Assembly (NCBI RefSeq): GCF_052425735.1
Contig: NC_135758.1
Span: 26,040,001-26,104,000 of the forward strand
DNA: 64,000 bases
Origin: Oculina patagonica
Taxonomy: Eukaryota
Reading direction: 5' to 3'
Part shown: one piece after another, positions 1 to 64,000 of the stretch
How the letters are laid out: each line of letters opens with the position of its first letter
Numbering within the stretch: position 1 is the first letter of the stretch
Made by a program: the position numbers and the translations under genes
Notes under the pieces: model-generated
Seen by the model: only the letters and a program-made list of their open reading frames with translations
Database searches by the model: none
Told to the model about the DNA's origin: nothing

Positions 1-334
1 AAATTAAAAAATTTAGTACTTGTGGGTTTAATACCTATTCATTATGGCTTTAGACAAAGGTTCCGACAATTTTTCTTGCAGATGTCGCGCTAATTAGTTG
101 CGTAGTTGAATTTTTCATTTTAGCGAACTATTTTTACCCTAGTGCACACGTTGCATTAAGAAACGCCACACAAATATGCAGGTTTAGTCATGTACGGACA
201 TGCTTCCCATTCCCATTTTTTGTTTCCGAATCCCAGTCCCAGTGACCTAAATCCCATTTTCCCAGTGAAAAAATAGGCAAATCCCAGTCAAAATAGGCAA
301 ATCCCAGTTCCCATTTTACCCCTTCAGGACCCTC

Positions 335-580
335 TTTTAAGTTGATTGAGTTTCTACTTTGTGCTAATGAGTTATCCTTTACTAATATGTCAGTTCTTAA
401 AGAGTTTCTGTCGAGTGTTGGTCGCTTTGATTTTTTAAAAAAGTTGAAACGAGTCGAGTTGCGTATCTCTATTGGAAGCATTTTAGAGTGTTATGTTCTG
501 CGTAAAGGTAGTTCTGATATGAAATATTTTGATTGTTATGCGAATATCGTTGAGTTTTTGCTAAGAACCCGAGAAGAATA
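335..580 (+). pseudogene. B-family DED-Bcl-2-like fragment (B-psi0), truncated at both ends
   Basis: LIEFLLCANELSFTNMSVLKEFLSSVGRFDFL...YANIVEFLLRTREE closely matches the B1 protein encoded at 25417; there is no start and no 3' half. Confidence 0.8.
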
Positions 581-848
581 CGGCGGAGAGACCGAACAAA
601 TGCATGACTAGCCTTTTATATCCAAGAATTGCAAACAAACACCCTGATAGGGCATTGCTATCTGTACGACGAAACCACGGCAACAATAGTCTAAAGATAA
701 GCACGCAAGGCATGCAAAATCATTTTTAGATGAAGAGGAAGTTTCTCTCCCAGGCGCAGCGATCCTTTTGATCAGCACTCAGAGCCAGAGTCCTGGGACG
801 ACAATGATCATGCGCACTTCCTCTATCCTCCTACGTAAATTTACAGTC

Positions 849-1270
849 ATGGCGTTGCTACCAGAAATAAATGAAAGCGTCCTTTTCACCTAAGTACTGC
901 TATTGAAGGGTCCGGTTGCTTTCAAGTTGTTTGTGATCAAGCGTGTTAGGTCATTACTCATCGATAGGCGAGAGGCAATTAGGCACTGCTGTATTGGGTG
1001 TAGGTCTGGAGTCGATGTTAGGTGTAATCATATAGTGATGTTCAGATTTATCGAGTTTTTGTATAGTGATGCGCATGCGAACCCTTTCAGAAGACACTCA
1101 GACGTATTTTATTCGAAATTCAAGAATCTGATTGGTTCTCCCACTGTTAGGAGATCATATCAAGTTAAAGCCCGTGGATTAATTTCGACAAGGCACAAGT
1201 AGTAACGCAAAAATTCTGGAGATTTTGGATAGCGCGATTTTGACTTCTCATTTATTGTCAGTAGTCTTGG
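849..1270 (+). pseudogene. Decayed B-family copy (B-psi1)
   Basis: ATGGCGTTGCTACCAG start, preceded by sequence homologous to the B2 upstream region (29500-29750); frameshifts, stops and deletions follow; 1205-1260 matches the B exon-1 LEILDS segment. Confidence 0.75.
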
Positions 1271-1349
1271 TGAATTTTTATTATTAAGGACACTTAAATA
1301 ATGACTTCTCAACTCGAAAGGACGTGTCACTAATCACTATTCCGTAAGA

Positions 1350-1621
1350 CTACAACCTTGGAAAAGACTGTTGAAACACTTAGCAAATTTCCACTAATTT
1401 AGCTAACAGAGTTCAGTTTTGCACCCCTCCCCCCTCCCCCATTTCAATGTTGTTAATGCTGTAGTGCTTTTAAACCAAAGCCTGTCGAACCGCAAACCCC
1501 AAGACACAACATTGAGTAGGGGGAGAGGGGGATAAAATATTTTTACCCGCTTACAGTTCAGGATATTTGTGAAAAATGCGTGAAATGCGTTTGTTTCAAC
1601 TAGTTTTGTCCAAGATTGTAG
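1350..1621. mobile_element. MITE-like element with imperfect TIRs; a second copy lies at ~48927-49203
   Basis: Ends CTACAACCTTGGAAAAGACTGTTGAAACA / TGTTTCAACTAGTTTTGTCCAAGATTGTAG; internal sequence shared with the 48.9-kb copy. Confidence 0.6.
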
Positions 1622-2159
1622 GTATGTTTAACGAACCGCCCTGACAGTGACAAACCTCAGCGAAAAATAAAGCATCTTTAAAAAGCTTTTTTGTGAATGA
1701 GACCATAAATTATTATATCTGAGGGGTGTTTCTAGGCTAATTGAAACAATAACAAGACACTGTTAACGTCGCATCTTTTATTGAAAGTTCTCTAATGGTT
1801 CATTAACATAACATAACAATCTATAAACATTTTACGACGAGTCCTTTTATTATATTTGTTTCAACTCAGTTTGACATAAAAAAATATCCATTTTGTTTGC
1901 ACTTGGGTTTGTTCAATTCTTTGTTACGCTTTGTTTCTTTGTTAATATTTCGTAATTCTTTCAATTATGCCTATATTCCTCTTGTTTAAGATTTTAGGTC
2001 TTTTCAATGCCTTGTTTTTAATTTTTTATATTTTTTTCGACTTTTATATTTTTTTAAATTATCATTGTTGTTGTTGTTGTTGTTTTGCAAATTTCCTTTA
2101 ATTTGCTGTTGTCTAGTTATTTTAAGGCACTAAACACTCGCCTTATAACGTTTTATTAT

Positions 2160-2330
2160 GCCGTTGTCGCTTAGCTGCAGTAGAACTGCATTACCAGGGT
2201 TACGACGAGGACGTGCGACATCCGACTTGGTGGTAGAGTCTATGACCTGGTGGGTATTTTGTGGCACTAACAAGGTACGCTCGGTAGCCGCAGTGCACCA
2301 CACCCAGACCCATTTCCACCTTTCAACCCC
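2160..2330 (-). ncRNA. HDV-like self-cleaving ribozyme (copy 1)
   Basis: Minus strand: P1 GGGGUU/AACCCU, long J1/2, P2 UGUCGC/GCGACA, P3 ACG/CGU, L3 UCCUCGU, P1.1 GG, P4 UGCAG/CUGCA, J4/2 GCUAA containing the catalytic C (2174). Confidence 0.85.
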
Positions 2331-2387
2331 ATGTATAGAGTCAGTCTGTCTGTTGGTTAGGTCTTGTAAGTCTTGGATGGACTGTTA

Positions 2388-2538
2388 AGGCCGATTTACA
2401 CGGTACAATTTTGTCGCGTGCGACATGCTTACGACACGAATTGCGTCGTGTAAATCGAACCTACAACTCGCTTACGACTGTCGTAGGCGTGTCGTAAGCT
2501 TGTCGCATGCAACAAAATCGTACCGTGTAAATCGGCCT
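2388..2538. mobile_element. PIF/Harbinger-type palindromic MITE
   Basis: TIR AGGCCGATTTACACGGTAC / GTACCGTGTAAATCGGCCT, long internal palindrome, TTA target duplication at 2385-2387 and 2539-2541. Confidence 0.8.
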
Positions 2539-2574
2539 TTAGTTGTATTTATTCATTTTTCACTTTCTCAAAGT

Positions 2575-2694
2575 TTATATGGCATCTTTAAATTGTTTAA
2601 CCACTTCCGCTCTCCGCTGCTTTTGCAAGGACAAGCTAGTGCTGGACTCCGTGTTCTGAATGGACTTTTCCCTCACATGAGTACAGAAATCTTC
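2575..2694 (-). CDS. A1 DED-Bcl-2-like protein, exon 2 (EDFCTHVREKS...AEVVKQFKDAI*)
   Basis: ttcgcag acceptor, phase 0, homologous to exon 2 of the other A genes. Confidence 0.85.
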   Translation of the reverse strand, partial: EDFCTHVREKSIQNTESSTSLSLQKQRRAEVVKQFKDAI

Positions 2695-3994
2695 CTGCGA
2701 ATTGAACCAAAGGAGATTTAAGTATTTATTTTAAAACCATTATATTCCAATTGTAAAACGTTTAGTCAATGTTGCTATATCTTGAGTGTCAGAGTTTTTT
2801 TCGAAAGCGAGCCATGACGGATTGGCAAAATAATAGACTTGTTAGCAATGTAAGGTAAAGCAAATTCTTTAATCAAAACGTTTTTCGCTGGCCTCTCTTG
2901 CATCGTTGTTGTGGCTTATACAGTTGGGGATAAGTGCCAGTTTTGGCAAATTTTCGTTGAAGCACTCGGAGAGTTTCCGAATTATTTCATCCAATCAAAA
3001 ACTAGCGCGAATGCACACGAGTACTTCGAAAGCAATCGCGCAAGCAAATAAGTCATGTTGCTAAACAACTTTCAATGAAAACCGCGGGCTCAGTCGCTTC
3101 TCGGAGGAGTGATGTCGCAATCAACTGGCACTTGTTCCCCCGACTGTACAGTTCTTGCAGTGAAAAAAGCAGTTGTCTCCCAAGGGTAGTGTAGCTGAAA
3201 GTGGCACATGCGATGCATTTTTTTTAATTATTATTATTTTTCTCGATGTATTTGGCATGTGCAAGAAGAAGCAGTTGTATGAAATTTGACAAAAATCACA
3301 GCATACAACCACCAACAAGTACCCAGAGTGTTCTTCGAGTTTGTAAGAGATTTATTATTATTATTTTATCCCTTTGGTAATATTAGTTCCGGGGAGGGGG
3401 CAAGGGGTACTACTTATATACGCTTTAAGGGTATGTGACGTTGGATCGGGTCCAATTTTGAACCTTCCATCAGGCCTGTGATGGGGTTCCAAATTTCGCC
3501 ATCCGTCTTAGATGGGGTAGCTAAATGGGGGGATTTAACGTAAAATTTATATATTATTGCTTATTTAACCAGGTAGTTTTGCAATGTGCTAAACTAAATA
3601 TCTGATGTTTAAGTACTGTATAGAAAATTTAAAAATATAAACGTAAACTTCACTTTCGGTCTGGGATTGGGTCTACAATTTAACTCTTCAATCTGAGATG
3701 GAGTAATAAATTTAAGCTTTTCTTGGTCTGAGGAGGAATAGGGGTTTCTAGACACCAGCAGAGCACCAGAATCCAACTTTTGTCAAGTACCATTTCCCCC
3801 ACCCCCACCCCTCCGCCCCAATTGGGTCACCTGTCGCCGTACCTGTTAAATTGGAGCCAATATTATCATCATGCATGCCGTGAATAATTTATATATGTCA
3901 AAAGACAAAACACTCTACAGCGCTCGGGGCGTCGCCGCTTATAGAAGAGTAAATTATCTTTTAAACATTTGTTATTTGAAACTGCGTAACTTAC

Positions 3995-4672
3995 CCAATC
4001 TCCTAGTTCCATCATTCGAGAGCAGAGCTCATCAGCCGCAGTGACACACAGCTCCACCATCGGTTCTTGTCGTTCTTCGTTCAAGGAGGCGGCAGCTATG
4101 ATTTCTCCAGCAATAATAACAAGCAAAGTAAATTTACTCCACGACGTCAGTTCTGTGCAGTCGATTTCCTCTTCAAAATCCACCAACTCTCTCCTCATCT
4201 CTTTACTCGATTCCACTGCAAAGCTGATCTCTGTGATGTCAACTTTGTCTCGAACGATTTCTCTAAGTCTCCCTAAATACCCAGCTACTCTTTTCACGGC
4301 TACAGAACAACAAAGTAACTCCGATTGTAGAATTTTCCTAGCATGGAAATCCAGAAGTAGTGTCAGGTCCCGCTTGATTTCAAACTCGGTCAACTCTTTA
4401 ACAAGATCGATTCTTCCTATATCATGCATAGCTTGTTTCACTAAATTTACATCTTCCCACGATATCTTTCCCTTGTACTCCAAAGAACGTAATATGTCCA
4501 TAGATTTGGTAGCGTGTATCGGAATAAGTCCATTACAGTAAAAACGAAGCTTTTTTAGATGTTCTTTATCCAATTTATTAGAAATTTGTAGTAATACACC
4601 ATTATAAGATACTAAAAGTTTGTCAGTCACAGTCAAAGTTAACGTTGACATGTCTTCAGAATTCAGGTTCAT
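3995..4672 (-). CDS. A1 DED-Bcl-2-like protein, exon 1
   Basis: DED with GRIDL (RxDL) motif, then BH4-like and BH1-like segments; ends ELGDW|gtaagt; start is 4672 or 4651. Confidence 0.85.
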
Positions 4673-4916
4673 CAGTTAAGTTTGCAAGCAAACCTTCCTT
4701 CAATCCTCTTACGTCTTCCAAGGAAATCATCCCAACATGTACTAATGAAGTAAAAATGGCTAAAAATCCGATTTCTTCCATAGTAGCTTGTTTACATCTA
4801 GAGTAGTTGGGTCGAAACTCTTGCTTCTGAGCTTGATCCAATTTACGGGCAATCTTGAGCAGAACCATCGCGTAACTTTGTCGAAATTTATTAATATTAT
4901 CCGCGAACTCCATCAT
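4656..4916 (-). pseudogene. Extra partial DED overlapping the A1 start out of frame
   Basis: FRQSYAMVLLKIARKLDQAQKQEF...LVHVGMISLEDVRGLKEGL aligns with the A-family DED; lacks the RxDL helix. Confidence 0.65.
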
Positions 4917-5810
4917 TGTTATCCATGGCGCAGGAACAAAATGAATGCATAGCTGAACGGCAAATGTTTAATATAAGCACGCAAGGCGTGCAAACTATTT
5001 TTGATATTAAATCTTGATTCACTGTCCAAAATCCACGTGCGCAATTGGTTAAAATAGATCACGTGATTTTGCTTTACCTGTCGACCGCAAACTCCGACAG
5101 TGCAGTATTGACAATAACGCATAAAAATCATGCATTATTGAAAATGTCTTCAGCTTCAAGGCTTGCAGAAGTGAAAGAAAAATATATTCCTCAAATTATC
5201 AACGATCCAATACCAAACAAAATCGAAGAGGATGACAACTTGAAGCGCTTTTATGTTCAAAGGTAGCTCAATAAATATATTTTTGTGTGCAATTGACTTG
5301 CTTGTTGCTTGATTGCGAAAGCCATCGACTTGCTTTGAACAAGCTTCTTGCTGACTGTATTTATGAACGACCACAGCTGATGAACGATTTTATGAACCAT
5401 TTTTATGAACTTCAAACATTATTGTTTGAAGTTCGTTAAGTCTATGATCACTTTCAGTGTACTCAGATTGTATATTAAAAGGGTTAGAGTCTGTCCGTTC
5501 GTGCTTTGTTGACAAATACACGCACTTGCTAGCCTCACAATGAGCTCGACTGAAATTTTCAATACTGCACTCGACTACGCCTCGTGCAGTATTGTAAATT
5601 TCGAGCTCATTGTGAGGCCAGCAAGTGCGTGTATTTGTCAAAAAACATTCACAGCAGTCTCTAACCCATAATCAGACGACGAGGAAATCTCGTGCCCGGC
5701 GACCGCAATCCTTATGGTCAGCAACAAAAAATTGGAAACTCTGGGATCACTCTTGGGTCGGGGATGAACATGCGCAGTTCTTCAAACCTCCTGCTGGTAA
5801 ATTTTCAGTC

Positions 5811-8345
5811 ATGGCGTTGCCACCAGTAATTTCTTAAATGAAAGCGTTCTTTTCACCTGTGCACTACATGTTAAAGTGTCAGGTTGTTTATTTGGAGTCT
5901 GTAATTAATCGTGTTAGATCATAACTAATCGCTAAGCGGGAGGCATTTAGCACTGATGAGCTGAGTATAGTTCCGGAGTCGATGTCAGATGTCAACGTAT
6001 AATGATGGTGATATGTCTAGGTTTATCGAGTCGGAAAACTTGAACTCTATCGGATTCTTATTATTCGACCAAAACTAACGGCAAAACAGCGAAAAAATCA
6101 ATTTCGGCACGAAAATCTTACGGGAGCGATTTTTGGACATACCGGACCGCACTAAGAGGCAAAATAAGCACCGGTGTGCTGGGTATAGGTTCCGAGTCGA
6201 TGTTAGATATCAACATATAGTGATAGTGATATGTTCAGGTTTATCGAGTATTTGTGTAGTGTTAATAACACTTGTTAGAATTGAAGACACTCAGACGTGT
6301 AAAAGTTTTAGTTGAAATCCGCAAATTTGATTGGTCGCACACTGTTGGAAAATCATGTCATATACCCGTGGAAGCAGGAGGGCATTTTGCGTGCGCATGC
6401 GTCGATATGGGCTAGTGCGCACGACAGAGAAGTTCTGCTATCGATTGTTTACATATTTTTCACAATTTATGGCCTAATTTTCAGCTCAAAATAAAAGGTG
6501 TTTTAAGTTTTATTTGCTGTATACGATACTAAGAGTCCTTGCTTTATCTTCTGACAACAACAAGCATACTTTGGTGTCGGCGTGCCGTTTATCTGATCGA
6601 CTTTGGCTATGTGTATTAAACATTGCGCGTGGACAAAATGGCGACCGAATGTCGAGAACCTAAATACCTTGCCCATGTTTTTAATAGCTGGGAGATCTAA
6701 AAAAAAAGCGCTACGGCTACTTAGTACTAAAATATAAAACAGCAGTTTTAACTATACGATGTTATAATCAAGTATCCCGGGTTTGAGCGAGTGGTCATGA
6801 TTTTGTTCAGATTTTTCATAAAACTGCAATTTCATCGTTCTCACAATGCAAAAATCTCAAAATCTAACCTTGATCTCCAGCGTCTACCGATGATATATGG
6901 AGCCTGAAGTACTTGAACTATCGTCTAATGCTGCGAAGGTAGCGTTAAAAAATGGTCTATTGTGGTAATTTTTACCTTTCTTTAACGTGCGTTCTCGCTG
7001 GTTTATTCTAACAGAGAAACTATCGTTTGTGATTATTTCCTTAAACTTAAGCATTGGTCAAAATAACTTCACATTTCGATGTACCACAATTATTTCGTTG
7101 AACAAGAAAAGAATTGCTGAGATCGGTCTTAATTTTAAAGTGTTATGGTAATTCTTTGCTGGTAGACTATTTGTTTACATTTTACTATGTTAATTAGTAC
7201 ATTTTTGGCTCCTTTATCAAAATCTAGCCTTGATCACCAGTCAAAAAATAGCATGAAACGAGCAAGCGATATATATATATTTCAGAAACGTTCTAATAAC
7301 TGCTGCATAAAATGTCTTAAGAAATAATTTTTAACTATAAACAATGTTATTTTCAAATTTTCATTCAATGTTTGTTTCTTTAAGATTGATGTTCGTTCTG
7401 TTATAACGACTGTTTTACTTCTATGTCGCCTAAATGTGATTTAAAGAACTGCAGTTCTTGTTCCAGGAAACCCTGTTTGCCAGTCGAGGGCAAGCATTGC
7501 TTTAGAGTCATCAGTGAGCTGCATTATCATGTGCAGAACACCCAAACATGTCTTTCCCCTCAGGGAAAACCCTTTTCTTTGGTGGCCGTCCCTTTAGGCA
7601 AAAAATCTCCCGACAAGCTATAATATTGCTCGCACTCTGCCTGTATTACAGCAATTGATTTGATGTGAAGTTTTGATCCTAATATATCACACTCCAGCCC
7701 ACGAATAAATGTTTTCCTCTTTTTACGGCTTGTTTGATTTTTGTCGGTGAAGGCTTTCCTACCTGTCCCACATATTTTCCCATTATTTGCAACAACGATC
7801 CCGAAGCAGGCCAAAAAATCTGCTTTATAAGAGCCTTGCCACACACAAACACTTTTTCTTAGCGAAATTTGCGTCTATATTAAATTATGTGACGATAAAC
7901 AGTACAAAAAGCAAAGTTTGAATCTTCCGCGCCATTTTTATTCCCAAGATCACGCGGTCTTTGTACAGCGGTTGCACGCATGCGCCCGCAAAATGCCCTC
8001 CTGCTACCCGTGGATAGTTTCCGACAAGGCACAAATAGTAACGCAAAAATTCTGGAGTTTTTTAAAAGCTCCATTCTGACTTCTCGACTATGGTCAGTGG
8101 CCTTTGGATAAAGCTATTTGACACTTAATGAATGGTCCGAAGTAAACAGTTTAGTTTGTTACCTGAGAATCTAGATGTTTCCACCTCGAAAAACATTGAG
8201 ATTAGACGGAAACAAAACTAACTGGTTTTCCAAAAATTCTGGAGATTTGGATAGCGCGATTCTGACTTATCAATTATTGTCAGTAGTCTTTGGTTAAAGC
8301 TGTCAGTTGTATGCTTCGTTCACCACTCAATTTAGCAGAGAATAA
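5811..8345 (+). pseudogene. Decayed B-family copy (B-psi2), internally duplicated and split by a TIR element
   Basis: ATGGCGTTGCCACCAG start followed by an early TAA; B-like pieces at 5811-6030, 6150-6360 and 8015-8345. Confidence 0.7.
6373..8005. mobile_element. 1.63-kb non-autonomous DNA transposon with 9-bp TSD (Mutator/Merlin-like)
   Basis: 30-bp TIR AGCAGGAGGGCATTTTGCG(T/G)GCGCATGCGT; ACCCGTGGA duplicated at 6364-6372 and 8006-8014; empty site in the paralogous segment at ~1170. Confidence 0.85.
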
Positions 8346-9404
8346 AGTCATTAAACGATCCCGGTGACAAAGACAAGGAACTACAATAAAAGAAGCTTCT
8401 TTGTGAATGAAACCATAAACAATTACATCTACGGGGTGTTTCTAGGCTACTGGAAATAATAACAAGACACTGTAAACGTCGCATCGTTTATTAAAAGTTC
8501 TCTAACTGATCACTTACACAACATGACAATCCATGAGCATAGTACGACAAGTCCTCGTGTTTTATTTGTTTCCACTGTTTGATATAAAAAGTATCCATTT
8601 TGTTTGCACTTGGTTTTGTTTCAATTCTTTGTTACGCTTTGTTTCTTTGTTAATATTTTGTAATTCTTTCCATTATGCTTGTATTCCTCTTGTTTACCTT
8701 TTAAGTCTTTTTCAACACCTTGTTTTTTCATTTTTTTGTTCTTTTATTTTTTCGTTTTTTATATTTTTTTAAATTATTATTGTAATTTTTGTTGTTGTTA
8801 CTGTTTGTTGTTGTTGTTGTTGTTTTTTCGTAAGTCGTTTTAGTTTTCCTTGCTTCAGCTAGTGGAATGGAGATAATTCTTAACATGTTTCAACTGTCAT
8901 TTGTTTTACACTGTTATCAGCGTACTTCAATACATAACGTTTCAACATACTAAACGATCTTAATTATTCAATATTCACTATTTTCTCTTGCTTCTTTTTC
9001 AATTTTTTTTCAATCTTTTTATGTTATTCACCTTTTTATATATTTTTTCTGTTCTTCAGCTCCTCCTCCCCAAATAAGGAAGGGGGCCGTTATTATTTTT
9101 CTTTTTTGAGTGAGCTTATGTTCACTTCGTTGTGTCAGGTATCCCATCGACTCTTGTCGAGTGCCTGACATGCTGCTGCCTTTTAGCGTAATGTAGTTAG
9201 ATGTCACCTGGAATACTGCTGACCACTGGGTTCAGCCCAGTTGAAAGGTTCTCATTTTCTGTTAACTTTTTACGGTATGATGAAGAGACTGGCGTCATGC
9301 CAATCCCCCAACGTAGAGGAACTGGGATTTCCTTCTATAAGTCGCTGTGTTCCGTTAATTTAAGGCACTAAACACTCGCCTTATAACATTGCATTTTGCA
9401 TTTT

Positions 9405-9569
9405 GCCGTTGTCGCTTAGCTGCAGTAGCACTGCATTACCAGGGTTACGACGAGGACGTGCGACATCCGACTTGGTGGTAGAGTCTATGACATGGTGGGA
9501 ATGCTTGCAAGGCACAACTGGTAGCCTCAGTGCACCCCACCAAGACCCATTATACCACCCTTCAACCCC
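9405..9569 (-). ncRNA. HDV-like self-cleaving ribozyme (copy 2)
   Basis: Same nested double-pseudoknot core as copy 1; only the P4 loop and J1/2 differ; G1 at 9569, catalytic C at 9419. Confidence 0.85.
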
Positions 9570-9620
9570 GCATAAACGTCGTGTAAGTCATGTTAAAATT
9601 CGATAGAACGTGAGTTAAAA

Positions 9621-9743
9621 TTATTCATCTATACTTGATAGAATATCTGTCAGTTGTTGAACCACTTCTGCTCTCTGCCTCTTCTGCAAGGACAAGCTAG
9701 GATTGGACTTCATGTTCTGTCGAACTTGGGCACAGAAGTCATC
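9621..9743 (-). CDS. A2 DED-Bcl-2-like protein, exon 2 (DDFCAQVRQNM...EVVQQLTDILSSIDE*)
   Basis: tttacag acceptor, open frame, homologous to the other A exon 2s. Confidence 0.85.
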   Translation of the reverse strand, partial: DDFCAQVRQNMKSNPSLSLQKRQRAEVVQQLTDILSSIDE

Positions 9744-12664
9744 CTGTAAATAAATTTTAAAAAAGGATTAATTCAGAGGAAAAATATCTGTTTGCAGTTT
9801 GTGAGTATAAAACCTTCAAATAAAGGCTTTGTGATGCAAGTGCAAACGGTCTACCCACTGAGTCATATATGTAGCTATTTGGAAGGAGCCGACAGTGCTT
9901 CGAAGTTCCGCATATATCACAAAGACACATGAGTTAAAATGCCATTGGAGCTAGCCTCACTTAATTTAAAAGTTGATTTCCTCTGCTAACTGCGAAAATT
10001 ACTTCCTGAATTAGGAAATTTCTGCGCGAGAGATCGAATTTTTGTTCCGCTGTCGAGATCATTATGCTACATTAACCTACAATTAACGACGTTTTTGACG
10101 ATTTTCCAAAGATTTCCGACCGTTTCCCGATGATTTCCGAAGATTTTCAAAATGTTGTCCGAAGGTCGTAAAATGTTTCCTAACATTTTCCGAACTTTTC
10201 CAAAAATTCCGAAGATTGCCGAGGAAGATACGAAGATGTTTCGACCTAATATCGATAAACTTTGGTCAAATGAGCATTAAATGAGATGATTGGTCAATAA
10301 TGATATCACACATGTGCGGATATCATTTTTGGGATGCCTAAAGGCATCCTAGTTGTTTACAGGGTGCGTGTGTATTTCCCTTGGGAATGAGGATAATTGG
10401 ATTAACAACCGAAATAACCAATAACAGCATCATATATTGGTCCCTTGGGTGTTGGGCAAACAGGTTTTGGCAAGGTTGGCTTAAATTGTGAGGAATTGAG
10501 GAAAACAGGTTTTGATGCGAAAGACAAGGAAATTAGTCAAATGCATGAACTCGAGGATAACTGGTTTTGCAAGGTGATTGATGGATTGTTTCTATTTTTG
10601 TGTTCAGCTGCGTGTAAACAAAAGCGCTTAAAAGTTCCTTTCAATTAACCCGGGAATTAACCGCCCGAACTAGCTAACATCTAAATTATTCAGTTTCAAT
10701 TGGACTCTCATTCCTCGTATCGTTAGAGCGACTGGCGGAAATGCGTTGACTATGCCAATATGATAAGCAAAAGCGATTTATTTTGGTATTTTCCTTCGTG
10801 AAAGCTAAAATTCCTTGCCGTTCCGTCAAATGTCTACACTTTCAGTGCGTTGCTAATTAAATTAGCTAAATCAGTTACATGCGGCTGACTTTTTCCAATA
10901 ACATTAAATCAATATACAGTACTGCATGTGTCTTAAAATTTAAACAAAGTTTTATTAACAAAAGAGTGTTTGTTTGACTTAAGTAAACTGTAGTAAAAAA
11001 TACTCGTGAATTAAGACGTTTTTCGCCACTTTTGTGTCTTACGTGATGTCTGTTGAAATTTAATTAACAATAAAGTAAACACGCAAAGAGCTAGCTTTAT
11101 ATTTTTCGCTAATACATCGCTTAATTCAAACTTTAAAAGCATTGTAGTAGCTAAAAAATTTCAATATTTTTGGGGGTCGATAAGGATTATCCTTTCGATA
11201 TTTGAAGAACATGAAAAAAGAGTTTGTTCGCCTTCAGTACAACGTGTTGACAGCGTTCTTCTATTTGGATAGTAGACATGCTGTGTAAATAGTTCACATC
11301 GAATCCAAAACAAAACGTTTCGTTCCTCATGAAACCAACCTTACAAAATGCTTCCCGAGAAAAAAATTCGTTTTCTATTGGAGGAGGTTGCCACTCGCTC
11401 ACCGGTCGCCATATATAAATATAGTTGGCTACCAATTCCAAGAAATTTCTCCGAGTTTAAGTCTTTTGTCGATTTTACTTTTTTTCGCTCGCAGTGAGAA
11501 GTGCCGAGATTGAGACATGCACTTTACCCGAGGGACAATAAGAGGGAGCCTTATCAGGTTCTGCACCGTGGTACTCCTCTTTAGTGTGTTGTAAAGGCAC
11601 CTTGAATTAATTTATTGAGATGTCGTTCATGTTTACGGTCCTTCAATGTTCTCAGTTTTAAAAAAACTTACCCTGAACTATATCAGTGACTATATCCACT
11701 GTTGCCCTTACCATAAAAAAAAAACTATAACGGAACTCTTCCGACCAATGTAGTCTACGGTTTATTATAAAGCATAAAACATCTTTACGGCATCCCCATT
11801 TGTTGCTACTTTTCCAGCAACAAATCTACTTGTTATTAATAATCTGCTTTAGTTTATTCCTGGACTAGGCGGAAACTGTGCTCAGACTATGAGATGAAAC
11901 AGGAACCCATTGCCTGGATGAAATTAGGCCTAGATAAGGCGATTGATAGAACTTAGGTAGATTTTGGCTACGGTTATATAGAGATTGGGATAGGGCAAGA
12001 GAATATGTGGCGCTTTATCTAATAAACATTTTGGGATTTGGAGGATCAATGCCAGAGGTTACGGTTAAATTTTGGACAGTAATATGCATTTTTTAGAAGA
12101 AAAAAATGTCGATGAAAGTGAACAAAATTCTACATCGACCGTTAACGGAAGGGAAGGGCGCAACGAGGAAGCCGGGAAAGCAAACCACGGCGGGGAGGTG
12201 AAAAAATAAAAAAATTCGCTAGAAACACCGGATTCTTTGTTATGGCTCAGCCTTCTCTTTCAGCTGCCAGCCGCCACTTCTGATAAATAATTAAACGACA
12301 GACTGCTTCTTGTGGCAAGAGATAAAAGATGCTAAATATTTGAATATACTGATTAAAATAAAATACAAAATCGCCCGATAATTCGGTTCAACGGGGAATC
12401 AAACGGTGGTAAGCAGCATCTGCATCAAAATCGAGTGCCACCGACCAATCAGTACATCATGCACAAACTTTTGTTTCCATTTAGCGATCGCTAAAATATT
12501 TTCAGCCTTGGACCCGTTTTCTTTCGCTTTCGTTTTGGATCATCGTACAAAGACTGTGTGGCGTGAGAAGACAAAATTCGCAAAATACAGTGCTCGGGCC
12601 TTCGCGGCTCAATCAATAAGTAGAATGATCACCTTAAAAATTTGCCATATATTTGTTAGCTTAC

Positions 12665-13336
12665 CCAGCTTCCCAGTTCCGTCATTCGAGAGCAGAGCTC
12701 ATCAGCCGCAGTGAAACACAGCTCCACCATCGGTTCTTGTCGTTCTTCGTTCATGGAGGCGGCAGCGATGATTTCTCCGGCAATGATAACAAGCATAGTA
12801 ACTCCTCTCCACGAAAACGTCAGTTCTGTACAGTCGATATCCTCTTCAAAATCCACCAACTCTCTCCTCATCTCGTTACTCGATTCCACTGTAGGGATGA
12901 TAGCTGTGATGTCAACTTTGTCTCGAACGATTTCTCTAAGTCTCCCTAAATACCCAGCTACTCTTTTTACGGCCACAGAAGAACAAAGTAAATCCGATTG
13001 TAAGATTTTCCTCGCATGGAAATCCAGAAGTAGTGTCAGATCCCGCTTGATTTCAAACTTGGTCAACTCAGCAACGATGTCAACTCTTCTGATTTCATGC
13101 ATAGCATCCTTCACGAAATTTACGTCTTCCCACGAGATCTTTCTCTCGTGCTCTAAAGTATGTAATATGTCAACAGTATCAGTAACGTTTGTCGGGACAA
13201 GTCCGTTGCAGTATTGACGAAACTTTCTCTGGTGTTTTTTACCCAAATTAAATGAAATCTGTAGTAAAACACCATTGTAAGTTTGTCTCAGTTTGTCAGT
13301 CACAGTATGTGTCGAAGGTAACATGGCAGATGCCAT
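12665..13336 (-). CDS. A2 DED-Bcl-2-like protein, exon 1
   Basis: DED (RRVDI) plus Bcl-2-like region; ends ELGSW|gtaagc; ATG 13336 lies downstream of the TATA box at 13387-13393. Confidence 0.88.
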
Positions 13337-13386
13337 TTGTAGTTCAGTCAGTCCAGCTAAGCAGCTAAGCGAGTGCATTCCCGGCT

Positions 13387-13518
13387 TTTTATATCTTAGA
13401 ATGTTAAACAACACCAAATTAGGGAAGTGTGATGACGTGGTTTAGAAAACTTCTTAGCAACCATGAATAATACATTTTGTTGTGCCCAGGTCACTCCCAG
13501 TCACAAAAAAGTGAAAGT
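13387..13518. promoter_or_regulatory. A2 promoter: TATA box, TGACGTGG (CRE/UPRE-like) and IRF-type AAAGTGAAAGT
   Basis: TATAAAA on the minus strand at 13387-13393, TGACGTGG at 13433-13440, AAAGTGAAAGT at 13508-13518; the same motifs occur in the A3/B1 spacer. Confidence 0.55.
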
Positions 13519-13840
13519 GCTATATGCATAGCGATTGCCCGGATGTTTGCCAAGTATTTAATCTATCTTGCGCAAAATTCCGTACGAACTGTTTTCAGTT
13601 GAAATTGATGTCAGTCGAAAATTAAACTATACAAAAGGGCAGTTACCATGTTTATATACAGATATACAGTCAAACCGGATGTTCTTTTGATGGCAACCTT
13701 GCAAACCTCCGCCGCAACCTTGGTAATTTGATTGACAGTTTGAGTGGAGCAAGTTGCAACCCACGCGAGCAAGTTGCAACTTCTTTTGGCTCCGTTTTCA
13801 AATTTTATTTGATGTGTAAGTTGCAAATTTTGCGGTTTTT

Positions 13841-14857
13841 ATGGCTCACGTACATCGTAATCATCCCACTTCAGTTGAGAAAAGGGAACAAATAGTTGCC
13901 TTGTGGTCGTCTGGCACAAAACAGGCACAAATCGCAGAAGTTGTTGGATTATCGCCACAAACTGTATCCAATATTGTGAAACATTTTCTGCAACATGGGA
14001 CGTATTTTCCCGGAAAACCTGGTTGGAAAGAACGAACAGTTTCTACCCCAGAAGTCGTTGAATTTGTGGAATACTGTAAAATAACTAAACCTAGTACTTA
14101 TAATTCAGAAATCAGGCAAGCTCTTGTTGGCAACGGAATATGTACGGCCGCCAATGTTCCATCTTGTTCTACAATTAGCGACATTTTGAGGCAAGACCTA
14201 AATTTCACTTTCAAAAAACTTTCCGTTTACCCTGAAGAGTCGCTCAGTGAGGAAAACCTTATAAAAACGCAAGACTACATTATGTTCATGGCTGGAGTTG
14301 ACCCGTTAAGAGTTCATTTTTTTGATGAATCATCAGTGACCAAGACAACACCAAATCGAAATTATGGGCATAGCAGTAAAGGGCAGCCAGCTATTGAAGT
14401 GAAGCGCTATTCTTCAAACGCTACCTACACAGTAAACCTCCTTCATAGTTGTTTTGGAGTAGACTATTTCAACATATTGGAAGGACCTTCTAATGGCCTT
14501 GAAATGCTCCACTTTTTTGAAGAAAGCATGGATATTGTAGACCCAGTTTACGGTAATCCTGTCCTTGCGAATGGTGATATTATTGTGATGGATAATTGCG
14601 GTTTTCATCACGGACGATTTGCAGAAGATGAACTACGAAGAATGCTCGGACGCCGTGGTATTGAACTTGTATTTCAGCCGCCTTATAGTCCCAATTTTAA
14701 TACGTGTGAATTTTGTTTTAGACACATGAAATTATTCTTAAGAAAGCATGAACAATTTTCCCAAAATTACACTGAACTTGCTATTATCGAGGCTTTGCAA
14801 ACACTCACGCCAACAATGTCCCAGAAGTTCTTTCAGCATTGCGGATTTGTCATTTAA
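13841..14857 (+). CDS. DD38E transposase with an N-terminal paired-type (Pax-like) DNA-binding domain
   Basis: Intact 338 aa; catalytic motifs FFDES, VMDN and YSPNFNTCE with 38 residues between the second D and the E. Confidence 0.93.
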   Translation: MAHVHRNHPTSVEKREQIVALWSSGTKQAQIAEVVGLSPQTVSNIVKHFLQHGTYFPGKPGWKERTVSTPEVVEFVEYCKITKPSTYNSEIRQALVGNGICTAANVPSCSTISDILRQDLNFTFKKLSVYPEESLSEENLIKTQDYIMFMAGVDPLRVHFFDESSVTKTTPNRNYGHSSKGQPAIEVKRYSSNATYTVNLLHSCFGVDYFNILEGPSNGLEMLHFFEESMDIVDPVYGNPVLANGDIIVMDNCGFHHGRFAEDELRRMLGRRGIELVFQPPYSPNFNTCEFCFRHMKLFLRKHEQFSQNYTELAIIEALQTLTPTMSQKFFQHCGFVI

Positions 14858-15335
14858 AGTTAGTTTACAAGTTCAAGTAAATAAATAAAGTCATTTCCTT
14901 TAGTCATAATAAAGCATGTCAAATTATTGACGAACGGTATGCACTGAAATTCGTGGCAAATGTAGTTAATTTAATCTTCAGGAACACCGAACAGTGTAGG
15001 TTTGTATTTGTGAGTTGATTTTCGCTGGAACTTTATGTGTACATGTAGCATGTAAACACAGCTGTATTCTTGTTAATGTTTTTTATTAAAAGAACTCTTA
15101 CACTATTATTCTGAATAAGAAAAGAGCAATTTATATTATCAACAGCAAACTCGGCGCCTGAGTTGGCGACGGCTACATATTTTTAAATTGTAAACAAACA
15201 TGAAGTTTTTAATTATTCATTGTATGGCATGTAACGCAACATTTCCTCGCCATGAAAAACTATAAACAACACGTTCCCCCAGTTTGAACTCAACATAAAC
15301 GTTCTCTACCTGAGATCGCTTGAAACAGTTATCGC

Positions 15336-16716
15336 TTAACTCTTCCCGCAGTTGTTACTGTCAGTAATGGCAACCGCTATTGTTGCGAGTTCGTCCAAAC
15401 TACATTTTTGTTTGTCTGAAACAGCCTTTGAACGATTATGATTATCCTCTGGTTCACTGGAACTGTCATATTTTCGGCGCTTTTTCCGAGACTTCTTTGA
15501 CCGGCTCTTCTTGCGACGATGAGATTTCTTCTTTCGACGCTTACGTTTTCTTTCAGGCGACGACTCCGACTCTTCGCTACTTTCAGAGCTAGGACTTCTT
15601 GACCTTTTCTGTCTTCGTTCTGTTCGCACAAGTGACACGGCAAAATTAACTGTTGTTTGATTCCCATTTGCGCTTGCCTTTACATCTACCGGGGCATAAA
15701 CTTCATTCATGATGTTTCTTTGTTTATCCAGTAACGATGTAAATAATTCTCGGTCGCTAATTGAATCTGCACGTAGGGGAATTTTATTAGCACAAGCTAA
15801 TCTCAATGTTGCAATGTCCTTTTGCAATTCTAGTTTTCCTTGTGCCGTTTTATAAGGAGTATTTCTCTGGGAAGGCTTTAGCCAGTCGCGGAGTAATTGC
15901 TGATGAGAATGCCGATATTGATTTGGACTGAAAAGAATCGAAGTTCTTTTTTTCCATTGTTACAGTGTCAATTTCTTTCTGAAGGTCTTTGAGTTGTTTT
16001 TTCATATTCCTTATTTCCTCAAAATATTCAGGGTGTTTTTTCTTTTGTCCACAAGAAATATATGAATTACAAGGTGGCGATTTGCATGAACCGTTCCCGC
16101 GGTTTCCCTCAGCCCTGTGGCCACGAATGTGACAATTCCCGCAAATCATGGTTCCGTAGCCGCCAACGCGTGGCGGCTCAACTACATCAATTTCGAGTTC
16201 TCGAATGTGTGTTTCGACAGCCAACTTGCTGTCGTTAAGACTTTGAAGCTTCTGTGTTAGCTGATTTCCTTTGGAAATTTTCCAGTCGCAGACGTCTGCC
16301 GCTGCCGATCTCTCAGAATTTACACTGCTCGCAAACGAGGGAAGAAGGCTCTTGGGTTTCGTTGTTGAAGTGCTTTCCGCACTTGTCCCTACCAAATTAG
16401 CGGAGCGTCTTTTCAGCAAAAACGGAGAGTCACTCTCTCTTACCTTTAAATGGACACGTCGGTAGATTTCTGATCCGCAAGGCGAAGCGTTTCTGAAGGC
16501 TTCCAATACATGTAAAGTCTCATCCCTGTCGATATTTATAAACGTTTGTAAAGACACATCCTTGTAGGATACTACTATTTGTTCGTTGTCAACACCTCGA
16601 AGAACTGGAATAGCTTTTTTCACGCGATCAAGAAGCTCGTTGTAGTTGTTGACTGGCTCCTCAACGTAGAAACTGGCAAATCTATCCTCAAAATACTGTA
16701 GCAGCACCTGAAACAT
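15336..16716 (-). CDS. Transposon cargo ORF2 (~459 aa if the 1-nt frameshift at ~15852 is repaired): PB1-like, coiled coils, Cys/His zinc motif, basic RS-rich tail
   Basis: ORFs 15850-16716 and 15336-15827 join as KYSL-KTAQGKLELQKD if one base is removed; lies entirely inside the TIRs. Confidence 0.7.
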
Positions 16717-17529
16717 TTTGCAAATAACAACAAGCCGTAACCACGAGGTCAATGAACTGAGCAACTTGCTCGCGCGGGTTGCAACTTGCTCCACTCAAAC
16801 TGTCAATCAAATTACCAAGGTTGCGGCGGAAGTTTGCAAGGTTGCCATCAAAAGAACATCCGGTTTGACTGTAACATAGTTATAATGAGAAGAACTTATC
16901 CCTTGTGCTCGTCACAATGAATATCAATGGAGTTATTTATGATTTTACCGTACCCAAATTCGCAAGTAGCCAATCAGAAGCGCGATCTACTGTCCTGATA
17001 TCCTACGATATCAAGTCACTGTCCTGATATGCCACAATATTATGGTCACTTTAAAGTAAAGTAATGTTACCGTCCAATAAATTGAAAAGAGGTTTAACTA
17101 ATAAAACAGAACCTCGTTATTTAAATTTAGCTGGTGTTTACCTGTCGTAAAATGACGAGAAAAACTTTCCCGCCAAAACTAAACTTGAGCGCGCTCGCCA
17201 ATTGCGCCAATTGCGCACTTTAAAACCCCGACTATTCTTTTCAGTTGAAATAACTGCAAATTGAGCACTAAATGATGGACACTACTAAAAGAACAAATTA
17301 AAACACTGTTATACGTACCATTCATATAAACCACGCAAAAATTGACAAATTGCACCTTTTATTAGCCAACACCATTTCCTTACATAAAATAACTAAGCGC
17401 TTACTAATTTTAACCAGGCCCCAGTTAATCATAGAAAGGATAAAGCCAACTACAGGATAAATTACAATCCAGTGGACAGCGTAGTTAGTTTTGTCAACAA
17501 ATGTCCACTAGTTAGCAATTTATTCAAAT

Positions 17530-18090
17530 TATTTTTGGGTGATGAGGCAATCTCGTTCCCAAAGTCCTCGATCCTTTTGGTCAGCACTTAAAATCGGGAC
17601 CTCTGGGGTCACTTTCGGGTGGAAAAATGATCATGCGCAGTTCTTCTAGCTTCCTTCGAAATTTAAAACCATGACGTTGCCACCAGCAAAAAAGCTGTAT
17701 TTGTGAATTATGAAATTGTATATTTTAATTAAGTCATGTATTTTATTCATTTATATATTTATATTTATTTATTTTCTTCATGCATGCAGTAGATTATTTA
17801 CTATATTTTAATTAAATAGAAAGAGATGAAGAGCCACTATTTGGAAACGCTGTTTTTAACCCCTTACTTACTTGCTTGCTTACTTTCTTACCAGCAATTT
17901 CTCGAAAGAATGTTAAAGTGTGAGACTGACTTCAAGGAGTCTGTGCATGATCCGTCGTGTTAGGTCATTATCCATCGATAAGCGAGAAGTATTGAGTCAC
18001 TAAAGTGTTGGGTATAATTCCGGAGTCGATAAAAGATGTCAACGTATGCTAGTCATGGTGATATGTTCAGATCTATCGAGTTTGTGTAGT
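17530..18090 (+). pseudogene. Decayed B-family upstream region and 5' CDS (B-psi3)
   Basis: GATGAGGCAATCTCGTTCCC...ATGATCATGCGCA...ATGACGTTGCCACCAGCAA (ATG 17671), plus B-like sequence at 17900-18090. Confidence 0.65.
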
Positions 18091-18550
18091 GATATGTTGT
18101 TGAGACACAGGTTTGCCATCCTATGTTTGTGTCTGTATGGTCACAGCTTGCCAATATAAAAGTTCAAATTTCTTCACTAATGCTTTTTTTTTAATATTTA
18201 AAATTCCTAAAATAGGCTTTATACGGCTTTGTATTTACAATAAAATGAAGTAGAAAATTTTTGCATTGTTTAAAGGGGCTTTGTCATGAATTTGAACATA
18301 TTTCGTAGCAGCCAAAATATGTATTTGTGTTGTTGGAAACCTAAATATTATGTCCATTTTACTGCTATTTAGCGTTCCGAAAGAAACGACGACCCAATCC
18401 CATCCCCTCCCCCCAACCTCAAAGGTAGCGAAAGATTTCACGGTTCTTCGCAATTTCCGAATTTAAAGACCCTCTGAAAGTAACGAAAGTAAAAGTTGCG
18501 AAAGTAGCGTAACTTGACTTATTAGTAAAAAAAAGTGGGAAAAACAGATA

Positions 18551-19090
18551 CAGTAAAAACCCGCGTATAAGAACCTAACATTTAAGAACCTGTTAGGCTA
18601 AAATTTCATTTTTAAGCACCTTTCACATAAGAACCATTTTAGGCTAAAATTCTAAAACAGGTTCTTGTTTTCAAAAAAGAAAAAAATTATCTTCTCAAAA
18701 ATATAGAATTAAAAAATCTTTTCAAAAATATATTTATAACACAGTCTGTACACATAATAGCTACAGCATAGTTACATAAAACTTGTCCTCCTTGAATATA
18801 ATTATTAACTGAGATGAACAGATGAACCTTATGAAATCACAGTACATGAATTCAAAAATAAATCTGCGTCCATGTAGAACAAAAGCAACTTCCAGATTGG
18901 ACATTTTAAAAATACTGTTATTGGACATTAAAGACCAGATCATTTAAAAATTCTACTTTATTTCTTGAACAAAACTTAAGAACCTAATTAAGAACCTAGT
19001 TAGCCTAATTTTACACTAAATACCATTTATATAAAAACCTGTTTAGGCTAACTTGAAAAAACCTAGGTTCTTATACGCGGGTTTTTACTG
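18551..19090. mobile_element. Tc1/mariner-type MITE
   Basis: 27-bp TIR CAGTAAAAACCCGCGTATAAGAACCTA with TA on both sides. Confidence 0.85.
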
Positions 19091-21363
19091 TACAGCAAGT
19101 TGTACTGAACTGATGTCTTTGTTTGGATGACCCTCATTCTACTGGTAATATGACAATTTAAGCCCATGGGCTTATATTTAGGTATAGCTCATAAACGTTT
19201 TCGATTGTAACACCCACTTTACGTTTTTAGACAATGCTCAGAGGCCGGTAATTTGTTTAACGACTGTAGGACTTGTTTTTGGTTTCATATGTTTAGAGAG
19301 TTTCAACATGAAGTATTATTATATACGATAGAACATTTCTAGACACGGCTAATATCTGTCCAAATAGAGACCAAACAGTTTTGAAACGCAGACTTTCATC
19401 CAAAAATAATCACCCCCCCCCCTCCCCCCTCGCCCGCAACCCTCGTATCATTTGAAATCAGCCCTCACCGAAAATAAACCCACCTAAAATGCAATGACAA
19501 ACGACGCCTTGGGACCTAACTCAGGCATCTTAAAAGGCTTTTTTGCGAATGAACAAATCACAACTTGAATGGCACAATTACACCTATGAAAGAGACAACT
19601 TCAACAAGTTCCTGGGTATCTGAAACACATAACAACACTGAAATAAATTATCAAACAACAATTTAACGTCACATCCTTTATTGAAGTTGAACAATTACTT
19701 GATACAAGTTGCGATATTCTCAAGTGAAATATAATTTCATTTTTCATTAAACGTTGTCGTTGACGTTGTGTCGTCGTTGCTTAACAACAAGTGCGGTCTG
19801 CGGAATCGGTCTGCAGTCGTCTTCAAAAACACCAATTATGACGTCACAAACGAACCAGCATGTAAAAAAGGGCTACTTTGTGATTGATACCGCAAACTAT
19901 TACACCCATGGAGTAAAAAAAGGGGAAAAGGCCTCTTACTCTCTTTTAGGAGGGGTTGTATTCGGGGAAGGCTGATATACTAGGGTGCGGGTGGGGGAAA
20001 CCTTAGCAACCATGAATTCATTTGATTTGATAGGAATGAATTGCTTCAAGCTCGTCCCCAAATTCCTCTCCCTCCCTTCGTCGAGAGAGTTCGATTCCGG
20101 CTTCCAAGAGGAGGAGAGAGCACTCCGGCTGATAAGTTTACATTTTTGACATGGCTCGGATTAACTATGGAAAGACCTAGACCTATATAGCTTTTTCTAG
20201 ACTTTTATTTAGGAAAGCGTTGGACGATTTTTACTTGTAATATTTTATTGTAGTTTTTTAAGGTTTTTAACTTAGTGCATGATCCGCTTTTTACACAATT
20301 TTCATATTATATTATATAATTAGTAATTTTAGTAATTTTTAATTTTTAATCAGCAGGACCCCGTTGATAACAGTACGCGTGTACTGAAGGGCTATCCTGG
20401 ATAAACATTCGATTATTATTATTATTACCTTATACAAATCTCTTGCGCTTAAAACCCCAACCTCCTGCCCCCCTCGGCTCCCCCCTTCCGAAAATAAGCC
20501 CCTCCGCTGAAAAGCCTATCCGAAAGTGGGATTTTGCAATAACTTAATTTATTTAGCTATATATAGCTCTAAAATAACGTTTCCCATTATAACCCCTACT
20601 TTACGTTGTTAGAGTATGCTCAGAGGCCTTTAATGTTTGTTTTACGACTGTTGGACATGTTTTGTGTTAAAAATAGGTCTGTTTAGAAAGTTTTAGTCAA
20701 GGTGTAATATGTTTGTTGAATATTACAATATTTATTTTATAAATATGTATTTTATAATAATTTATTTTATAATTAGTATGGACCATTTACACGGCCTTAT
20801 GCGCCTACTGGCGCGACGAGAAATGTTGTTGTTGTTGATGATGATGATTATGATGATGATGAAAATTTACAGTAAACTACACAGTGTCCTGTCCAAATAG
20901 AAATCCAACCTTTTTGAACGCAAATTTCCATCAGAAAATAACCCCACCCCCTGTCCTGTCCCACTCGCTAGTAGATCATCCCTCCCCGAAACTATGTCCA
21001 CCAAAAGGAGACCTTGGAAAAAATATGCAAATGAACAAATCACAACTTGAATGGCACAATAACAGCCATGAAAGAGACAACTTCATAAAGTTTCCGGGTA
21101 CTAGAAACATACAACAACAAATAAATTGTCAAACAACGATTTAACGTCAAATCCTTTATTGAAGTTGAACAATTACTTGACAACCTCTAGCTTAGTACGA
21201 CAATCCAGTTTTTGAGTTTGCTTTGACATTGAACATGTTATTATCCTAATTAACCGCCATGGATAATTTTCATGTTGTTCAGTCGGTTTCTTTGTTTCAC
21301 TTGTTGCATTTTGTTTTCTTACTTCAACTTGTTTTTGACTCGGTATGTCTTTCAAAATAAAAC

Positions 21364-22655
21364 TCATATTCCGTGTGTCCGTTTAACGGTATCACTTTTT
21401 AAAACATATCTGCATCACCATACATGTAGTATGTGTTTAAAACTTCTTAAATGTATTCTGTTTAATAATAAATTCATATTCCGTGTGTTCGTATAACGGT
21501 ATCACTTTTTAAAACATATCTGCATCACCATACATGTAGTATGTGTTTAAAACTTCTTAAATGTATTCTGTTTAATAATAAATTCATATTCCGTGTGTTC
21601 GTATAACGGTATCACCTTTTAAAACATATCTGCATCACCATACATGTGGTATGTGTTTAAAACTTCTTAAATGTATTCTGTTTAATAATAAATTCATATT
21701 CCGTGTGTTCGTATAACGGTATCACCTTTTAAAACATATCTGCAACACCATACATGTAGTATGTGTTTAAAACTTCTTAAATGTATTCTGTTTAATAATA
21801 AATTCATATTCCGTGTGTTCGTATAACGGTATCACCTTTTAAAACATATCTGCAACACCATACATGTGGTATGTGTTTAAAACTTCTTAAATGTATTCTG
21901 TTTAATAATAAATTCATATTCCGTGTGTTCGTATAACGGTATCACCTTTTAAAACATATCTGCATCACCATACATGTGGTATGTGTTTAAAACTTCTTAA
22001 ATGTATTCTGTTTAATAATAAATTCATATTCCGTGTGTTCGTATAACGGTATCACCTTTTAAAACATATCTGCAACACCATACATGTAGTATGTGTTTAA
22101 AACTTCTTAAATGTATTCTGTTTAATAATAAATTCATATTCCGTGTGTTCGTATAACGGTATCACCTTTTAAAACATATCTGCAACACCATACATGTGGT
22201 ATGTGTTTAAAACTTCTTAAATGTATTCTGTTTAATAATAAATTCATATTCCGTGTGTTCGTATAACGGTATCACCTTTTAAAACATATCTGCAACACCA
22301 TACATGTGGTATGTGTTTAAAACTTCTTAAATGTATTCTGTTTAATAATAAATTCATATTCCGTGTGTTCGTATAACGGTATCACCTTTTAAAACATATC
22401 TGCAACACCATACATGTGGTATGTGTTTAAAACTTCTTAAATGTATTCTGTTTAATAATAAATTCATATTCCGTGTGTTCGTATAACGGTATCACCTTTT
22501 AAAACATATCTGCATCACCATACATGTGGTATGTGTTTAAAACTTCTTAAATGTATTCTGTTTAATAATAAATTCATATTCCGTGTGTTCGTATAACGGT
22601 ATCACCTTTTAAAACATATCTGCAACACCATACATGTAGTATGTGTTTAAAACTT
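21364..22655. repeat. 110-bp tandem repeat, ~11.7 near-identical copies
   Basis: CCGTGTGT recurs at 21371, 21481, 21591 and so on to 22581. Confidence 0.97.
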
Positions 22656-22776
22656 ATATTCATCAAATTATATTCATCGAATTCTTTTTCACTTTTTTCT
22701 TCTTTTTTTATGAGGTTTATTATCAGTCTGTCTGTCATGTAATTCTTGTCGAGAAAATAAACCATTAAAACTACAT

Positions 22777-22935
22777 TTAGTTGTGACTACTATTTACTGG
22801 AAAGAAGATAGCATCTACAAACTGTTGAACTACTTCTGCTCTCTGCCTCTGCAAGGACAAGCTAGGATTGGACTCCATGTTCTGTTGATGGTAAACTAGA
22901 TTGTATCTTGCCTTCACGTGGACACAAAAATCTTC
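22777..22935 (-). CDS. A3 DED-Bcl-2-like protein, exon 2 (EDFCVHVKARY...EVVQQFVDAIFFPVNSSHN*)
   Basis: tttatag acceptor, open frame. Confidence 0.87.
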   Translation of the reverse strand, partial: EDFCVHVKARYNLVYHQQNMESNPSLSLQRQRAEVVQQFVDAIFFPVNSSHN

Positions 22936-24241
22936 CTATAAATGAAATTAAAAGAAATTAAATCACTAAATTCAGCGGAAAGGGGGGGGGGGGGTGGGGC
23001 TCAGCCCCACCCCATGCCGTGTTCATTGTTGTCTGTTTAACGTATTTACAGACGTGGTTTCCTTTTTTATTTAAGAATACCGCTAACAAATCCGCGTGAC
23101 CGTCTCATCTATATTTAACAAATTTGTGACTGCAAGAGCCAGCTGCTTTTCAAGAAATACTGCGAATAAATTTTTGTGTGTGTTATTTATTTGAAAGCCG
23201 TGTAAGTGACCGGTCAAAATGACCGCCGAACCAAAATTTTGTCCGGACAAATCGTCATTTTGGCCGGACATTGTCCTTTGACCGGCCGTTATTTTGAGCC
23301 CTGGGCTGGGAGGTGTCAAACCTGCAATTGCACTTGTCGACGGGCTTAGTGCACTATTTTGGTATGTAGCAACTTGGAGCTGGCCGAAAGCGCGTTGGAG
23401 TTCCCTCTTATTAGATAAAAATAATGTTTTAGCAATAAGCATGACTGTGCAAGTAAAGGCGTGTGTATAGAACTTAGTATTGGTCCCAATGGCTTCACTG
23501 AATTGTTCTTCGGTCCGGTACAAATCGAATATCACAAGACTCGTCGATTCGAATCCTGTCGAAGCTACCCTTACAGAATTGAAAGCTTGATTTTCTCTGC
23601 TTAATGCGAAATTACTTTAGAATGAGACCAGTTGTTCAGCGTTAATTAATTTCCTTGGTGAACTGATGCCTCCTTTCTGTTTGGTTTCCTGAGAATGTTT
23701 TCGTTACGCCAAGATCCGTAGGCTCACGGTTGTTCCAATTGTAAAAATTGTTGTTAATTCATGATGGTGCTGCTGAAGTAATTTCTAATAAGAGGTTTTG
23801 AATGTTAAACAGTGAAACGTATTGACTGGCCTAATAATGCACTTCTCAATGAGCTCTGATTTGCGTTTATTCCTCTCGACTAACGTACTCGACACCTGAA
23901 GCGACTAAAACCGCATCAGAACACAATATTAAAGCGCCAAGCACATTTAATCAAAAGAAAATATTGTGGATTAGATTTGTTTAACAGGTCAAACGACTTC
24001 CGCCTTGGGTCTTCCTATCTCTTTCGTTTCACTGGATCACGTGTCAAGTTGTAACCAATCGCATAAACTTTTGCAGAATAATTATCTCAACGGGCGCAAG
24101 AACCGAGACCAGCTATTCCGAAATCGAAAAGGTTTGATATCAAAACAAATGAAAGTAAACATACATAAAAAAGCTTGTGTAGAGCACGTAACAGAACACT
24201 ATAGCGGTATATTTCTTGTTATTATACGTTGCATAGCTTAC

Positions 24242-24901
24242 CCAACTTCCTAAGCCAGTCATTCGAGAGCAAAGCTCATCAGCGGCAGTTGAACACAACT
24301 CCGTCAATGCTTCTCGTCGTTCTTCGTTGAAGGAAGCCTTGGTTATGATTTCTCCAGCAATAATAACAAGCATAGTAAATTCATTCCACGAAAATGTCAG
24401 TTCCCTGCAGTCGATCTCCTCTTCAAAATCTACCAACGCTTTCCGAATGTCTTTACTCGATTCCACTGTTAAACTTATCGCTGCGATGTCAACCTTGTCT
24501 CGAACGATTTCCATAAGTCTCACTAAATGTCCTGTTACCACTTTAACGGCTACAGAAGAACAATATAGATCCAATTGTAGAATTTTCCTTGTATAGAAAT
24601 CCAGAAGAAGTGTTAGATCCCGCTTGATTTCAAACTCGGTTAACTCTTTAACGATATCAAATCTTCTAATTTTATGCATAGCTTCTTTCAGTAAATTTAT
24701 ATCCTCCCACGAAATCTTTCTCTCGTGCTCCAAAGTATGTAATATGTCAATAGTATCCTTAACTCGTATAGGAATAAATCCATTGCAGTAATTACTAAGG
24801 TTTCTCTGATGTTCTGTATCCAGTTTAAAAGAAATCTGAAGTAAAACACCATTGTAATCTTGTCGTAGTTTGTCGGTCACAGTTCTTGTTGTCGATGTCA
24901 T
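24242..24901 (-). CDS. A3 DED-Bcl-2-like protein, exon 1
   Basis: gccgccatcATG start; DED (RRFDI); TLLLDFYTRKILQ BH4-like; FSWNEFTMLVIIAGEI BH1-like; GLGSW|gtaagc. Confidence 0.9.
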
Positions 24902-25416
24902 GATGGCGGCTGTGGTAGATGGAATAACAGCCAGGCGAGTGCATTCCCGACATTTTATATCCAAGAATGTTAAACAACACCAAAAAAAGGGAAATGCAGT
25001 GACGTGGTTAACTGAAAGACCTTAGCAACCATGAATACATTTTGCGGTTAGAAATGAATTTTTCAACCTCGTTCCCAAATTCTTTTCCCTTCCTTTATCG
25101 AGAAAGTTCTTTTCTTTCAAAGAGGAAGAGATAGCACTTCGGCTGATTAGTTGGAATTTTTGACATGGCTCGGTTTAACCATGGCAAGACCTCATACAAT
25201 TTTCTTTCCTGCACTTATAAGGAGATCTTTAAATAAATTGAAATGGAAAGGCAGACTAACAACTAGAGTAATTACGAAGACACTACAATTGGTGCCCAGG
25301 CCATTCCCAGTCACGAGAAAGTGAAAGTGTTGAGTGCACAGCGATTACCCGGATGTTCGCAAGTATATAATCATGCGCAATTTGCCGAATGAATTGTGAT
25401 GTTTTAAATCAATATC
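24902..25416. promoter_or_regulatory. Putative bidirectional promoter between A3 and B1
   Basis: Minus-strand TATA at 24953-24959, TGACGTGG at 25000-25007, GAAAGTGAAAGT at 25317-25328, plus-strand TATATAA at 25364-25370. Confidence 0.65.
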
Positions 25417-26139
25417 ATGGCGTTGCAACCAGCAATTTCTAGATTGAAATTGCCCCGTTCACACACGTACAGCATTTTAAAGTATCAGCATCCACCTGTT
25501 TTTAAAAAGTTTGTAGTCCATTTTGTTAAGTTCTTAAGCAGCGATGATCGAGCAGCATTTAGACACTGGTGCATAGGAATAGTTCCGGGTTCGAAGCTAG
25601 ACGCAACCGAAGCCAGCGACGGTGATATCTTCAAGTTAATCGAGTTTCTGTGCAATGCTAATGAGTTGTCCCTCACTGACATGTCACTTCTAAAAGACTT
25701 TCTGTTAAGCGTTGGTCGTCTTGACGTGTTGCAAGCGTTGGAACGAGTCGAGTTGCTTACTTCTGTTGGTGGCATTTTAGAAGATTACGTCAAAGGTTTG
25801 CGTCAAGGCACTTCTGATGTGAAATTTGCTGATAGTTATGCAAATGTCGTTGAGTTTTTGCTAAGGATCAGGGATGAAAATCAGGAACTGATCTCTCCAC
25901 TCTTGGAACAATTCTTGCAAGTTAACGATGATGGTAAAGCTCTAGCGGTTTTGGATAGCGTCATTCTGGATTCTCAACTATCATGGTCCACGGTTATATC
26001 TTCATTGGTGATTACGGGTGAGCTGTATTCTTCATTCAGTCCAGATGATTTAGCAGAGAACGGTTTTTTCGTATGTCTGTTTTCCGAGACCAAGGCCAGT
26101 GAATTTCTCACAGGATGGATCCTTGAAAACGGTGGTCTG
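25417..26139 (+). CDS. B1 DED-Bcl-2-like protein, exon 1
   Basis: DED-like region (GRLDVL), VVEFLLRIRDEN BH3-like, DSQLSWSTVISSL BH1-like, WILENGGL|gtaagt BH2. Confidence 0.9.
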
Positions 26140-27608
26140 GTAAGTAAATCGAAAGTACCGTACATAAGCATTTGATTTTAAGCGGACGCGTCTCCCGATT
26201 TATAGGACCCTCGATTTCTTCATCCCATGGATGAGTTTCACTGTGCATAACTTACGCGGTGCTCATGAACTAATGGTATGATACCAGTTAAATGAGTAAA
26301 AATGTATTAAGGATATCAAAACAAACCTCAAGATATACCTTTTATCCCACATACGAAACTTGTTTTTCCAATAGAATTTACTGATGATATTACGACAGAT
26401 TGGCAAACAGAAACAAGACTAGACTCATCTCAGTGAAGACATCGCCGGAAGCTGCAACAATTTGCATCCAAGCTTAGGAATCGATGCCTTGAATGCGCTG
26501 TTTTTAGTGAAGTCCCAATTTACGAATCAGTCATAGATAATACGTTTAAACCACTTGGTTTACAGGCCATATTATTTACTGCTTTTAGTTGGTTTTACTG
26601 AAGTGTAGACCAACTCGTCTTTTGAGCGCATCGTATTATCAGTGAAGTAAATCGCGGTATTTATAAACACGTATATTCAACAAAACTGACTCCTTTTGAA
26701 GACTCCATTACTATACTGTCTAAGAGTTTGAAATCATTCATTCTGTCATTCATTAGTCCACCCGTAAATCCCCCTTCACTATATTCAGTATGTCAGAGGC
26801 ACATACATACACTTACATTCAACTATTACTGAACATAGGCATGCTTGAATAAGCAGAAAAACAAAATCATCAACAAGTTTATGCAAATCTCAAAACAGTC
26901 TCAAAGGGCGGCCTGTAATTCTATAAAATTGTTCAAGTATAATAAACCAAACAAAAACCAGTTTCGCTATTAACTGTGCATAAAAAAATCTAAAAACTAT
27001 TTAAAAAGATGAAAAAATACTTCGCAAATATTAAGCGTTTGTGTGGAGTGCATTTTGGATGACAGAATTAAGCACTTCACTGCTTTCTTCAACTAATCCA
27101 AAAACAACATTGAAAAATTACTGTCGCTTCCAAGCCATTCAAAGATTTGTTTCTTTCTCTGGGTACTTATGTAAACCCTCGCCCAATTTCTCCCAGACTT
27201 TGTCTTGTGTAATCTCGTGCACCATGTCTTCTTGTTTTAAGGTTTCCAGCTGTAATACTTTGAATGATGGATCAATACTACCACACTTTATCAATTGATG
27301 CTAAAATAACTGATGGTATCAAACAAATTGACCAACAAATTATGGTCATATTCTTGACATAACAGGTTGTCATAACGAAAGAAAACATGTTACAAACAAC
27401 CTTAATATTATTTTCAATTGCTTAAAACTAAAAAATTCCTGTTAATAGTTTTTAAAGCATTTTCCCCATGTTTGCTTCATATATACAATGTAGCTCTCTC
27501 TATTCCTTTGTTCACTAGAATAATAACTATACTTAGTGAAAACCTGTTTGGTACTATCTTGAAAACTGTCCAAATGTCACCGTTATTTTCTTTTCTTTGC
27601 CTTAATAG

Positions 27609-27734
27609 AAAGCGTTAGACGAATTGGTTAGAAAGAAACAACAAGTTGCAAGAAGTGGTTCTGGACTGTCGTCCATTGAAGAATCTCTGAAAGAAAACAT
27701 CAAGCTGCTTGGAAATCGCGTGGACGTTCAGTGA
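27609..27734 (+). CDS. B1 exon 2 (KALDELVRKKQ...LKENIKLLGNRVDVQ*)
   Basis: Polypyrimidine tract then taatag acceptor; paralogous exon at 31891. Confidence 0.85.
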   Translation, partial: KALDELVRKKQQVARSGSGLSSIEESLKENIKLLGNRVDVQ

Positions 27735-27822
27735 TTCGAAGGTTATTTGATGCTCGTGTAATGCTGCAATTAGTTATAGCCTAACGTTTTGATATTGATT
27801 TAAAATAAGTTACCCCCTCTTC

Positions 27823-27957
27823 GACTGCCACCTTGCCGTGGTGGAGGGGCTTGTGCGTTTCTATGATCCTGAGAACTTAGCCGGCGGAGGCATCGCCTCT
27901 GGCAGGTACAACCAAGCCGGAAAGATCAATGGGGAGAAACCAGACGAAAAGGCAGTC
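27823..27957 (+). other. Structured 135-nt element resembling RTE-clade retrotransposon 5' ends, in the B1 3' region
   Basis: Closing stem GACTGCC/GGCAGTC plus internal stems; 133/135 identical to 32138-32272. Confidence 0.6.
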
Positions 27958-28304
27958 ACCAAGGTTATACTCAGTTTTTAAGAGAAGAACTGAATAAAAC
28001 AATGGATATCAATGGACTTTTATATCACTGTATCGTATCATATTGTAATTGTAATATATTGAATTATATTGTATTAGTATTGCACTGTATTGTATTATAT
28101 CGCTGTATTATTGCAACCTGCATGTAATTCTTTTAAAAAATGTAAAATAGTAATAAAAAAGGTTATTTTAATTCATCAATGCATTTGTGATCCATACCAC
28201 CACTGTACAATTTATTTAGAGAAAGGAGGGGTGAATCACCTGGTGAAGGAGCCCCCCCCCCTCTCCCCCCTCCCCCTTCATAGGTCGGCTTTGGTGTAAG
28301 ATAA

Positions 28305-28358
<54 letters not shown>

Positions 28359-29219
28359 ACTATCTACCTATCTAACTAACTACAAAAATTTAATAACAAC
28401 AAATTCAAATAACAAAAAAAAGTCTGCTTTTCATGGAGGCCGTCAGCTTTTCATGGAGTGTCGTCAGCAAAATAATCAAAACAGGGAAACGGGGGAGTCA
28501 CTTCATCTATTCTTTTTATTTGAAACATCTGCCTTTGGGCTAAATGATGAACAGCTACTATAAAAATAAATTGAAAGACAAAAAAAAAACTCCACCGTTA
28601 CCAGGGCTCCTGCCGTTACTGATCATTTCAAGACATCATAACATAAAAACATTGAAGTCTGCACAACTTATTACCCCTAACCGCCGTTTACTTACATATA
28701 ATTTCAAGACGGTTTGCATGGTTATGACCCAGGCCCAGTTGCTCAAATCACGGATAACGCAATCCACATGATAATTCGCTATCCGTGACAATTTTGATTT
28801 TTCTTGCACAGAGCTAGAAAATATTAGATTTATTAAGGTTCACCATATTGACACGTTGATGACTTTCAGAGTGCAGAATTCTATCAATGTAGAGTTTTGT
28901 ACAAATCGAATATGAAAACTATAAGAAAAGCTTGCAAAATAGGTCATCGTCTATTTTACCAATGCCGATGAATTTCAGCGAAATCTTTACCTTTTTTATT
29001 CATCAAAATTTATTTTGGCGTGTCTTTGATGTAGCTAGCGACTTTTTGACATTTTGAGCAAAATGTAATCTGCACAATACCTTCTCCACCGGTTATTTCG
29101 GCGTCAATAGTGTGAGTATCCAATGGCTTGGAGTCATTCCAGCAAAACCGTACTACTCAAACAATGAGTTTTTAAAACTTACGAGTAATTTATTGGTTTA
29201 GGGTTCTAAGTTAATTTCA

Positions 29220-29472
29220 AACACGGTAAACTTTGATTGCAGGCAAATTTTTCTTTTATCTTCTCACGTCCGTCCGAAATCATCCCAGCGTATTCTAATG
29301 AAGTTAAAATGTTTAAAAATCTATTTTCTTTCACTGGAACCAGTCCAGATCTGTGCTAGTAGAATCGAAATCCTTGTTGCTGAGCTCGATCCAAATTACG
29401 AGCTATCTGGAGTAGAACAGCAGCATAAGTCCGTGGAAGTTTATTGTCAGTGTCATCGCTGGATAGTAACAT
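29220..29472 (-). pseudogene. DED-only remnant head-to-head with B2
   Basis: MLLSSDDTDNKLPRTYAAVLLQIARNLDRAQQQGFRFY* (TAG at 29356-29358) then ...ILTSLEYAGMIS; similar to 4656-4916. Confidence 0.7.
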
Positions 29473-29747
29473 AGGGTTTCTTCCATGGCGGAAGGACCAA
29501 GTGAACTTTATACCCAAGAATCGCAAAACAAACACCCTAATTACTACCTGTCCGGAAAAAGCAACGGCTAAAAGATTCTAAATACAGGCACGCAAGGCTT
29601 ACAAAATTTATTTTTGGCTCATGAGGCAATCTCGTTCCCAGGGACCGCGATCCTTTTTGGTCGACCACCAAGAGTCGGAGCCCTCGAGCCCCTGGGGACG
29701 ATCATGATCATGCGCACTTTTTCTAGCCTCCTGCGAAGATTTTCATC

Positions 29748-30456
29748 ATGGAGTTGCGACCAGCAATTTCGAGATTGAAAGCGTCCTTTTCACCTGCGTA
29801 CTACTCGTTGAAGGGTCAGGCAGTATTTAAGCAGTTTGTAATTCATTTAGTAAGGGCATTGAGTATCGATGAGCGAGAGGCATTTAGGCACTGGTGTATA
29901 GGTATAATCCCTGAGTCGAAGTTAGATGTGAATGTAGCCCGTGATGGTGTCATGTTTAGATTAATGGAGTTTCTGTGCAATGATTGTAAATTGTCTTTTA
30001 CTGATCTTAAAAAGTTTCTATCAAGTGTAAACCGTTATGATCTGTTCGAAGCATTGGAACGAGTAGAGGTACTTAATTATATGGGTTGTATTGTAGAGGA
30101 TTATGTCAACAGTAGTTTGCGACAAGGCAATTGTAAGAAATTTGCTGATAGTTTTGAGAATATAGTAGGGTTTATGCATATGATTAGACAAGGTAATCAG
30201 GAATTGATCTCTCCACTCTTGGAACAATTCATGGAAGCTAACGAGAATGGTAAAGCCTTAGAGATTTTGGATAGCGTCATTCTGGATTCTCAACTATCAT
30301 GGTCTGTGGTTATATCTTCATTGGTGATTATGGGTGAGCTGTTTGCTTCGTTCACTCCAGATGATTTAGCAGAGAAGTGGCTATTACGTATGTCTGTTTT
30401 GCGAGACCAGGGCTAGTGAATTTCTTACAGGATGGATCCGTAAAAACGGTGGTTTA
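29748..30456 (+). pseudogene. B2 DED-Bcl-2-like, exon 1 with a +1 frameshift near 30378
   Basis: Paralog of B1; one extra base in GAGAAGTGGC shifts the frame before WIRKNGGL|gtaagt. Confidence 0.8.
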
Positions 30457-31890
30457 GTAAGTAAAGAAACACTTAATATGTATTACTTATGCAGTACGCA
30501 TGGCCTGATGCTATAATCTACCTGAAAATGAGTAAAATTTCAAAAAAGGGATGATAAAAACTGCGAACGTTACTCGTGACTCCTTAGTGATCTTACATTC
30601 CAAACTTGTTTATCTATTTCTAATTTGCTGTACGACAGATTATATGAAACTGAGAAACAATACTGAAGACTTATCTCAGTGAAAATATTGAAACAATGCG
30701 ACAATTTGCGTACAAGCTACAATCGATCCCTCATACTCAGGTACACGTAGCTATGAGGGAAGTATCAATTATACGAATCAGTAATAGACAACAACCTTAT
30801 GCTACTAGTTTCAGTATAAGCTATAATGTTTAACTTTTTAGCCGATTTTAAGGGTAGATTTGTCTTTCAAGCGTATCGAATTCAGCGTCAGTAAAGTTAG
30901 CCGGCGGTGTTTATGCATAACAAAAAACACACACACTTCTTCTCCGGCTAAAGAATTGCCATACAGACGGAACATATGCTTGCAGAAACGGGTGTGTGCG
31001 GTACAAATTGATAACGGTACTGCGCGATTTGCCTGATAAAAAGCGCAGTCGAGAGAATCAATTCATAGCCAGATAATTCAAGATGATTTTACTTTATCCA
31101 CAAATAACAAGAAGAACCATATCTGGAGTATTTGTAGCTTAAATGTAAACTCTCTCGAGAGATATGATACCAATCAGATCAGCAATAGTTTTGTAAAGCG
31201 TATATAGGCCTGAAATCGCTTAATTTCGAATGCGACGTACCATAGCTTGATTCACTACACATTAAAATCTCTGATGGCAAAATGTATATTGCCACAGTCA
31301 GTAGCTATAATCCTGAATTACGGTTCCTAGAATTGCGAACAACACGTTAAGAATCAAAGTTATCCTACACGCTACTCGACGCTTCATAAAATAGCAAAAC
31401 TTGAAAGTCAAAAGTTCGCGCTAATATTAATTAACATTAAAGTCGCATCGAGCGTTAGTTGCAATGTCCCTATTTATTATTTTTCTGCAGCAATAACTCC
31501 CATGGCCTCCCAAACTTCTGAATCCGCTACGAATTTACAGGCGTATTTCGATTTGCTACGGTCGATCTTCATGGACATTTCAATTCCTGTTCGTTCTTAG
31601 AGATATTTTTGTACCTATGCATATCAAGCTATCTGGTTCTGGTTTGTTCTGTTCTTTGAACTAAAATATTGTTCCTCAGAGTGACATCACAACTAGCTTT
31701 TTTCTAATTGCGCGATCGTTCGTGTATTCCAATGAAATAGTAAATTAAATTTACTCTGTAGAAACCATTACCTTTCCATATTCATGTGGTTTATTATTAT
31801 TATTTTAATTTTGAATAATTTCCCTATTATTCTGGATATTTTATACGTTAATTTCGTAAAAGGTACCGTTTGTTTATTTGTTGTTTATAG

Positions 31891-32028
31891 AAAGCTTTAG
31901 AAGAATTGATAAAGAAGAATCACGAAGTTGCTAGCAGTGGTTCTGCGGTGTCATCTATTGGAGAATCTTTAAAGAATAACTTCAAGCTACTTGGAAATCG
32001 AGTTGACACGGAGTTGATAAATCGTTGA
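31891..32028 (+). CDS. B2 exon 2 (KALEELIKKN...LKNNFKLLGNRVDTELINR*)
   Basis: tttatag acceptor, open frame, homologous to B1 exon 2. Confidence 0.75.
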   Translation, partial: KALEELIKKNHEVASSGSAVSSIGESLKNNFKLLGNRVDTELINR

Positions 32029-32137
32029 TTCATTCGTTGACAGTTTCGGATGATTTAATGGCTGAAGGTTTAATTTGCTGAGGTTATAAGACTTTGTATT
32101 ACGGGTGCAGTACATTATCTAGACGTCCCCTCTCGTG

Positions 32138-32272
32138 GACTGCCACCTTGCCGTGGTGGAGGGGCTTGTGCGTTTCTATGATCCTGAGAACTTAGCCGGC
32201 GGAGGCATCGCCTCTGGCAGGTACAACCAAGCCGGAAAGATCAATGGGGAGAAACCAGACAAAAGGGCAGTC
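32138..32272 (+). other. Second copy of the structured 135-nt element, in the B2 3' region
   Basis: Nearly identical to 27823-27957. Confidence 0.6.
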
Positions 32273-35200
32273 ACCATGTTTATATACAGTTATTATGACA
32301 AGAACTTATCCCTTGTGCTCGTCACAGTGGATAGCAATGGACTTATTTATTATTGTCTCATATCATATCATATTGTAATTGTAATATATTGTATAGTATT
32401 GTACTATATTGTATTCTATCGCTGTATTATTGCAACCTGCATGTAATTCTTCTAAAAAATGTCAAATAGTAATAAAACAACAGTTTATTTAAATTGTTGC
32501 ATTTGTGATCCATGCAAAGGCCCATCACGTACAATTTAGGGAAGGGAGGGATGATTAAACCTTTTTTTATTATTATTTTGGTCTCGGTTTTTCATAGATA
32601 GGTTATTGTGTTGATTGAAGTTATGATGTCTCGGGCGGGGGGATGTCTTAATGTTAATTTCCAACGTTTAACTCATCTACCCTTTCAGTTAAAATGCCGG
32701 ACTGCACAGTTTTTCTGACATGAGGAATAAATCGTGAACAACTTCTAAAAGAACAATTTAAAATACTATTTAACGCACCATTCATATGAACCACGCAAAA
32801 ATTGGCAATTTGCACCTTTTATTAGCCAACGCCATTTCCTTACAAGACAAAGCGTTTTACTAGTTTTAAACCAGGCCCCAGTTGACCATAGAAAGGATAA
32901 AGCTAACTACAGGATAAATTACTATTCAATGGATAGCGTAGCTTGTTTTGTCAACACATGTCCACTGGATAGCATTTTATTCAGTAGGTATCGTTATCCA
33001 CCCTTTGAACAACTCGGTCGGTGTTGAGGAAAGATACATGTTTTGAAATTCGGCTTGTACACAAAACTGATATTCATCAAAACTGTTAAAAAAACTGACA
33101 GTATTTGCCGAAAGATGTGTCCTCCTCTTTCAGCGTTAGGAATTCTGTAAACGAGTTTTTCTTCCAGTATCAAATATCTATGTAGAGTTTTTTTTACAAA
33201 CCGAATATCAAAATTATAAGAAAAGGTTGCTATATAGTTGACCTATATTGATCATATCGCCTACCCCAGTTATGTTACCTTAATTTAATTTTTTTCCCAC
33301 TGCTTATTTAATTTATTAAGCACAAAAATCCAGCTAAAGAGTTTCCTCTACTTATATTTTATGACTTTTAGCAAATTCTACACCTTTATTGGGTTTAACT
33401 TTCCTATAGCCTTTATTTGAAGCCTCCGGTTGTGAAAAAATTGACACCAATACTTTGATAAGCGTATCTCTGATATAGCTTGCGAGTTTTCTACATATTG
33501 AGCAAAACATTCATCCAATACGATTTTTTTTCCATCATGATAAATCATATGAAATGCTAAGCACAATACAACAAATTGATTATTATTTTCATGCGGTCGC
33601 GACCAACCGGTCACATTTTGATTTGACCGAAAATATATTTGAAATTTCACGCGGAAACAATGAAAATTTTAATGTGAGATAAACATTGCACACAAAAGTA
33701 CACTTACATCTTACAGTACGTGAACACAATTTTCTCTATTACGTTAATTATGCTGTTTCACTAGCTTATATAATTATAGAACATTACAGTCGCAACACTT
33801 AACGTGCAACCCCTTCAATTTGAAAACTGAAGTTGGCATTGCTTCAAGATTATTTCCAATGCTAATACCTTTTTAAAAGACCTTTCTTACCCCTAATGCT
33901 CTATACTAGCTTATACTGTAAATCTATGAACGAAATCTGTAGTTCATTTAATTTTCAAAACGGCTACTATCTTAAAGATATCCAGTCCTTGCCTTTAACA
34001 CTTCGAACCCTAAGTTTAAAACCTTAAGTCAGATTCAAAACTACCTAAAAATGTATCATCACATATGTGCTACACGTACTGTTTTATTTGTATCATATAT
34101 TTTTATAATATTTGAACATTTTCTAAGGAAATGCACTTAACTTTTGTTCAGTCAATACTTGTACCACTGATACCGAGATATCCTAGCACAAATTAACGAC
34201 AAAAACACACAACTCACTGCTCGCGGTTAGACGAACCGCCAATAAACGCATATGAGCCGCCATATTCGTCTTTTACAAGAGCAATTACGTCTCTGTAACA
34301 CGGGTTTACCATACTGGTAAAACTTATTAAACATACGTAATACAACGCAGTCACAAACATGCTTGTTTAGTTGCTTTCCACATAAACGTCCTCCCCCCTT
34401 TAGGAAGGCAAAATTGTGGCAAATGTACAACTGTGGTACTGACTCATCTCAAAGCACCACTGTAGTTGCTTGCAGTTCCTCGATCAACCTTATCTGGATT
34501 AGAACTGTATTTTTTGAATAAATGGTGACATTATCAGTTTTCCAAAACTGTCCCACCATATAATATTCATTAGTTATGGCACTGCATGTACCATGTACTC
34601 AATGCAGCCATTTCGCTGCGGAGTGTACACAATAACGCCTCCACCGGTTATGTCGGCGTCAAAATAGTGAGTATCCAGTGTAACTAGTACTCTAACTCAA
34701 AATTTGCAATGAAAGCATTTGCAATGGCTTGAAATACTTCAAGCAAAACCGTACCTCTTAAACTGTGAGTTTCAACTTGAACCCACGAGTAGAGGTCATT
34801 GGCGTACGGTTGTATCGTCTATTTACCTTATAGGTAAAGACATCTTCAACATTTTGTACATAAATCCTCAGTTCCTCTAAGTACTGAGTGAAACGTTAAG
34901 TAATTTCATCTAGTTCAATTGAACGCATTTAAGACTAATTTTAAAAATGTGTTTTGATTACGTGCTTTGATTAGATAAAACAAAGCTAAGAAAGCATGCT
35001 ATATTGGAGTTTAAAACATAGTGGTTATTCTAATTTACCTGAAGATAATTTTCACGCCCTTAGAAATCTATTCGCAACAAAGCAACGTATTATATCATAA
35101 TTAAGACCCTGAGAAAGACTATTTGAAAACACTCAAAAAGAAAGTATGGCTCCTAGAAATGGAGATCAGTAAAGAAAACACTTGCTTTTGGCTCATGTTT

Positions 35201-35424
35201 AGGGTTCTTTAGTGGTTCTGACTAAACTATTCACACTGTTTTTATAAGAACGTCCATCTTTAAGGCTAAAATGTTGCTTCCAAGTTGAATGTTCACAAAA
35301 GTTGGTTGCCTTGTTTCATGCTGAACATTTTGTGATTTTTGCAACCATGAGCACATTCTAAGCTAAGCATTGACGTTCTTATAAAAATAATGTTTTTATA
35401 GAAGAAAAAGGGATAATTAATTAA

Positions 35425-35565
35425 CTAATAGAAGATGGTATCCTTCAACTTCTTTACCATTCCATTTAGCTCCAGCTGCCAGGCCAAGCCAGGCTTGGAA
35501 TCCGGATCAGCATGTTGGTGGCAAAGGTGATGGTAGCGTTCCTTCACAAACTGGCAAAAATCTTC
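35425..35565 (-). CDS. A4 DED-Bcl-2-like protein, exon 2 (EDFCQFVKERY...GMVKKLKDTIFY*)
   Basis: gtatag acceptor, open frame. Confidence 0.85.
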   Translation of the reverse strand, partial: EDFCQFVKERYHHLCHQHADPDSKPGLAWQLELNGMVKKLKDTIFY

Positions 35566-35773
35566 CTATACAACAAATTAAATGGAAGCAATTGTTTACT
35601 TTTTGCAAACACAAATCATTTACTGCAATTAAAGGGGCTACGTGGGGTTGGTTTTTATATTTTGTTTTTGGGGGCACGACCCATAAAAAAATTTTTTTTT
35701 AAAATTTTAGGAGAGATTTTTTTTGTAAAAAATTTTTTTAATTTTTTTTTTTGCGCGGGGAAAATATTTTAAA

Positions 35774-35808
<35 letters not shown>

Positions 35809-36515
35809 CCCCTTAATCTAAATACTTCAAGACGCATGTATTTTTTTGTTTGTCGAATTGGTACTATTGAAAAGATCTGCCGCAACGTAGCTATTTATAA
35901 GAGGTTTAAATTTGAACGAAAAGTATCTCATCTTGACTGATTGACACTATTAAATTAAAGAAACGGCCCTAGCGACTATGCGATAATATCAACATAACTG
36001 ACAGTTTTTTTAGTGTTTAGTTACAAATACAAGAAAACATCTCGCCGCGGGGCATTTATTTAACTGAAAACAACGAAACAAGACGACGGAAACAAAACGG
36101 AAAACCGAAACGAAAACGCCGAAACGAGCGAAGCGATCAAAAAGAAACAAAATCATCGAAGACGAACCGAAATTCGTTACCATTATATTGCAAGTCTGTT
36201 GACAGTATGCTTGAACTTCGGTCATAGCTTAAATAATACTCTGGTCAACCTGAATATCGATAAGGTTAGCCGGCCTAACTTAAATAATGGCCATAAATTT
36301 CGCTTGTTTCGGTGAGCCTGTTTCGTTTCGCCCGTTTTGGGGGTTACTTTTCGGTGTTTTCGCTCGTTTTGATTGTTTCATTTCGTTGTTTCTGGGGTAA
36401 AGACATGTCTCACTTTGACCCACTTGCAATTGCCCTTTCGGTTTGTGTGATTTCGCATAGATGCTTACGAAAGCATATTGTAAATAAAAGTAAAAATTTG
36501 AATAACTCAACTCAC

Positions 36516-37181
36516 CCAGCTTCCAAGTTCGGCGAGCTTCAAGGAAAGATGATTACCTAGCTCAGTGGCCAACTTCACTGCATACTTGTAAGGCTGGTCA
36601 CGGGCTTTCATCTTGGACCCGACCAAGACAATCTCTGCAGCAATGGCGACAAGCGAGGCGAAGGTACTCCAATTCTCAGCTGCTCCGATATCGCCACCTA
36701 ACAGGGCTGTTGGCACGGCTTCCAAAATGTCGCTGGCATTCTTTCCGGACTGTAGAAGAGAGCATAACAGACCCCCAAAATCAACTCGATCTTGAGCTAG
36801 CTCCATCATTTCCGCCAAGTAATGGCCGACGCTCAAAGCTGATGGATTTAAAGACGGGCCTGAAACTTGCCTCTTCCAAGCGTAAATCGTCAGCTCTCTG
36901 GCAATCTCAAACGCAGTCAGTTTCGTCAACAGATCCTCTCTTCTGATTGCACGCATGAACACCTTTAGGTAGCTTAGATTTTCCCACGAAAGTTTCTGAA
37001 CGTCTTCCAAGTGTTCGAAAATCTGAACGCTACTGTTCGATGCCTGGGAGGAGATACTTAAATATTTTCTTGCAATGTCGTCTTTGCAGTAGAATAAAAG
37101 TTGTTTGAACTCTTCCTCCGTCAGATCATTAGCAATCTGAATCAGTACAGTTCTATAAACCTGTCTCAAGACTCCTGTCAT
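36516..37181 (-). CDS. A4 DED-Bcl-2-like protein, exon 1
   Basis: Most canonical DED in the cluster (LIQIANDLTEEEFKQLLFYC...RREDLL); ENWSTFASLVAIAAEI BH1-like; ELGSW|gtgagt. Confidence 0.9.
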
Positions 37182-39623
37182 AAGTAATATTAGCGTAATT
37201 CGTTTGATTTGTAGTAGGGAAAAGTTGTTTTGTAAAGGACGAATATGGCGGCTGGGTCAGAAATGAAGGGGCTTTGACTTTTATACCTCAGTTTTAATAA
37301 CAATACCATATAAGGGGTAGGTTTGCAATGACGTCTTTTTTTAGTTTCCTTTTAAGGTCTCCGCACACGTGGGGACAAGACGCAGGGACCTAACCATGTG
37401 TTGTTCACACTGAGGGGACATGAAGCAGGGGGTGTAGTGGGGACATATGGCATTTCTTCGCTCCACAGGGCCGTAACCAAACCCTTGCCATAGACGAAGC
37501 AAGATCTTGCTATGGAGTTCTGGAAGCATGCCTTCCAAACAAATTTGAAATCTAGCATCTCTAAAACTCTTTCAGATACATTTTTCATGAAGTATCATGT
37601 TCAACTGGGGATTATTTTCACAACGAAACATATACATGTTTTTATACCATGCCATAGAAAATACAGCCAATCAGAATACAGGAAAGCCGTTGTATATTCG
37701 ACGGTATTCAACCCAACCTTCCCATCGTGCGCTGCGATCTTATTCTCGATGAAATTTAGTGAGCGTATTTTCTATGGCATGGTATAAAATAGTTACACAA
37801 CACTTTCTCGTGGTATACTATGGAATATCCCACTTGTCACTTGTATTTTCTTCGTATACACACTCGCCTAAAGGCTCGTGTGTATACCGAGAAAATACAA
37901 GTGACTCGTGGGATATTCCATAGTATACCACTCGAAAGCGTTGCATAACTAGTATTTAATTTTGGGTTAAAATCTAGACGAGGCAAGTAGCTACGGCCCT
38001 GCTCCACAGCTATTATTTGGGTCCTCTCATCCAGCCAAAAGCTTTGAATAAAACTTTAAAGGACAACGAAAACTCTCCGAATAGAAGGCTGTTACCTAGT
38101 TTTCTATTGACCAAAACTTTGGGGTTTGGCATTAGTATAGGGAGGAGGAGACGAACTACACTTCGGGTTATGAAGTCAACTCGAATTTTGGTCGATCGTT
38201 CTAATTTGCGTCTATTTGTGGAAATTGACTACTTCAAACCGCGACACCCACTGATAGGCCTTTCTCGATTATGCTAGTGAAACTGGCATTTAATGCTACT
38301 AGAAATTCTCGCATAAAGCCAAAAAAATGCTAAAATAATGCCTGATGTCTTTAAAAAATGCCACTTGAATTCCAAAGAATGCTTTGTTTTATTTCAAACA
38401 AAACGTACGAACTCTTACATTATATGCTCATTTCGACAACAGGTGATACTTAATAATTGTTTGTTTATAAAAATAAAATAAAAAATATTAATTTAAAAAA
38501 TTAAAAAAACACACACGTAACACAACACAAGTACACAAGTAACAACGCACAAACAGTCGAAACAGACAGAAAACAATCAAATTAAGTAATCAAAACGGCT
38601 GTGAACCTTTAGGATTATTTATCCTTCTGAGTTCTGAGTGCTGAAATCTGGATCACAGTCATGAAAAATGCCAGAAAATGCTAGCAATTCTTTTTCAAGA
38701 AAAAACGAAAAAAAATGCTCGTTTTCCCAAAAAATGCCGAAAAAAATGCTAGCATAATCGAGAAAGGCCTACCCACTGATAGCTTCAGTCTCAGTTCTTG
38801 TCGCTTGTGCAAAGAAATTTTTTTCTGGATTGGTTTGTTATTCAGTTCAATATTAGTTTTATTTTATCTCTGGGTTGAGGGTTTTTGCTGTTAGTTCAGA
38901 ATCATTGTCAGCTCGGCTCAGTTTAGCTGTTGTGATCAGGCTGGAGTGAAATCATTTGTCTCCTGAAGATTCCAAAACGGGACACGCACACGTTAACAAA
39001 CATTCCACCACTTTCCCCGCTAACTCTCGTATCTCTTGCTCTGATTTTTCCCTCTCTCTACATGGGTAAAATTAGACGTCGTTGACAGGGCTAGCCCTGT
39101 TGATGTCTTTGTATTCTTTTTGAGGGAGGGGGTGGTCTGACAGGAATAGGGGTACTGTACTCTCGCTGAAATCTCCCGTGTTTAGGCAAAAAACAATGAC
39201 GACTCATAATGGTGAAGGAAAAGTTACAAACTTTATTGAACTTTTTATTCCCCATTGTTAAGTGCTTACTTTTTTGTGTTTCTATTATAAGGGTGTTTTT
39301 TTTTTGTTGTGTTTTTTTTTTTTGCGCCGCCACACTTTTTTTTGTTTCTTTTTCCCTTATTTCTTTTTTGTTTCGTNNNNNNNNNNNNNNNNNNNNNNNN
39401 NNNNNNNNNNNNNNNNNNNNNNNNNNNNNNNNNNNNNNNNNNNNNNNNNNNNNNNNNNNNNNNNNNNNNNNNNNNNNNNNNNNNNNNNNNNNNNNNNNNN
39501 NNNNNNNNNNNNNNNNNTTTTTTTGTTTTTTTTGGCGTTTCTTTTTTTTCTTTTTTTTTTTAAGTAAGCAACAGGGCCTTTGCAGACACATTGCTGCACG
39601 TGTCCACAGTGGAAACACACCTA

Positions 39624-39764
39624 CTAAAAAAAGATGGTATTCTCTAACTCTTCGACCGCGTTAGATATTTGCCTTTTCAACGACAAGTTAGGGCTGCGTC
39701 CAGTGTCCTCATGTCCATGAAAAAACAGCTTGTGTCGTTTCTTTACATCGGTACAGAAATCTTC
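39624..39764 (-). CDS. A5 DED-Bcl-2-like protein, exon 2 (EDFCTDVKKRH...ISNAVEELENTIFF*)
   Basis: ctgtag acceptor, open frame, closest to A6 exon 2. Confidence 0.85.
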   Translation of the reverse strand, partial: EDFCTDVKKRHKLFFHGHEDTGRSPNLSLKRQISNAVEELENTIFF

Positions 39765-40129
39765 CTACAGAGGCAAAACTTTTTATATAAATGCATAGAC
39801 AAAAACATCTAATCATTATATATAATAAAAGGTGTTGAAATACATAAGCATTTAAAAATCAGCGATAAAATCGAATGACGTTTTGAAGTCGTCCATTTTC
39901 AAGTCTAAAACGATTAAAATAAACTGCCAGTCTATTTCTGACAGTTTATTCTAATCATTTTGAGCTTGAAGATAGTGCCTTGACGACTCCAAAACATCTT
40001 AGTAATTTTTATCGCTGAGTTTAACATGGATAAATCAATGAAAGAATGAAAAAAAAAACACAAAAAAACAACAACAATAAAATCAATGGTGGATCCATAC
40101 CTAAGATGAAGGATGGGTGGGGGGAGGTG

Positions 40130-41648
40130 CTGGTAGTAGTAGAAGTAATAGTAGAAGTAGTAACAGTGGCAGTGGCAGTGGCAGTGGCAGTGGCAGTGGC
40201 AGTGGTTGTGGTAGTGGTAGTGGGTGGTTGTGGTAGTGGTAGTGGCAGTGGTAGTTGTAGTGGCAGTGGCAGTGGTAGTGGTAGTGGAAATGGCAGTGGT
40301 AGTGGTAGTGGTAGTGGCAGTAATAGTGGTAGTGGTAGTGGCAGTGGTAGTGGCAGTGGCAGTGGCAGTGGTAGTGGTAGTGGTAGTGGTAGTGGTTGTG
40401 GTAGTGGTAGTGGTAGTGGTATTGGCAGTGGTAGTGGTTGTGGCAGTGGTAGTTGTAGTGGTAGTTGTAGTTGTAGTGGCAGTGGTAGTGGTTGTGGCAG
40501 TGGTAGTGGTAGTGGTAGTTGTAGTTGTAGTGGCAGTGGTAGTGGTAGTGGTAGTGGTAGTGGTAGTGGTAGTGGGTAGTGGTAGTGGCAGTGGCAGTGG
40601 CAGTGGCAGTGGTAGTTGTAGTTGTAGTTGTAGTGGTAGTGGCAGTGGCAGTGGCAGTTGTAGTTGTAGTGGTAGTGGTAGNNNNNNNNNNNNNNNNNNN
40701 NNNNNNNNNNNNNNNNNNNNNNNNNNNNNNNNNNNNNNNNNNNNNNNNNNNNNNNNNNNNNNNNNNNNNNNNNNNNNNNNNNNNNNNNNNNNNNNNNNNN
40801 NNNNNNNNNNNNNNNNNNNNNNNNNNNNNNNNNNNNNNNNNNNTGGTAGTTGTAGTGGTAGTTGTAGTGGCAGTGGCAGTGGTAGTGGTAGTGGTAGTGG
40901 TAGTGGCAGTGGTAGTGGCAGTGGCAGTGGCAGTGGCAGTGGCAGTGGCAGTGGTAGTGGCAGTGGCAGTGGTAGTGTTAGTGTCAGTGGTAGTGGCAGT
41001 GGCAGTGGTAGTGGTAGTGGTAGTGGCAGTGGCAGTGGCAGTGGTAGTTGTAGTTGTAGTGGCAGTGGCAGTGGCAGTTGTAGTTGTAGNNNNNNNNNNN
41101 NNNNNNNNNNNNNNNNNNNNNNNNNNNNNNNNNNNNNNNNNNNNNNNNNNNNNNNNNNNNNNNNNNNNNNNNNNNNNNNNNNNNNNNNNNNNNNNNNNNN
41201 NNNNNNNNNNNNNNNNNNNNNNNNNNNNNNNNNNNNNNNNNNNNNNNNNNNNNNNNNNNNNNNNNNNNNNNNNNNNNNNTGGTAGTGGTAGTGGCAGTGG
41301 CAGTGGCAGTGGTAGTGGTAGTGGTAGTGGTAGTGGTAGTGGCAGTGGTAGTGGCAGTGGCAGTGGCAGTGGTAGTGGTAGTGGTAGTGGTAGTGGTAGT
41401 GGTAAATGTGTGGTAGTTGTAGTGGCAGTGGTAGTGGTAGTGGTAGTGGTAGTGGCAGTGGCAGTGGTAGTGGTAGTGGCAGTGGTAGTGGTAGTGGCAG
41501 TGGCAGTGGTAGTGGTAGTGGTAGTGGTAGTGGCAGTGGCAGTGGTGGTGGTAGTGGTAGTGGCAGTGGCAGTGGTAGTGTTAGTGGCAGTGGTAGTGGC
41601 AGTGGCAGTGGCAGTGGTAGTGGTAGTGGTAGTGGTAGTGGTAGTGGT

Positions 41649-41687
<39 letters not shown>

Positions 41688-42010
41688 GTGGTAGTGGTAG
41701 TGGTAGTGGTAGTGGCAGTGGAAGTGGTGGTGGTAGTGGTAGTGGCAGTGGCAGTGGTAGTGGCAGTGGTAGTGGCAGTGGCAGTGGTAGTGGTAGTGGT
41801 AGTGGTAGTTGTAGTTGTAGTTGTAGTGGCAGTGGCAGTGGCAGTGGCAGTGGCAGTGGCAGTGGCAGTAGCAGTGGCAGTGGTAGTGGTAGTGGCAGTG
41901 GCAGTGGCGGGGAGTGGCAGTGGCAGTGGCAGTGGCAGTGGCAGTGGCAGTAGCAGTGGCAGTGGTAGTGGTAGTGGCAGTGGCAGTGGTAGTGGTAATA
42001 GTAATAGTAA
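40130..42010. repeat. (GTGGTA/GTGGCA)n compound microsatellite containing assembly gaps
   Basis: Direct observation; abuts the 3' end of a LINE. Confidence 0.97.
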
Positions 42011-43322
42011 TAAATTGCTTTATTTGCATGACCGTTACCGTTTACAGTGTTGCAAAAGCATATCTAAACTAAAAGTAACAAAACGATCCTATTATATCAT
42101 ACTAAAACTTGATTAAGTTACATCGCTTTCACCTGATAATAACAATGCATCACGTAAATTCATACATGAAGAAATAAACTTCATAACAAGCTTATTAACA
42201 TGATAATCATTAGAGTTCATAAGAAGTTTAATGTTTTCTGAGGTTGTTTTCCTTTCAAAGTCAGGTACTATCTCATTGATTCGTTTTAAGAATGTCCGCC
42301 TTTGGGAAGAGTATTTGCTACAATCTAATAAGAACTTGATTTGACTTGCACAATGGACATAATCTATTTGCTCTGGGTATATGGTCAGTCTGATATCTAC
42401 CCAGTTTAATCATAAGTTTGTGATTACTTAATTTAAATTTCACAAGATTTTTTCTTTCATTAAAATATCTTAACTGTTGTAAATAATCAGATGCAACGTA
42501 TTAATTTTTAAAAACTTTAAAAAATTCTAATTTCCTTGAGTGTTCTAGGCTATGTCGCCAGAAAGATATATATTTCTCTTCCATATTGGTTGTGTATCGT
42601 TTAATTCTATAATTATCTAAAGATTCCGGGTCGAAATTGGGGAGATGGTAGTGTTCTATTAAATTCAAAAAATTGGAATAAAATCCGGAGTTGTTGATAG
42701 AGTGTAAGTTCTTTGACATAAGAAAAGATTGTTTGACAATTGAGTCGTTGTCTTTGTTGTTTAGATAGACAAAGTATTTCATAATTCTCTGGTTAATTGG
42801 GATAATTAAAGGTAATCTTCCAAGTTCCGCTCTACAAGCTATGTTCGAGGCCTTATTGTTTACTTCTAAGTACCGTTTACAAAATTTGAGATGAATTTTT
42901 TCTATTGGGGAACTATCCCAAGTTTTAAAATTCTGTTTCATGTACATCCCCCATATCTCACTGTTGTAGCTTAAGATAGGAAATATCATTGTGTCAAAAA
43001 TTTGGGATGCAGTATTAGGTCTAAGTCTATTAAGGGTTGAGTGTTTTCGTATACTAAAAAAGGCATGCATCGCTTTTTCTTTTAAGTGTTCGAGTGCAAG
43101 AGTAAAGTTTCCCGTTGGGGTTAAACGTGTTCCTAAATACGTGTATTCTTGAACAATTTCAATTGATTCAGTGCCTATATTGAAGCTGATGTCAATGGAC
43201 TTTCTTTGGCGTTTTTGAAATATCATTATTTTTGTTTTCTTTGGATTGATTTTTAGCATCCACGTTTCGCAATAGGACGAAAGGACGTTTAAACAGTTCT
43301 GCAATCCAACTTTGGATCTTGA
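42010..43322 (-). mobile_element. 5'-truncated non-LTR retrotransposon (L2/CR1-group-like): C-terminal RT region plus 3' end
   Basis: ORF 42501-43304 LQNCLN...[14 protein letters not shown]...YTYLG; AATAAA followed by a simple-repeat tail. Confidence 0.88.
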
Positions 43323-44900
43323 TAGTATAGTGGTAGTGGTAGTGGTAGTGGCAGTGGCAGTGGCAGTGGCAGTGGCAGTGGCAGTGGCAGTGGTAGTGGT
43401 AGTGGTAGTGGAAGTGGCAGTGGCAGTGGTAGTGGTAGTGGCAGTGGCAGTGGTAGTGGTAGTTGTAGTGGTAGTGGCAGTGGTAGTGGTAGTGGTAGTG
43501 GTAGTGGTAGTGGTAGTGGTAGTGGCAGTGGCAGTGGCAGTGGTAGTGGTAGTGGAAGTGGCAGTGGCAGTGGTAGTGGTAGTGGTAGTGGTAGTGGCAG
43601 TGGTAGTGGCAGTGGCAGTGGCAGTGGTAGTGGCAGTGGTAGTGGTAGTGGTAGTGGTAGTGGAAGTGGCAGTGGTAGTGGTAGTGGTAGTGGTAGTGGT
43701 AGTGGCAGTGGTAGTGGCAGTGGCAGTGGCAGTGGTAGTGGCAGTGGTAGTAGTAGTGGTAGTGGTAGTGGCAGTGGCAGTGGCAGTGGCAGTGGTAGTG
43801 GTAGTGGTAGTGGTGTGGTTGTGGCAGTGGTAGTTGTAGTTGCAGTGGTAGTGGCAGTGGTAGTGGCAGTGGTAGTAGTAGTGGTAGTGGCAGTGGTAGT
43901 AGTAGTGGTAGTGGTAGTGGTAGTGGTAGTGGTAGTGGCAGTGGTAGTGGTAGTGGTAGTGGTAGTGGTAGTGGTTGTGGCAGTGGTAGTTGTAGTTGCA
44001 GTGGTAGTGGCAGTGGTAGTGGCAGTGGTAGTGGTAGTGGAAGTGGCAGTGGCAGTGGTAGTGGTAGTGGTAGTGGTAGTGGTAGTGGTAGTGGCAGTGG
44101 TAGTGGCAGTGGCAGTGGTAGTGGCAGTGGTAGTGGCAGTGGCAGTGGTAGTAGTAGTGGTAGTGGTAGTGGCAGTGGCAGTGGTTGTGGTAGTGGTAGT
44201 GGTAGTGGTAGTGGTAGTGGTAGTGGTTGTGGCAGTGGTAGTTGTAGTTGCAGTGGTAGTGGCAGTGGCAGTGGTAGTGGCAGTGGCAGTGGCAGTTGCA
44301 GTGGTAGTGGTTGTGGCAGTGGCAGTGGTAGTGGCAGTGGTAGTGGTAGTGGTAGTGGCAGTGGCAGTGGTAGTGGTAGTGGTAGTGGCAGTGGTAGTTG
44401 TAGTGGCAGTGGTAGTTGTAGTGGCAGTGGCAGTGGTAGTGGTAGTAGTAGTGGCAGTGGCAGTGGCAGTGGCAGTGGTAGTGGCAGTGGCAGTGGTAGT
44501 GGCAGTGGCAGTGGTAGTGGCAGTGGCAGTGGTAGTGGTAGTGGTAGTGGTAGTGGTAGTGGTAGTGGTAGTGGCAGTGGCAGTGGCAGTGGTAGTGGTA
44601 GTGGTAGTGGAAGTTGAAGTGGCAGTGGCAGTGGCAGTGGCAGTGGCAGTGGCAGTGGTAGTGGTAGTAATAGTTGTAGTGGTAGTGGTAGTGGTAGTGG
44701 CAGGGGTAGTGGTAGTGGTAGTGGTAGTGGTAGTGGTAGTTGTAGTGGCAGTGGTAGTGGTAGTGGTAGTGGTAGTGGCAGTGGCAGTGGTAGTGGTAGT
44801 GGCAGTGGTAGTGGTAGTGGTAGTGGTAGTGGTAGTGTTAGTAGTAGTAGTATAATAGTAGTAATAGTAGTAGTCAGTAGTACCAATAGTAGTAAGTAAG
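43323..44900. repeat. (GTGGTA/GTGGCA)n compound microsatellite
   Basis: Direct observation; forms the tail of the second LINE copy. Confidence 0.97.
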
Positions 44901-44902
44901 TA

Positions 44903-45472
44903 ATAAATTGCTTTATTTGCATGACCGTTACAGTTAAAAGTATTGCAAAAGCATATTCAAACTAAAAGTAACAAAACGCGATCCTATAATATCATTTTGA
45001 AACTTAATAATTAAAATACATCGTTTTCACCTGATAATAACAATGTATCACATATATTCATACATGAAGTAATAAACTTCATCACTAGCTTATTAACATG
45101 ATAATCATTAGAGTTCATAAGAAGTTTGATGCTTTCTGAGGTTAATTTCCTTTCAAAGTCAGGTACTTTCTCATTGATTCGTTTCAAGAATGTCCGCCTT
45201 TGCGAAGAGTCTTTGCTACAATCTAATAAGAAGTGTGTTTCGTTTTCAAGTTAATTTCACTTGCACAATGGACATAATCTATTTGCTCTGGGTATATGGT
45301 CACTCTGATATCAACCTAGTTCAATCATAAGTTTGTGATTACTTAATTTAAATTTCACCAGATTCTTTCTTTCATTAAAATATCTTAACTGTTGTAGACA
45401 ATCAGATGCAGCGTATTCATCTCTAAAAACTTTATAAAATTCCAATTTCTTTGAGTGTTCCAGGCTATGTCG
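44903..45472 (-). mobile_element. Second, shorter 3' fragment of the same LINE
   Basis: Highly similar to 42010-42557. Confidence 0.85.
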
Positions 45473-46532
45473 CTATGTTGCAGCAGCAGCAGTAGCAGTA
45501 GTACATATAGCAGTTACAGAAGTAGAAGCAGTAGCAGCAGTTGTACTAGCATTCGTAGCAATAGCAACACCAATAACAGTGGCTATTGTAGCAGTAGCAG
45601 TAGTAGTATTATGCAAATAGCCGAGTAGCAATAAAAGGAACATAGAACAGTGATATCTACAGTTATCAGCAGCAAAACGAAACAGCAGTAGAAGTATGGT
45701 AATTTTTTTGGTCCAATACAAATCTTGAAATGCGTGTTTAAAAAGGACCGTAAAGAAAATAAAAAGTCTAACAATGGCAAGCTCAGTTTTCGCCGCAAAC
45801 GTTGTCTGGACCGGTTACAGGTATATTGAATAAAGTGAAGTATATTGAATAAGTTCATTCAAATCCACAAGACCCTATTAGACTGCATGGCAACTGTCTC
45901 AGAACCGCAACAGAGGCTGATACTCATGTCAAACGACCATGAGAACAACTCGCTAAAATTACCATAAATTACTTTCGATTTTGGTCGCGCCATAAAAAAA
46001 TTAACCGTTCAACAACAAGAAAAAGAAATCTACATGCAATGAGCGCCAGGATTGTTCTAAAGTCAAAGTTTCTGATTATTAGTTTACTTAATAAAATGTT
46101 TTAGAAGGCCTATGAAGTATATGTAGTTCCTTTCACTCATGTACGCGGTATGTGTATTTGCGAATATTCAATTCTGGATCGGAGACCCAGATGAGGTTTG
46201 TTCTAAATCCAAGGAACGAAATAGTGTGCCCCGGGAAGTACTTATAAAAGAGGTATAACGCATAGATTGACTGGAGTTGAAATACGTATGGCGAAAAATT
46301 ACGTCGAAAATTTATCGAAAACTCGGTTGTTTCGAGAAGTAAAACAAAATTTAAATCCTTTAGTTGCCTTTAACCAGCTTCCGTTTTGTGTTTTCGGGAA
46401 CGTTATCACGCTAAAATAACCAGTAATAACTGTACTACCGAATACGAGGGATTGTGTGAATTTCAGCGGAAAAAATTCTGTGTAGTAAGAGACCTATTGT
46501 CGACAGGAATTCTTGTAAAGAATTAAACTTAC

Positions 46533-47204
46533 CCAAGATCCAAGCTGAAGCATTGGGTGACAAAGTTCATCTGCCAATGTTATACACATCTCGATGGCTT
46601 CTTCTCGTTTTTGTCCGGTCTGTGGTGAATATACAGAAGATACGGCTATTATTTCACCGGCGACTGCGACAAGCATGGAAAATTTACGCCAGGTCATTTT
46701 CCGTGTACCACACTCGTTGACAAAGCGTAGCCAAAGATCTTTAGGATTCATGCGTGATGTTTTCAGCATTCCTTTAACGTCGAGTCTTCCTTGAAAACAT
46801 TCCATCAGTTGAACGAGATTCTCAGCCGCATTCGTCGCCGATGACTGGTAAAACGAATTCAATCCATTTTTTTTCTTGATGTAGAAATCCAGAAGATTGG
46901 ACAGGTCTCTTTTTGCTTCGAACGCGTTCACTTTGACAACGAGATCTTCTCTTCCAACATCATGTAAACATTTCTTCAAGAAGGTAACGTCTACCCACGA
47001 CATCTTTGCAACTTCTTCCAAAGAACGGAAAAGGTCCAGAACTTCTTTAACTTGTCTAGGAACTAGCCCAATACAGAGAAACTGGAGTTCTTTACTCTGC
47101 TCTTTGTCCAGATCGCGAGCAATCTGAACCAAAGCAGTTCTGTAAATCTGTCTAAGTCGGTCAGTCATTTCGTTAGTAAAAGTGTAAGTGATGATGGCGG
47201 TCAT
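46533..47204 (-). CDS. A5 DED-Bcl-2-like protein, exon 1
   Basis: DED (GREDL); MTWRKFSMLVAVAGEI BH1-like; QLGSW|gtaagt; 6.8-kb intron to 39764. Confidence 0.88.
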
Positions 47205-47559
47205 CAGAGGCTAAGCGAAAGACTAGTCAACCATTATATACCCCAGAATTCTAAATAACACCATATTAGGTCATTGACGTGTATGATAATTATGGTGACG
47301 GAATCAATTATACAATAATTACGATTTATTAGCCTGCTGTTTTCTAGCATAGCTTAGTGTTGGGTAATAAGATAACAAAGGTACGGTGGTACTTAAAATT
47401 CTTTACGCAGGGAGGCCCTGAGTTCCAAAACCTTACCCTTTCACAAACCATTTTAAAAGGCATTTTAAGGCATAAAGGCAACCCTTTGAAAAAAGCACAT
47501 ATTTCACATACCTACAGAAGGGTTACTGCATCTTTTTCTAAAGTTTTCACTTGAATAAT

Positions 47560-48385
47560 CCATGGCTGGCTAGCTAGCTGACTGATTGACTGGCTGAAAT
47601 ATTGACTGANNNNNNNNNNNNNNNNNNNNNNNNNNNNNNNNNNNNNNNNNNNNNNNNNNNNNNNNNNNNNNNNNNNNNNNNNNNNNNNNNNNNNNNNNNN
47701 NNNNNNNNNNNNNNNNNNNNNNNNNNNNNNNNNNNNNNNNNNNNNNNNNNNNNNNNNCTGGCTGACTGACTGACTGGCTGGCTGGCTGACTGACTGACTG
47801 ACTTGCTGTCTGGCTGGATGGCTGGCTAGCTAACTGATTGCCTGAGTGATTGACTGACTGACTGACTGGCTGGCTGGCTGGTTGGCTGGCTGGCTGGCTA
47901 GCTGACTGATTGACTGGCTGACATATTGACTGACTGGCCGGCTGACTGGCNNNNNNNNNNNNNNNNNNNNNNNNNNNNNNNNNNNNNNNNNNNNNNNNNN
48001 NNNNNNNNNNNNNNNNNNNNNNNNNNNNNNNNNNNNNNNNNNNNNNNNNNNNNNNNNNNNNNNNNNNNNNNNNNNNNNNNNNNNNNNNNNNNNNNNNNNN
48101 NNNNNNNNNNNNNNNNNNNNNNNNNNNNNNNNNNNNNNNNNNNNNNNNNNNNNNNNNNNNNNNNNNNNNNNNNNNNNNNNNNNNNNNNNNNNNNNNNNNN
48201 NNNNNNNNNNNNNNNNNNNNNNNNNNNNNNNNNNNNNNNNNNNNNNNNNNNNNNNNNNNNNNNNNNNNNNNNNNNNNNNNNNNNNNNNNNNNNNNNNNNN
48301 NNNNNNNNNNNNNNCGGCTGACTGATTGACTGGCTAACTGATTGATTGACGGACTGACTGGCTGGCTGGCTGGCTGGCTAGCTGA
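47560..48385. repeat. (GACT/GGCT)n microsatellite containing gaps
   Basis: Direct observation. Confidence 0.9.
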
Positions 48386-51300
48386 CCTGTCTCGAGGGTC
48401 TCAATGGGATTAACCGTTAGCCGTAATACGGCCAAATTAGAAATTTAGCCGTTAGGCGTAGAAATTAATAACACGCATTTATAGCGCGCAAATTCAGCTT
48501 GGGTTTTCAAATGCGCGTTACAAATAGAAATTAAAAAATAGATAAAAAACAGATTTAAATAAACAAAATATAGATTAAAATATAAAAAACTAAAAATATA
48601 CATATATATGTTCACTAATAAAAAGCTTGTTTAAAAAGATTTGCTTTAGAGCTCGCTTGAAATAATCCGAATGGATTCTCCTCAGTTCTGACGGTAGCTG
48701 GTTTCACAGTAAAGGCGCAGCCGCTGCAAAAGCCCTGTCACCGAGGGTGAATAGAGTGTCAACAGGTGGTGACAAAAGCGCTAGCAGTTCATTATTTGAT
48801 CTAACCGTTAGCCGTAAAATATGTTAGCCGTAACGATCAAGCCAAGAAGTTTGGCCAACGGAAATTAGCTCTGAAACTTAACTGTCTCGTGGAAATTAGT
48901 GGCAAAATAATTTAAAATTAAATGGGCTACGATCGATCCCGGCTAAAACGGTTGAGACACGTTGCTAATTTTCACCAATTTTGGTACTACAGCTCATTTT
49001 TATCAATCCCCCTACCCTATTTCAATGTTTTTCAATGTTGTCGTTTTATAGGAACAAAGCCTGGTGAATTGCAAACCCCATAAATCAACATTGAGTTGGG
49101 GAGAGGAGGGCGGATAACATGTTTTTCACAAGCTTGTCAGTCAAGACATTCGCGAAAAACTGTGAAATGCGTTTGTCTTAACTGGTTTCGTCCGGGATTT
49201 TAGATTCCTTTTTCTCCCCAGATTGGTCCTAGGACCTTAAAATGTTTTATAACAATGGACATTAATATATACTATATACTAAAAAGAGCTAAAAAGAGTT
49301 GAGGTGAGGTGAGGTGAAGTGAGTTGAAGTGAGGTGTCCGCAAGGCGGGAGTTGACTGTAGTTACCATTTCGCCAATTTTTCTCGGTATAATTTCTCGAT
49401 TCCTCTCTGATAATCTTCCTCTGGGTGTATGAGTAAATACATACTTTCCTTTTCCCTCACTCACTTTCGTACGAAGGAAAATAATTTCAGTCCTTCTCCA
49501 AAATTCACACTAAAACACACTACAACAATATAAAGGCAGGCAGTGTTCGATCACTTGCCCAGCGGTTGTTTAATGTAAACTCCAGTGTAAAATTACAATC
49601 AAATAGAACATACAGAGAAAATTACAAAAAATATATATCGGAAAAAACTGTAAGCTTACTTCCCGTTAATATTCACGACTTATACACAGACGCGAGCGTT
49701 TATATAGCAGCGAGCTAAATGTTTTTTAATTGCCGTCCGCGTACGGTATATAGGTAAAATAAGTACTAGAAAACAGAATACGGTACGCAACAAAAATGGA
49801 GTGTATCTTATGTCTAAAAGATCTGTGCAAACGCCTGATACGAGAACTCCCAAAATTGGGAACGTATTCCCCGACCAAATGCAGGCGGGGGCTAGAGGTT
49901 TAATTACAGCCTAGAAGTACTCGTATAAATTGAAAAATAAGGAAATTGCTTGAGTGTATACGACGCCTTCAGTAGCAAAAAACACGGCAAGTTCTCAAAA
50001 AAAGTTTTGAAAACTACGAAAGCTGAGGTGAATTAATAACAACTGTCAAAACTTTTACATGTAAACAACAAACAAAACTCAATATACGCCATAACGGCAC
50101 ACATGCGTTCTATGCCGAATACAAAATTATTTACACCATCTGTCACTGCCACTTTCAGTTAAGTTCTGCCGAATGCAAGTACATAAAAAAAAAACTTTAA
50201 CGAAGCACATATTTTTCCACAGACAAATTAGATCTTGAAGATAGCAACTGCTGCATCATATGCTCTCCTTGGATCCCGCGAACTTCACCCAGGTACAAGC
50301 AAATCCTAGTAAAAAACGAAAACAATAAAATAGCTGAGAAAAACAGAGCACGCGTAAGAACAACTAACAAAGAGTACAAAGAGGGCGAGGGCAGAAAAAA
50401 TGAACGAAAGACACCCACACGGCTAGACAAAAACAATACCTGACCTGAGAGAACAAAAAATTGCCATTGCCAAAGTACCAACCCGCGAACGCCTGAGCTC
50501 TCCTCAAAAATGGATAACTGAATAACATGCCACCCGGGCAAAAAACCTTGACTAGAAAAACAACAATCCGTTGCCCTAAAACCGGCAGCACACCTAATGT
50601 AAATGCCGGTACTCCAAGACTAACAGCCAAAAAAGGGAAAATGTCAGAAGTCAGATTATGCAAGTTAAAAAATCATGCTCCAAGACCTGAAGAATACTAG
50701 CCGCCCGTTGACTGCAGGTAAACCATTTAACTCAAAAAAATAAAGAAAAAATAACATTATGGGACAAAAAAACTATGCCAAGATTATGACCACCGGAATT
50801 CAACATCAACAGCAGCTATCTGTCAGAATGTTAAAAAACAGCCGAACGGTAGTTCCTACTGAAATAAAAGTAATGTAACAGAAAGTTTGCATCCTTCCTA
50901 GATACTGGAAAAGGAGATGCACGAATTTCTCCCAAAAATCTGCATGAACTATAAGCTTCCCCTAAACATCTTATTTTGTAAAAGAGGTTGGCTTACCCGA
51001 TTCGATCTCAATATTTTCCAGCGAGAACTATTCACCAGAACAGAAACCTCCAAAAACTTCCAGGTGTATCGTCATGATGGACCATCTCAACATCGTTATT
51101 CTGTCCTGCTGCTTAGCTGAATCTCAGAGAAGCTGATCCAGGTTTGTATCCAGTCGAGCAGTTCCAGTGGCCCAAGCTGCCGCATCGGAAACAGACATCT
51201 GCTTGAAAGGCTGTAAATAAATATAAAAAAAAAAAAAAAAAAAAAAAAAAACGAGCGGCCAAAAAAGGGAGAAACGACAAACACCCCTAAATTGTCATTG

Positions 51301-51789
51301 TTAATTGTGCATTGCGGCTCTTTTTGTCAATTTCGTATATTTTGTTCATATTTCGTGAATATCTTGTTTGTATTTTTTTTCTTATTTTCGGGATTGGGTG
51401 GGGGGAGGGGAGGGAGGTGAACGTAATAGTAATATGGGGTTAATAGTAACAGTTCAATTAATTCTTCCTGACAAAAGAAACATATCTGTACTGAAACCTA
51501 CCAACAGCGGCCGGCATAATCATTACATTCAATTCGACTATAAATTGAATTACCCATTATTAATTTACCGTGGCGAATTAACGTTTTGGCTAATGAAAAT
51601 AAAACAATCACACGGGGAGGTTAAAATTGCAAACTTTATTGAACTTTTCTTTTTTTTTCTTTTCCTTTTTTTTTTTTTTTTTTGGAAGAAGCACCATTTG
51701 TTGGTTGCATGTAAAATTCATTTTTTGTGAATGTTCTCATTCACGTTTTTCTCTTTTGTGTTTCACTCAGTTTGAGCGATTATTGCTCT

Positions 51790-52649
51790 CATAGGCGTAC
51801 GGGCACCTTCCGACCTGGGGGCGGCGGAGACCTAATTGTCCAAAAAAAAAAAATGAGATGCATTAATAGCCGAATAAAGAGGCATGTAAAATGGACAACG
51901 AAACTTATATTGAAATAGTTGTGCACAAATCTCAACTTGCTTGCATGCTTCAAGTAAACGATAGTTTTTTTTTAAAATTAATTTCGTGGTGTTGCCCGAA
52001 GATGTCAATGCACTGTATCTTTTTCTTCGGAAATATTTTATTTTTCCACTCCTGTTTTCAGCAAAAATTAACATATTTTGGGGGAGCCAATTAACATTGT
52101 ATTTCCCACACTTAAAAGTTATGTAAAAGTGTGTCAGGGGTAAATGGGTTAAAACGTTTCGTTGAAAGTTTTGAGCTAGCCCTTAAGACTTAACATTTGA
52201 GTCAAAGCACTAGCATCACATTGTAACAGCTCTGTTTCAAGGTTTTACACTGGATCCAACGCGCACAAACGCTCGAGCTATGGAGAATCCTAACTTCTGG
52301 TCGCCTTCGCCAATTTCCTTCTCAGTTCAAAATTATTGCAACTGAATCAAACTGATGGGTCACACAGAATTTGCAAGAAAACTCGAACGTGATTTTAGCA
52401 CCTTGAGAGAGGAAACAAAAACATACATGAATGAGAAATCAGTCAGACTTTTGACCCACAAAGTTATATCTCAAATATTTTTTTCTGTTGATGTAATTCG
52501 TTTTGAACGTTTTGAGATTTTTCGGCTTATTTTCCATTTTTTTTTCTAGGCTTGTTGCCCGAATTCCCAGCATTTTACCCGAAAAAAATGGGCGCTGGTG
52601 GGGCTGCAAAACCCTCGCCCCCCCCCCCCCGCCGCCGCGTACGCCTATG
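51790..52649. mobile_element. hAT-like MITE
   Basis: TIR CATAGGCGTACG / CGTACGCCTATG; 8-bp flanks ATTGCTCT and GTTGCTCT. Confidence 0.65.
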
Positions 52650-52913
52650 GTTGCTCTGAGCGTTTTCTTTGAGTTGCTCTCTCGAGCAGTTCTTTAGATG
52701 GTTCTTTAGAGCGCTTCCATTGAGCTGCTCTTTCGAGTGTTTTTAGTATAGAACTGCTCTCTCTAGCAGTTCTTTAGGTTGTTCTTTCAAGCGCCAAGTT
52801 TTCCTTGAACATTGGCATAGTGTGATGGTTATGTTGCAGGCTTCTTCAATGGCCTAAACAAAAAAAAGAAAGAAAGAAAAACAAAACGATCAGTGAAGAG
52901 AAATGCTTTACAT

Positions 52914-53057
52914 CTACTGGAAAAATATCATCTCCTGTAACTCTTCGACTATGTTGGCTATTTGCTTTGTTAGCAACAAGTCAGAGCTGCATCCAGTATC
53001 CTGTCGCCCATTATAAAACCGATTGTGTCGTTCCTTCACGTATGTACAAAAATCAGC
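52914..53057 (-). CDS. A6 DED-Bcl-2-like protein, exon 2 (ADFCTYVKERH...IANIVEELQEMIFFQ*)
   Basis: tttgcag acceptor, open frame. Confidence 0.85.
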   Translation of the reverse strand, partial: ADFCTYVKERHNRFYNGRQDTGCSSDLLLTKQIANIVEELQEMIFFQ

Positions 53058-54039
53058 CTGCAAATGGATAAATTTTAAGTTAATAAATGAATTGTAAATG
53101 AATACTGAAATAAATAATAAATAAACAATTTCGTGATTCTACAATCTAATTTACTAACAAATTTATCTCTAATTGCTGAAACTTTCGGACAGTGAAATAC
53201 ATAAACGGCAGGCAATGCATCCAAAAGCGATGAAATTTGTCAAAAATATAAAACTGACAACTTCTGTGTTGAATGTTTTGTTCAACAAAAGTTGCGTTAT
53301 CTTGTAGCGTAACATCCAATATACGATACAAGGTCAAAGGCTGATTTAAAATTTATTAACAACGGCCTTTTAGTTAAAGATTTCTGCTTACTAAATATAA
53401 CTAAATATAATATAACTCTCAAATATAATTTGTCTCTTTCGTTTATACTTTGTATTATTCATTTCCAGTTGTCCGGGCCTGGCCGGGAGTACTTTGCTTT
53501 GTGTTAAATTGATTTCTGGTCACGTAACGTTTTTCCTACTCATCAGTCGATCGCGTGCGCCCCGGGCGTGCGCCAGACTAGAAAGGCCGAAAGATCCGTT
53601 CACTCACTCGATGACATTAATTGAATAGTTTTACTAACACTTTTTACTATTAGGATTATACCGAAATAGGGCAAGGACATTTAAAGGGCATGTAAACCCT
53701 AAAATGCTATTTCTTTTTGTCATATATTTCTTTAGTATATGTATCACGTATGCCAAATCTGTTAATATTTTTTTCAGCAAAGCAAGTTTTCTTGTTGAAA
53801 ACGCTCCTCAAAATTCAAAATATCCGCCATCTTGAATTGCGCCATCTTTCCTGTGACGTAATGGGTGGAATCTTTGTTTACCGGAAGCCAAAAGTATTCC
53901 TCTACAACCTTTGAAATAAGCGTATATGTACAGGAATTCTGTTGCAATATTCTCAATTTTTCAGACGCTAAAGTATTGTGCCACTTAGTTTTGTGGTAAC
54001 CAACGCCATATGAGGGAATGTTTCCAATGAGCGATATAT

Positions 54040-54450
54040 TTCTTTTTTATGTGATCTACAATGCACCTTAGTGCCATCTAAAGTGTCACTATTTAAGTAA
54101 GTTATGTCGTAATAATTTAAGGCCTTTAAAAAGATTGGAGTAAAACCTTTTTTTACCATTGTAGTGAATATCCATTGCCATTACCAGTGACTGTCCGACG
54201 AGGGAGTTGTGATCCTTATAGAATCGACCTAGTTCTTCCCGGCATTCAATGTTAGATGCCTTGTTATTAACTTGTACCGGTATGTAGAGTTTGCAAAACA
54301 GTATTAAAGTGTCCTTTTTCAATTGGTGAAGTGTCCCAAGACTTGAAATCTGATTTGAAATAGACACCCCAGGCTTTGCAGTTATCAGTCAAAATGGGGG
54401 AGCCCATCGTGTCAAAAATTTTGCAAGCAGGAGACAGGCTCTCAGTCAGC
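54040..54450 (-). mobile_element. Degenerate LINE fragment related to the 42-43 kb element
   Basis: KSWDTSPIEK and VNNKASNIECREELGR match the 42501-43304 ORF, with frameshifts. Confidence 0.75.
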
Positions 54451-55803
54451 CATGCATTCGACAAGCTATGAATCTATTAATCTAAAATTAACAGTTTACG
54501 TGTGCCGAACCTAATTATTAGATTGATGAAAAGTTCAACGTATGAATCATTTAGGTTCGACGGGAGAGGGTTTTTGATTGGCGAGTGAGCTGTCATGAAC
54601 GCGGTCATGCACAAAATTTATTAAGGCGCGACGTAGGCTCTGAACCGCTTTAAAATAATCAAGATTGTCGTCCGACGCTGAAACTCTCTGTTATCCTGTT
54701 TTTCCTTTTGTTTTTTACTATATCTCTAAAACCAAAGGAAACAAGAACTAAGACTAGAAACTTAGTGGTTAAATTTACAGAACCGATCAATACTAAAAAC
54801 ATTTCACTGAAACCGGGCGACTGTACTTAAAAAAATGCTGTCTGTATTTGTTTTTAACCCCAGAGAAATATGCTCGCCCTTTAACGTATAACAGAGTTCT
54901 TATTTATTTGGTCCATAAAGTGTGCAACTTGAAGAGCCGTGATTTTTTTCTCTCTCTCTGGCTGCAGAATGAAAAAGTTCGACGTCAGTTAAACCGGGCC
55001 TAAGAACTAAGAGAAAAGGCAAAAGCGCAGAACTCGTTCCATGCTGTTCTTAAAATTTTCAGTTTATTTATCTTCATTCATGCTGATTTTTTTTATTGAA
55101 TTGACTTGACTAAACGACTTATTCAAGGATTTAATAAGCAGTTACTATGTAAAACGTCAGGTTCTCTGTAGGAGCATAAGCAGCTTGGCTAATAACAACA
55201 GTAATAGTGGCGGCAGAAGTAGTAGCATAAACAGCAGCAGCAGTAGCTGTAGACATTCCGCTATAGCACCTTGAGCAAAATAGTGAAGCGTAGAAGTTTA
55301 AAGTTTGAGTCAAACTTAAAACTTGTTTTGTAATTTTGATTGCTAAATTAAATGCTTTAGGTCGTTTATGGCGTGAAATGACGACGAAATGCCTTCACAT
55401 AATGTAAACGGCAGGTGTGATTTTTGAATATTCATTTCCGCATCGGAGACCCTATCGATTCGTTTTGCCTCGAAAATCAAGCGAGCGAATGAGGTGCTGC
55501 GCTCCGAGCGAAATAAGTCTCTTGGACTAGTACTGGTATATCAAATCGCCGGAGACGAAAAAACTTGTGACGGATAACTATGTCAAAAACTTGGCGAAAA
55601 GCTTGATTTGTGGAGGAGTAAAACAAAATCTTTATCTGTAAATGCACCCCCGACATTAAACAACTTCCGCTCTTTCACTTTCACTTTCGGGAAGGGAACT
55701 GAATCTGTTGCTTCATGCACGGGAATGTGTACACTTCAGGCGAAAAGAGGTAGCAAGTTAAATACTTGTTTCAATTAGAATTAATGTAAAAAGTTAAACT
55801 TAC

Positions 55804-56430
55804 CCAAGTTCCAAGCTGAAGCATGGGATGACAAAGCTTGTCAGCCAATGTTATGCACAACTCCATGGCTTGGTCTGGCGTTTGCCCGGACTGCGATGAA
55901 GATACGGCAATTATTTCACCGGCGACTGCGACAAGCATGGAAAAGGTACCCCACGTCATTTTCTGTAGATCACATTCGCTTGCAAAGCGTAGCCAAAGTT
56001 CTTCAGGATTCTTGCCTGATGTCCTCAGCATTCCTCTAACGTCGAGACTTCCTTGAAAACATTTCATCAGTTGAACGAGGCACTTAGCCGCGTTGGTCAT
56101 CTTTGTCTGGTAAATGGAGTCCAATTCATTCTTTTTCTTGTTATAGAAATTCAGAAGGATTGACAGGTCTCTTTTCACTTCGAATGCGGTCAGTTTGACA
56201 ACGAGGTCCTCTCTTCCAACATCATGCAAACATTTCTTCAGGAAGGTAACGTCGACCCACGAAATCTTTCCAACTTCCTCCAAAGAACGGAAAAGGGTCA
56301 GAACTTCTTTAACTCGTCTAGGAACAAGCCCAATACAGAGAAATTGAAGTTCTTTACGCTGCCTTTTGTCCAGATGGCGAGCAATCTGAACCAAAACAGC
56401 TCTGTAAATCTGTACAAATTTGTCAGACAT
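55804..56430 (-). CDS. A6 DED-Bcl-2-like protein, exon 1
   Basis: Close paralog of A5; DED (GREDL), MTWGTFSMLVAVAGEI, QLGTW|gtaagt. Confidence 0.87.
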
Positions 56431-57256
56431 TTGATTTTGAAAGTGTAAGTGAGTCGTAAGTGGGAGATGATGGCGAACATCAGAGGGTGAGGGGTGGTGA
56501 TCAACTTTATATTACCCAAAAATTCTAGTTTACACCATATTAGGTCATTGACGTATTTGGTAATCATGGTGACAAAAATTAGTTATCTAACCGAAATAGA
56601 TCTCGGCCGGAAGCACTGTTGAATGAGTAACCTTTGAGCAAGGCTGCATGTACAGATTTTATTATAAACGTTTTATCTAAGGGACCTTTCAAAAATTATT
56701 AAGGGAAGGTATGTTTTCTGATTTCTGATTGTTCTTATCCGAAAAGACTAGACATCTAACCATTCGCAGATGTCATTGCAAAGGCAGCACGTTCTTCTCA
56801 GTTGCACAAATATAACTGAGGAGTTGTGATGCAACTGACAAAAGAAAGGAAGCAATGCTTTGTAAAGTCTTAAAAAGGGTTGCCCGAACGCATTGAGCCA
56901 AAAATCAGTAAGCGCTATAGTAAGGTGACCATTGGACCTCACTTCGTTTGTGCGTCACGCAACACTATCTCTACTAGCGACTGTTTTCCTGGGAATGCCT
57001 TGCGTGACAATCCATATTTTCTATGGTTGCAGAGGTTTTTCCTTTTTCAACATCTTTGGAGGCTGGTAATATTAACGGTGAATTTACGACACATTTATTT
57101 CTGGAAGCCAGCCTTGCTTTATAATGCCGTTTATTGACGACTTCCTTGTTTAAAAACATTGTGTAAAAAGATGCTAGTTACATACGATTCTAAAAATTAG
57201 CTAGACTAGTTTATCGTTCAGTACTGGAAACTCACAGAATAATCAGAGCCTAAGGT

Positions 57257-57633
57257 CTACGCCAAGTGTTTCTTCATGAACTCTACCATCCTTCCTAGAG
57301 CCAAATCACAGATCTCTTTGGTGTAGCTTTCACTAGTGGGGTTGGTAAAAGCATGGCCAGTATCATACATGTGCAGCTCGTAATTCACCCCACCAGCCTC
57401 TAACTTCTGTTTAAGGGCTTCGGCATCTTTGGCCGAAGAGAACCCCACAAGGTGATCCTTACTCCCAAAATGAGCTTGCACAGGTATTTTGATCTTCCCC
57501 ACATCACATAACTCTGAGCTGGGGATGCCGTAGAATGGGGCTGCAGCTGAAATCTCTTCAGGAATGAGTGCAGCAGAAGCCAGGCTCAGGGCACCACCCA
57601 TGCAGAAACCAGTCACCCCCACCTTCTTGCAGC
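57257..57633 (-). CDS. Dienelactone hydrolase family protein (Usf-like), exon 2
   Basis: GFCMGG nucleophile elbow, GSKD and GHAF triad residues; tttgtag acceptor, phase 1. Confidence 0.92.
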
Positions 57634-58214
57634 CTACAAAGAAACAGACACAGGGTTATGTAAAGAACTTTCTGGCATAAAGTTTCTTACAATGTTTGAT
57701 AAAACAAAAAGATCTATATGAGCTTCTATAGCTTAGTAATGGTTCTGCACAGTTTATGACTTTGGGTGAGAGACAGGGGGCTTGCAACTTTGTGTAAAGA
57801 AAGGAGGGGAGGGGGATATAACTTTAGACAGTGGTCAGTGTTCTGAAATATTTTGAGCTGTATTCTTAGAGAAAATCGCAAGTTGTGTAATACATGTAAG
57901 CATAGTCCCATGTACTAACTATGATGTAAGCAACAACACAACTCTGACGCTATAATAACACTTCTCCTAATATTTCAAAAAAAGCCATATGCTGCATAGC
58001 ATATTTAAAAGCTTAAAACAAGCTTCAGCTTTCAAAATGTAGCTCTAAAATTCTGTTGCAAATTCAAAGCAACTAGGAGTAGTGTATCAGTTCTCTCTGG
58101 GCTGGAAGTAATGTTGTTTTTGTCAGGTTGCTTAAACAGTGAACCCTTACTCCAGGTACCCATCTATACTCGTGAGAGGAAAGATGCACTTAGAGTATGA
58201 TTTAAAATAATTAA

Positions 58215-58550
58215 GTGAGTGACTGACTGGCTGACTGATTGACTGACTGGCTGACTGTCAGATTGACTGACTGACTGACTGACTGACTGCCTGCCTGGCT
58301 GGCTGGCTAGCTAGCTGACTGATTGACTGGCTGACTGACTGACTGGCTGGCTGGCTGACTGGTTGGCTGACTGACTGATCATGACTGACTGGTGGACTGA
58401 CTGACTAACTGACTGGCGGACTGACTGACTAACTGACTGGCGGACTGACTGACTAACTGACTGGCGGACTGACTGATTGACTGACTGGCCAATTGCCTGA
58501 CTGGCTGGCTGGCTAGCTGACTCAGACTGGCTGACTGACTGACTGATAGA
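58215..58550. repeat. (GACT/GGCT)n intronic microsatellite
   Basis: Direct observation. Confidence 0.9.
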
Positions 58551-59159
58551 AGGACTAATTTGATGTACACAATAGGAGAACTCTGACTGAGGAAGGATAA
58601 AAACCGGACTTAACTTTAACTTTTTAGAGTCCAACACCTTAACTATATCATTCATACACTGCACTTTTTCAGTCTGTTGTAGTCATTCCTTTCTGAGAAC
58701 ATTAGAGATGTGTGAAAGCTTTACATAGGCACAAGGTAGAGCAAAAAAAAAAAGAATAAAAAATAAAATAAATAAAAATGAACAAAATAAGAGAATCAGA
58801 AGGCAATGCCTACTACGCTCTAGTATATTGCCTCCTGTGTGTGGACAAACAGGGGTTCTTCAGCAAAATAGATCTAACCTAGTTTCTACTAGCAAACAGT
58901 ACAGTACAGTACATACATCTAAGCACCAAATGAAAAAAAACATTGATTGATTGACTGACTGATTGAGTGATTAATTGATGATTGCAGCCACACACACAAG
59001 AAACTACAAATTTACTGCAAGAAGGAGAACATCAGGTCACAGATGCTAGAGATACACATCTTCTACCAAAATGCTGAATATTGACGAAATGAGAGAATTT
59101 TAAACACCCAAAATTTAACTGGGGTCAAATTTCAATATGCCTTAAAAAAATTGCATTTG

Positions 59160-59420
59160 AGCCAAGTGGCTCATCTGGCTTATCCCAGTTTCAGTAGCAT
59201 GAAGTGATTAGGAGTATTACTTCTCCCCCCTGGATAGGATGCTGGTCCATCACAGGGTTTCCCCCAGCATTAAATTTGCCGGTACCCATTTATGCACCAG
59301 AGTGAAGACAGGCACTTTGAGAGTAAATTTTCTTGCCAAACAACACAACATAATGGCCCAGGCAGGGCTCAATCCCAAACTGCTTAATCCGTAGTCCAGC
59401 ACACTAACTATTATGCCCCT
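59160..59420 (+). mobile_element. SINE-like interspersed repeat in the hydrolase intron
   Basis: Resembles invertebrate SINE bodies (...CCCCCTGGATAGGATGCTGGTCCATCACAGGGTT...GGTACCCATTTA...); recognised from memory only. Confidence 0.5.
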
Positions 59421-59715
59421 CCCTTCCTGATATGCGTTAGAGTCTAAGAAAATTCAGTACTGAGAAATGCAAGTGCAAGAATAAGACAAAAATATTTTTA
59501 ACCTTAATTTCTTTGCTGTTGTTCTTCCACTTGCATTTCTCTTGTGTTTGGGTGCACTCTTGTGGGTCAGAAAATTGTATACATAATTAATGTATGGGGC
59601 TGTGCGGAAATCTTACCCTCTTGTGTGACAATGCAAACGAACTACAGCTTTTATATGGGAGTGCCACGTCTCCACCTCCATCCCCCCCCCCCCCCTTTCC
59701 CGATATTGGACCAAC

Positions 59716-60028
59716 CTTTTTCCTTCAAATATCTCGCAGCTCCAGCAATGTCTTTCACCGCTCCTTGCCAGTCCAAATCAGACATGTAATGTCCTGCTGT
59801 CTCGTGGTCCGTTGCTATCTTTCCGCGGTACAAGTCAGGCACAAGAGTCACGAAGTTGCCTCTTTCGGAAATGTCTGCAGCCTCGTCTACGATCACCTCG
59901 TTCATTCCCCACCACTCCTGCACCACAACGAGACCCATGCTCGATTTACTTGGGTCTCCAGTGAGCACTCCGGCACAAGCTCCTTGCTTATTCTCGGAAG
60001 GAAAGCAAACTTTCTCTTTTTTGCTCAT
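59716..60028 (-). CDS. Dienelactone hydrolase family protein, exon 1
   Basis: VVVQEWWGMN and LVPDLYRG motifs; KEK-G|gttggt donor; spliced product is 229 aa. Confidence 0.9.
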
Positions 60029-61044
60029 GATGCAGCTAAATAGTTCTGTTGCTATTAACAAACCGCAAAGTAGCAAAGCCAACGATTAGTGTCACGATCG
60101 CCGATTCGATGGACTCGAACTGCACGCAATCGCAGGGCGCTTGTGGCTTGGGCTCTAGCATCCAGTCTTCCCTCATTTTTACAGTGTTTTCCCTTTCCCT
60201 CCAAAAACGTTCTTTTATAACCAATCTTTTACCTGTTTACAAATACATGTATTTCCAATATTAAATTTACTGGCATCGCATATTTCTTATATCAAATCCC
60301 AACTGTGATTGGGCCGTCAACAATCTCTCAAATTACGATTCCATAAGTCTAGATGCTGTGCCGATTTCAAAACAATTATGTCTCCTGAGGTGACAAATGA
60401 AAATAATAAAGATATAATTTCTCAAGAAGGGTCAGGAGCCCATTAGTAATGGGCTCCTGGATGGGTAAAGAAGACAGATGAAGAGTTTATGACGTAAATA
60501 GTAATATTTTTTAAATATGTGTTTCCTTTTACATATAAAATAGATAATGGATATGAAAACTATAAACTATGCTTTAGAGAAAGACTGAAATATTTAGACA
60601 AGGAAGGCAAAACATTTTGACACAAAAGTGAGACGACGTCAGAAGGTTTTGACGTCTTTATTATCGCGGGTTACTTGACAGTTCATTGTTTCCTGGTCTG
60701 TTATCATTCATTGTGTAAGATAAACAAGCTAATTTAATCTGCACTTGAACCAGCCAATGAGAGACGAGCATGAGCTGAGACGCTTTTGTGTGTCGCCGGT
60801 TGAGTACATACACGCGTCGCCTCGTTTCCATGGAGGGAAAGTGATGGATGACAAAAGGAACGCAGTGAGCGGAGGCTGAATGATGCTCAACAATAATCGT
60901 AGATTTCTCCAAATAGTTTATCTAGAAAGGGTCTAAAGTGTTCAGGGACATGCCTAAGCTATGTGTTTGTGTATAGAAGAGAGAAATCCGCCGCGAATCG
61001 AGAAAATAAATCGGTGATCACGCGCGGCGGAGCATGTTTGCAAG

Positions 61045-61748
61045 ATGGCTGAATTTGGAAACCAACCGACAACGACCGCGTCGAGGAAACAAAGAACTTT
61101 CTCGGAGAGCTCTTCAGAGATTTCTTCTGGGGTCGATTTACAGGAAAGGTTACGGAAGGAAAAGTCATCTCGCAAAGAGACAGACGAAGTTTACCAGAGG
61201 CTCCAAGATGAATACGACGAACTCCTCAAAAAGTATGCCCAGGCTGAAAACACTATAGATCAACTGCGAATAGGAGCTAAACTCAACTTGTACAGCGATC
61301 TACCTCCACCACAACAGAGCTCAGTTGTAAATGTATCAGTTCATAAACAGCCTGGTGTGTTTAGATTTCCACGAAGTAGTCAGGCTGTGTTGAGCGAAGG
61401 TAGTTTTCCTGGCGGAGAGTTATCGCGTGGTGCGGACGCTCTCCCGCAAAATGGCAACCAACGGAGTGGAAGTACTACTACTTCTTACGACGGCTTAAAT
61501 CTCTCGAGTCCAGACGGGAGAGGGGCCAGATTAAGGGCAGCTTTGTCGTCTAAAGTTCAGTATTTTCAAGAAGATGTGGATGCACTGCAGGACCATGTTA
61601 TGGAAGGGCAATGGGGTGAACCCGAGCTACAAGAGTTACGGGATATGTGCGAGCAATTGAAAGCTCAAAACGGGAATTTAAAACAAGAATTAGCGCAGAT
61701 AAGGCGATTGGAAACTGGAAGAGATGCTGACTCGTTTGAGAATGAAAG
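61045..61748 (+). CDS. AKNA: AKNA-domain (microtubule organisation protein AKNA-like) gene, first coding exon; the gene continues beyond it
   Basis: LQDEYDELLKKYAQAENTIDQLRIGAKLNLYSD matches the AKNA-domain core as I recall it; donor AG|gtaagt at 61748. Confidence 0.8.
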
Positions 61749-64000
61749 GTAAGTCAGATCATAAACAATGTAAGAAAATTTCAACGTTATTCTTTCGTCC
61801 AAGGTCAAAAGATGTTCATTACGATTACATCCGGAAATTGTGTTTGTATATTTTTCGTCAACAAAGTTGCGGGAAAACAAATCCCTTCTGAAACGCTGTT
61901 ATTTTCTAAGTAGCAAGTTTACGTGCTAATATTGAGAGCAGAAATCGCCATCATTTTGACATTAAACGAATTAATTATTTTTGACGATTTGAACTGATGT
62001 AAACAAAAGACGTGTTGAAACTTATTTTTCTCCTGAAAATTGGCCATGGTGCCAGACTTTTCCAAAATAATTTATAGGCTAATTTTAATGAGTCTTCAAT
62101 TTGGGTTTTATCCAAAGTTAAACTGCTAAATGATTGATGATAAAAACTATGAATTTCCAGGTGATCAGCCCTTTTCAAAAACCAAGGAAAATTGTTAACC
62201 ATCTGCTAAAATTTTTGTAAAATTAATAAATCTACAAAAGGAAACTGAACTCTTTGAATGTACAAAACAATTTTAATTCTAACACCTTTGGTATGCCTTA
62301 TGAAAACAAGAAGGGCATTGTTACGTTGTTTGGTTAAGCTGTGTAGACCTATAAAAAGGTTTTTAATTCTTTACCAAACCTATTTTCTTGATATTTTATG
62401 TTTGTTCAAGTGGCATTCTTTGTTAAACTTTATATTTAGCAGTTTTTTGTGGGAGACTTTTTGAGAGGATTTCACCCCAGATTTACTCAGCATGTTCCTT
62501 ATAAATATGATTTCCTTATTAATTAAACATTCCAATTTCTAAAGCTGCAATTATCATTTTACTTATGTTAAATATGCTAAAAGAAGTATCAACTATAAAG
62601 TGAAATATGTTACACCCTGGTCTCATCATGTCATACCCTACAAGGTATTTTCATTTTTTATCAAATTATTTTTTTGCCGAGTCTCTCAAAATACAAATTT
62701 TTCCCTTTCTATCTTTAGGTGTTCATGTAAATGTCCTTCATTATTTAACTTTGAACAAGCAATATCAAATAATGTTTTGCAGGCAGGTGTCCAAGAATGT
62801 TATTTTTTTATTCCCACTATATTTTTTTATAAAAGAGTGAAAATAATTTTATAGTTACAAAAAAAAATTGCCTCACTGTGTTTGAAGTTTTCAAAACATG
62901 ATTTTTCCATCTGTCTTTAATAACAAAAAACATTCAATAAATGAAAATAATACAACTGATGCTGTGAGCCAACATGAAATAGGACATGAATACATAATTT
63001 AAGTAAAGGGGTTGTGAATTTCATGACTAATCCAAGCCATGGTTTTCCGCATCAGAGTTTCTTAGCTAACATATATCTCTAAGCTATGCATCTCTACGCC
63101 TGCTCAACGTTTTGTTCTACATTTGGCTTCAAAGTTCTCTGAATATTGTCAAATACACGAACTAACTAGCTAATAACTCATCATAAAGTCAAAAACATAC
63201 TAATTCTATAAAAACAGAATGTCATGTGCATCCAATCTTGCTGATTACTGATTCTTATTGCATAACCCGTCGCACCCACATGCATGCACAGAAGACATTA
63301 TAACAGGTGATTCCTCAGTATTGCATTGCACATTCTTACTATGCAGAATTTTACATGTAGCTCGCACACATAAATAAAATGGCAGATTCGCTCCTGAGAG
63401 AAATATATTGCCATTTTCTCCTCAACGAGTATGGGGACCTATCAGTTCTTTCCCTTATTTTAAGAGTGGCGATCACCGACTTTCTATAAAATGAATATAA
63501 CCAATATTTACAGCAAAAGAGTAAATTATCACCGGAAACCTGAACTGAGCCAGTACTCATAAAAAGATAATTCTATTGTGGCCTTGAGAACACTATCATA
63601 ATGATGTTTTCTAATCTGACATTTGTATTTATTTGGTCAGGGAAATTTTACTTTTATCAGGAAAAAGTCGGGGAATTTTAAAAACTGATATCTGTGGCAA
63701 CCATGTCATGAAATATACATAAAATTGTTCTTCCTTGACATCAACTGATGCAGTACATCTATTGTGGTATTTTCCCCTATTTTTCTGCTCTCACGAAGTG
63801 TAAAAAAATGTTATTAAGTGAATGGCTCAAATAAATGACAACATTTTCTATAACCTGATAAAATGAAGGAATTACAATGTAATTGCAACCTCATTCTCAG
63901 GGTCTCTCTCTCCCCTGGTTGGGTCTGGTCAAGTGCCTCCCAGAATCTGGGTGGTGACAAAAAGATTGTTAGAGGGAGCGGTGTCTTAGAATGTATTTTG

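Follow-up and report, generated by a model that had tools for sequence, protein, structure and literature searches.

HDV-like ribozymes have been described at the 5' ends of the non-LTR retrotransposons R2, RTE, Baggins and L1Tc (Eickbush, 2010; Ruminski, 2011; Sanchez-Luque, 2011; all via the review PMC6765202), and their position at the head of RTE and other non-LTR elements is established (PMC6765202). The CPEB3 ribozyme is an HDV-like ribozyme conserved in a mammalian intron (Salehi-Ashtiani, 2006, via PMC6765202), and a discontinuous hammerhead ribozyme is found in the 3'UTRs of the rodent Clec2 genes (Martick, 2008, via PMC6765202). In the present work we describe an HDV-like ribozyme that lies behind the stop codon of a gene of the coral Oculina patagonica, within a stretch of 64,000 nucleotides (RefSeq assembly GCF_052425735.1, contig NC_135758.1, forward-strand positions 26,040,001 to 26,104,000) that is referred to below as the window and whose numbering is used throughout. 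To our knowledge, the animal self-cleaving ribozymes conserved in host genes are very few, namely CPEB3, a few intronic hammerheads and the Clec2 3'UTR hammerhead, and most of those known to us are of obscure origin.

The coral ribozyme resembles the 5'-end ribozymes of non-LTR elements in its double-pseudoknot fold and in a cut site that coincides with the first base of the element, and it shares with the R2 and RTE ribozymes in particular a long J1/2 extension. The dispersed copies in the O. patagonica genome match these systems exactly, since they belong to an RTE with endonuclease and reverse transcriptase and to its mini-derivatives. In contrast, the three copies that we call A0, A1 and A2 head no retrotransposon; they occupy the 3' region of a protein-coding gene of the host, are without progeny, and are conserved at both orthologs and paralogs of this locus in different coral genomes. 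They are similar to CPEB3 in being HDV-like ribozymes fixed in position within a host transcript and in having a presumed regulatory role. However, CPEB3 is intronic, compact, devoid of a long J1/2 insert and of obscure origin, whereas the coral copy follows a stop codon, carries a J1/2 of 103 nt and has a traceable RTE origin. As in Clec2, the ribozyme would reside in the 3'UTR of paralogous host genes, where a cut would part the ORF from the poly(A) and is here predicted to lower expression; unlike the coral ribozyme, that of Clec2 is of the hammerhead class and is built from two distant segments. Hence, the ribozyme class and its link to RTE were already known, and what is new is an RTE ribozyme copy that follows a host stop codon and that selection has apparently retained in several paralogs and species. 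The explanation that we consider the best, and on balance probable, is that an RTE-derived HDV-like ribozyme has been kept by the host behind a DED gene and would cut itself there.

Identification and fold of the ribozyme

The strands of P1, P1.1, P2, P3 and P4, which together make up the nested double pseudoknot, were all located in A1 in the canonical order (Table 1). By its fold, the segment is a genuine HDV-like ribozyme, and self-cleavage is predicted from it. G1 at position 2330 forms with U2196 the G-U wobble that closes P1, and this pair was a G-U in 10/10 aligned sequences. The equivalent of C2174 was unchanged in every gene-linked and RTE copy that was aligned, and only the two positions following this C in J4/2 vary (U/A, then A/G). 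P1.1 is formed between the L3 cytosines and the GG that follows P1', with C-G at both pairs in 19/19 genomic and 10/10 cross-species sequences; because these pairs do not vary, there is no covariation at this helix.

Table 1. Coordinates of the ribozyme, its parts and the neighboring features of the A1 locus, together with the other copies of the array.
Feature	Position	Strand	Remarks
Complete HDV-like ribozyme (by fold), A1 gene copy	2330-2165	minus	Every class element, canonical order; coordinates verified
P1 5' strand, GGGGTT	2330-2325	minus	7th pair at G2324 optional
J1/2 insert, 103 nt	2323-2221	minus	Long imperfect hairpin by MFE fold
Catalytic core, 56 nt	2220-2165	minus	P2, P3, L3, P3', P1', P1.1, J1.1/4, P4, J4/2, P2'
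P2	2220-2215	minus	
P3	2214-2212	minus	
L3	2211-2205	minus	
P3'	2204-2202	minus	
P1'	2201-2196	minus	
P1.1 strand, GG	2195-2194	minus	
P4 hairpin	2190-2176	minus	
J4/2, GCTAA	2175-2171	minus	Candidate catalytic cytosine C2174 (HDV C75 equivalent)
P2'	2170-2165	minus	
Predicted cut	between 2331 and 2330	minus	5' of G1 (2330)
Hairpin 3' of ribozyme, AAGGC/GCCTT stem	2144-2124	minus	RTE 5'UTR inheritance; 100% paired, 10 sequences
Ribozyme copy A0	10 kb before the window (L013, L031)		
Ribozyme copy A2, paralogous, behind A2 gene	9569-9410	minus	More RTE 5'UTR kept downstream than in A1
A1 exon 1	3994-4672	minus	226 codons, DED domain; GT donor at 3993; homologs with PF01335 DED
A1 exon 2	2575-2694	minus	39 codons plus TAA stop 2577-2575; translation
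MITE, 151 bp	2388-2538		About 20-bp terminal inverted repeats, 3-bp TTA/TAA target duplication
AATAAA	2553-2548	minus	23 nt after A1 stop, upstream of ribozyme
Second AATAAA	2157-2152	minus	8 nt after ribozyme 3' end; A1 lineage only
Third AATAAA	1851-1846	minus	About 315 nt downstream of ribozyme

Two sets of sequences were used for evaluating the proposed helices. Among 19 genomic copies, 96.6% of the pair cells contained standard pairs, as compared to 27-51% when the 3' partners were slid. In 10 cross-species sequences, consisting of copies from three genomes and the RTE, the helices were 93.4% paired overall, and P1, P1.1, P2, P3 and P4 were each paired at 100%. The basal stems of J1/2 were also kept in this set (87-100% paired), while its apical helix reached 73% and is variable or deleted in other copies. 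The fold is further evidenced by compensatory changes among the 19 genomic copies: U-A to C-G (in 4 sequences) and G-C to A-U in P3, and C-G to U-A in P2. Altogether three double-changed pairs were observed against 0.9 expected from shuffles, and the variation in P1 and P4 was of the wobble type only. The nested MFE fold of the A1 RNA displayed P1, P4 and the J1/2 hairpin, and the energy of a fold constrained to contain P2, P3 and P4 was close to it.

A search with the Rfam HDV-family models gave no match at the gathering score over the whole window and none at E values up to 10 over positions 1-12000. The J1/2 insert of 103 nt is the likely cause of this miss, which we take to reflect a limit of the models and not to speak against the fold. 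Elsewhere in the region, a palindromic hairpin with a C-rich and a G-rich arm (1422-1534) gave weak mir-4433-like Rfam matches on both strands, with E of about 5-6, and RNA-run contigs at high depth were seen at 1500-1621, overlapping this hairpin.

A 29-nt word from the core has exactly two occurrences in the window, at 2186-2214 and 9431-9459 and both on the minus strand, where 0 would be expected by chance. The initial annotation had described A1 and this 9.4-kb copy as sharing a core with a single change in the P4 loop; our alignment agrees, as the second P4-loop base (T versus G) is the sole core difference. The extensive divergence that it had reported for the J1/2 of ~100 nt and for the flanks was likewise found, with 16 mismatches and 10 gapped columns in J1/2 and flanks that are largely unalignable between A1 and A2. 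The predicted cut, placed earlier at ~245 nt after the A1 stop, is 244 nt from it.

Origin from an RTE retrotransposon

A total of 28 matches to the ribozyme were found in the genome of O. patagonica, with ~25 core hits. Most of the matches form a young family whose members are 96-99% alike and in which homology starts at G1 and runs downstream. The locus L029 (66-3509) holds a full-length element of 3444 nt that is flanked by a 15-bp target duplication and contains one ORF of 1039 aa with the domains Exo_endo_phos (AP-endonuclease), RVT_1 (reverse transcriptase) and DUF6451. RTE-clade elements are about 3.3 kb in length, with a short 3' end and a simple-repeat tail. The single ORF with AP-endonuclease and reverse transcriptase and the target-site duplication at L029 are those of the RTE clade, and judged by its sequence this element is an RTE-type non-LTR retrotransposon and the source of the motif. 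Neither this origin nor the MITE described below had been noted in the initial annotation.

The target duplications of L029, L003 and L005 put the first base of the element at G1, which is the predicted cut site, demonstrating that the RNA that was reverse transcribed began at the predicted cleavage site. From these natural junctions we infer that the ribozymes of the family cut at G1 in vivo, a statement that concerns the relatives of A1 and not A1 itself. Many of the genomic copies are short derivatives, in which the first 320-500 nt of the RTE are joined to its last ~40 nt. Nine loci (L003, L005, L006, L009, L010, L012, L014, L017 and L021) are non-autonomous RTE derivatives, with junctions that differ by copy and with target duplications of their own. 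At L008 and L015, an RTE 3' end in reverse complement directly precedes G1 of the ribozyme; two copies thus lie there in inverted orientation, 3' end against 5' end. The full-length RTE of L029 was inserted about 380 bp upstream of an ORF for a rhodopsin-family 7TM receptor (L029:3888-4550).

The A1 copy keeps only about the first 240 nt of the RTE. In both A1 and A0, only about 65 nt are kept beyond the ribozyme, including the hairpin that follows it, and low-complexity sequence comes after. Neither blastn nor tblastn detected remnants of the RTE ORF behind A1 or A2.

Ancestry of the gene-linked copies

A0, A1 and A2 make up a tandem array on contig C1, and each follows, in sense orientation, the final exon of an A-type DED gene. 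Their flanks are homologous. All three have a C-G pair in P3 and an A in J4/2, neither of which occurs in any dispersed copy, and among the 25 genome-wide core hits the C-G subtype of P3 is confined to the array. The homologous flanks and the shared P3 pair hence trace the three ribozymes to a single ancestral insertion, which was copied along with the gene. That the copies are independent insertions of an abundant repeat, an explanation raised in the initial annotation, was rejected on the same grounds, considering also that the genome contains just 25-28 copies.

The same data bear on whether the gene-linked copy serves the element instead of the host, acting as the master of a non-autonomous mini-RTE that would use the host promoter, be released by the ribozyme and be mobilized in trans. 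The genome does contain many RTE derivatives made of the 5' 320-500 nt and the last 40 nt, and RTEs are known to depend on transcription by read-through (PMC6765202). However, the absence of the diagnostic P3 C-G from all dispersed copies indicates that the gene-linked copies left no progeny in the O. patagonica genome. Moreover, A1 and A0 are without an RTE 3' tail, and a locus-specific retention across species is unexpected for a selfish master copy; we therefore hold such an element-level function to be highly improbable and return to a ribozyme kept by the host.

To locate A-type genes in other assemblies, exon-1 homologs were searched for with exon 1 alone as the query. Assembly GCA_044670265.1 contains gene-linked ribozymes that are the orthologs of A1 and A2 together with an A0-type copy, the ENA assembly ERZ25067872 contains two on one contig, and a Tara metagenome scaffold contributes the ninth copy. 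The distance from the stop codon to the start of the ribozyme is about 50 nt in most gene-linked copies. A search that included three regex patterns, all of which matched the controls, found no ribozyme downstream of the A3 lineage or of the more distant A-type genes, which are those at L036, L037, L038 (Desmophyllum pertusum) and L040-L042.

The array is a mosaic, in which different segments group the paralogs differently: A0 goes with A2 in exon 1 (3994-4672, 12665-13312 and L031:3045-3692; dS of 0.20) and with A1 in having lost the RTE sequence that follows the hairpin, and three J1/2 substitutions unite A1 with A2. A 13-nt deletion in J1/2 is common to A0, the Tara copy and one of the ERZ25067872 copies. 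These patterns probably reflect recombination or gene conversion among the array paralogs. The mosaic also lends some weight to the idea that the cores are identical owing to homogenization, either by gene conversion among the tandem paralogs or by conversion from active RTE copies. Yet at one P4-loop position the base differs among all three O. patagonica cores, which shows that no recent copying took place among them; conversion cannot account for identity across species; and active RTE copies differ from the gene-linked ones in the P3 pair and in the J4/2 base. Homogenization is thus very improbable as the cause of the core likeness, and retention by the host continues to be the reading that we prefer.

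The A1 3' region and its transcripts

Within the A1 gene, the position of the intron is supported by a spliced RNA contig from an A-type paralog. The features that set A1 apart from its paralogs are an earlier stop codon, the 151-bp MITE, and the AATAAA motifs at 2553-2548 and 2157-2152. The MITE is located between the A1 stop and the ribozyme, thereby making up 151 of the 244 nt from stop to cut. It is absent from A2, A0 and the copies of other species except the A1 ortholog of GCA_044670265.1, where it is present, and an RNA contig of run X4 displays the empty MITE site. Many RNA contigs align at 2421-2542, and these come from other MITE copies. The first AATAAA, to which the initial annotation had drawn attention as a possible earlier mRNA end, is indeed present; it is kept in the GCA_044670265.1 ortholog of A1 and is replaced by other letters in the MITE-free, A1-type X4 contig. 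RNA-run contigs that fit the region downstream of A1 show other letters at 2150-2157, and hence represent alleles or paralogs without the second AATAAA.

The MITE and one AATAAA now separate the A1 stop codon from the ribozyme, and some of the A1 mRNA may hence end before the ribozyme is reached; the motif at 2553-2548 could end the A1 mRNA of O. patagonica about 200 nt before the ribozyme. If the mRNA does end early, the A1 ribozyme would act on read-through transcripts only. A separate observation concerns the A1 intron. At positions 2904-3137, each of the four RNA-type runs reached a very high summed contig depth (about 1,800-4,200), and many loose ends were seen at 2926-2931 and 3146, so that this segment looks like a highly expressed repeat.

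The RNA evidence was obtained from assembled contigs of public runs, which show neither ends nor local depth. In one X4 contig, splicing has occurred precisely at the A-type intron (TGG/GAT junction), and the contig runs on via the 3'UTR into the ribozyme. The splicing establishes that this run is RNA, and the mature mRNA of the paralog therefore contains the ribozyme. A second X4 contig is continuous over 2193-2365 with four differences, bridging the cut site, and it joins 2556-2625 (the end of exon 2) across the empty MITE site; a third contig covers 2093-2222. The bridging of the cut site demonstrates that the ribozyme is transcribed and that uncut RNA exists. Contigs of runs X5 and X9 on 1819-1988 reach to about 1780-1820, past the AATAAA at 1851-1846. 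Considered together, the X4, X5 and X9 contigs suggest a long 3'UTR with the ribozyme inside, though contigs map no RNA end. In the two runs labelled organism A (X1 and X5), taken as O. patagonica on account of the species label that they have in common with the best DNA source, no contig was found over A1 exon 2 or the A1 J1/2 at a likeness of at least 90%.

Conservation of the catalytic core

From the two window copies, the initial annotation had suggested selection on catalysis after duplication, and it had proposed comparing the divergence of core and J1/2 across copies as a check. Every helix was found to be kept in the nine gene-linked copies from four coral genomes. In eight of these, from three genomes, 6/56 core columns were variable: three in the P4 loop, two in J4/2 (at the N and R positions), and one in P1', where an A-to-G change converts a U-A pair of P1 into U-G. 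Over the same eight copies, 36/82 J1/2 columns were variable and 27 more were gapped (Fisher p = 2.6e-5 for core versus J1/2). P1 and the core taken together had 7/63 variable columns versus 36/45 in the immediate flanks, comprising 15/15 upstream of G1 and 21/30 beyond the hairpin (Fisher p = 2e-13). The J1/2, 3'UTR and downstream flank of the gene-linked copies were 20-45% diverged or unalignable, and the divergence of J1/2 and flanks is roughly the synonymous rate; for exon 1 of the A0, A1 and A2 paralogs, dS was 0.20-0.32.

When the Tara copy was compared with A1, its exon-1 dS was 0.44 and its J1/2 contained 24 mismatches and 15 gaps, and yet all 63/63 positions of P1 and the core were identical; the probability of 63 unchanged sites at the J1/2 mismatch rate is about 2e-9. 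Conversely, the old dispersed copies had deletions or insertions in the core (P3', P2, P1' and J1.1/4), and none of the gene-linked copies did; differences of the dispersed copies were counted against a majority-rule reference over the first ~170 nt of 16 such copies. Between A1 and its GCA_044670265.1 ortholog there was 1 core change versus 5 in J1/2, a comparison too shallow to show constraint since the MITE insertion.

A near-invariant core amid a diverged J1/2 and diverged flanks argues for selection on the catalytic fold. The suggestion of selection after duplication is hence supported and now extends from two copies to nine in four genomes; purifying selection appears to act on the fold of the gene-linked ribozymes, and catalysis itself is predicted from that fold.

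These results need to be weighed against the view that the ribozyme is a neutral fossil, a dead RTE fragment that was carried along by gene duplication and whose core likeness is due to short time or chance. In line with a fossil, the RTE body is gone without ORF remnants, a MITE is adjacent and an AATAAA lies upstream, uncut RNA exists, and the comparison of A1 with its ortholog is by itself non-significant. Neutral decay at the rate seen in J1/2, the 3'UTR and the downstream flank would nonetheless be hard to reconcile with a core that is near-invariant in nine copies from four genomes, that has changed only where the fold tolerates changes, and that is free of the disabling lesions which dispersed copies of similar age have gained. 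A fossil is accordingly a very improbable account of the locus.

A further view grants the host a use for the motif and denies the catalysis. The fold could be a structured RNA in the 3'UTR that binds a protein, enhances translation or blocks an exonuclease and that cuts weakly or not at all. For the HDV-like ribozymes of retrotransposons, roles in promoting translation initiation and in binding an element protein have been proposed (PMC6765202), uncut RNA is abundant, and the hairpin downstream of the ribozyme is conserved too. On the other hand, no variation is seen at the catalytic C, at the cut-site G-U or in P1.1, an invariance that a pure structure would not obviously need. We regard a non-catalytic role as unlikely, and it is the hardest of the four rival explanations to set aside. 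The reading that we retain is that the host probably uses the motif as a ribozyme, with cutting of the mRNA as its predicted action.

Proposed history and implications

In the history that we propose, an ancestral A-type DED gene would first have received an RTE copy, in sense orientation and about 50 nt behind its stop. Tandem duplication of the gene with its insert would then have given rise to A0, A1 and A2, with counterparts in at least three other coral assemblies, and the retrotransposon body would have been lost while purifying selection kept the ribozyme and the hairpin following it. Transcription of an A-type gene would read through the ribozyme, and the RNA would fold and cut 5' of G1. 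A 2',3'-cyclic phosphate would then terminate the coding part, which would lack a poly(A) and is expected to lose stability or to be translated less, and the ribozyme would form the start of the downstream piece. In this way, cutting would lower or tune the expression of the DED/Bcl-2-like protein, or would make a non-polyadenylated 3' end. What the data show is the fold of the ribozyme, its origin and ancestry, its conservation and its transcription; that A-type mRNA is cleaved, and with what effect, is something that we infer.

A more far-reaching proposal is that an RTE ribozyme has been domesticated by stony corals and serves, from within the 3'UTRs, to tune or destroy the mRNAs of a family of DED/Bcl-2-like cell-death regulators. 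This we advance tentatively, as a possibility in which our confidence is less than even. If it were true, retention of the ribozyme would span a synonymous divergence of about 0.4, and cleavage efficiency would set the share of surviving mRNA for each paralog, possibly being modulated by the J1/2 arm, by upstream inserts and by cellular conditions.

The locus offers a traceable route from an active RTE, still resident in the same genome, to a motif retained by the host. Several paralogs and species serve as natural replicates, and the MITE insertion, the J1/2 deletions and the upstream poly(A) signal provide natural variants for the comparison of cleavage and expression, so that the host role of a genomic HDV-like ribozyme is directly testable. 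The host genes unite death-effector with Bcl-2-like parts, and the ribozyme may therefore be relevant to how corals control cell death.

Follow-up and report, generated by a model that had tools for sequence, protein, structure and literature searches.

A 64 kb window of the genome of the stony coral Oculina patagonica (NC_135758.1, 26040001-26104000) contains a tandem gene cluster, shaped by birth-and-death evolution, with two paralogous subfamilies, A and B, whose products carry a death-effector domain (DED) at the amino end and a diverged yet genuine Bcl-2 homologue at the carboxyl end. Taken as a whole, a DED joined to a Bcl-2 homologue is the probable explanation of these proteins, for which the role of a soluble, DED-recruited regulator is tentatively proposed. 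The window is occupied by six intact A genes on the minus strand (A1-A6), one intact B gene on the plus strand (B1), a frameshifted second B copy (B2) and four remnants (Table 1).

The initial annotation had described eight two-exon genes encoding proteins of about 255-285 residues. An ORF search located all eight ORFs where it had placed them, and the spliced products of the two coding exons are 256-282 residues long. A1-A6 and B1 are intact, whereas B2 is not intact in this assembly: relative to B1 it has a 1-bp insertion, which is either a frameshift or an assembly error and which the GenBank model P0130 bypasses by an artificial intron. The first exon ends in the donor TGG/GTAAGT in the A genes (TGG/GTGAGT in A4) and CTG/GTAAGT in B1, and a pyrimidine tract and AG precede every second exon of A1-A6 and B1. 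A gap check of the window found no assembly gap in the coding exons. The putative second exon of A5 lies 6768 nt (~6.8 kb) downstream of the first, beyond two N gaps; because these gaps are in the intron, the link between the two A5 exons is only putative in this assembly.

Table 1. Features of the DED-Bcl-2 cluster (positions within the window; a slash marks a splice boundary)
Feature	Position	Strand	Evidence or remark
A1 coding exon 1 (DED + Bcl-2-like domain, to BH2 Trp)	3995..4672	-	ORF; Pfam DED 47.7 bits; donor TGG/GTAAGT
A1 coding exon 2 (hydrophilic tail, 39 aa, + stop)	2575..2694	-	exon-2 homology, AG acceptor, phase 0
A2 coding exon 1	12665..13336	-	ORF, Pfam, donor; identical to GenBank model P0011 (ACROYT_G002224)
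A2 coding exon 2	9621..9743	-	exon-2 homology; same splice in annotated protein P0011
A3 coding exon 1	24242..24901	-	ORF, Pfam, donor; fully covered by RNA-like contigs (runs X2, X5)
A3 coding exon 2	22777..22935	-	joint 22935/24242, GT..AG ends, contigs of X1, X2, X5
A4 coding exon 1, most divergent A copy	36516..37181	-	Pfam DED 64.6 bits; donor TGG/GTGAGT
A4 coding exon 2	35425..35565	-	homology only
A5 coding exon 1	46533..47204	-	ORF, Pfam, donor
A5 putative coding exon 2	39624..39764	-	sole exon-2-like sequence between A4 and A5
A6 coding exon 1	55804..56430	-	ORF, Pfam, donor
A6 coding exon 2	52914..53057	-	tblastn E 1e-14 vs. A5 exon 2; CAG acceptor, phase 0
B1 coding exon 1 (weak DED + Bcl-2-like domain, end WILENGGL)	25417..26139	+	ORF, Pfam; 100% identical to P0083 (ACROYT_G002228)
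B1 coding exon 2	27609..27734	+	joint 26139/27609, GT..AG ends, contigs of X1, X2, X5
B2 exon 1, 1-bp insertion near 30377	29748..30456	+	comparison with B1
B2 exon 2	31891..32028	+	homology to B1 exon 2
A-type DED remnant directly 5' of A1	4689..4901	-	profile search
A-type DED remnant, internal stop, head-to-head with B2	29275..29466	-	profile search
B-type remnant, profile positions 66-153	327..578	+	identical to N-terminal half of RefSeq model P0085
B-type DED remnant with stop	891..1073	+	ORF and profile search
Gaps	40682-40843 and 41090-41279		microsatellite tract inside putative A5 intron
Gap	39377-39517		107 nt 3' of A5 stop codon
Gaps	47610-47757 and 47951-48314		0.4-1.1 kb upstream of A5 ATG, (CTGG/CTGA)n repeats

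Transcript support for the splice junctions, which the initial annotation had left to be checked, was obtained for A3 and B1. Their GT..AG joints are present in contigs of runs X1, X2 and X5 (three studies), which are RNA-like by the tool's guess, and are absent from the DNA-like run X15. At least A3 and B1 are transcribed and spliced as predicted; the other gene models are based on homology and splice signals. At the A6 donor, RNA-like contigs read through unspliced.

The N-terminal domain of the A and B proteins is a DED. A1, A3, A4, A5 and A6 exceed the Pfam gathering score for this domain (38.6-64.6 bits vs. 35.9), A2 falls below it at 31.6 bits, and B1 and B2 give weak matches (E 4e-4 and 0.04, respectively). 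The RxDL motifs given for the domain in the initial annotation (GRIDL, RREDL, GREDL and NRYDL) are present; A2 and A3 read RRVDI and RRFDI and B1 reads GRLDV. Residues 16-101 of the A2 model match the DEDs of PEA-15 (VIA Z 13.7) and FADD (Z 13.6) with an rmsd of 1.5-1.6 Å, and the B1 model matches the FADD DED at Z 11.2, with the caution that Z below about 13 in this tool is possibly non-specific for helical bundles.

For the C-terminal domain, the Bcl-2 fold that had been proposed by eye is matched by the predicted structures, and profile comparison, a bridging relative and the intron position agree with it. Neither the fold comparison nor the transcript check, the two tests by which the initial annotation could have been overturned, spoke against its proposal. 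A profile of 75 C-terminal sequences was aligned by hhalign, end to end over 130 columns, with 11 canonical Oculina Bcl-2 exons (probability 93.4%, E 2.4e-7), while controls in which the alignment was reversed or its columns were shuffled (20 times) gave probabilities of ≤0.5% and E ≥0.13. The top match of this profile among PDB sequences was zebrafish NRZ/BCL2L10 (E 0.004), and the alignment stops exactly at ENGGW, the BH2 Trp. Sub-threshold matches to PF00452 were found in 23 of the 75 family members, compared with 4 of 75 for the runner-up family. The PF00452 gathering score of 31.4 bits was reached by none of the window's own proteins, the best being B1 (14.8-16.5 bits). The relatives P0219 and P0220 exceed the Pfam cut-offs twice, for the DED (43.5 and 42.9 bits) and for Bcl-2 (33.6 and 34.3 bits), and P0219 matches A5 (E 1e-15) and A6 (E 2e-15) over almost its full length and B1 at E 9e-7. 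The HMM alignments reproduce the BH4, BH3, BH1 and BH2 assignments made by eye, as well as the reported replacement of signature residues: the NWGR arginine of BH1 and the Gly-Asp of BH3 are gone from the A and B proteins.

In 12 of 12 canonical Bcl-2 loci of the genome, the exon ends after GGW (GGL in one) and is followed by GT, a boundary described as a hallmark of the Bcl-2 family (PMC8998228). The intron has the identical codon and phase in the cluster, where LGSW/GT in A and NGGL/GT in B correspond to the canonical GGW/GT. Judged from the sequence, the A and B genes keep the canonical two-exon Bcl-2 layout, in which the first exon extends to the BH2 Trp and the second encodes a short tail, with the DED in frame at the 5' end.

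All A and B structures are predictions (AlphaFold models), and the mean pLDDT of the B1 model is only 71. The top PDB matches of the A2 and B1 models in Foldseek were nearly all BAX, Mcl-1, A1, NRZ, BAK or BOK; these Bcl-2 family matches have probabilities of 0.9-1.0, target-normalised TM scores of 0.55-0.69 and weak E-values (2e-3 to 0.2). The A2 model gave VIA Z of 12.3 for KsBcl-2, 11.8 for Trichoplax Bcl-2L2 and 11.5 for Hydra Bcl-2-4 over 131-140 residues, almost the entire target structures, and the B1 model gave 10.8 for Mcl-1 and Bcl-xL; overall, Bcl-2 structures match at Z ~10-12 with 130-144 residues aligned, values subject to the same caution on helical bundles. A single long predicted helix, H85-111, joins the DED to the Bcl-2 fold (pTM 0.83), so that the DED would end, and the Bcl-2 bundle begin, within one continuous helix. 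The central helix is still strongly hydrophobic (Kyte-Doolittle up to 1.76). A C-terminal membrane anchor is absent, the 19-residue Kyte-Doolittle maximum being ≤0.73 in the last 60 residues.

Homology between the A and B subfamilies extends along the entire protein (hhalign 97.7%, E 2e-12), and in a tree of Bcl-2 domains one branch divides the fused from the canonical domains with support of 92/95, a topology consistent with a single ancient fusion event. A lineage expansion had been suspected; genome-wide, the eight A copies of full length and the two B copies are indeed confined to this one cluster. Between close paralogs, dN/dS is 0.30-0.43 in both domains. The conservation of the family as full-length proteins in corals (82 and 54 database matches) speaks against chance. 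Desmophyllum and Montipora have named relatives of full length and Porites has a shorter entry, and the domain is present in about 100 clusters at 50% identity. As anticipated, the Bcl-2 half is missed by routine annotation: database entries are labelled 'hypothetical', 'uncharacterized' or 'DED domain-containing', and the precomputed Pfam annotation gives the DED only. The DED-Bcl-2 combination was not found described in the literature searched. For Acropora millepora, PMC4715348 lists 11 Bcl-2 family genes (the Oculina genome has 14 six-frame PF00452 matches) and describes most coral Bcl-2 proteins as mitochondrial; searches of its text by term turned up no description of a death-fold domain in any of the 11 proteins, and the death-domain-Bcl-2 fusion that the initial annotation mentions for Acropora is not established.

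Among known systems, the BCL2L10 group (zebrafish NRZ, mouse Diva/Boo) provides the best profile matches: NRZ (6fbx) is aligned along its full length with E 0.004, Bcl-2-like protein 10 (2kua) has E 0.011, and the fold is common to both sides at Z 10.3-10.4. The BH1 of 2kua reads SWSQ for NWGR, like the coral SWS/SWN, whereas NRZ retains NWGR. The coral proteins differ from this group in having an N-terminal DED and no C-terminal membrane anchor, and in the A subfamily the W..NGG of BH2 has been lost as well, the sequence there being LGSW. Canonical cnidarian Bcl-2 genes share the two coding exons, the exon 1 boundary at the BH2 Trp (PMC8998228) and the order BH4, BH3, BH1, BH2. However, most of their products have a membrane anchor where the fusion proteins have hydrophilic tails, and they pass PF00452 at 36-109 bits compared with ≤16.5 bits for the window's proteins. 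FADD also has a single N-terminal DED with RxDL kept and ranks first or close to first among the DED matches (profile E 1e-4, structure Z 11.2-13.6), but its second domain is a receptor-binding death domain instead of a Bcl-2 fold. The c-FLIP and viral FLIP (MC159, K13) proteins are likewise non-catalytic DED proteins, and the vFLIP DEDs match at Z 10.6-13.4; their DEDs are in tandem and may be followed by a pseudo-caspase domain, in contrast to one DED plus a Bcl-2 fold. FLIPs modulate caspase-8 DED filaments and serve here as a working analogy for the proposed mechanism; membership of the FLIP family is not claimed. Bid, a soluble protein with a Bcl-2-like helical fold, links the extrinsic (caspase-8) and intrinsic (mitochondria) pathways in mammals. 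Its link to caspase-8 is made by cleavage, not by a DED; the coral A and B proteins showed no similarity specific to Bid, and the likeness would be one of role only, by analogy.

As to mechanism, it is tentatively proposed that the A and B proteins are soluble FLIP-like modulators of death-complex assembly. They would be soluble because they have no C-terminal membrane anchor, and homotypic DED contacts would probably bring them into FADD/caspase-8-type DED assemblies. The retained RxDL motif, together with an aromatic/Leu patch (FL) in A5 and A6 that by eye aligns with the FL of FADD, may support such entry. The Bcl-2 fold would be displayed as a protein-binding or capping module, not as a mitochondrial pore, and could modulate death-complex assembly in a FLIP-like manner, possibly tethering Bcl-2-network partners too. 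With other residues in place of the BH1 arginine and the BH3 Gly-Asp, the canonical BH3-groove chemistry is probably altered.

It is rather unlikely that the proteins are instead pro-death effectors, whose Bcl-2 fold would be clustered as the DEDs oligomerise on a FADD/caspase-8 platform and would then act like activated BAX/BAK or activate them. Monomeric BAX is the best Foldseek match of the A2 model (E 2.4e-3), the hydrophobic central helix is kept, and the predicted long helix would apparently couple the two domains rigidly. However, the membrane anchor is absent, the BH3 Gly-Asp and the NWGR arginine are replaced, and the proteins closest in sequence belong to the pro-survival or the divergent BCL2L10 type. 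A non-apoptotic immune-signalling scaffold, also an unlikely role, would re-use the Bcl-2 fold as a binding module (cf. the poxvirus N1/A52 type) and connect the DED to NF-kB/innate-immunity complexes. Several features speak for such a scaffold: the tandem expansion is lineage-specific, has left remnants and is under no more than moderate constraint (dN/dS 0.3-0.4), the canonical groove residues and the membrane anchor are lost, and the B1 model also matches N1L and A52 of vaccinia (Z 7.5-7.9); in the structure comparison, though, cellular Bcl-2 proteins outscore the poxviral ones.

The frameshift in B2, the four truncated remnants and the contigs unspliced across the A6 donor could be taken to mean that the genes are evolutionary debris, expressed but functionless duplicates en route to pseudogenes. 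This is very unlikely: the two-exon reading frame is intact in seven copies, both domains have dN/dS values far below 1, and relatives exist in the other corals and clusters named above. Extremely improbable, and largely refuted, is an unrelated helical bundle that matches the Bcl-2 motifs by chance. Middling Z-scores do come easily with helical bundles and all proteins of the window stay below the PF00452 gathering score, but the profile-profile E-value stands far from its shuffled controls, bridging relatives pass the Pfam thresholds for both domains, the intron position and phase are those of all 12 canonical genes, and the alignments are collinear and end to end, stopping at the BH2 Trp.

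The A and B proteins may provide a functional link between the extrinsic and intrinsic pathways. If they were pro-death effectors, they would form a direct extrinsic-intrinsic link, the role that Bid has in mammals; if they were immune scaffolds, the tandem expansion would reflect pathogen conflict or symbiont management.

All eight open reading frames of the initial annotation, which described six minus-strand (A1-A6) and two plus-strand (B1, B2) genes as fusing a death-effector domain (DED) to a divergent Bcl-2 fold, were found in the window. The long first coding exon of the A copies stops at a Trp codon with a consensus donor next (LG(S/D/T)W, then GTAAGT; GTGAGT in A4), and that of the B copies stops at a Leu codon before its donor (NGGL, then GTAAGT). 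Second exons were recognised from their similarity between paralogs together with an AG acceptor and a phase of 0. The predicted spliced products of A1-A6 (265, 264, 272, 268, 270 and 256 aa) and B1 (282 aa) each have one stop, which is terminal. B2 had been counted as an intact copy and does not stand as one: a 1-bp insertion breaks its frame ahead of the BH2-like motif, and the GenBank model masks the frameshift by an intron. GenBank counterparts from the stony coral Oculina patagonica exist for B1 (100% identical to ACROYT_G002228), A2 (equal to ACROYT_G002224) and B2 (corresponding to ACROYT_G002229). The coding exons are free of N gaps throughout the window. Only one candidate second exon was found for A5; it is 6768 nt downstream, and the stretch between holds a microsatellite tract, two N gaps and a reverse-transcriptase fragment. 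Upstream of A5, the assembly was probably broken by tetranucleotide repeats.

Logan contigs from four runs, whose RNA status is the tool's guess, were mapped to the region of A3 and B1. The exon joints of both genes, with GT..AG ends on the coding strand, were present in three RNA-like runs from three studies and absent from the DNA-like run despite its even coverage of the region. Moreover, single contigs of RNA-like runs covered the whole A3 coding sequence, and the depth of the A3 intron was zero or near zero in two RNA-like runs. The contig pattern at A3 and B1 is that of cDNA. At A6, deep RNA-like contigs were observed to fill the intron without a break up to the exon-1 boundary, through the donor; possible sources of this coverage are retention of the intron, a transcript embedded there and DNA present in the runs. 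No exon joint of A6 was seen in the stretch mapped there, which ended 243 bp before exon 2.

The N-terminal domain is a DED. The gathering score of Pfam PF01335 (DED, death-fold superfamily), 35.9 bits, was exceeded by A1 (47.7), A3 (38.6), A4 (64.6), A5 (55.4) and A6 (54.4); A2 (31.6 bits), B1 (E 4e-4) and B2 (E 0.04) fell below it. The B-family profile matched the FADD DED with an E value of 1e-4. AlphaFold models were obtained for A2 (pLDDT 84, pTM 0.83) and B1 (pLDDT 71), in which the predicted N-terminal six-helix death fold superposes on solved DEDs. The predicted DED of A2 aligned with those of PEA-15 (Z 13.7) and FADD (Z 13.6) over 83-86 residues at an rmsd of 1.5-1.6 Å; across PEA-15, FADD, vFLIP and caspase-8 DEDs the A2 model gave Z scores of 12.6-13.7 at approximately 1.5 Å, and the B1 model matched the FADD DED with a Z of 11.2. 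The RxDL motif of the charge triad is kept in A1 (GRIDL), A4 (RREDL), A5 and A6 (GREDL) and B2 (NRYDL), with conservative variants in A2 (RRVDI), A3 (RRFDI) and B1 (GRLDV). Both Pfam and the structural match indicated one DED per protein, not a tandem pair. None of the DED loci examined could be cleanly assigned as the Oculina FADD.

The Pfam gathering score for Bcl-2 (PF00452) is 31.4 bits, and no protein of the window reached it: B1 scored 14.8-16.5 bits and the A copies had no listed match. Since single-sequence Pfam searches of the window proteins were insufficient, the Bcl-2 half was resolved by profiles, structure and gene structure. Almost all of the best 50 PDB matches returned by Foldseek for the A2 and B1 models belong to the Bcl-2 family. 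An exhaustive VIA superposition search aligned 130-144 residues of the predicted models with nearly whole targets, among them KsBcl-2, Trichoplax Bcl-2L2, Hydra Bcl-2-4, Mcl-1, Bcl-xL, BOK, NRZ and BAX, at Z scores of 10-12.3, which by themselves are not decisive for a helical bundle. When death-fold entries were removed, the structure-match lists of both models contained the Bcl-2 family alone. The C-terminal half is thus modeled as a bundle around a central hydrophobic hairpin that superposes on solved Bcl-2 proteins.

Profile comparison gave the same family. A 75-sequence alignment of the domain matched a profile of 11 canonical Oculina Bcl-2 exons (probability 93.4%, E 2.4e-7); the 130 aligned columns extend from the region of BH4 as far as the terminal GGW, and the controls, one reversed and 20 column-shuffled alignments, did not exceed a probability of 0.5% (E at least 0.13). 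Among PDB sequences, the C-terminal profile matched zebrafish NRZ/BCL2L10 best (E 0.004), over the full length and up to and including ENGGW. Individually, 23 of the 75 members matched PF00452 below threshold; the next family was matched by 4. The by-eye assignments of BH4, BH3, BH1 and BH2 agreed with the HMM and profile alignments, in which the order and register of these motifs are kept and the signatures NWGR, LxxxGD and W..GGW are decayed.

When 1.8 billion representatives were searched exhaustively with the HMM, 100 clusters were recovered, and in most full-length matches (approximately 210-320 aa) the Bcl-2-like domain is preceded by about 90-140 N-terminal residues. Two of these relatives, P0219 and P0220, found in metagenome scaffolds only, passed the Bcl-2 threshold (33.6 and 34.3 bits) as well as Pfam's curated DED cut-off. 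In both, the canonical PWMSENGGW is kept and leads into the same read-through intron; inspection by eye did not reveal their exon 2. P0219 matched A5 and A6 with an E value of 1e-15, the other A copies with 1e-7 to 6e-13 and B1 with 9e-7.

The intron at the end of BH2 is in phase 0 in all A copies (TGG, then GT) and in the B copies (Leu, CTG in B1 and TTA in B2, then GT). In all 12 canonical Oculina Bcl-2 loci inspected, the main exon ends at GGW (GGL in one) with a phase-0 GT donor next, and the exon-1 boundary of the A and B genes is that of these loci. The GGW exon boundary is highly conserved from sponges to mammals (PMC8998228). Five independent lines, namely the fold, profile-profile comparison, sequence databases, the bridging relatives and gene structure, support the identification of the C-terminal domain as a Bcl-2 homologue. 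A canonical-length Bcl-2 gene elsewhere in the genome (L012) also has no NWGR (HIGT instead) and ends, like the B subfamily, at NGGL before GT; in the tree it lies among the canonical genes on a long branch.

The domain nevertheless departs from canonical Bcl-2 proteins. In BH1, NWGR is replaced by SWN in A and SWS in B, so that the arginine partner of the BH3 aspartate is lost. The Gly-Asp of BH3 is Arg-Asp or Arg-Glu, and BH2, WILENGGL in B, has shrunk to LGSW in A. The tails encoded by exon 2 are hydrophilic, and no C-terminal transmembrane anchor was detected, the maximal 19-residue Kyte-Doolittle value in the last 60 residues being 0.01-0.73. An anchor is also missing from some accepted members of the family, for example the coral Bok proteins, according to a survey of Acropora (PMC4715348). 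In the A2 and B1 models the final DED helix runs on into the first Bcl-2 helix as a single predicted helix of 27-29 residues, and this continuity suggests that the two domains may form a rigid unit.

A and B are homologous end to end. In the 529-Mb assembly, to which genome-wide counts refer, the full-length A copies number eight, two of which lie just beyond the left edge of the window; all eight fall within one cluster, together with both B copies and with truncated A-type and B-type remnants. A3 and B1 are arranged head to head, and B2 and the left-most A copy face decayed remnants of A type and B type, respectively; in Desmophyllum pertusum the locus tags of an A-type and a B-type gene are consecutive (OS493_029248 and OS493_029249). 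From these arrangements, the ancestral duplication unit looks like a divergent A/B pair, and the spacing of 281-515 bp suggests a bidirectional promoter common to such pairs. The N-terminal half of RefSeq LOC144643445 isoform X3 (P0085) does not differ from the translation of B0, a truncated B-type gene, and the C-terminal half of P0085 is that of B1, 25 kb away; P0085 is either a chimeric gene model or a product of trans-paralog splicing.

The dN/dS ratio between close paralogs was 0.30-0.43 in both domains. Selection on the paralogs is purifying but relaxed, as is common in expanded immune or death gene families. In a maximum-likelihood tree of Bcl-2 domains, which is unrooted and has long branches, one branch separated 21 DED-fused from 10 canonical Oculina domains (support 92/95, recovered in 93% of the bootstrap replicates), a split compatible with a single fusion event. 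The P0219 type, recognisable by Pfam, was basal to the A clade. The relatives with a name belong to Oculina, Desmophyllum, Montipora and Porites, and the Atlas clusters carry the label Cnidaria.

Other features lie among these genes. An intact ORF between A2 and A3 looks like a potentially active Tc1/mariner-type element, and two adjoining minus-strand ORFs without a Pfam match may be one gene or a piece of a mobile element. Dienelactone-hydrolase (DLH) exons adjoin A6. The second AFDB match of the A2 model was a 786-aa 'Protein usf', which we take to be a DLH-family name; its residues 198-443 align to the DED-Bcl-2 model. The entry is probably a merged gene model of another coral and hints at conserved synteny of DLH and DED-Bcl-2 genes.

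Coordinates of the features discussed, within the window (G000:C1:26040001-26104000) unless a contig is named
Feature	Position	Strand	Remark
B0, truncated B-type gene	327-578 and G000:C1:26039403-26039609	+	spans left window edge
ORF between A2 and A3	13841-14857	+	338 aa; paired-box-like HTH and DDE_3 transposase domain (Pfam E 5e-18 and 3.5e-15)
Two adjoining long ORFs	15336-16794	-	314 aa and 163 aa (latter Ser/Arg/Lys-rich)
Region mapped with Logan contigs	22600-28400
A3 exon joint	22935/24242	-
A3/B1 ATG interval	24901-25417		515 bp
B1 exon joint	26139/27609	+
Interval between B2 and decayed A remnant	29466-29748		281 bp
1-bp insertion in B2	near 30377
Microsatellite tract	40046-44922		about 5 kb, inside putative A5 intron; extreme GC skew, two N gaps
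Reverse-transcriptase fragment	42501-43304	-	embedded in the microsatellite tract
(CTGG/CTGA)n repeats	47560-48420		border both N gaps upstream of A5
RNA-like contigs in A6 intron	53856-55821
DLH exons	57257-57622 and 59651-60082	-
A/B gene cluster	C1:26.027-26.096 Mb
L012	G000:C2:43307157-43307453

By analogy with FLIP, the proteins may tentatively be viewed as soluble modulators, the reading that we prefer, although at less than even odds. The DED would bring them into FADD/caspase-8-type DED assemblies, where the attached Bcl-2 fold would be displayed as a binding or capping module; the effect would be FLIP-like modulation and perhaps also tethering of partners from the Bcl-2 network. FLIP-type DED decoys have tandem DEDs, whereas the coral proteins have a single one, and the resemblance lies in the proposed mechanism only. 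It is unlikely that the proteins are instead pro-death effectors templated by their DEDs, and a non-apoptotic immune scaffold, comparable to poxviral Bcl-2-like proteins, seems no likelier.

In vertebrates, the link between the death-receptor pathway and the mitochondrial one is made when caspase-8 cleaves Bid. The possibility was considered that in stony corals, and maybe other cnidarians, the bridge would instead lie within one polypeptide, with a DED filament templating oligomerisation or partner capture by the attached Bcl-2 fold and with A/B pairs acting as opposing (pro- and anti-death) or heterodimerising partners. This reading is quite improbable in our estimation. A predicted A2-B1 complex, run without controls, scored 0.00 and weighs neither way.

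Databases name these proteins hypothetical, uncharacterized or 'DED domain-containing', and precomputed Pfam lists the DED alone for the A and B types and DED plus Bcl-2 for the P0219 type. The Acropora survey, which used PF00452 and BLAST, counted 11 Bcl-2 proteins, and a term search of its text revealed no fusion with a death-fold domain (PMC4715348). The DED is never mentioned in a 2022 survey of Bcl-2 genes across metazoans, which covers three corals (PMC8998228). The DED-Bcl-2 family is unreported in these Pfam- and BLAST-based coral surveys (PMC4715348, PMC8998228). No mention of a DED-Bcl-2 or death-domain-Bcl-2 fusion was found in the searchable literature, which is incomplete and has most subscription journals outside it, so that this absence weighs little; within the same scope, an Acropora death-domain-Bcl-2 fusion mentioned in the initial annotation was not confirmed. 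Given the database labels, the DED-only Pfam listing, the silent surveys and the empty phrase search of this incomplete literature, DED-Bcl-2 is rated as a new domain architecture and a new subfamily of known kinds.

Of the two arms of animal apoptosis, one is defined by DEDs and the other by Bcl-2 folds; to our knowledge no described protein joins these two domains. The family offers a clean case in which intron position rescues a homology call that lies below sequence thresholds. In reef-building corals, a DED-Bcl-2 family that is conserved, expressed and expanded would be an additional class of regulator. It would also give a handle on how early animals wired the extrinsic to the intrinsic pathway, on the role of a Bcl-2 fold that has neither a membrane anchor nor the canonical groove residues, and on the part that the family may play in the cell-death decisions of bleaching, disease and symbiosis.

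Follow-up and report, generated by a model that had tools for sequence, protein, structure and literature searches.

The window, a 64,000-nucleotide stretch of the Oculina patagonica genome to which all coordinates below refer, overlaps a tandem family of genes encoding death effector domain (DED) proteins. Four A-type DED genes, A0, A1, A2 and A3, lie in or beside it, with A0 (locus L031) just upstream. A0, A1 and A2 carry the insertion described here and A3 does not. A2 is read from the minus strand. Its exon 1 (12665–13417) encodes the DED (Pfam E = 1.9e-7), an NCBI hypothetical protein of O. patagonica matches the exon 1 product with 100% identity, and the Atlas clusters nearest to the A2 product are cnidarian DED proteins. 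The last coding exon (9621–9743) supplies 40 codons and a TAA stop codon at 9623–9621, with joints 9742/9743 to 12664/12665 present in RNA runs X1 and X7. A fast-evolving spacer of 51 nt (9570–9620) follows, and then the feature under study, an HDV-like ribozyme at 9405–9569. Further downstream are the rest of a fragment derived from an RTE 5′UTR (9267–9404) and the rest of a long 3′UTR (8487–9266), the latter delineated by a motif scan and by RNA contigs.

On reading of the sequence, the minus strand from 9569 to 9405 folds as a complete HDV-like double pseudoknot in which G1 is 9569 and the extended P2 end, ACGGC, is included (in our list of paralogous copies the feature runs to 9398). The assignment draws on the sequence itself, pair counts, covariation and homology between copies. 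P1 is formed by GGGGUU (9569–9564) and AACCCU (9446–9441) and includes the G1·U wobble, G9569·U9441. P2 joins UGUCGC (9465–9460) to GCGACA (9415–9410), and P3 joins ACG (9459–9457) to CGU (9449–9447). The C-rich L3, UCCUCGU (9456–9450), donates P1.1, in which C9455 and C9454 pair with G9440 and G9439. P4 consists of UGCAG (9435–9431) and CUGCA (9425–9421), and J4/2, GCUAA, contains the candidate catalytic C at 9419. The predicted scissile bond lies between C9570 and G9569, immediately 5′ of G1. J1/2 is occupied by a fast-evolving insert of 98 nt (9466–9563) predicted to form a peripheral hairpin, both in the MFE fold and by RNAalifold, which found compensatory pairs there as well. P1 stems of 6–7 bp and J1/2 loops of 23 to >700 nt are normal for HDV-like ribozymes (PMC3774820, PMC6765202). 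The other elements, namely P2, P3, L3, the 3′ strand of P1, P1.1, P4, J4/2 and the 3′ strand of P2, make up a catalytic core at 9405–9465, the most conserved 61-nt window of the triplicated unit.

All 22 pairs of the nested double pseudoknot (P1, P1.1, P2, P3 and P4, in canonical order) could be placed on the sequence. An earlier sequence-only reading had claimed an HDV-like ribozyme with every element on the minus strand, its G1 51 nt past the stop codon; the letters and the distance are as it gave them, and the pairing is borne out by covariation within the family of related copies. The single-sequence fold z-score of the ribozyme was −1.26. The non-pseudoknotted MFE fold retained P2, P3, P4 and the J1/2 hairpin and left both P1 strands unpaired, so it is compatible with the pseudoknot. 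Among 18 family copies, standard pairs accounted for 98% of 350 pair cells, and changes on both sides were found at three pairs, two in P3 and one in P2. The P3 variants in the family are ACG/CGU, AUG/CAU and ACA/UGU, and those of P2 are UGUCGC/GCGACA and UGUUGC/GCAACA. Slid controls gave no both-side changes in 6 of 6 cases, and the observed values were reached by 0–7 of 500 shuffles. P1, P1.1 and P4 are invariant in the family and provide no covariation information. The candidate catalytic C9419 is unchanged in all 18 copies of the RTE family. Of the 8 gene-linked copies, the 7 that extend this far also have it, the contig of the eighth, asmY_c, ending before it. An extended P2 pairing, GUCG/CGGC, is without covariation support, since the changes in one copy (L013) are not compensatory. 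Antisense ORFs over the ribozymes (9403–9606 and 2158–2388, plus strand) carry no coding sign and were set aside as a by-product of DNA conservation.

The Rfam search that the sequence-only reading had proposed as a check returned no HDV-like match, across all families, either for the whole window at the gathering threshold or locally at E ≤ 10; it gave only three chance-level matches, to mir-245, SNORD57 and REN-SRE. We suspect that the 98-nt J1/2 insert and the narrow, lineage-specific models explain this miss, and we take it as uninformative. The ribozyme is nonetheless upheld by its copies, by their covariation and by the TSDs described below.

BLAST identified at least 29 copies in the O. 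patagonica genome, and in most of them (>20) homology begins exactly at 9569. A degenerate core pattern found 23 exact or near-exact matches genome-wide, versus 0 for the reversed control. The ribozyme proved to make up the 5′-terminal 165 nt of a 3.45-kb RTE-like non-LTR retrotransposon with a single EN+RT ORF. The full-length copy, L030:66–3512, contains one ORF of 1039 aa with Exo_endo_phos (AP-endonuclease), RVT_1 and DUF6451 domains; the ORF stops ~25 nt ahead of a short-repeat tail of the (TAAG/TCAAG)n type, and the copy is bounded by a 14-bp TSD, ACATTTTACGAAAT. The features characteristic of RTE-type elements are thus all present in this copy: a length of ~3.2–3.5 kb, a single ORF, an N-terminal AP-endonuclease together with RT, a very short 3′UTR, a tandem-repeat end and a TSD. 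The Atlas clusters nearest to its ORF are EN+RT proteins, some of which are auto-named 'craniofacial development protein 2', a name that presumably traces to an RTE/BovB-derived gene. Other copies have downstream sequence in common, and three run into an ORF starting MKVGTWNVRTMYQIGK.

Many of the dispersed copies are short, internally deleted elements of 347–555 nt, each with its own breakpoint; they are bounded by TSDs and still have both the ribozyme at their 5′ end and the 3′ terminus of the element. In six independent short copies (L004, L007, L009, L011, L013/L014 and L025), TSDs of 12–18 bp adjoin G1, as does the TSD of the full-length copy, which argues that the template RNA of the RTE-like family begins at G1 in vivo. 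An RNA that starts at this nucleotide is what would be expected if the ribozyme frees the element from read-through transcripts. In RTE, R2, R4 and L1Tc elements, HDV-like ribozymes sit at the 5′ end and cut just ahead of G1 (PMC6765202, PMC3774820), and RTEs, which have no promoter of their own, rely on co-transcription and ribozyme release (PMC6765202). The retrotransposon-derived origin suggested by the sequence-only reading is therefore confirmed, since the motif corresponds to the 5′ end of an RTE-like element whose TSDs adjoin G1. On these comparisons we identify the motif at 9405–9569 as a true HDV-like ribozyme that derives from an RTE, self-scission itself being predicted.

The copy in A2 is a remnant. 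Beyond the ribozyme, the fragment at 9267–9404 matches positions 1–179 and 238–299 of the full-length RTE by BLAST, and no significant RTE similarity was found past 9267, so that demonstrable homology spans 9569–9267 only. A hairpin just 3′ of the ribozyme (AAGGCG...UGCCUU, 9381–9361) is well conserved among the paralogues. We also considered the A2 copy as a complete, short, internally deleted element with a 3′ end near 9090 and rejected this, local alignment to the RTE body and to its 3′ end being no better than that of shuffled sequences.

Transcription of the locus was assessed from assembled contigs of sequencing runs, aligned to the region, a method that is blind to RNA ends and to the cleaved fraction. 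Runs X1, X3 and X7, from three studies, represent RNA: their contigs skip 9743–12664, an interval with GT..AG ends, and leave this intron uncovered. Run X15, by contrast, covers the whole stretch including the intron. Spliced contigs from exon 1 cross 9570/9569 and reach 9396 (X1), 9450 (X3) and 9447 (X7). That they stop there can be attributed to the repeated core, at which the assembly graph branches. Additional RNA contigs span 8955–9425 (X7) and 9052–9171 and 9193–9335 (X1). The ribozyme is thus transcribed in sense within a 3′UTR of ~1.1 kb, in the orientation that the sequence-only reading had given it. Since contigs from three studies bridge 9570/9569, uncleaved mRNA exists and cleavage is at most partial. 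In X7 the contig 3′ of the ribozyme has greater depth than the one over the coding sequence, but contig depths are unreliable; around the cut site they disagree between runs, and they were not used to estimate a cleaved fraction.

A scan of the minus strand found neither AATAAA nor ATTAAA from the stop codon down to 8749, the first signals being those at 8748, 8566 and 8492, and the poly(A) signals of A2 thus lie at 8748–8487. The earlier statement that no AATAAA separates the stop from the predicted cut holds accordingly. One suggestion of that reading, that the ribozyme defines the 3′ end of the mRNA, is not supported: RNA contigs continue to at least ~8955, and the poly(A) signals are further downstream still.

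The spacer contains a possible attenuator. In MFE folds that included 60 or 200 nt of upstream context, GGGGUUGAA paired with UUUUAACUC, immediately 3′ of the stop codon, and the 5′ strand of P1 was sequestered. In these models, leader pairing between UUUUAACUC and GGGGUUGAA would possibly attenuate P1 formation and could inhibit cleavage in the mRNA.

Within the Oculina genome, a paralogous ribozyme copy lies downstream of DED gene A1 (2155–2330, minus strand), and an RNA contig with the A1-specific 3′ flank is a loose end in X1. Genome-wide, the P3 variant ACG/CGU is found only at the A0, A1 and A2 loci, which indicates a single ancient insertion, multiplied as the gene was duplicated. The same variant follows homologous DED genes in other assemblies (see below). 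Common sequence is not restricted to the ribozyme, as a block at 8390–8799 is common to A2 and its paralogues A1 and A0, and a 40-nt identical block is also present in the noncoding flank at 8614–8658. A3 was considered as an 'empty site', but it aligns in the last exon alone and has unrelated sequence downstream of that, and thus provides no pre-insertion site.

To compare the core with its surroundings we used sliding 61-nt windows of the triplicated unit that align in both paralogues (n = 1209). The core at 9405–9465 ranked first of the 1209, with 2 summed differences. Noncoding windows had a mean of 23.3 summed differences, and coding windows a mean of 14.9 and a minimum of 4. At the noncoding tree length of 0.23, ~14 substitutions would be expected in 61 nt, versus the 2 observed. 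Both of these fall at 9429, the first nucleotide of the P4 apical loop and the sole core site that differs among the three paralogues (G, U and C); it is also variable in the X1 and X7 RNA contigs. A site that mutated twice and has three states indicates that the copies diverged independently, and it argues against recent homogenisation. Nor is the core mutationally cold, since core mutations are present in the younger dispersed RTE copies L011, L012, L014, L016, L019 and L020.

We extended the comparison to contigs of other assemblies that were reached via homologues of the A2 protein. ENA assembly ERZ25067872 contains two tandem DED genes, each with a ribozyme 3′ of its last exon (L057:3615–3778 and 12367–12531). 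Their exon 1 has only ~80% nucleotide identity to the genes of the O. patagonica genome, which indicates that ERZ25067872 represents another species. GCA_044670265.1, from a close relative or the same species, contains orthologues of A2 (98% identical) and A1, and an A0-like gene. The ACG/CGU variant of P3 was found after the DED genes of both assemblies. No ribozyme was detected in the fetched flanks of the distant homologues L056, L059, L061 (Desmophyllum pertusum), L062, L063 and L064, which come from D. pertusum and three other assemblies, or in those of A3-like genes. The insertion therefore appears confined to one clade of the gene family, and the family evidently works without a ribozyme.

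In an alignment of the 8 gene-linked copies, variable columns numbered 6 of 61 in the core, 62 of 104 in the J1/2 insert and 30 of 34 in the spacer 5′ of G1. In exon 1, for which 7 copies were available, 258 of 651 columns were variable, and the best 61-column window had 15. By Fisher's exact test on variable columns, the core differed from J1/2 with p = 7e-11 and from exon 1 with p = 1e-6. Three of the six variable core columns are in the P4 loop and two are non-catalytic positions of J4/2, and the last is a U-A to U·G change in P1. None breaks a pair, and L3, P1.1 and the catalytic C are untouched. The G1·U wobble, L3 and the 5′ strand of P1 (GGGGUU) are the same in 8 of 8 copies, and all 167 of 167 pair cells contain standard pairs. 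As judged from these substitution patterns, the catalytic core is under purifying selection at host loci, both orthologous and paralogous. Such conservation shows that the fold is constrained, without singling out catalysis. A core that is conserved among paralogues and between assemblies fits a host function.

Several explanations for these observations can be weighed against one another. That there is no ribozyme at all, only a chance match to an HDV descriptor, could be argued from the lack of an Rfam match and a fold z-score of only −1.26. Set against a multi-copy family, covariation in P2 and P3, the absence of reversed-control matches and TSDs adjoining G1, this reading has next to no probability; covariation, the reversed control and the TSDs have effectively refuted it already. 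A copy that serves the element would be a different matter. As RTEs are promoterless and need co-transcription and ribozyme release (PMC6765202), a master copy could be read through from the host promoter and its ribozyme could free a non-autonomous RTE RNA for retrotransposition, and the genome does contain many short, internally deleted copies that were mobilised. We nevertheless regard this as very improbable: the ACG/CGU variant occurs only at the three paralogous loci, which means that the A2 copy has left no progeny, the copy is without a recognisable RTE 3′ end, and particular host loci cannot be maintained from species to species by selection that acts on the element. The insertion could instead be a neutral fossil, a dead RTE remnant with cores that are identical by chance, through short-tract gene conversion or through recent common ancestry. 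Retrotransposon 5′ fragments are common in UTRs, uncleaved A2 mRNA is readily assembled, A3 and the more distant homologues are without the element, and the noncoding flank also has its identical block of 40 nt. Yet the core ranks ahead of every other window and beats any coding window, the free loop site with three states in three paralogues was not recently homogenised, and the core is also conserved in the assembly in which exon 1 is only ~80% identical. J1/2 and the spacer, immediately beside it, are highly diverged, and a conversion tract is unlikely to be so precise; young dispersed RTE copies, moreover, do have core mutations. A neutral origin needs very precise short conversion tracts and fits poorly, and we consider it quite unlikely.

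A main alternative is that the folded RNA has been kept for a role other than cutting, as a protein-binding or exonuclease-blocking pseudoknot, an element of translation or stability, or a stable 3′UTR-derived RNA with G1 as its first base. What conservation reveals is constraint on the fold alone, the HDV-like ribozymes of R2 and L1Tc double as protein-binding sites and IRES-like elements (PMC6765202), the hairpin at 9381–9361 is also well conserved among the paralogues, and the greater depth of the X7 contig 3′ of the ribozyme, unreliable as depths are, would be in line with a stable downstream RNA. But no downstream ORF is left for an IRES to serve, and the residues associated with catalysis (the G1·U wobble, L3, P1.1 and the C of J4/2), which are needed for more than folding, are among those conserved; a non-cutting role is unlikely in our estimate. 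Self-cleavage that severs the ORF from the tail in part of the transcripts is the selected property we infer, given that the conserved positions coincide exactly with the catalytic architecture and peripheral sequence varies freely. A2 probably carries a domesticated, partially cleaving 3′UTR ribozyme, and the explanation that we favour as a whole, and regard as reasonably probable, is of an RTE-derived insertion that was inherited, whose core has been selected, and which the host uses through partial self-cleavage.

In the history that we propose, an old RTE copy would have inserted in sense a few tens of nucleotides past the stop codon of an ancestral coral DED gene and since been reduced to the first ~300 nt of the element. 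It would have been inherited through the gene duplications that gave A0, A1 and A2 and through at least one speciation, with the core (both P1 strands, P2, P3, L3, P1.1, the P4 stem and the J4/2 C) kept by purifying selection as its surroundings decayed. A core kept under such conditions suggests that the host most likely uses the ribozyme. A fraction of transcripts would self-cleave between C9570 and G9569, and the cut would separate the ORF from the 3′UTR and poly(A) tail. The 5′ product, tailless and ending in a 2′,3′-cyclic phosphate, would be poorly translated or quickly degraded, and the uncleaved molecules would be the productive mRNA. Production of a cell-death adaptor that is potentially lethal would thereby be damped or tuned. 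As candidate conditions that may govern cleavage we name temperature, Mg2+ and a 51-nt leader that competes for folding. That stony corals possess a switch of this kind, in which a conserved, self-cleaving, RTE-born HDV-like ribozyme in the 3′UTR of a tandem DED family sets the level of the adaptor by partial and possibly condition-dependent cleavage, is a tentative proposal that we place somewhat short of an even chance.

Ruminski et al. in 2011 and Eickbush and Eickbush in 2010 reportedly described non-LTR retrotransposons that begin with an HDV-like ribozyme, and Martick et al. are said to have found a discontinuous hammerhead ribozyme in mammalian Clec2 3′UTRs in 2008. The A2 ribozyme resembles the 5′ ribozymes of RTE, R2, R4/Dong, baggins and L1Tc in its nested double pseudoknot and in a cut, here predicted, 5′ of a G1 that is the first base of the element (PMC6765202, PMC3774820). 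As in those systems, a promoterless element would be freed from co-transcripts by a ribozyme with a 6-bp P1 and a large, variable J1/2, and the dispersed O. patagonica copies match this description exactly. Unlike them, the A2 copy is immobile, a remnant of ~300 nt fixed in a host 3′UTR, with a core that is conserved across paralogues and assemblies. The short O. patagonica copies of 347–555 nt keep the 5′ ribozyme as do R2 SIDEs (R2Dwi_SIDE, PMC4035085), but they are RTE-derived and each has its own deletion breakpoint. Within the literature covered, which was partial, no earlier HDV-like ribozyme was found in coral DED genes or conserved in animal 3′UTRs. The ribozyme itself is a new member among the known RTE/R2 5′ ribozymes, and its fixed, conserved position in an animal 3′UTR has three near precedents.

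In Leishmania, SIDER2 elements, derived from L1Tc/ingi, are degenerate, immobile retrotransposon remnants with an HDV-like ribozyme in 3′UTRs, and their exaptation for mRNA decay by endonucleolytic cleavage has been proposed, the link to cleavage being unproven (PMC4035085). SIDER2 differs in its kinetoplastid host, its 77-nt Pr77 ribozyme and its presence at hundreds of loci, whereas the coral case involves a metazoan host, one gene family, an RTE origin and a 165-nt ribozyme with a 98-nt J1/2. The Clec2 ribozyme, which the sequence-only reading had cited as a precedent, is indeed a 3′UTR ribozyme that lowers expression, but it is a hammerhead and not HDV-like (PMC2950038, PMC6765202). Like the A2 ribozyme, it lies past the stop codon and ahead of the poly(A) site and is conserved among paralogues and species, and it lowered expression via tail removal in reporter assays (PMC2950038, PMC6765202); unlike the A2 ribozyme, it is of the hammerhead class and without an evident recent retrotransposon origin. 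The CPEB3 ribozyme is likewise a host-conserved HDV-like ribozyme inside a protein-coding transcript, where partial, slow cleavage tunes mRNA output, but it is intronic and competes with splicing, its J1/2 is short, and it occurs only in mammals (PMC10919898).

HDV-like ribozymes are widespread and a demonstrated host function is rare, with the intronic ribozyme of CPEB3 the main animal case. If the interpretation given here is true, A2 and its paralogues would have the first natural HDV-like 3′UTR ribozyme under host selection in an animal, as far as we have found. The insertion is older than several duplications of the gene and than one or more speciations of corals, and the core is more strongly conserved than the protein-coding exon. 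Because its origin at the 5′ end of an RTE, its age and the selective constraint on it are all readable from the sequence, the A2 locus is a clean and directly testable candidate for the domestication of a ribozyme in an animal mRNA. The DED adaptor family bears on cell death and the biology of stress in corals, and the locus would illustrate how the 5′ ribozymes of promoterless LINEs, on landing in a 3′UTR, can seed post-transcriptional regulators.

The fourth A-type DED (death effector domain) paralogue in the tandem array, A3 (window 22823-22888 and 24234-24983), has exon 1 and the last exon in common with the other paralogues. The ribozyme is absent from A3, where the sequence downstream of the last exon is unrelated to that of the other paralogues, and it is likewise absent, within the flanking sequence covered, from A3 orthologue-like genes in other assemblies (loci L056 and L059).

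Outside the ribozyme, the A2 3′UTR contains a conserved block on the minus strand (window 8592-8658) with 4 summed differences among three paralogues. Two paralogue pairs match exactly over 39-40 nt and the third over 34 nt, and among noncoding windows the block ranks second by conservation, after the ribozyme core. A further stretch of ~530 nt (8800-9326) is missing in A1 and A0, where it is replaced by a (CAA)n microsatellite. Because a counterpart (~71% identical over 671 nt) is kept in the second gene of ENA assembly ERZ25067872 (locus L057), the long form of the 3′UTR looks ancestral, with deletions in A1 and A0.

Paralogue A1 carries a 149-bp insertion on the minus strand (window 2389-2537), placed after the stop codon (2577-2575) and before ribozyme G1 (2330). 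Given its terminal inverted repeats, which span ~18-30 nt at both ends (GGCCGATTTACACGGTAC...GTACCGTGTAAATCGGCC), the insertion looks like a MITE. An AATAAA motif lies ~30 nt downstream of the A1 stop, and a fraction of A1 transcripts may therefore have their 3′ ends upstream of the ribozyme.

Among the dispersed short RTE copies L004-L025, the ribozyme-bearing 5′ end is fused to the 3′ end (CCGGCCCTTTGCCCACTTAGGGCTT...) at an internal breakpoint that is unique to each copy. This suggests that internal deletions arose de novo more than once, or that template jumping recurred, and not that a single SINE was amplified. Two short copies, L013 and L014 (G000:C9:23183616-23193814), lie ~10 kb apart; since their flanks are identical and the same target-site duplication (ACAGATTCGTTT) is common to both, the pair represents one local segmental duplication and not two independent insertions. 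At locus L030, an ORF for a GPCR of the rhodopsin family (L030:3888-4550; 7tm_1, E = 8e-19) has the full-length RTE copy ~380 bp upstream of it.

The A2 intron contains a very high-copy, expressed repeat (window 10056-10369), which reaches a summed word depth of ~166,000, versus ~100 in its flanks, in X15, the run that covers the whole stretch including the intron, and which is also found in RNA runs. In RNA run X3, position 9742 is joined to 12632, not to 12664, which represents use of an alternative 5′ splice site with 32 nt kept (window 12632-12664). The retained nucleotides include an in-frame stop following ...ELGSWVS, and a protein made from the X3 splice form would lack the 40 amino acids that the last exon encodes.
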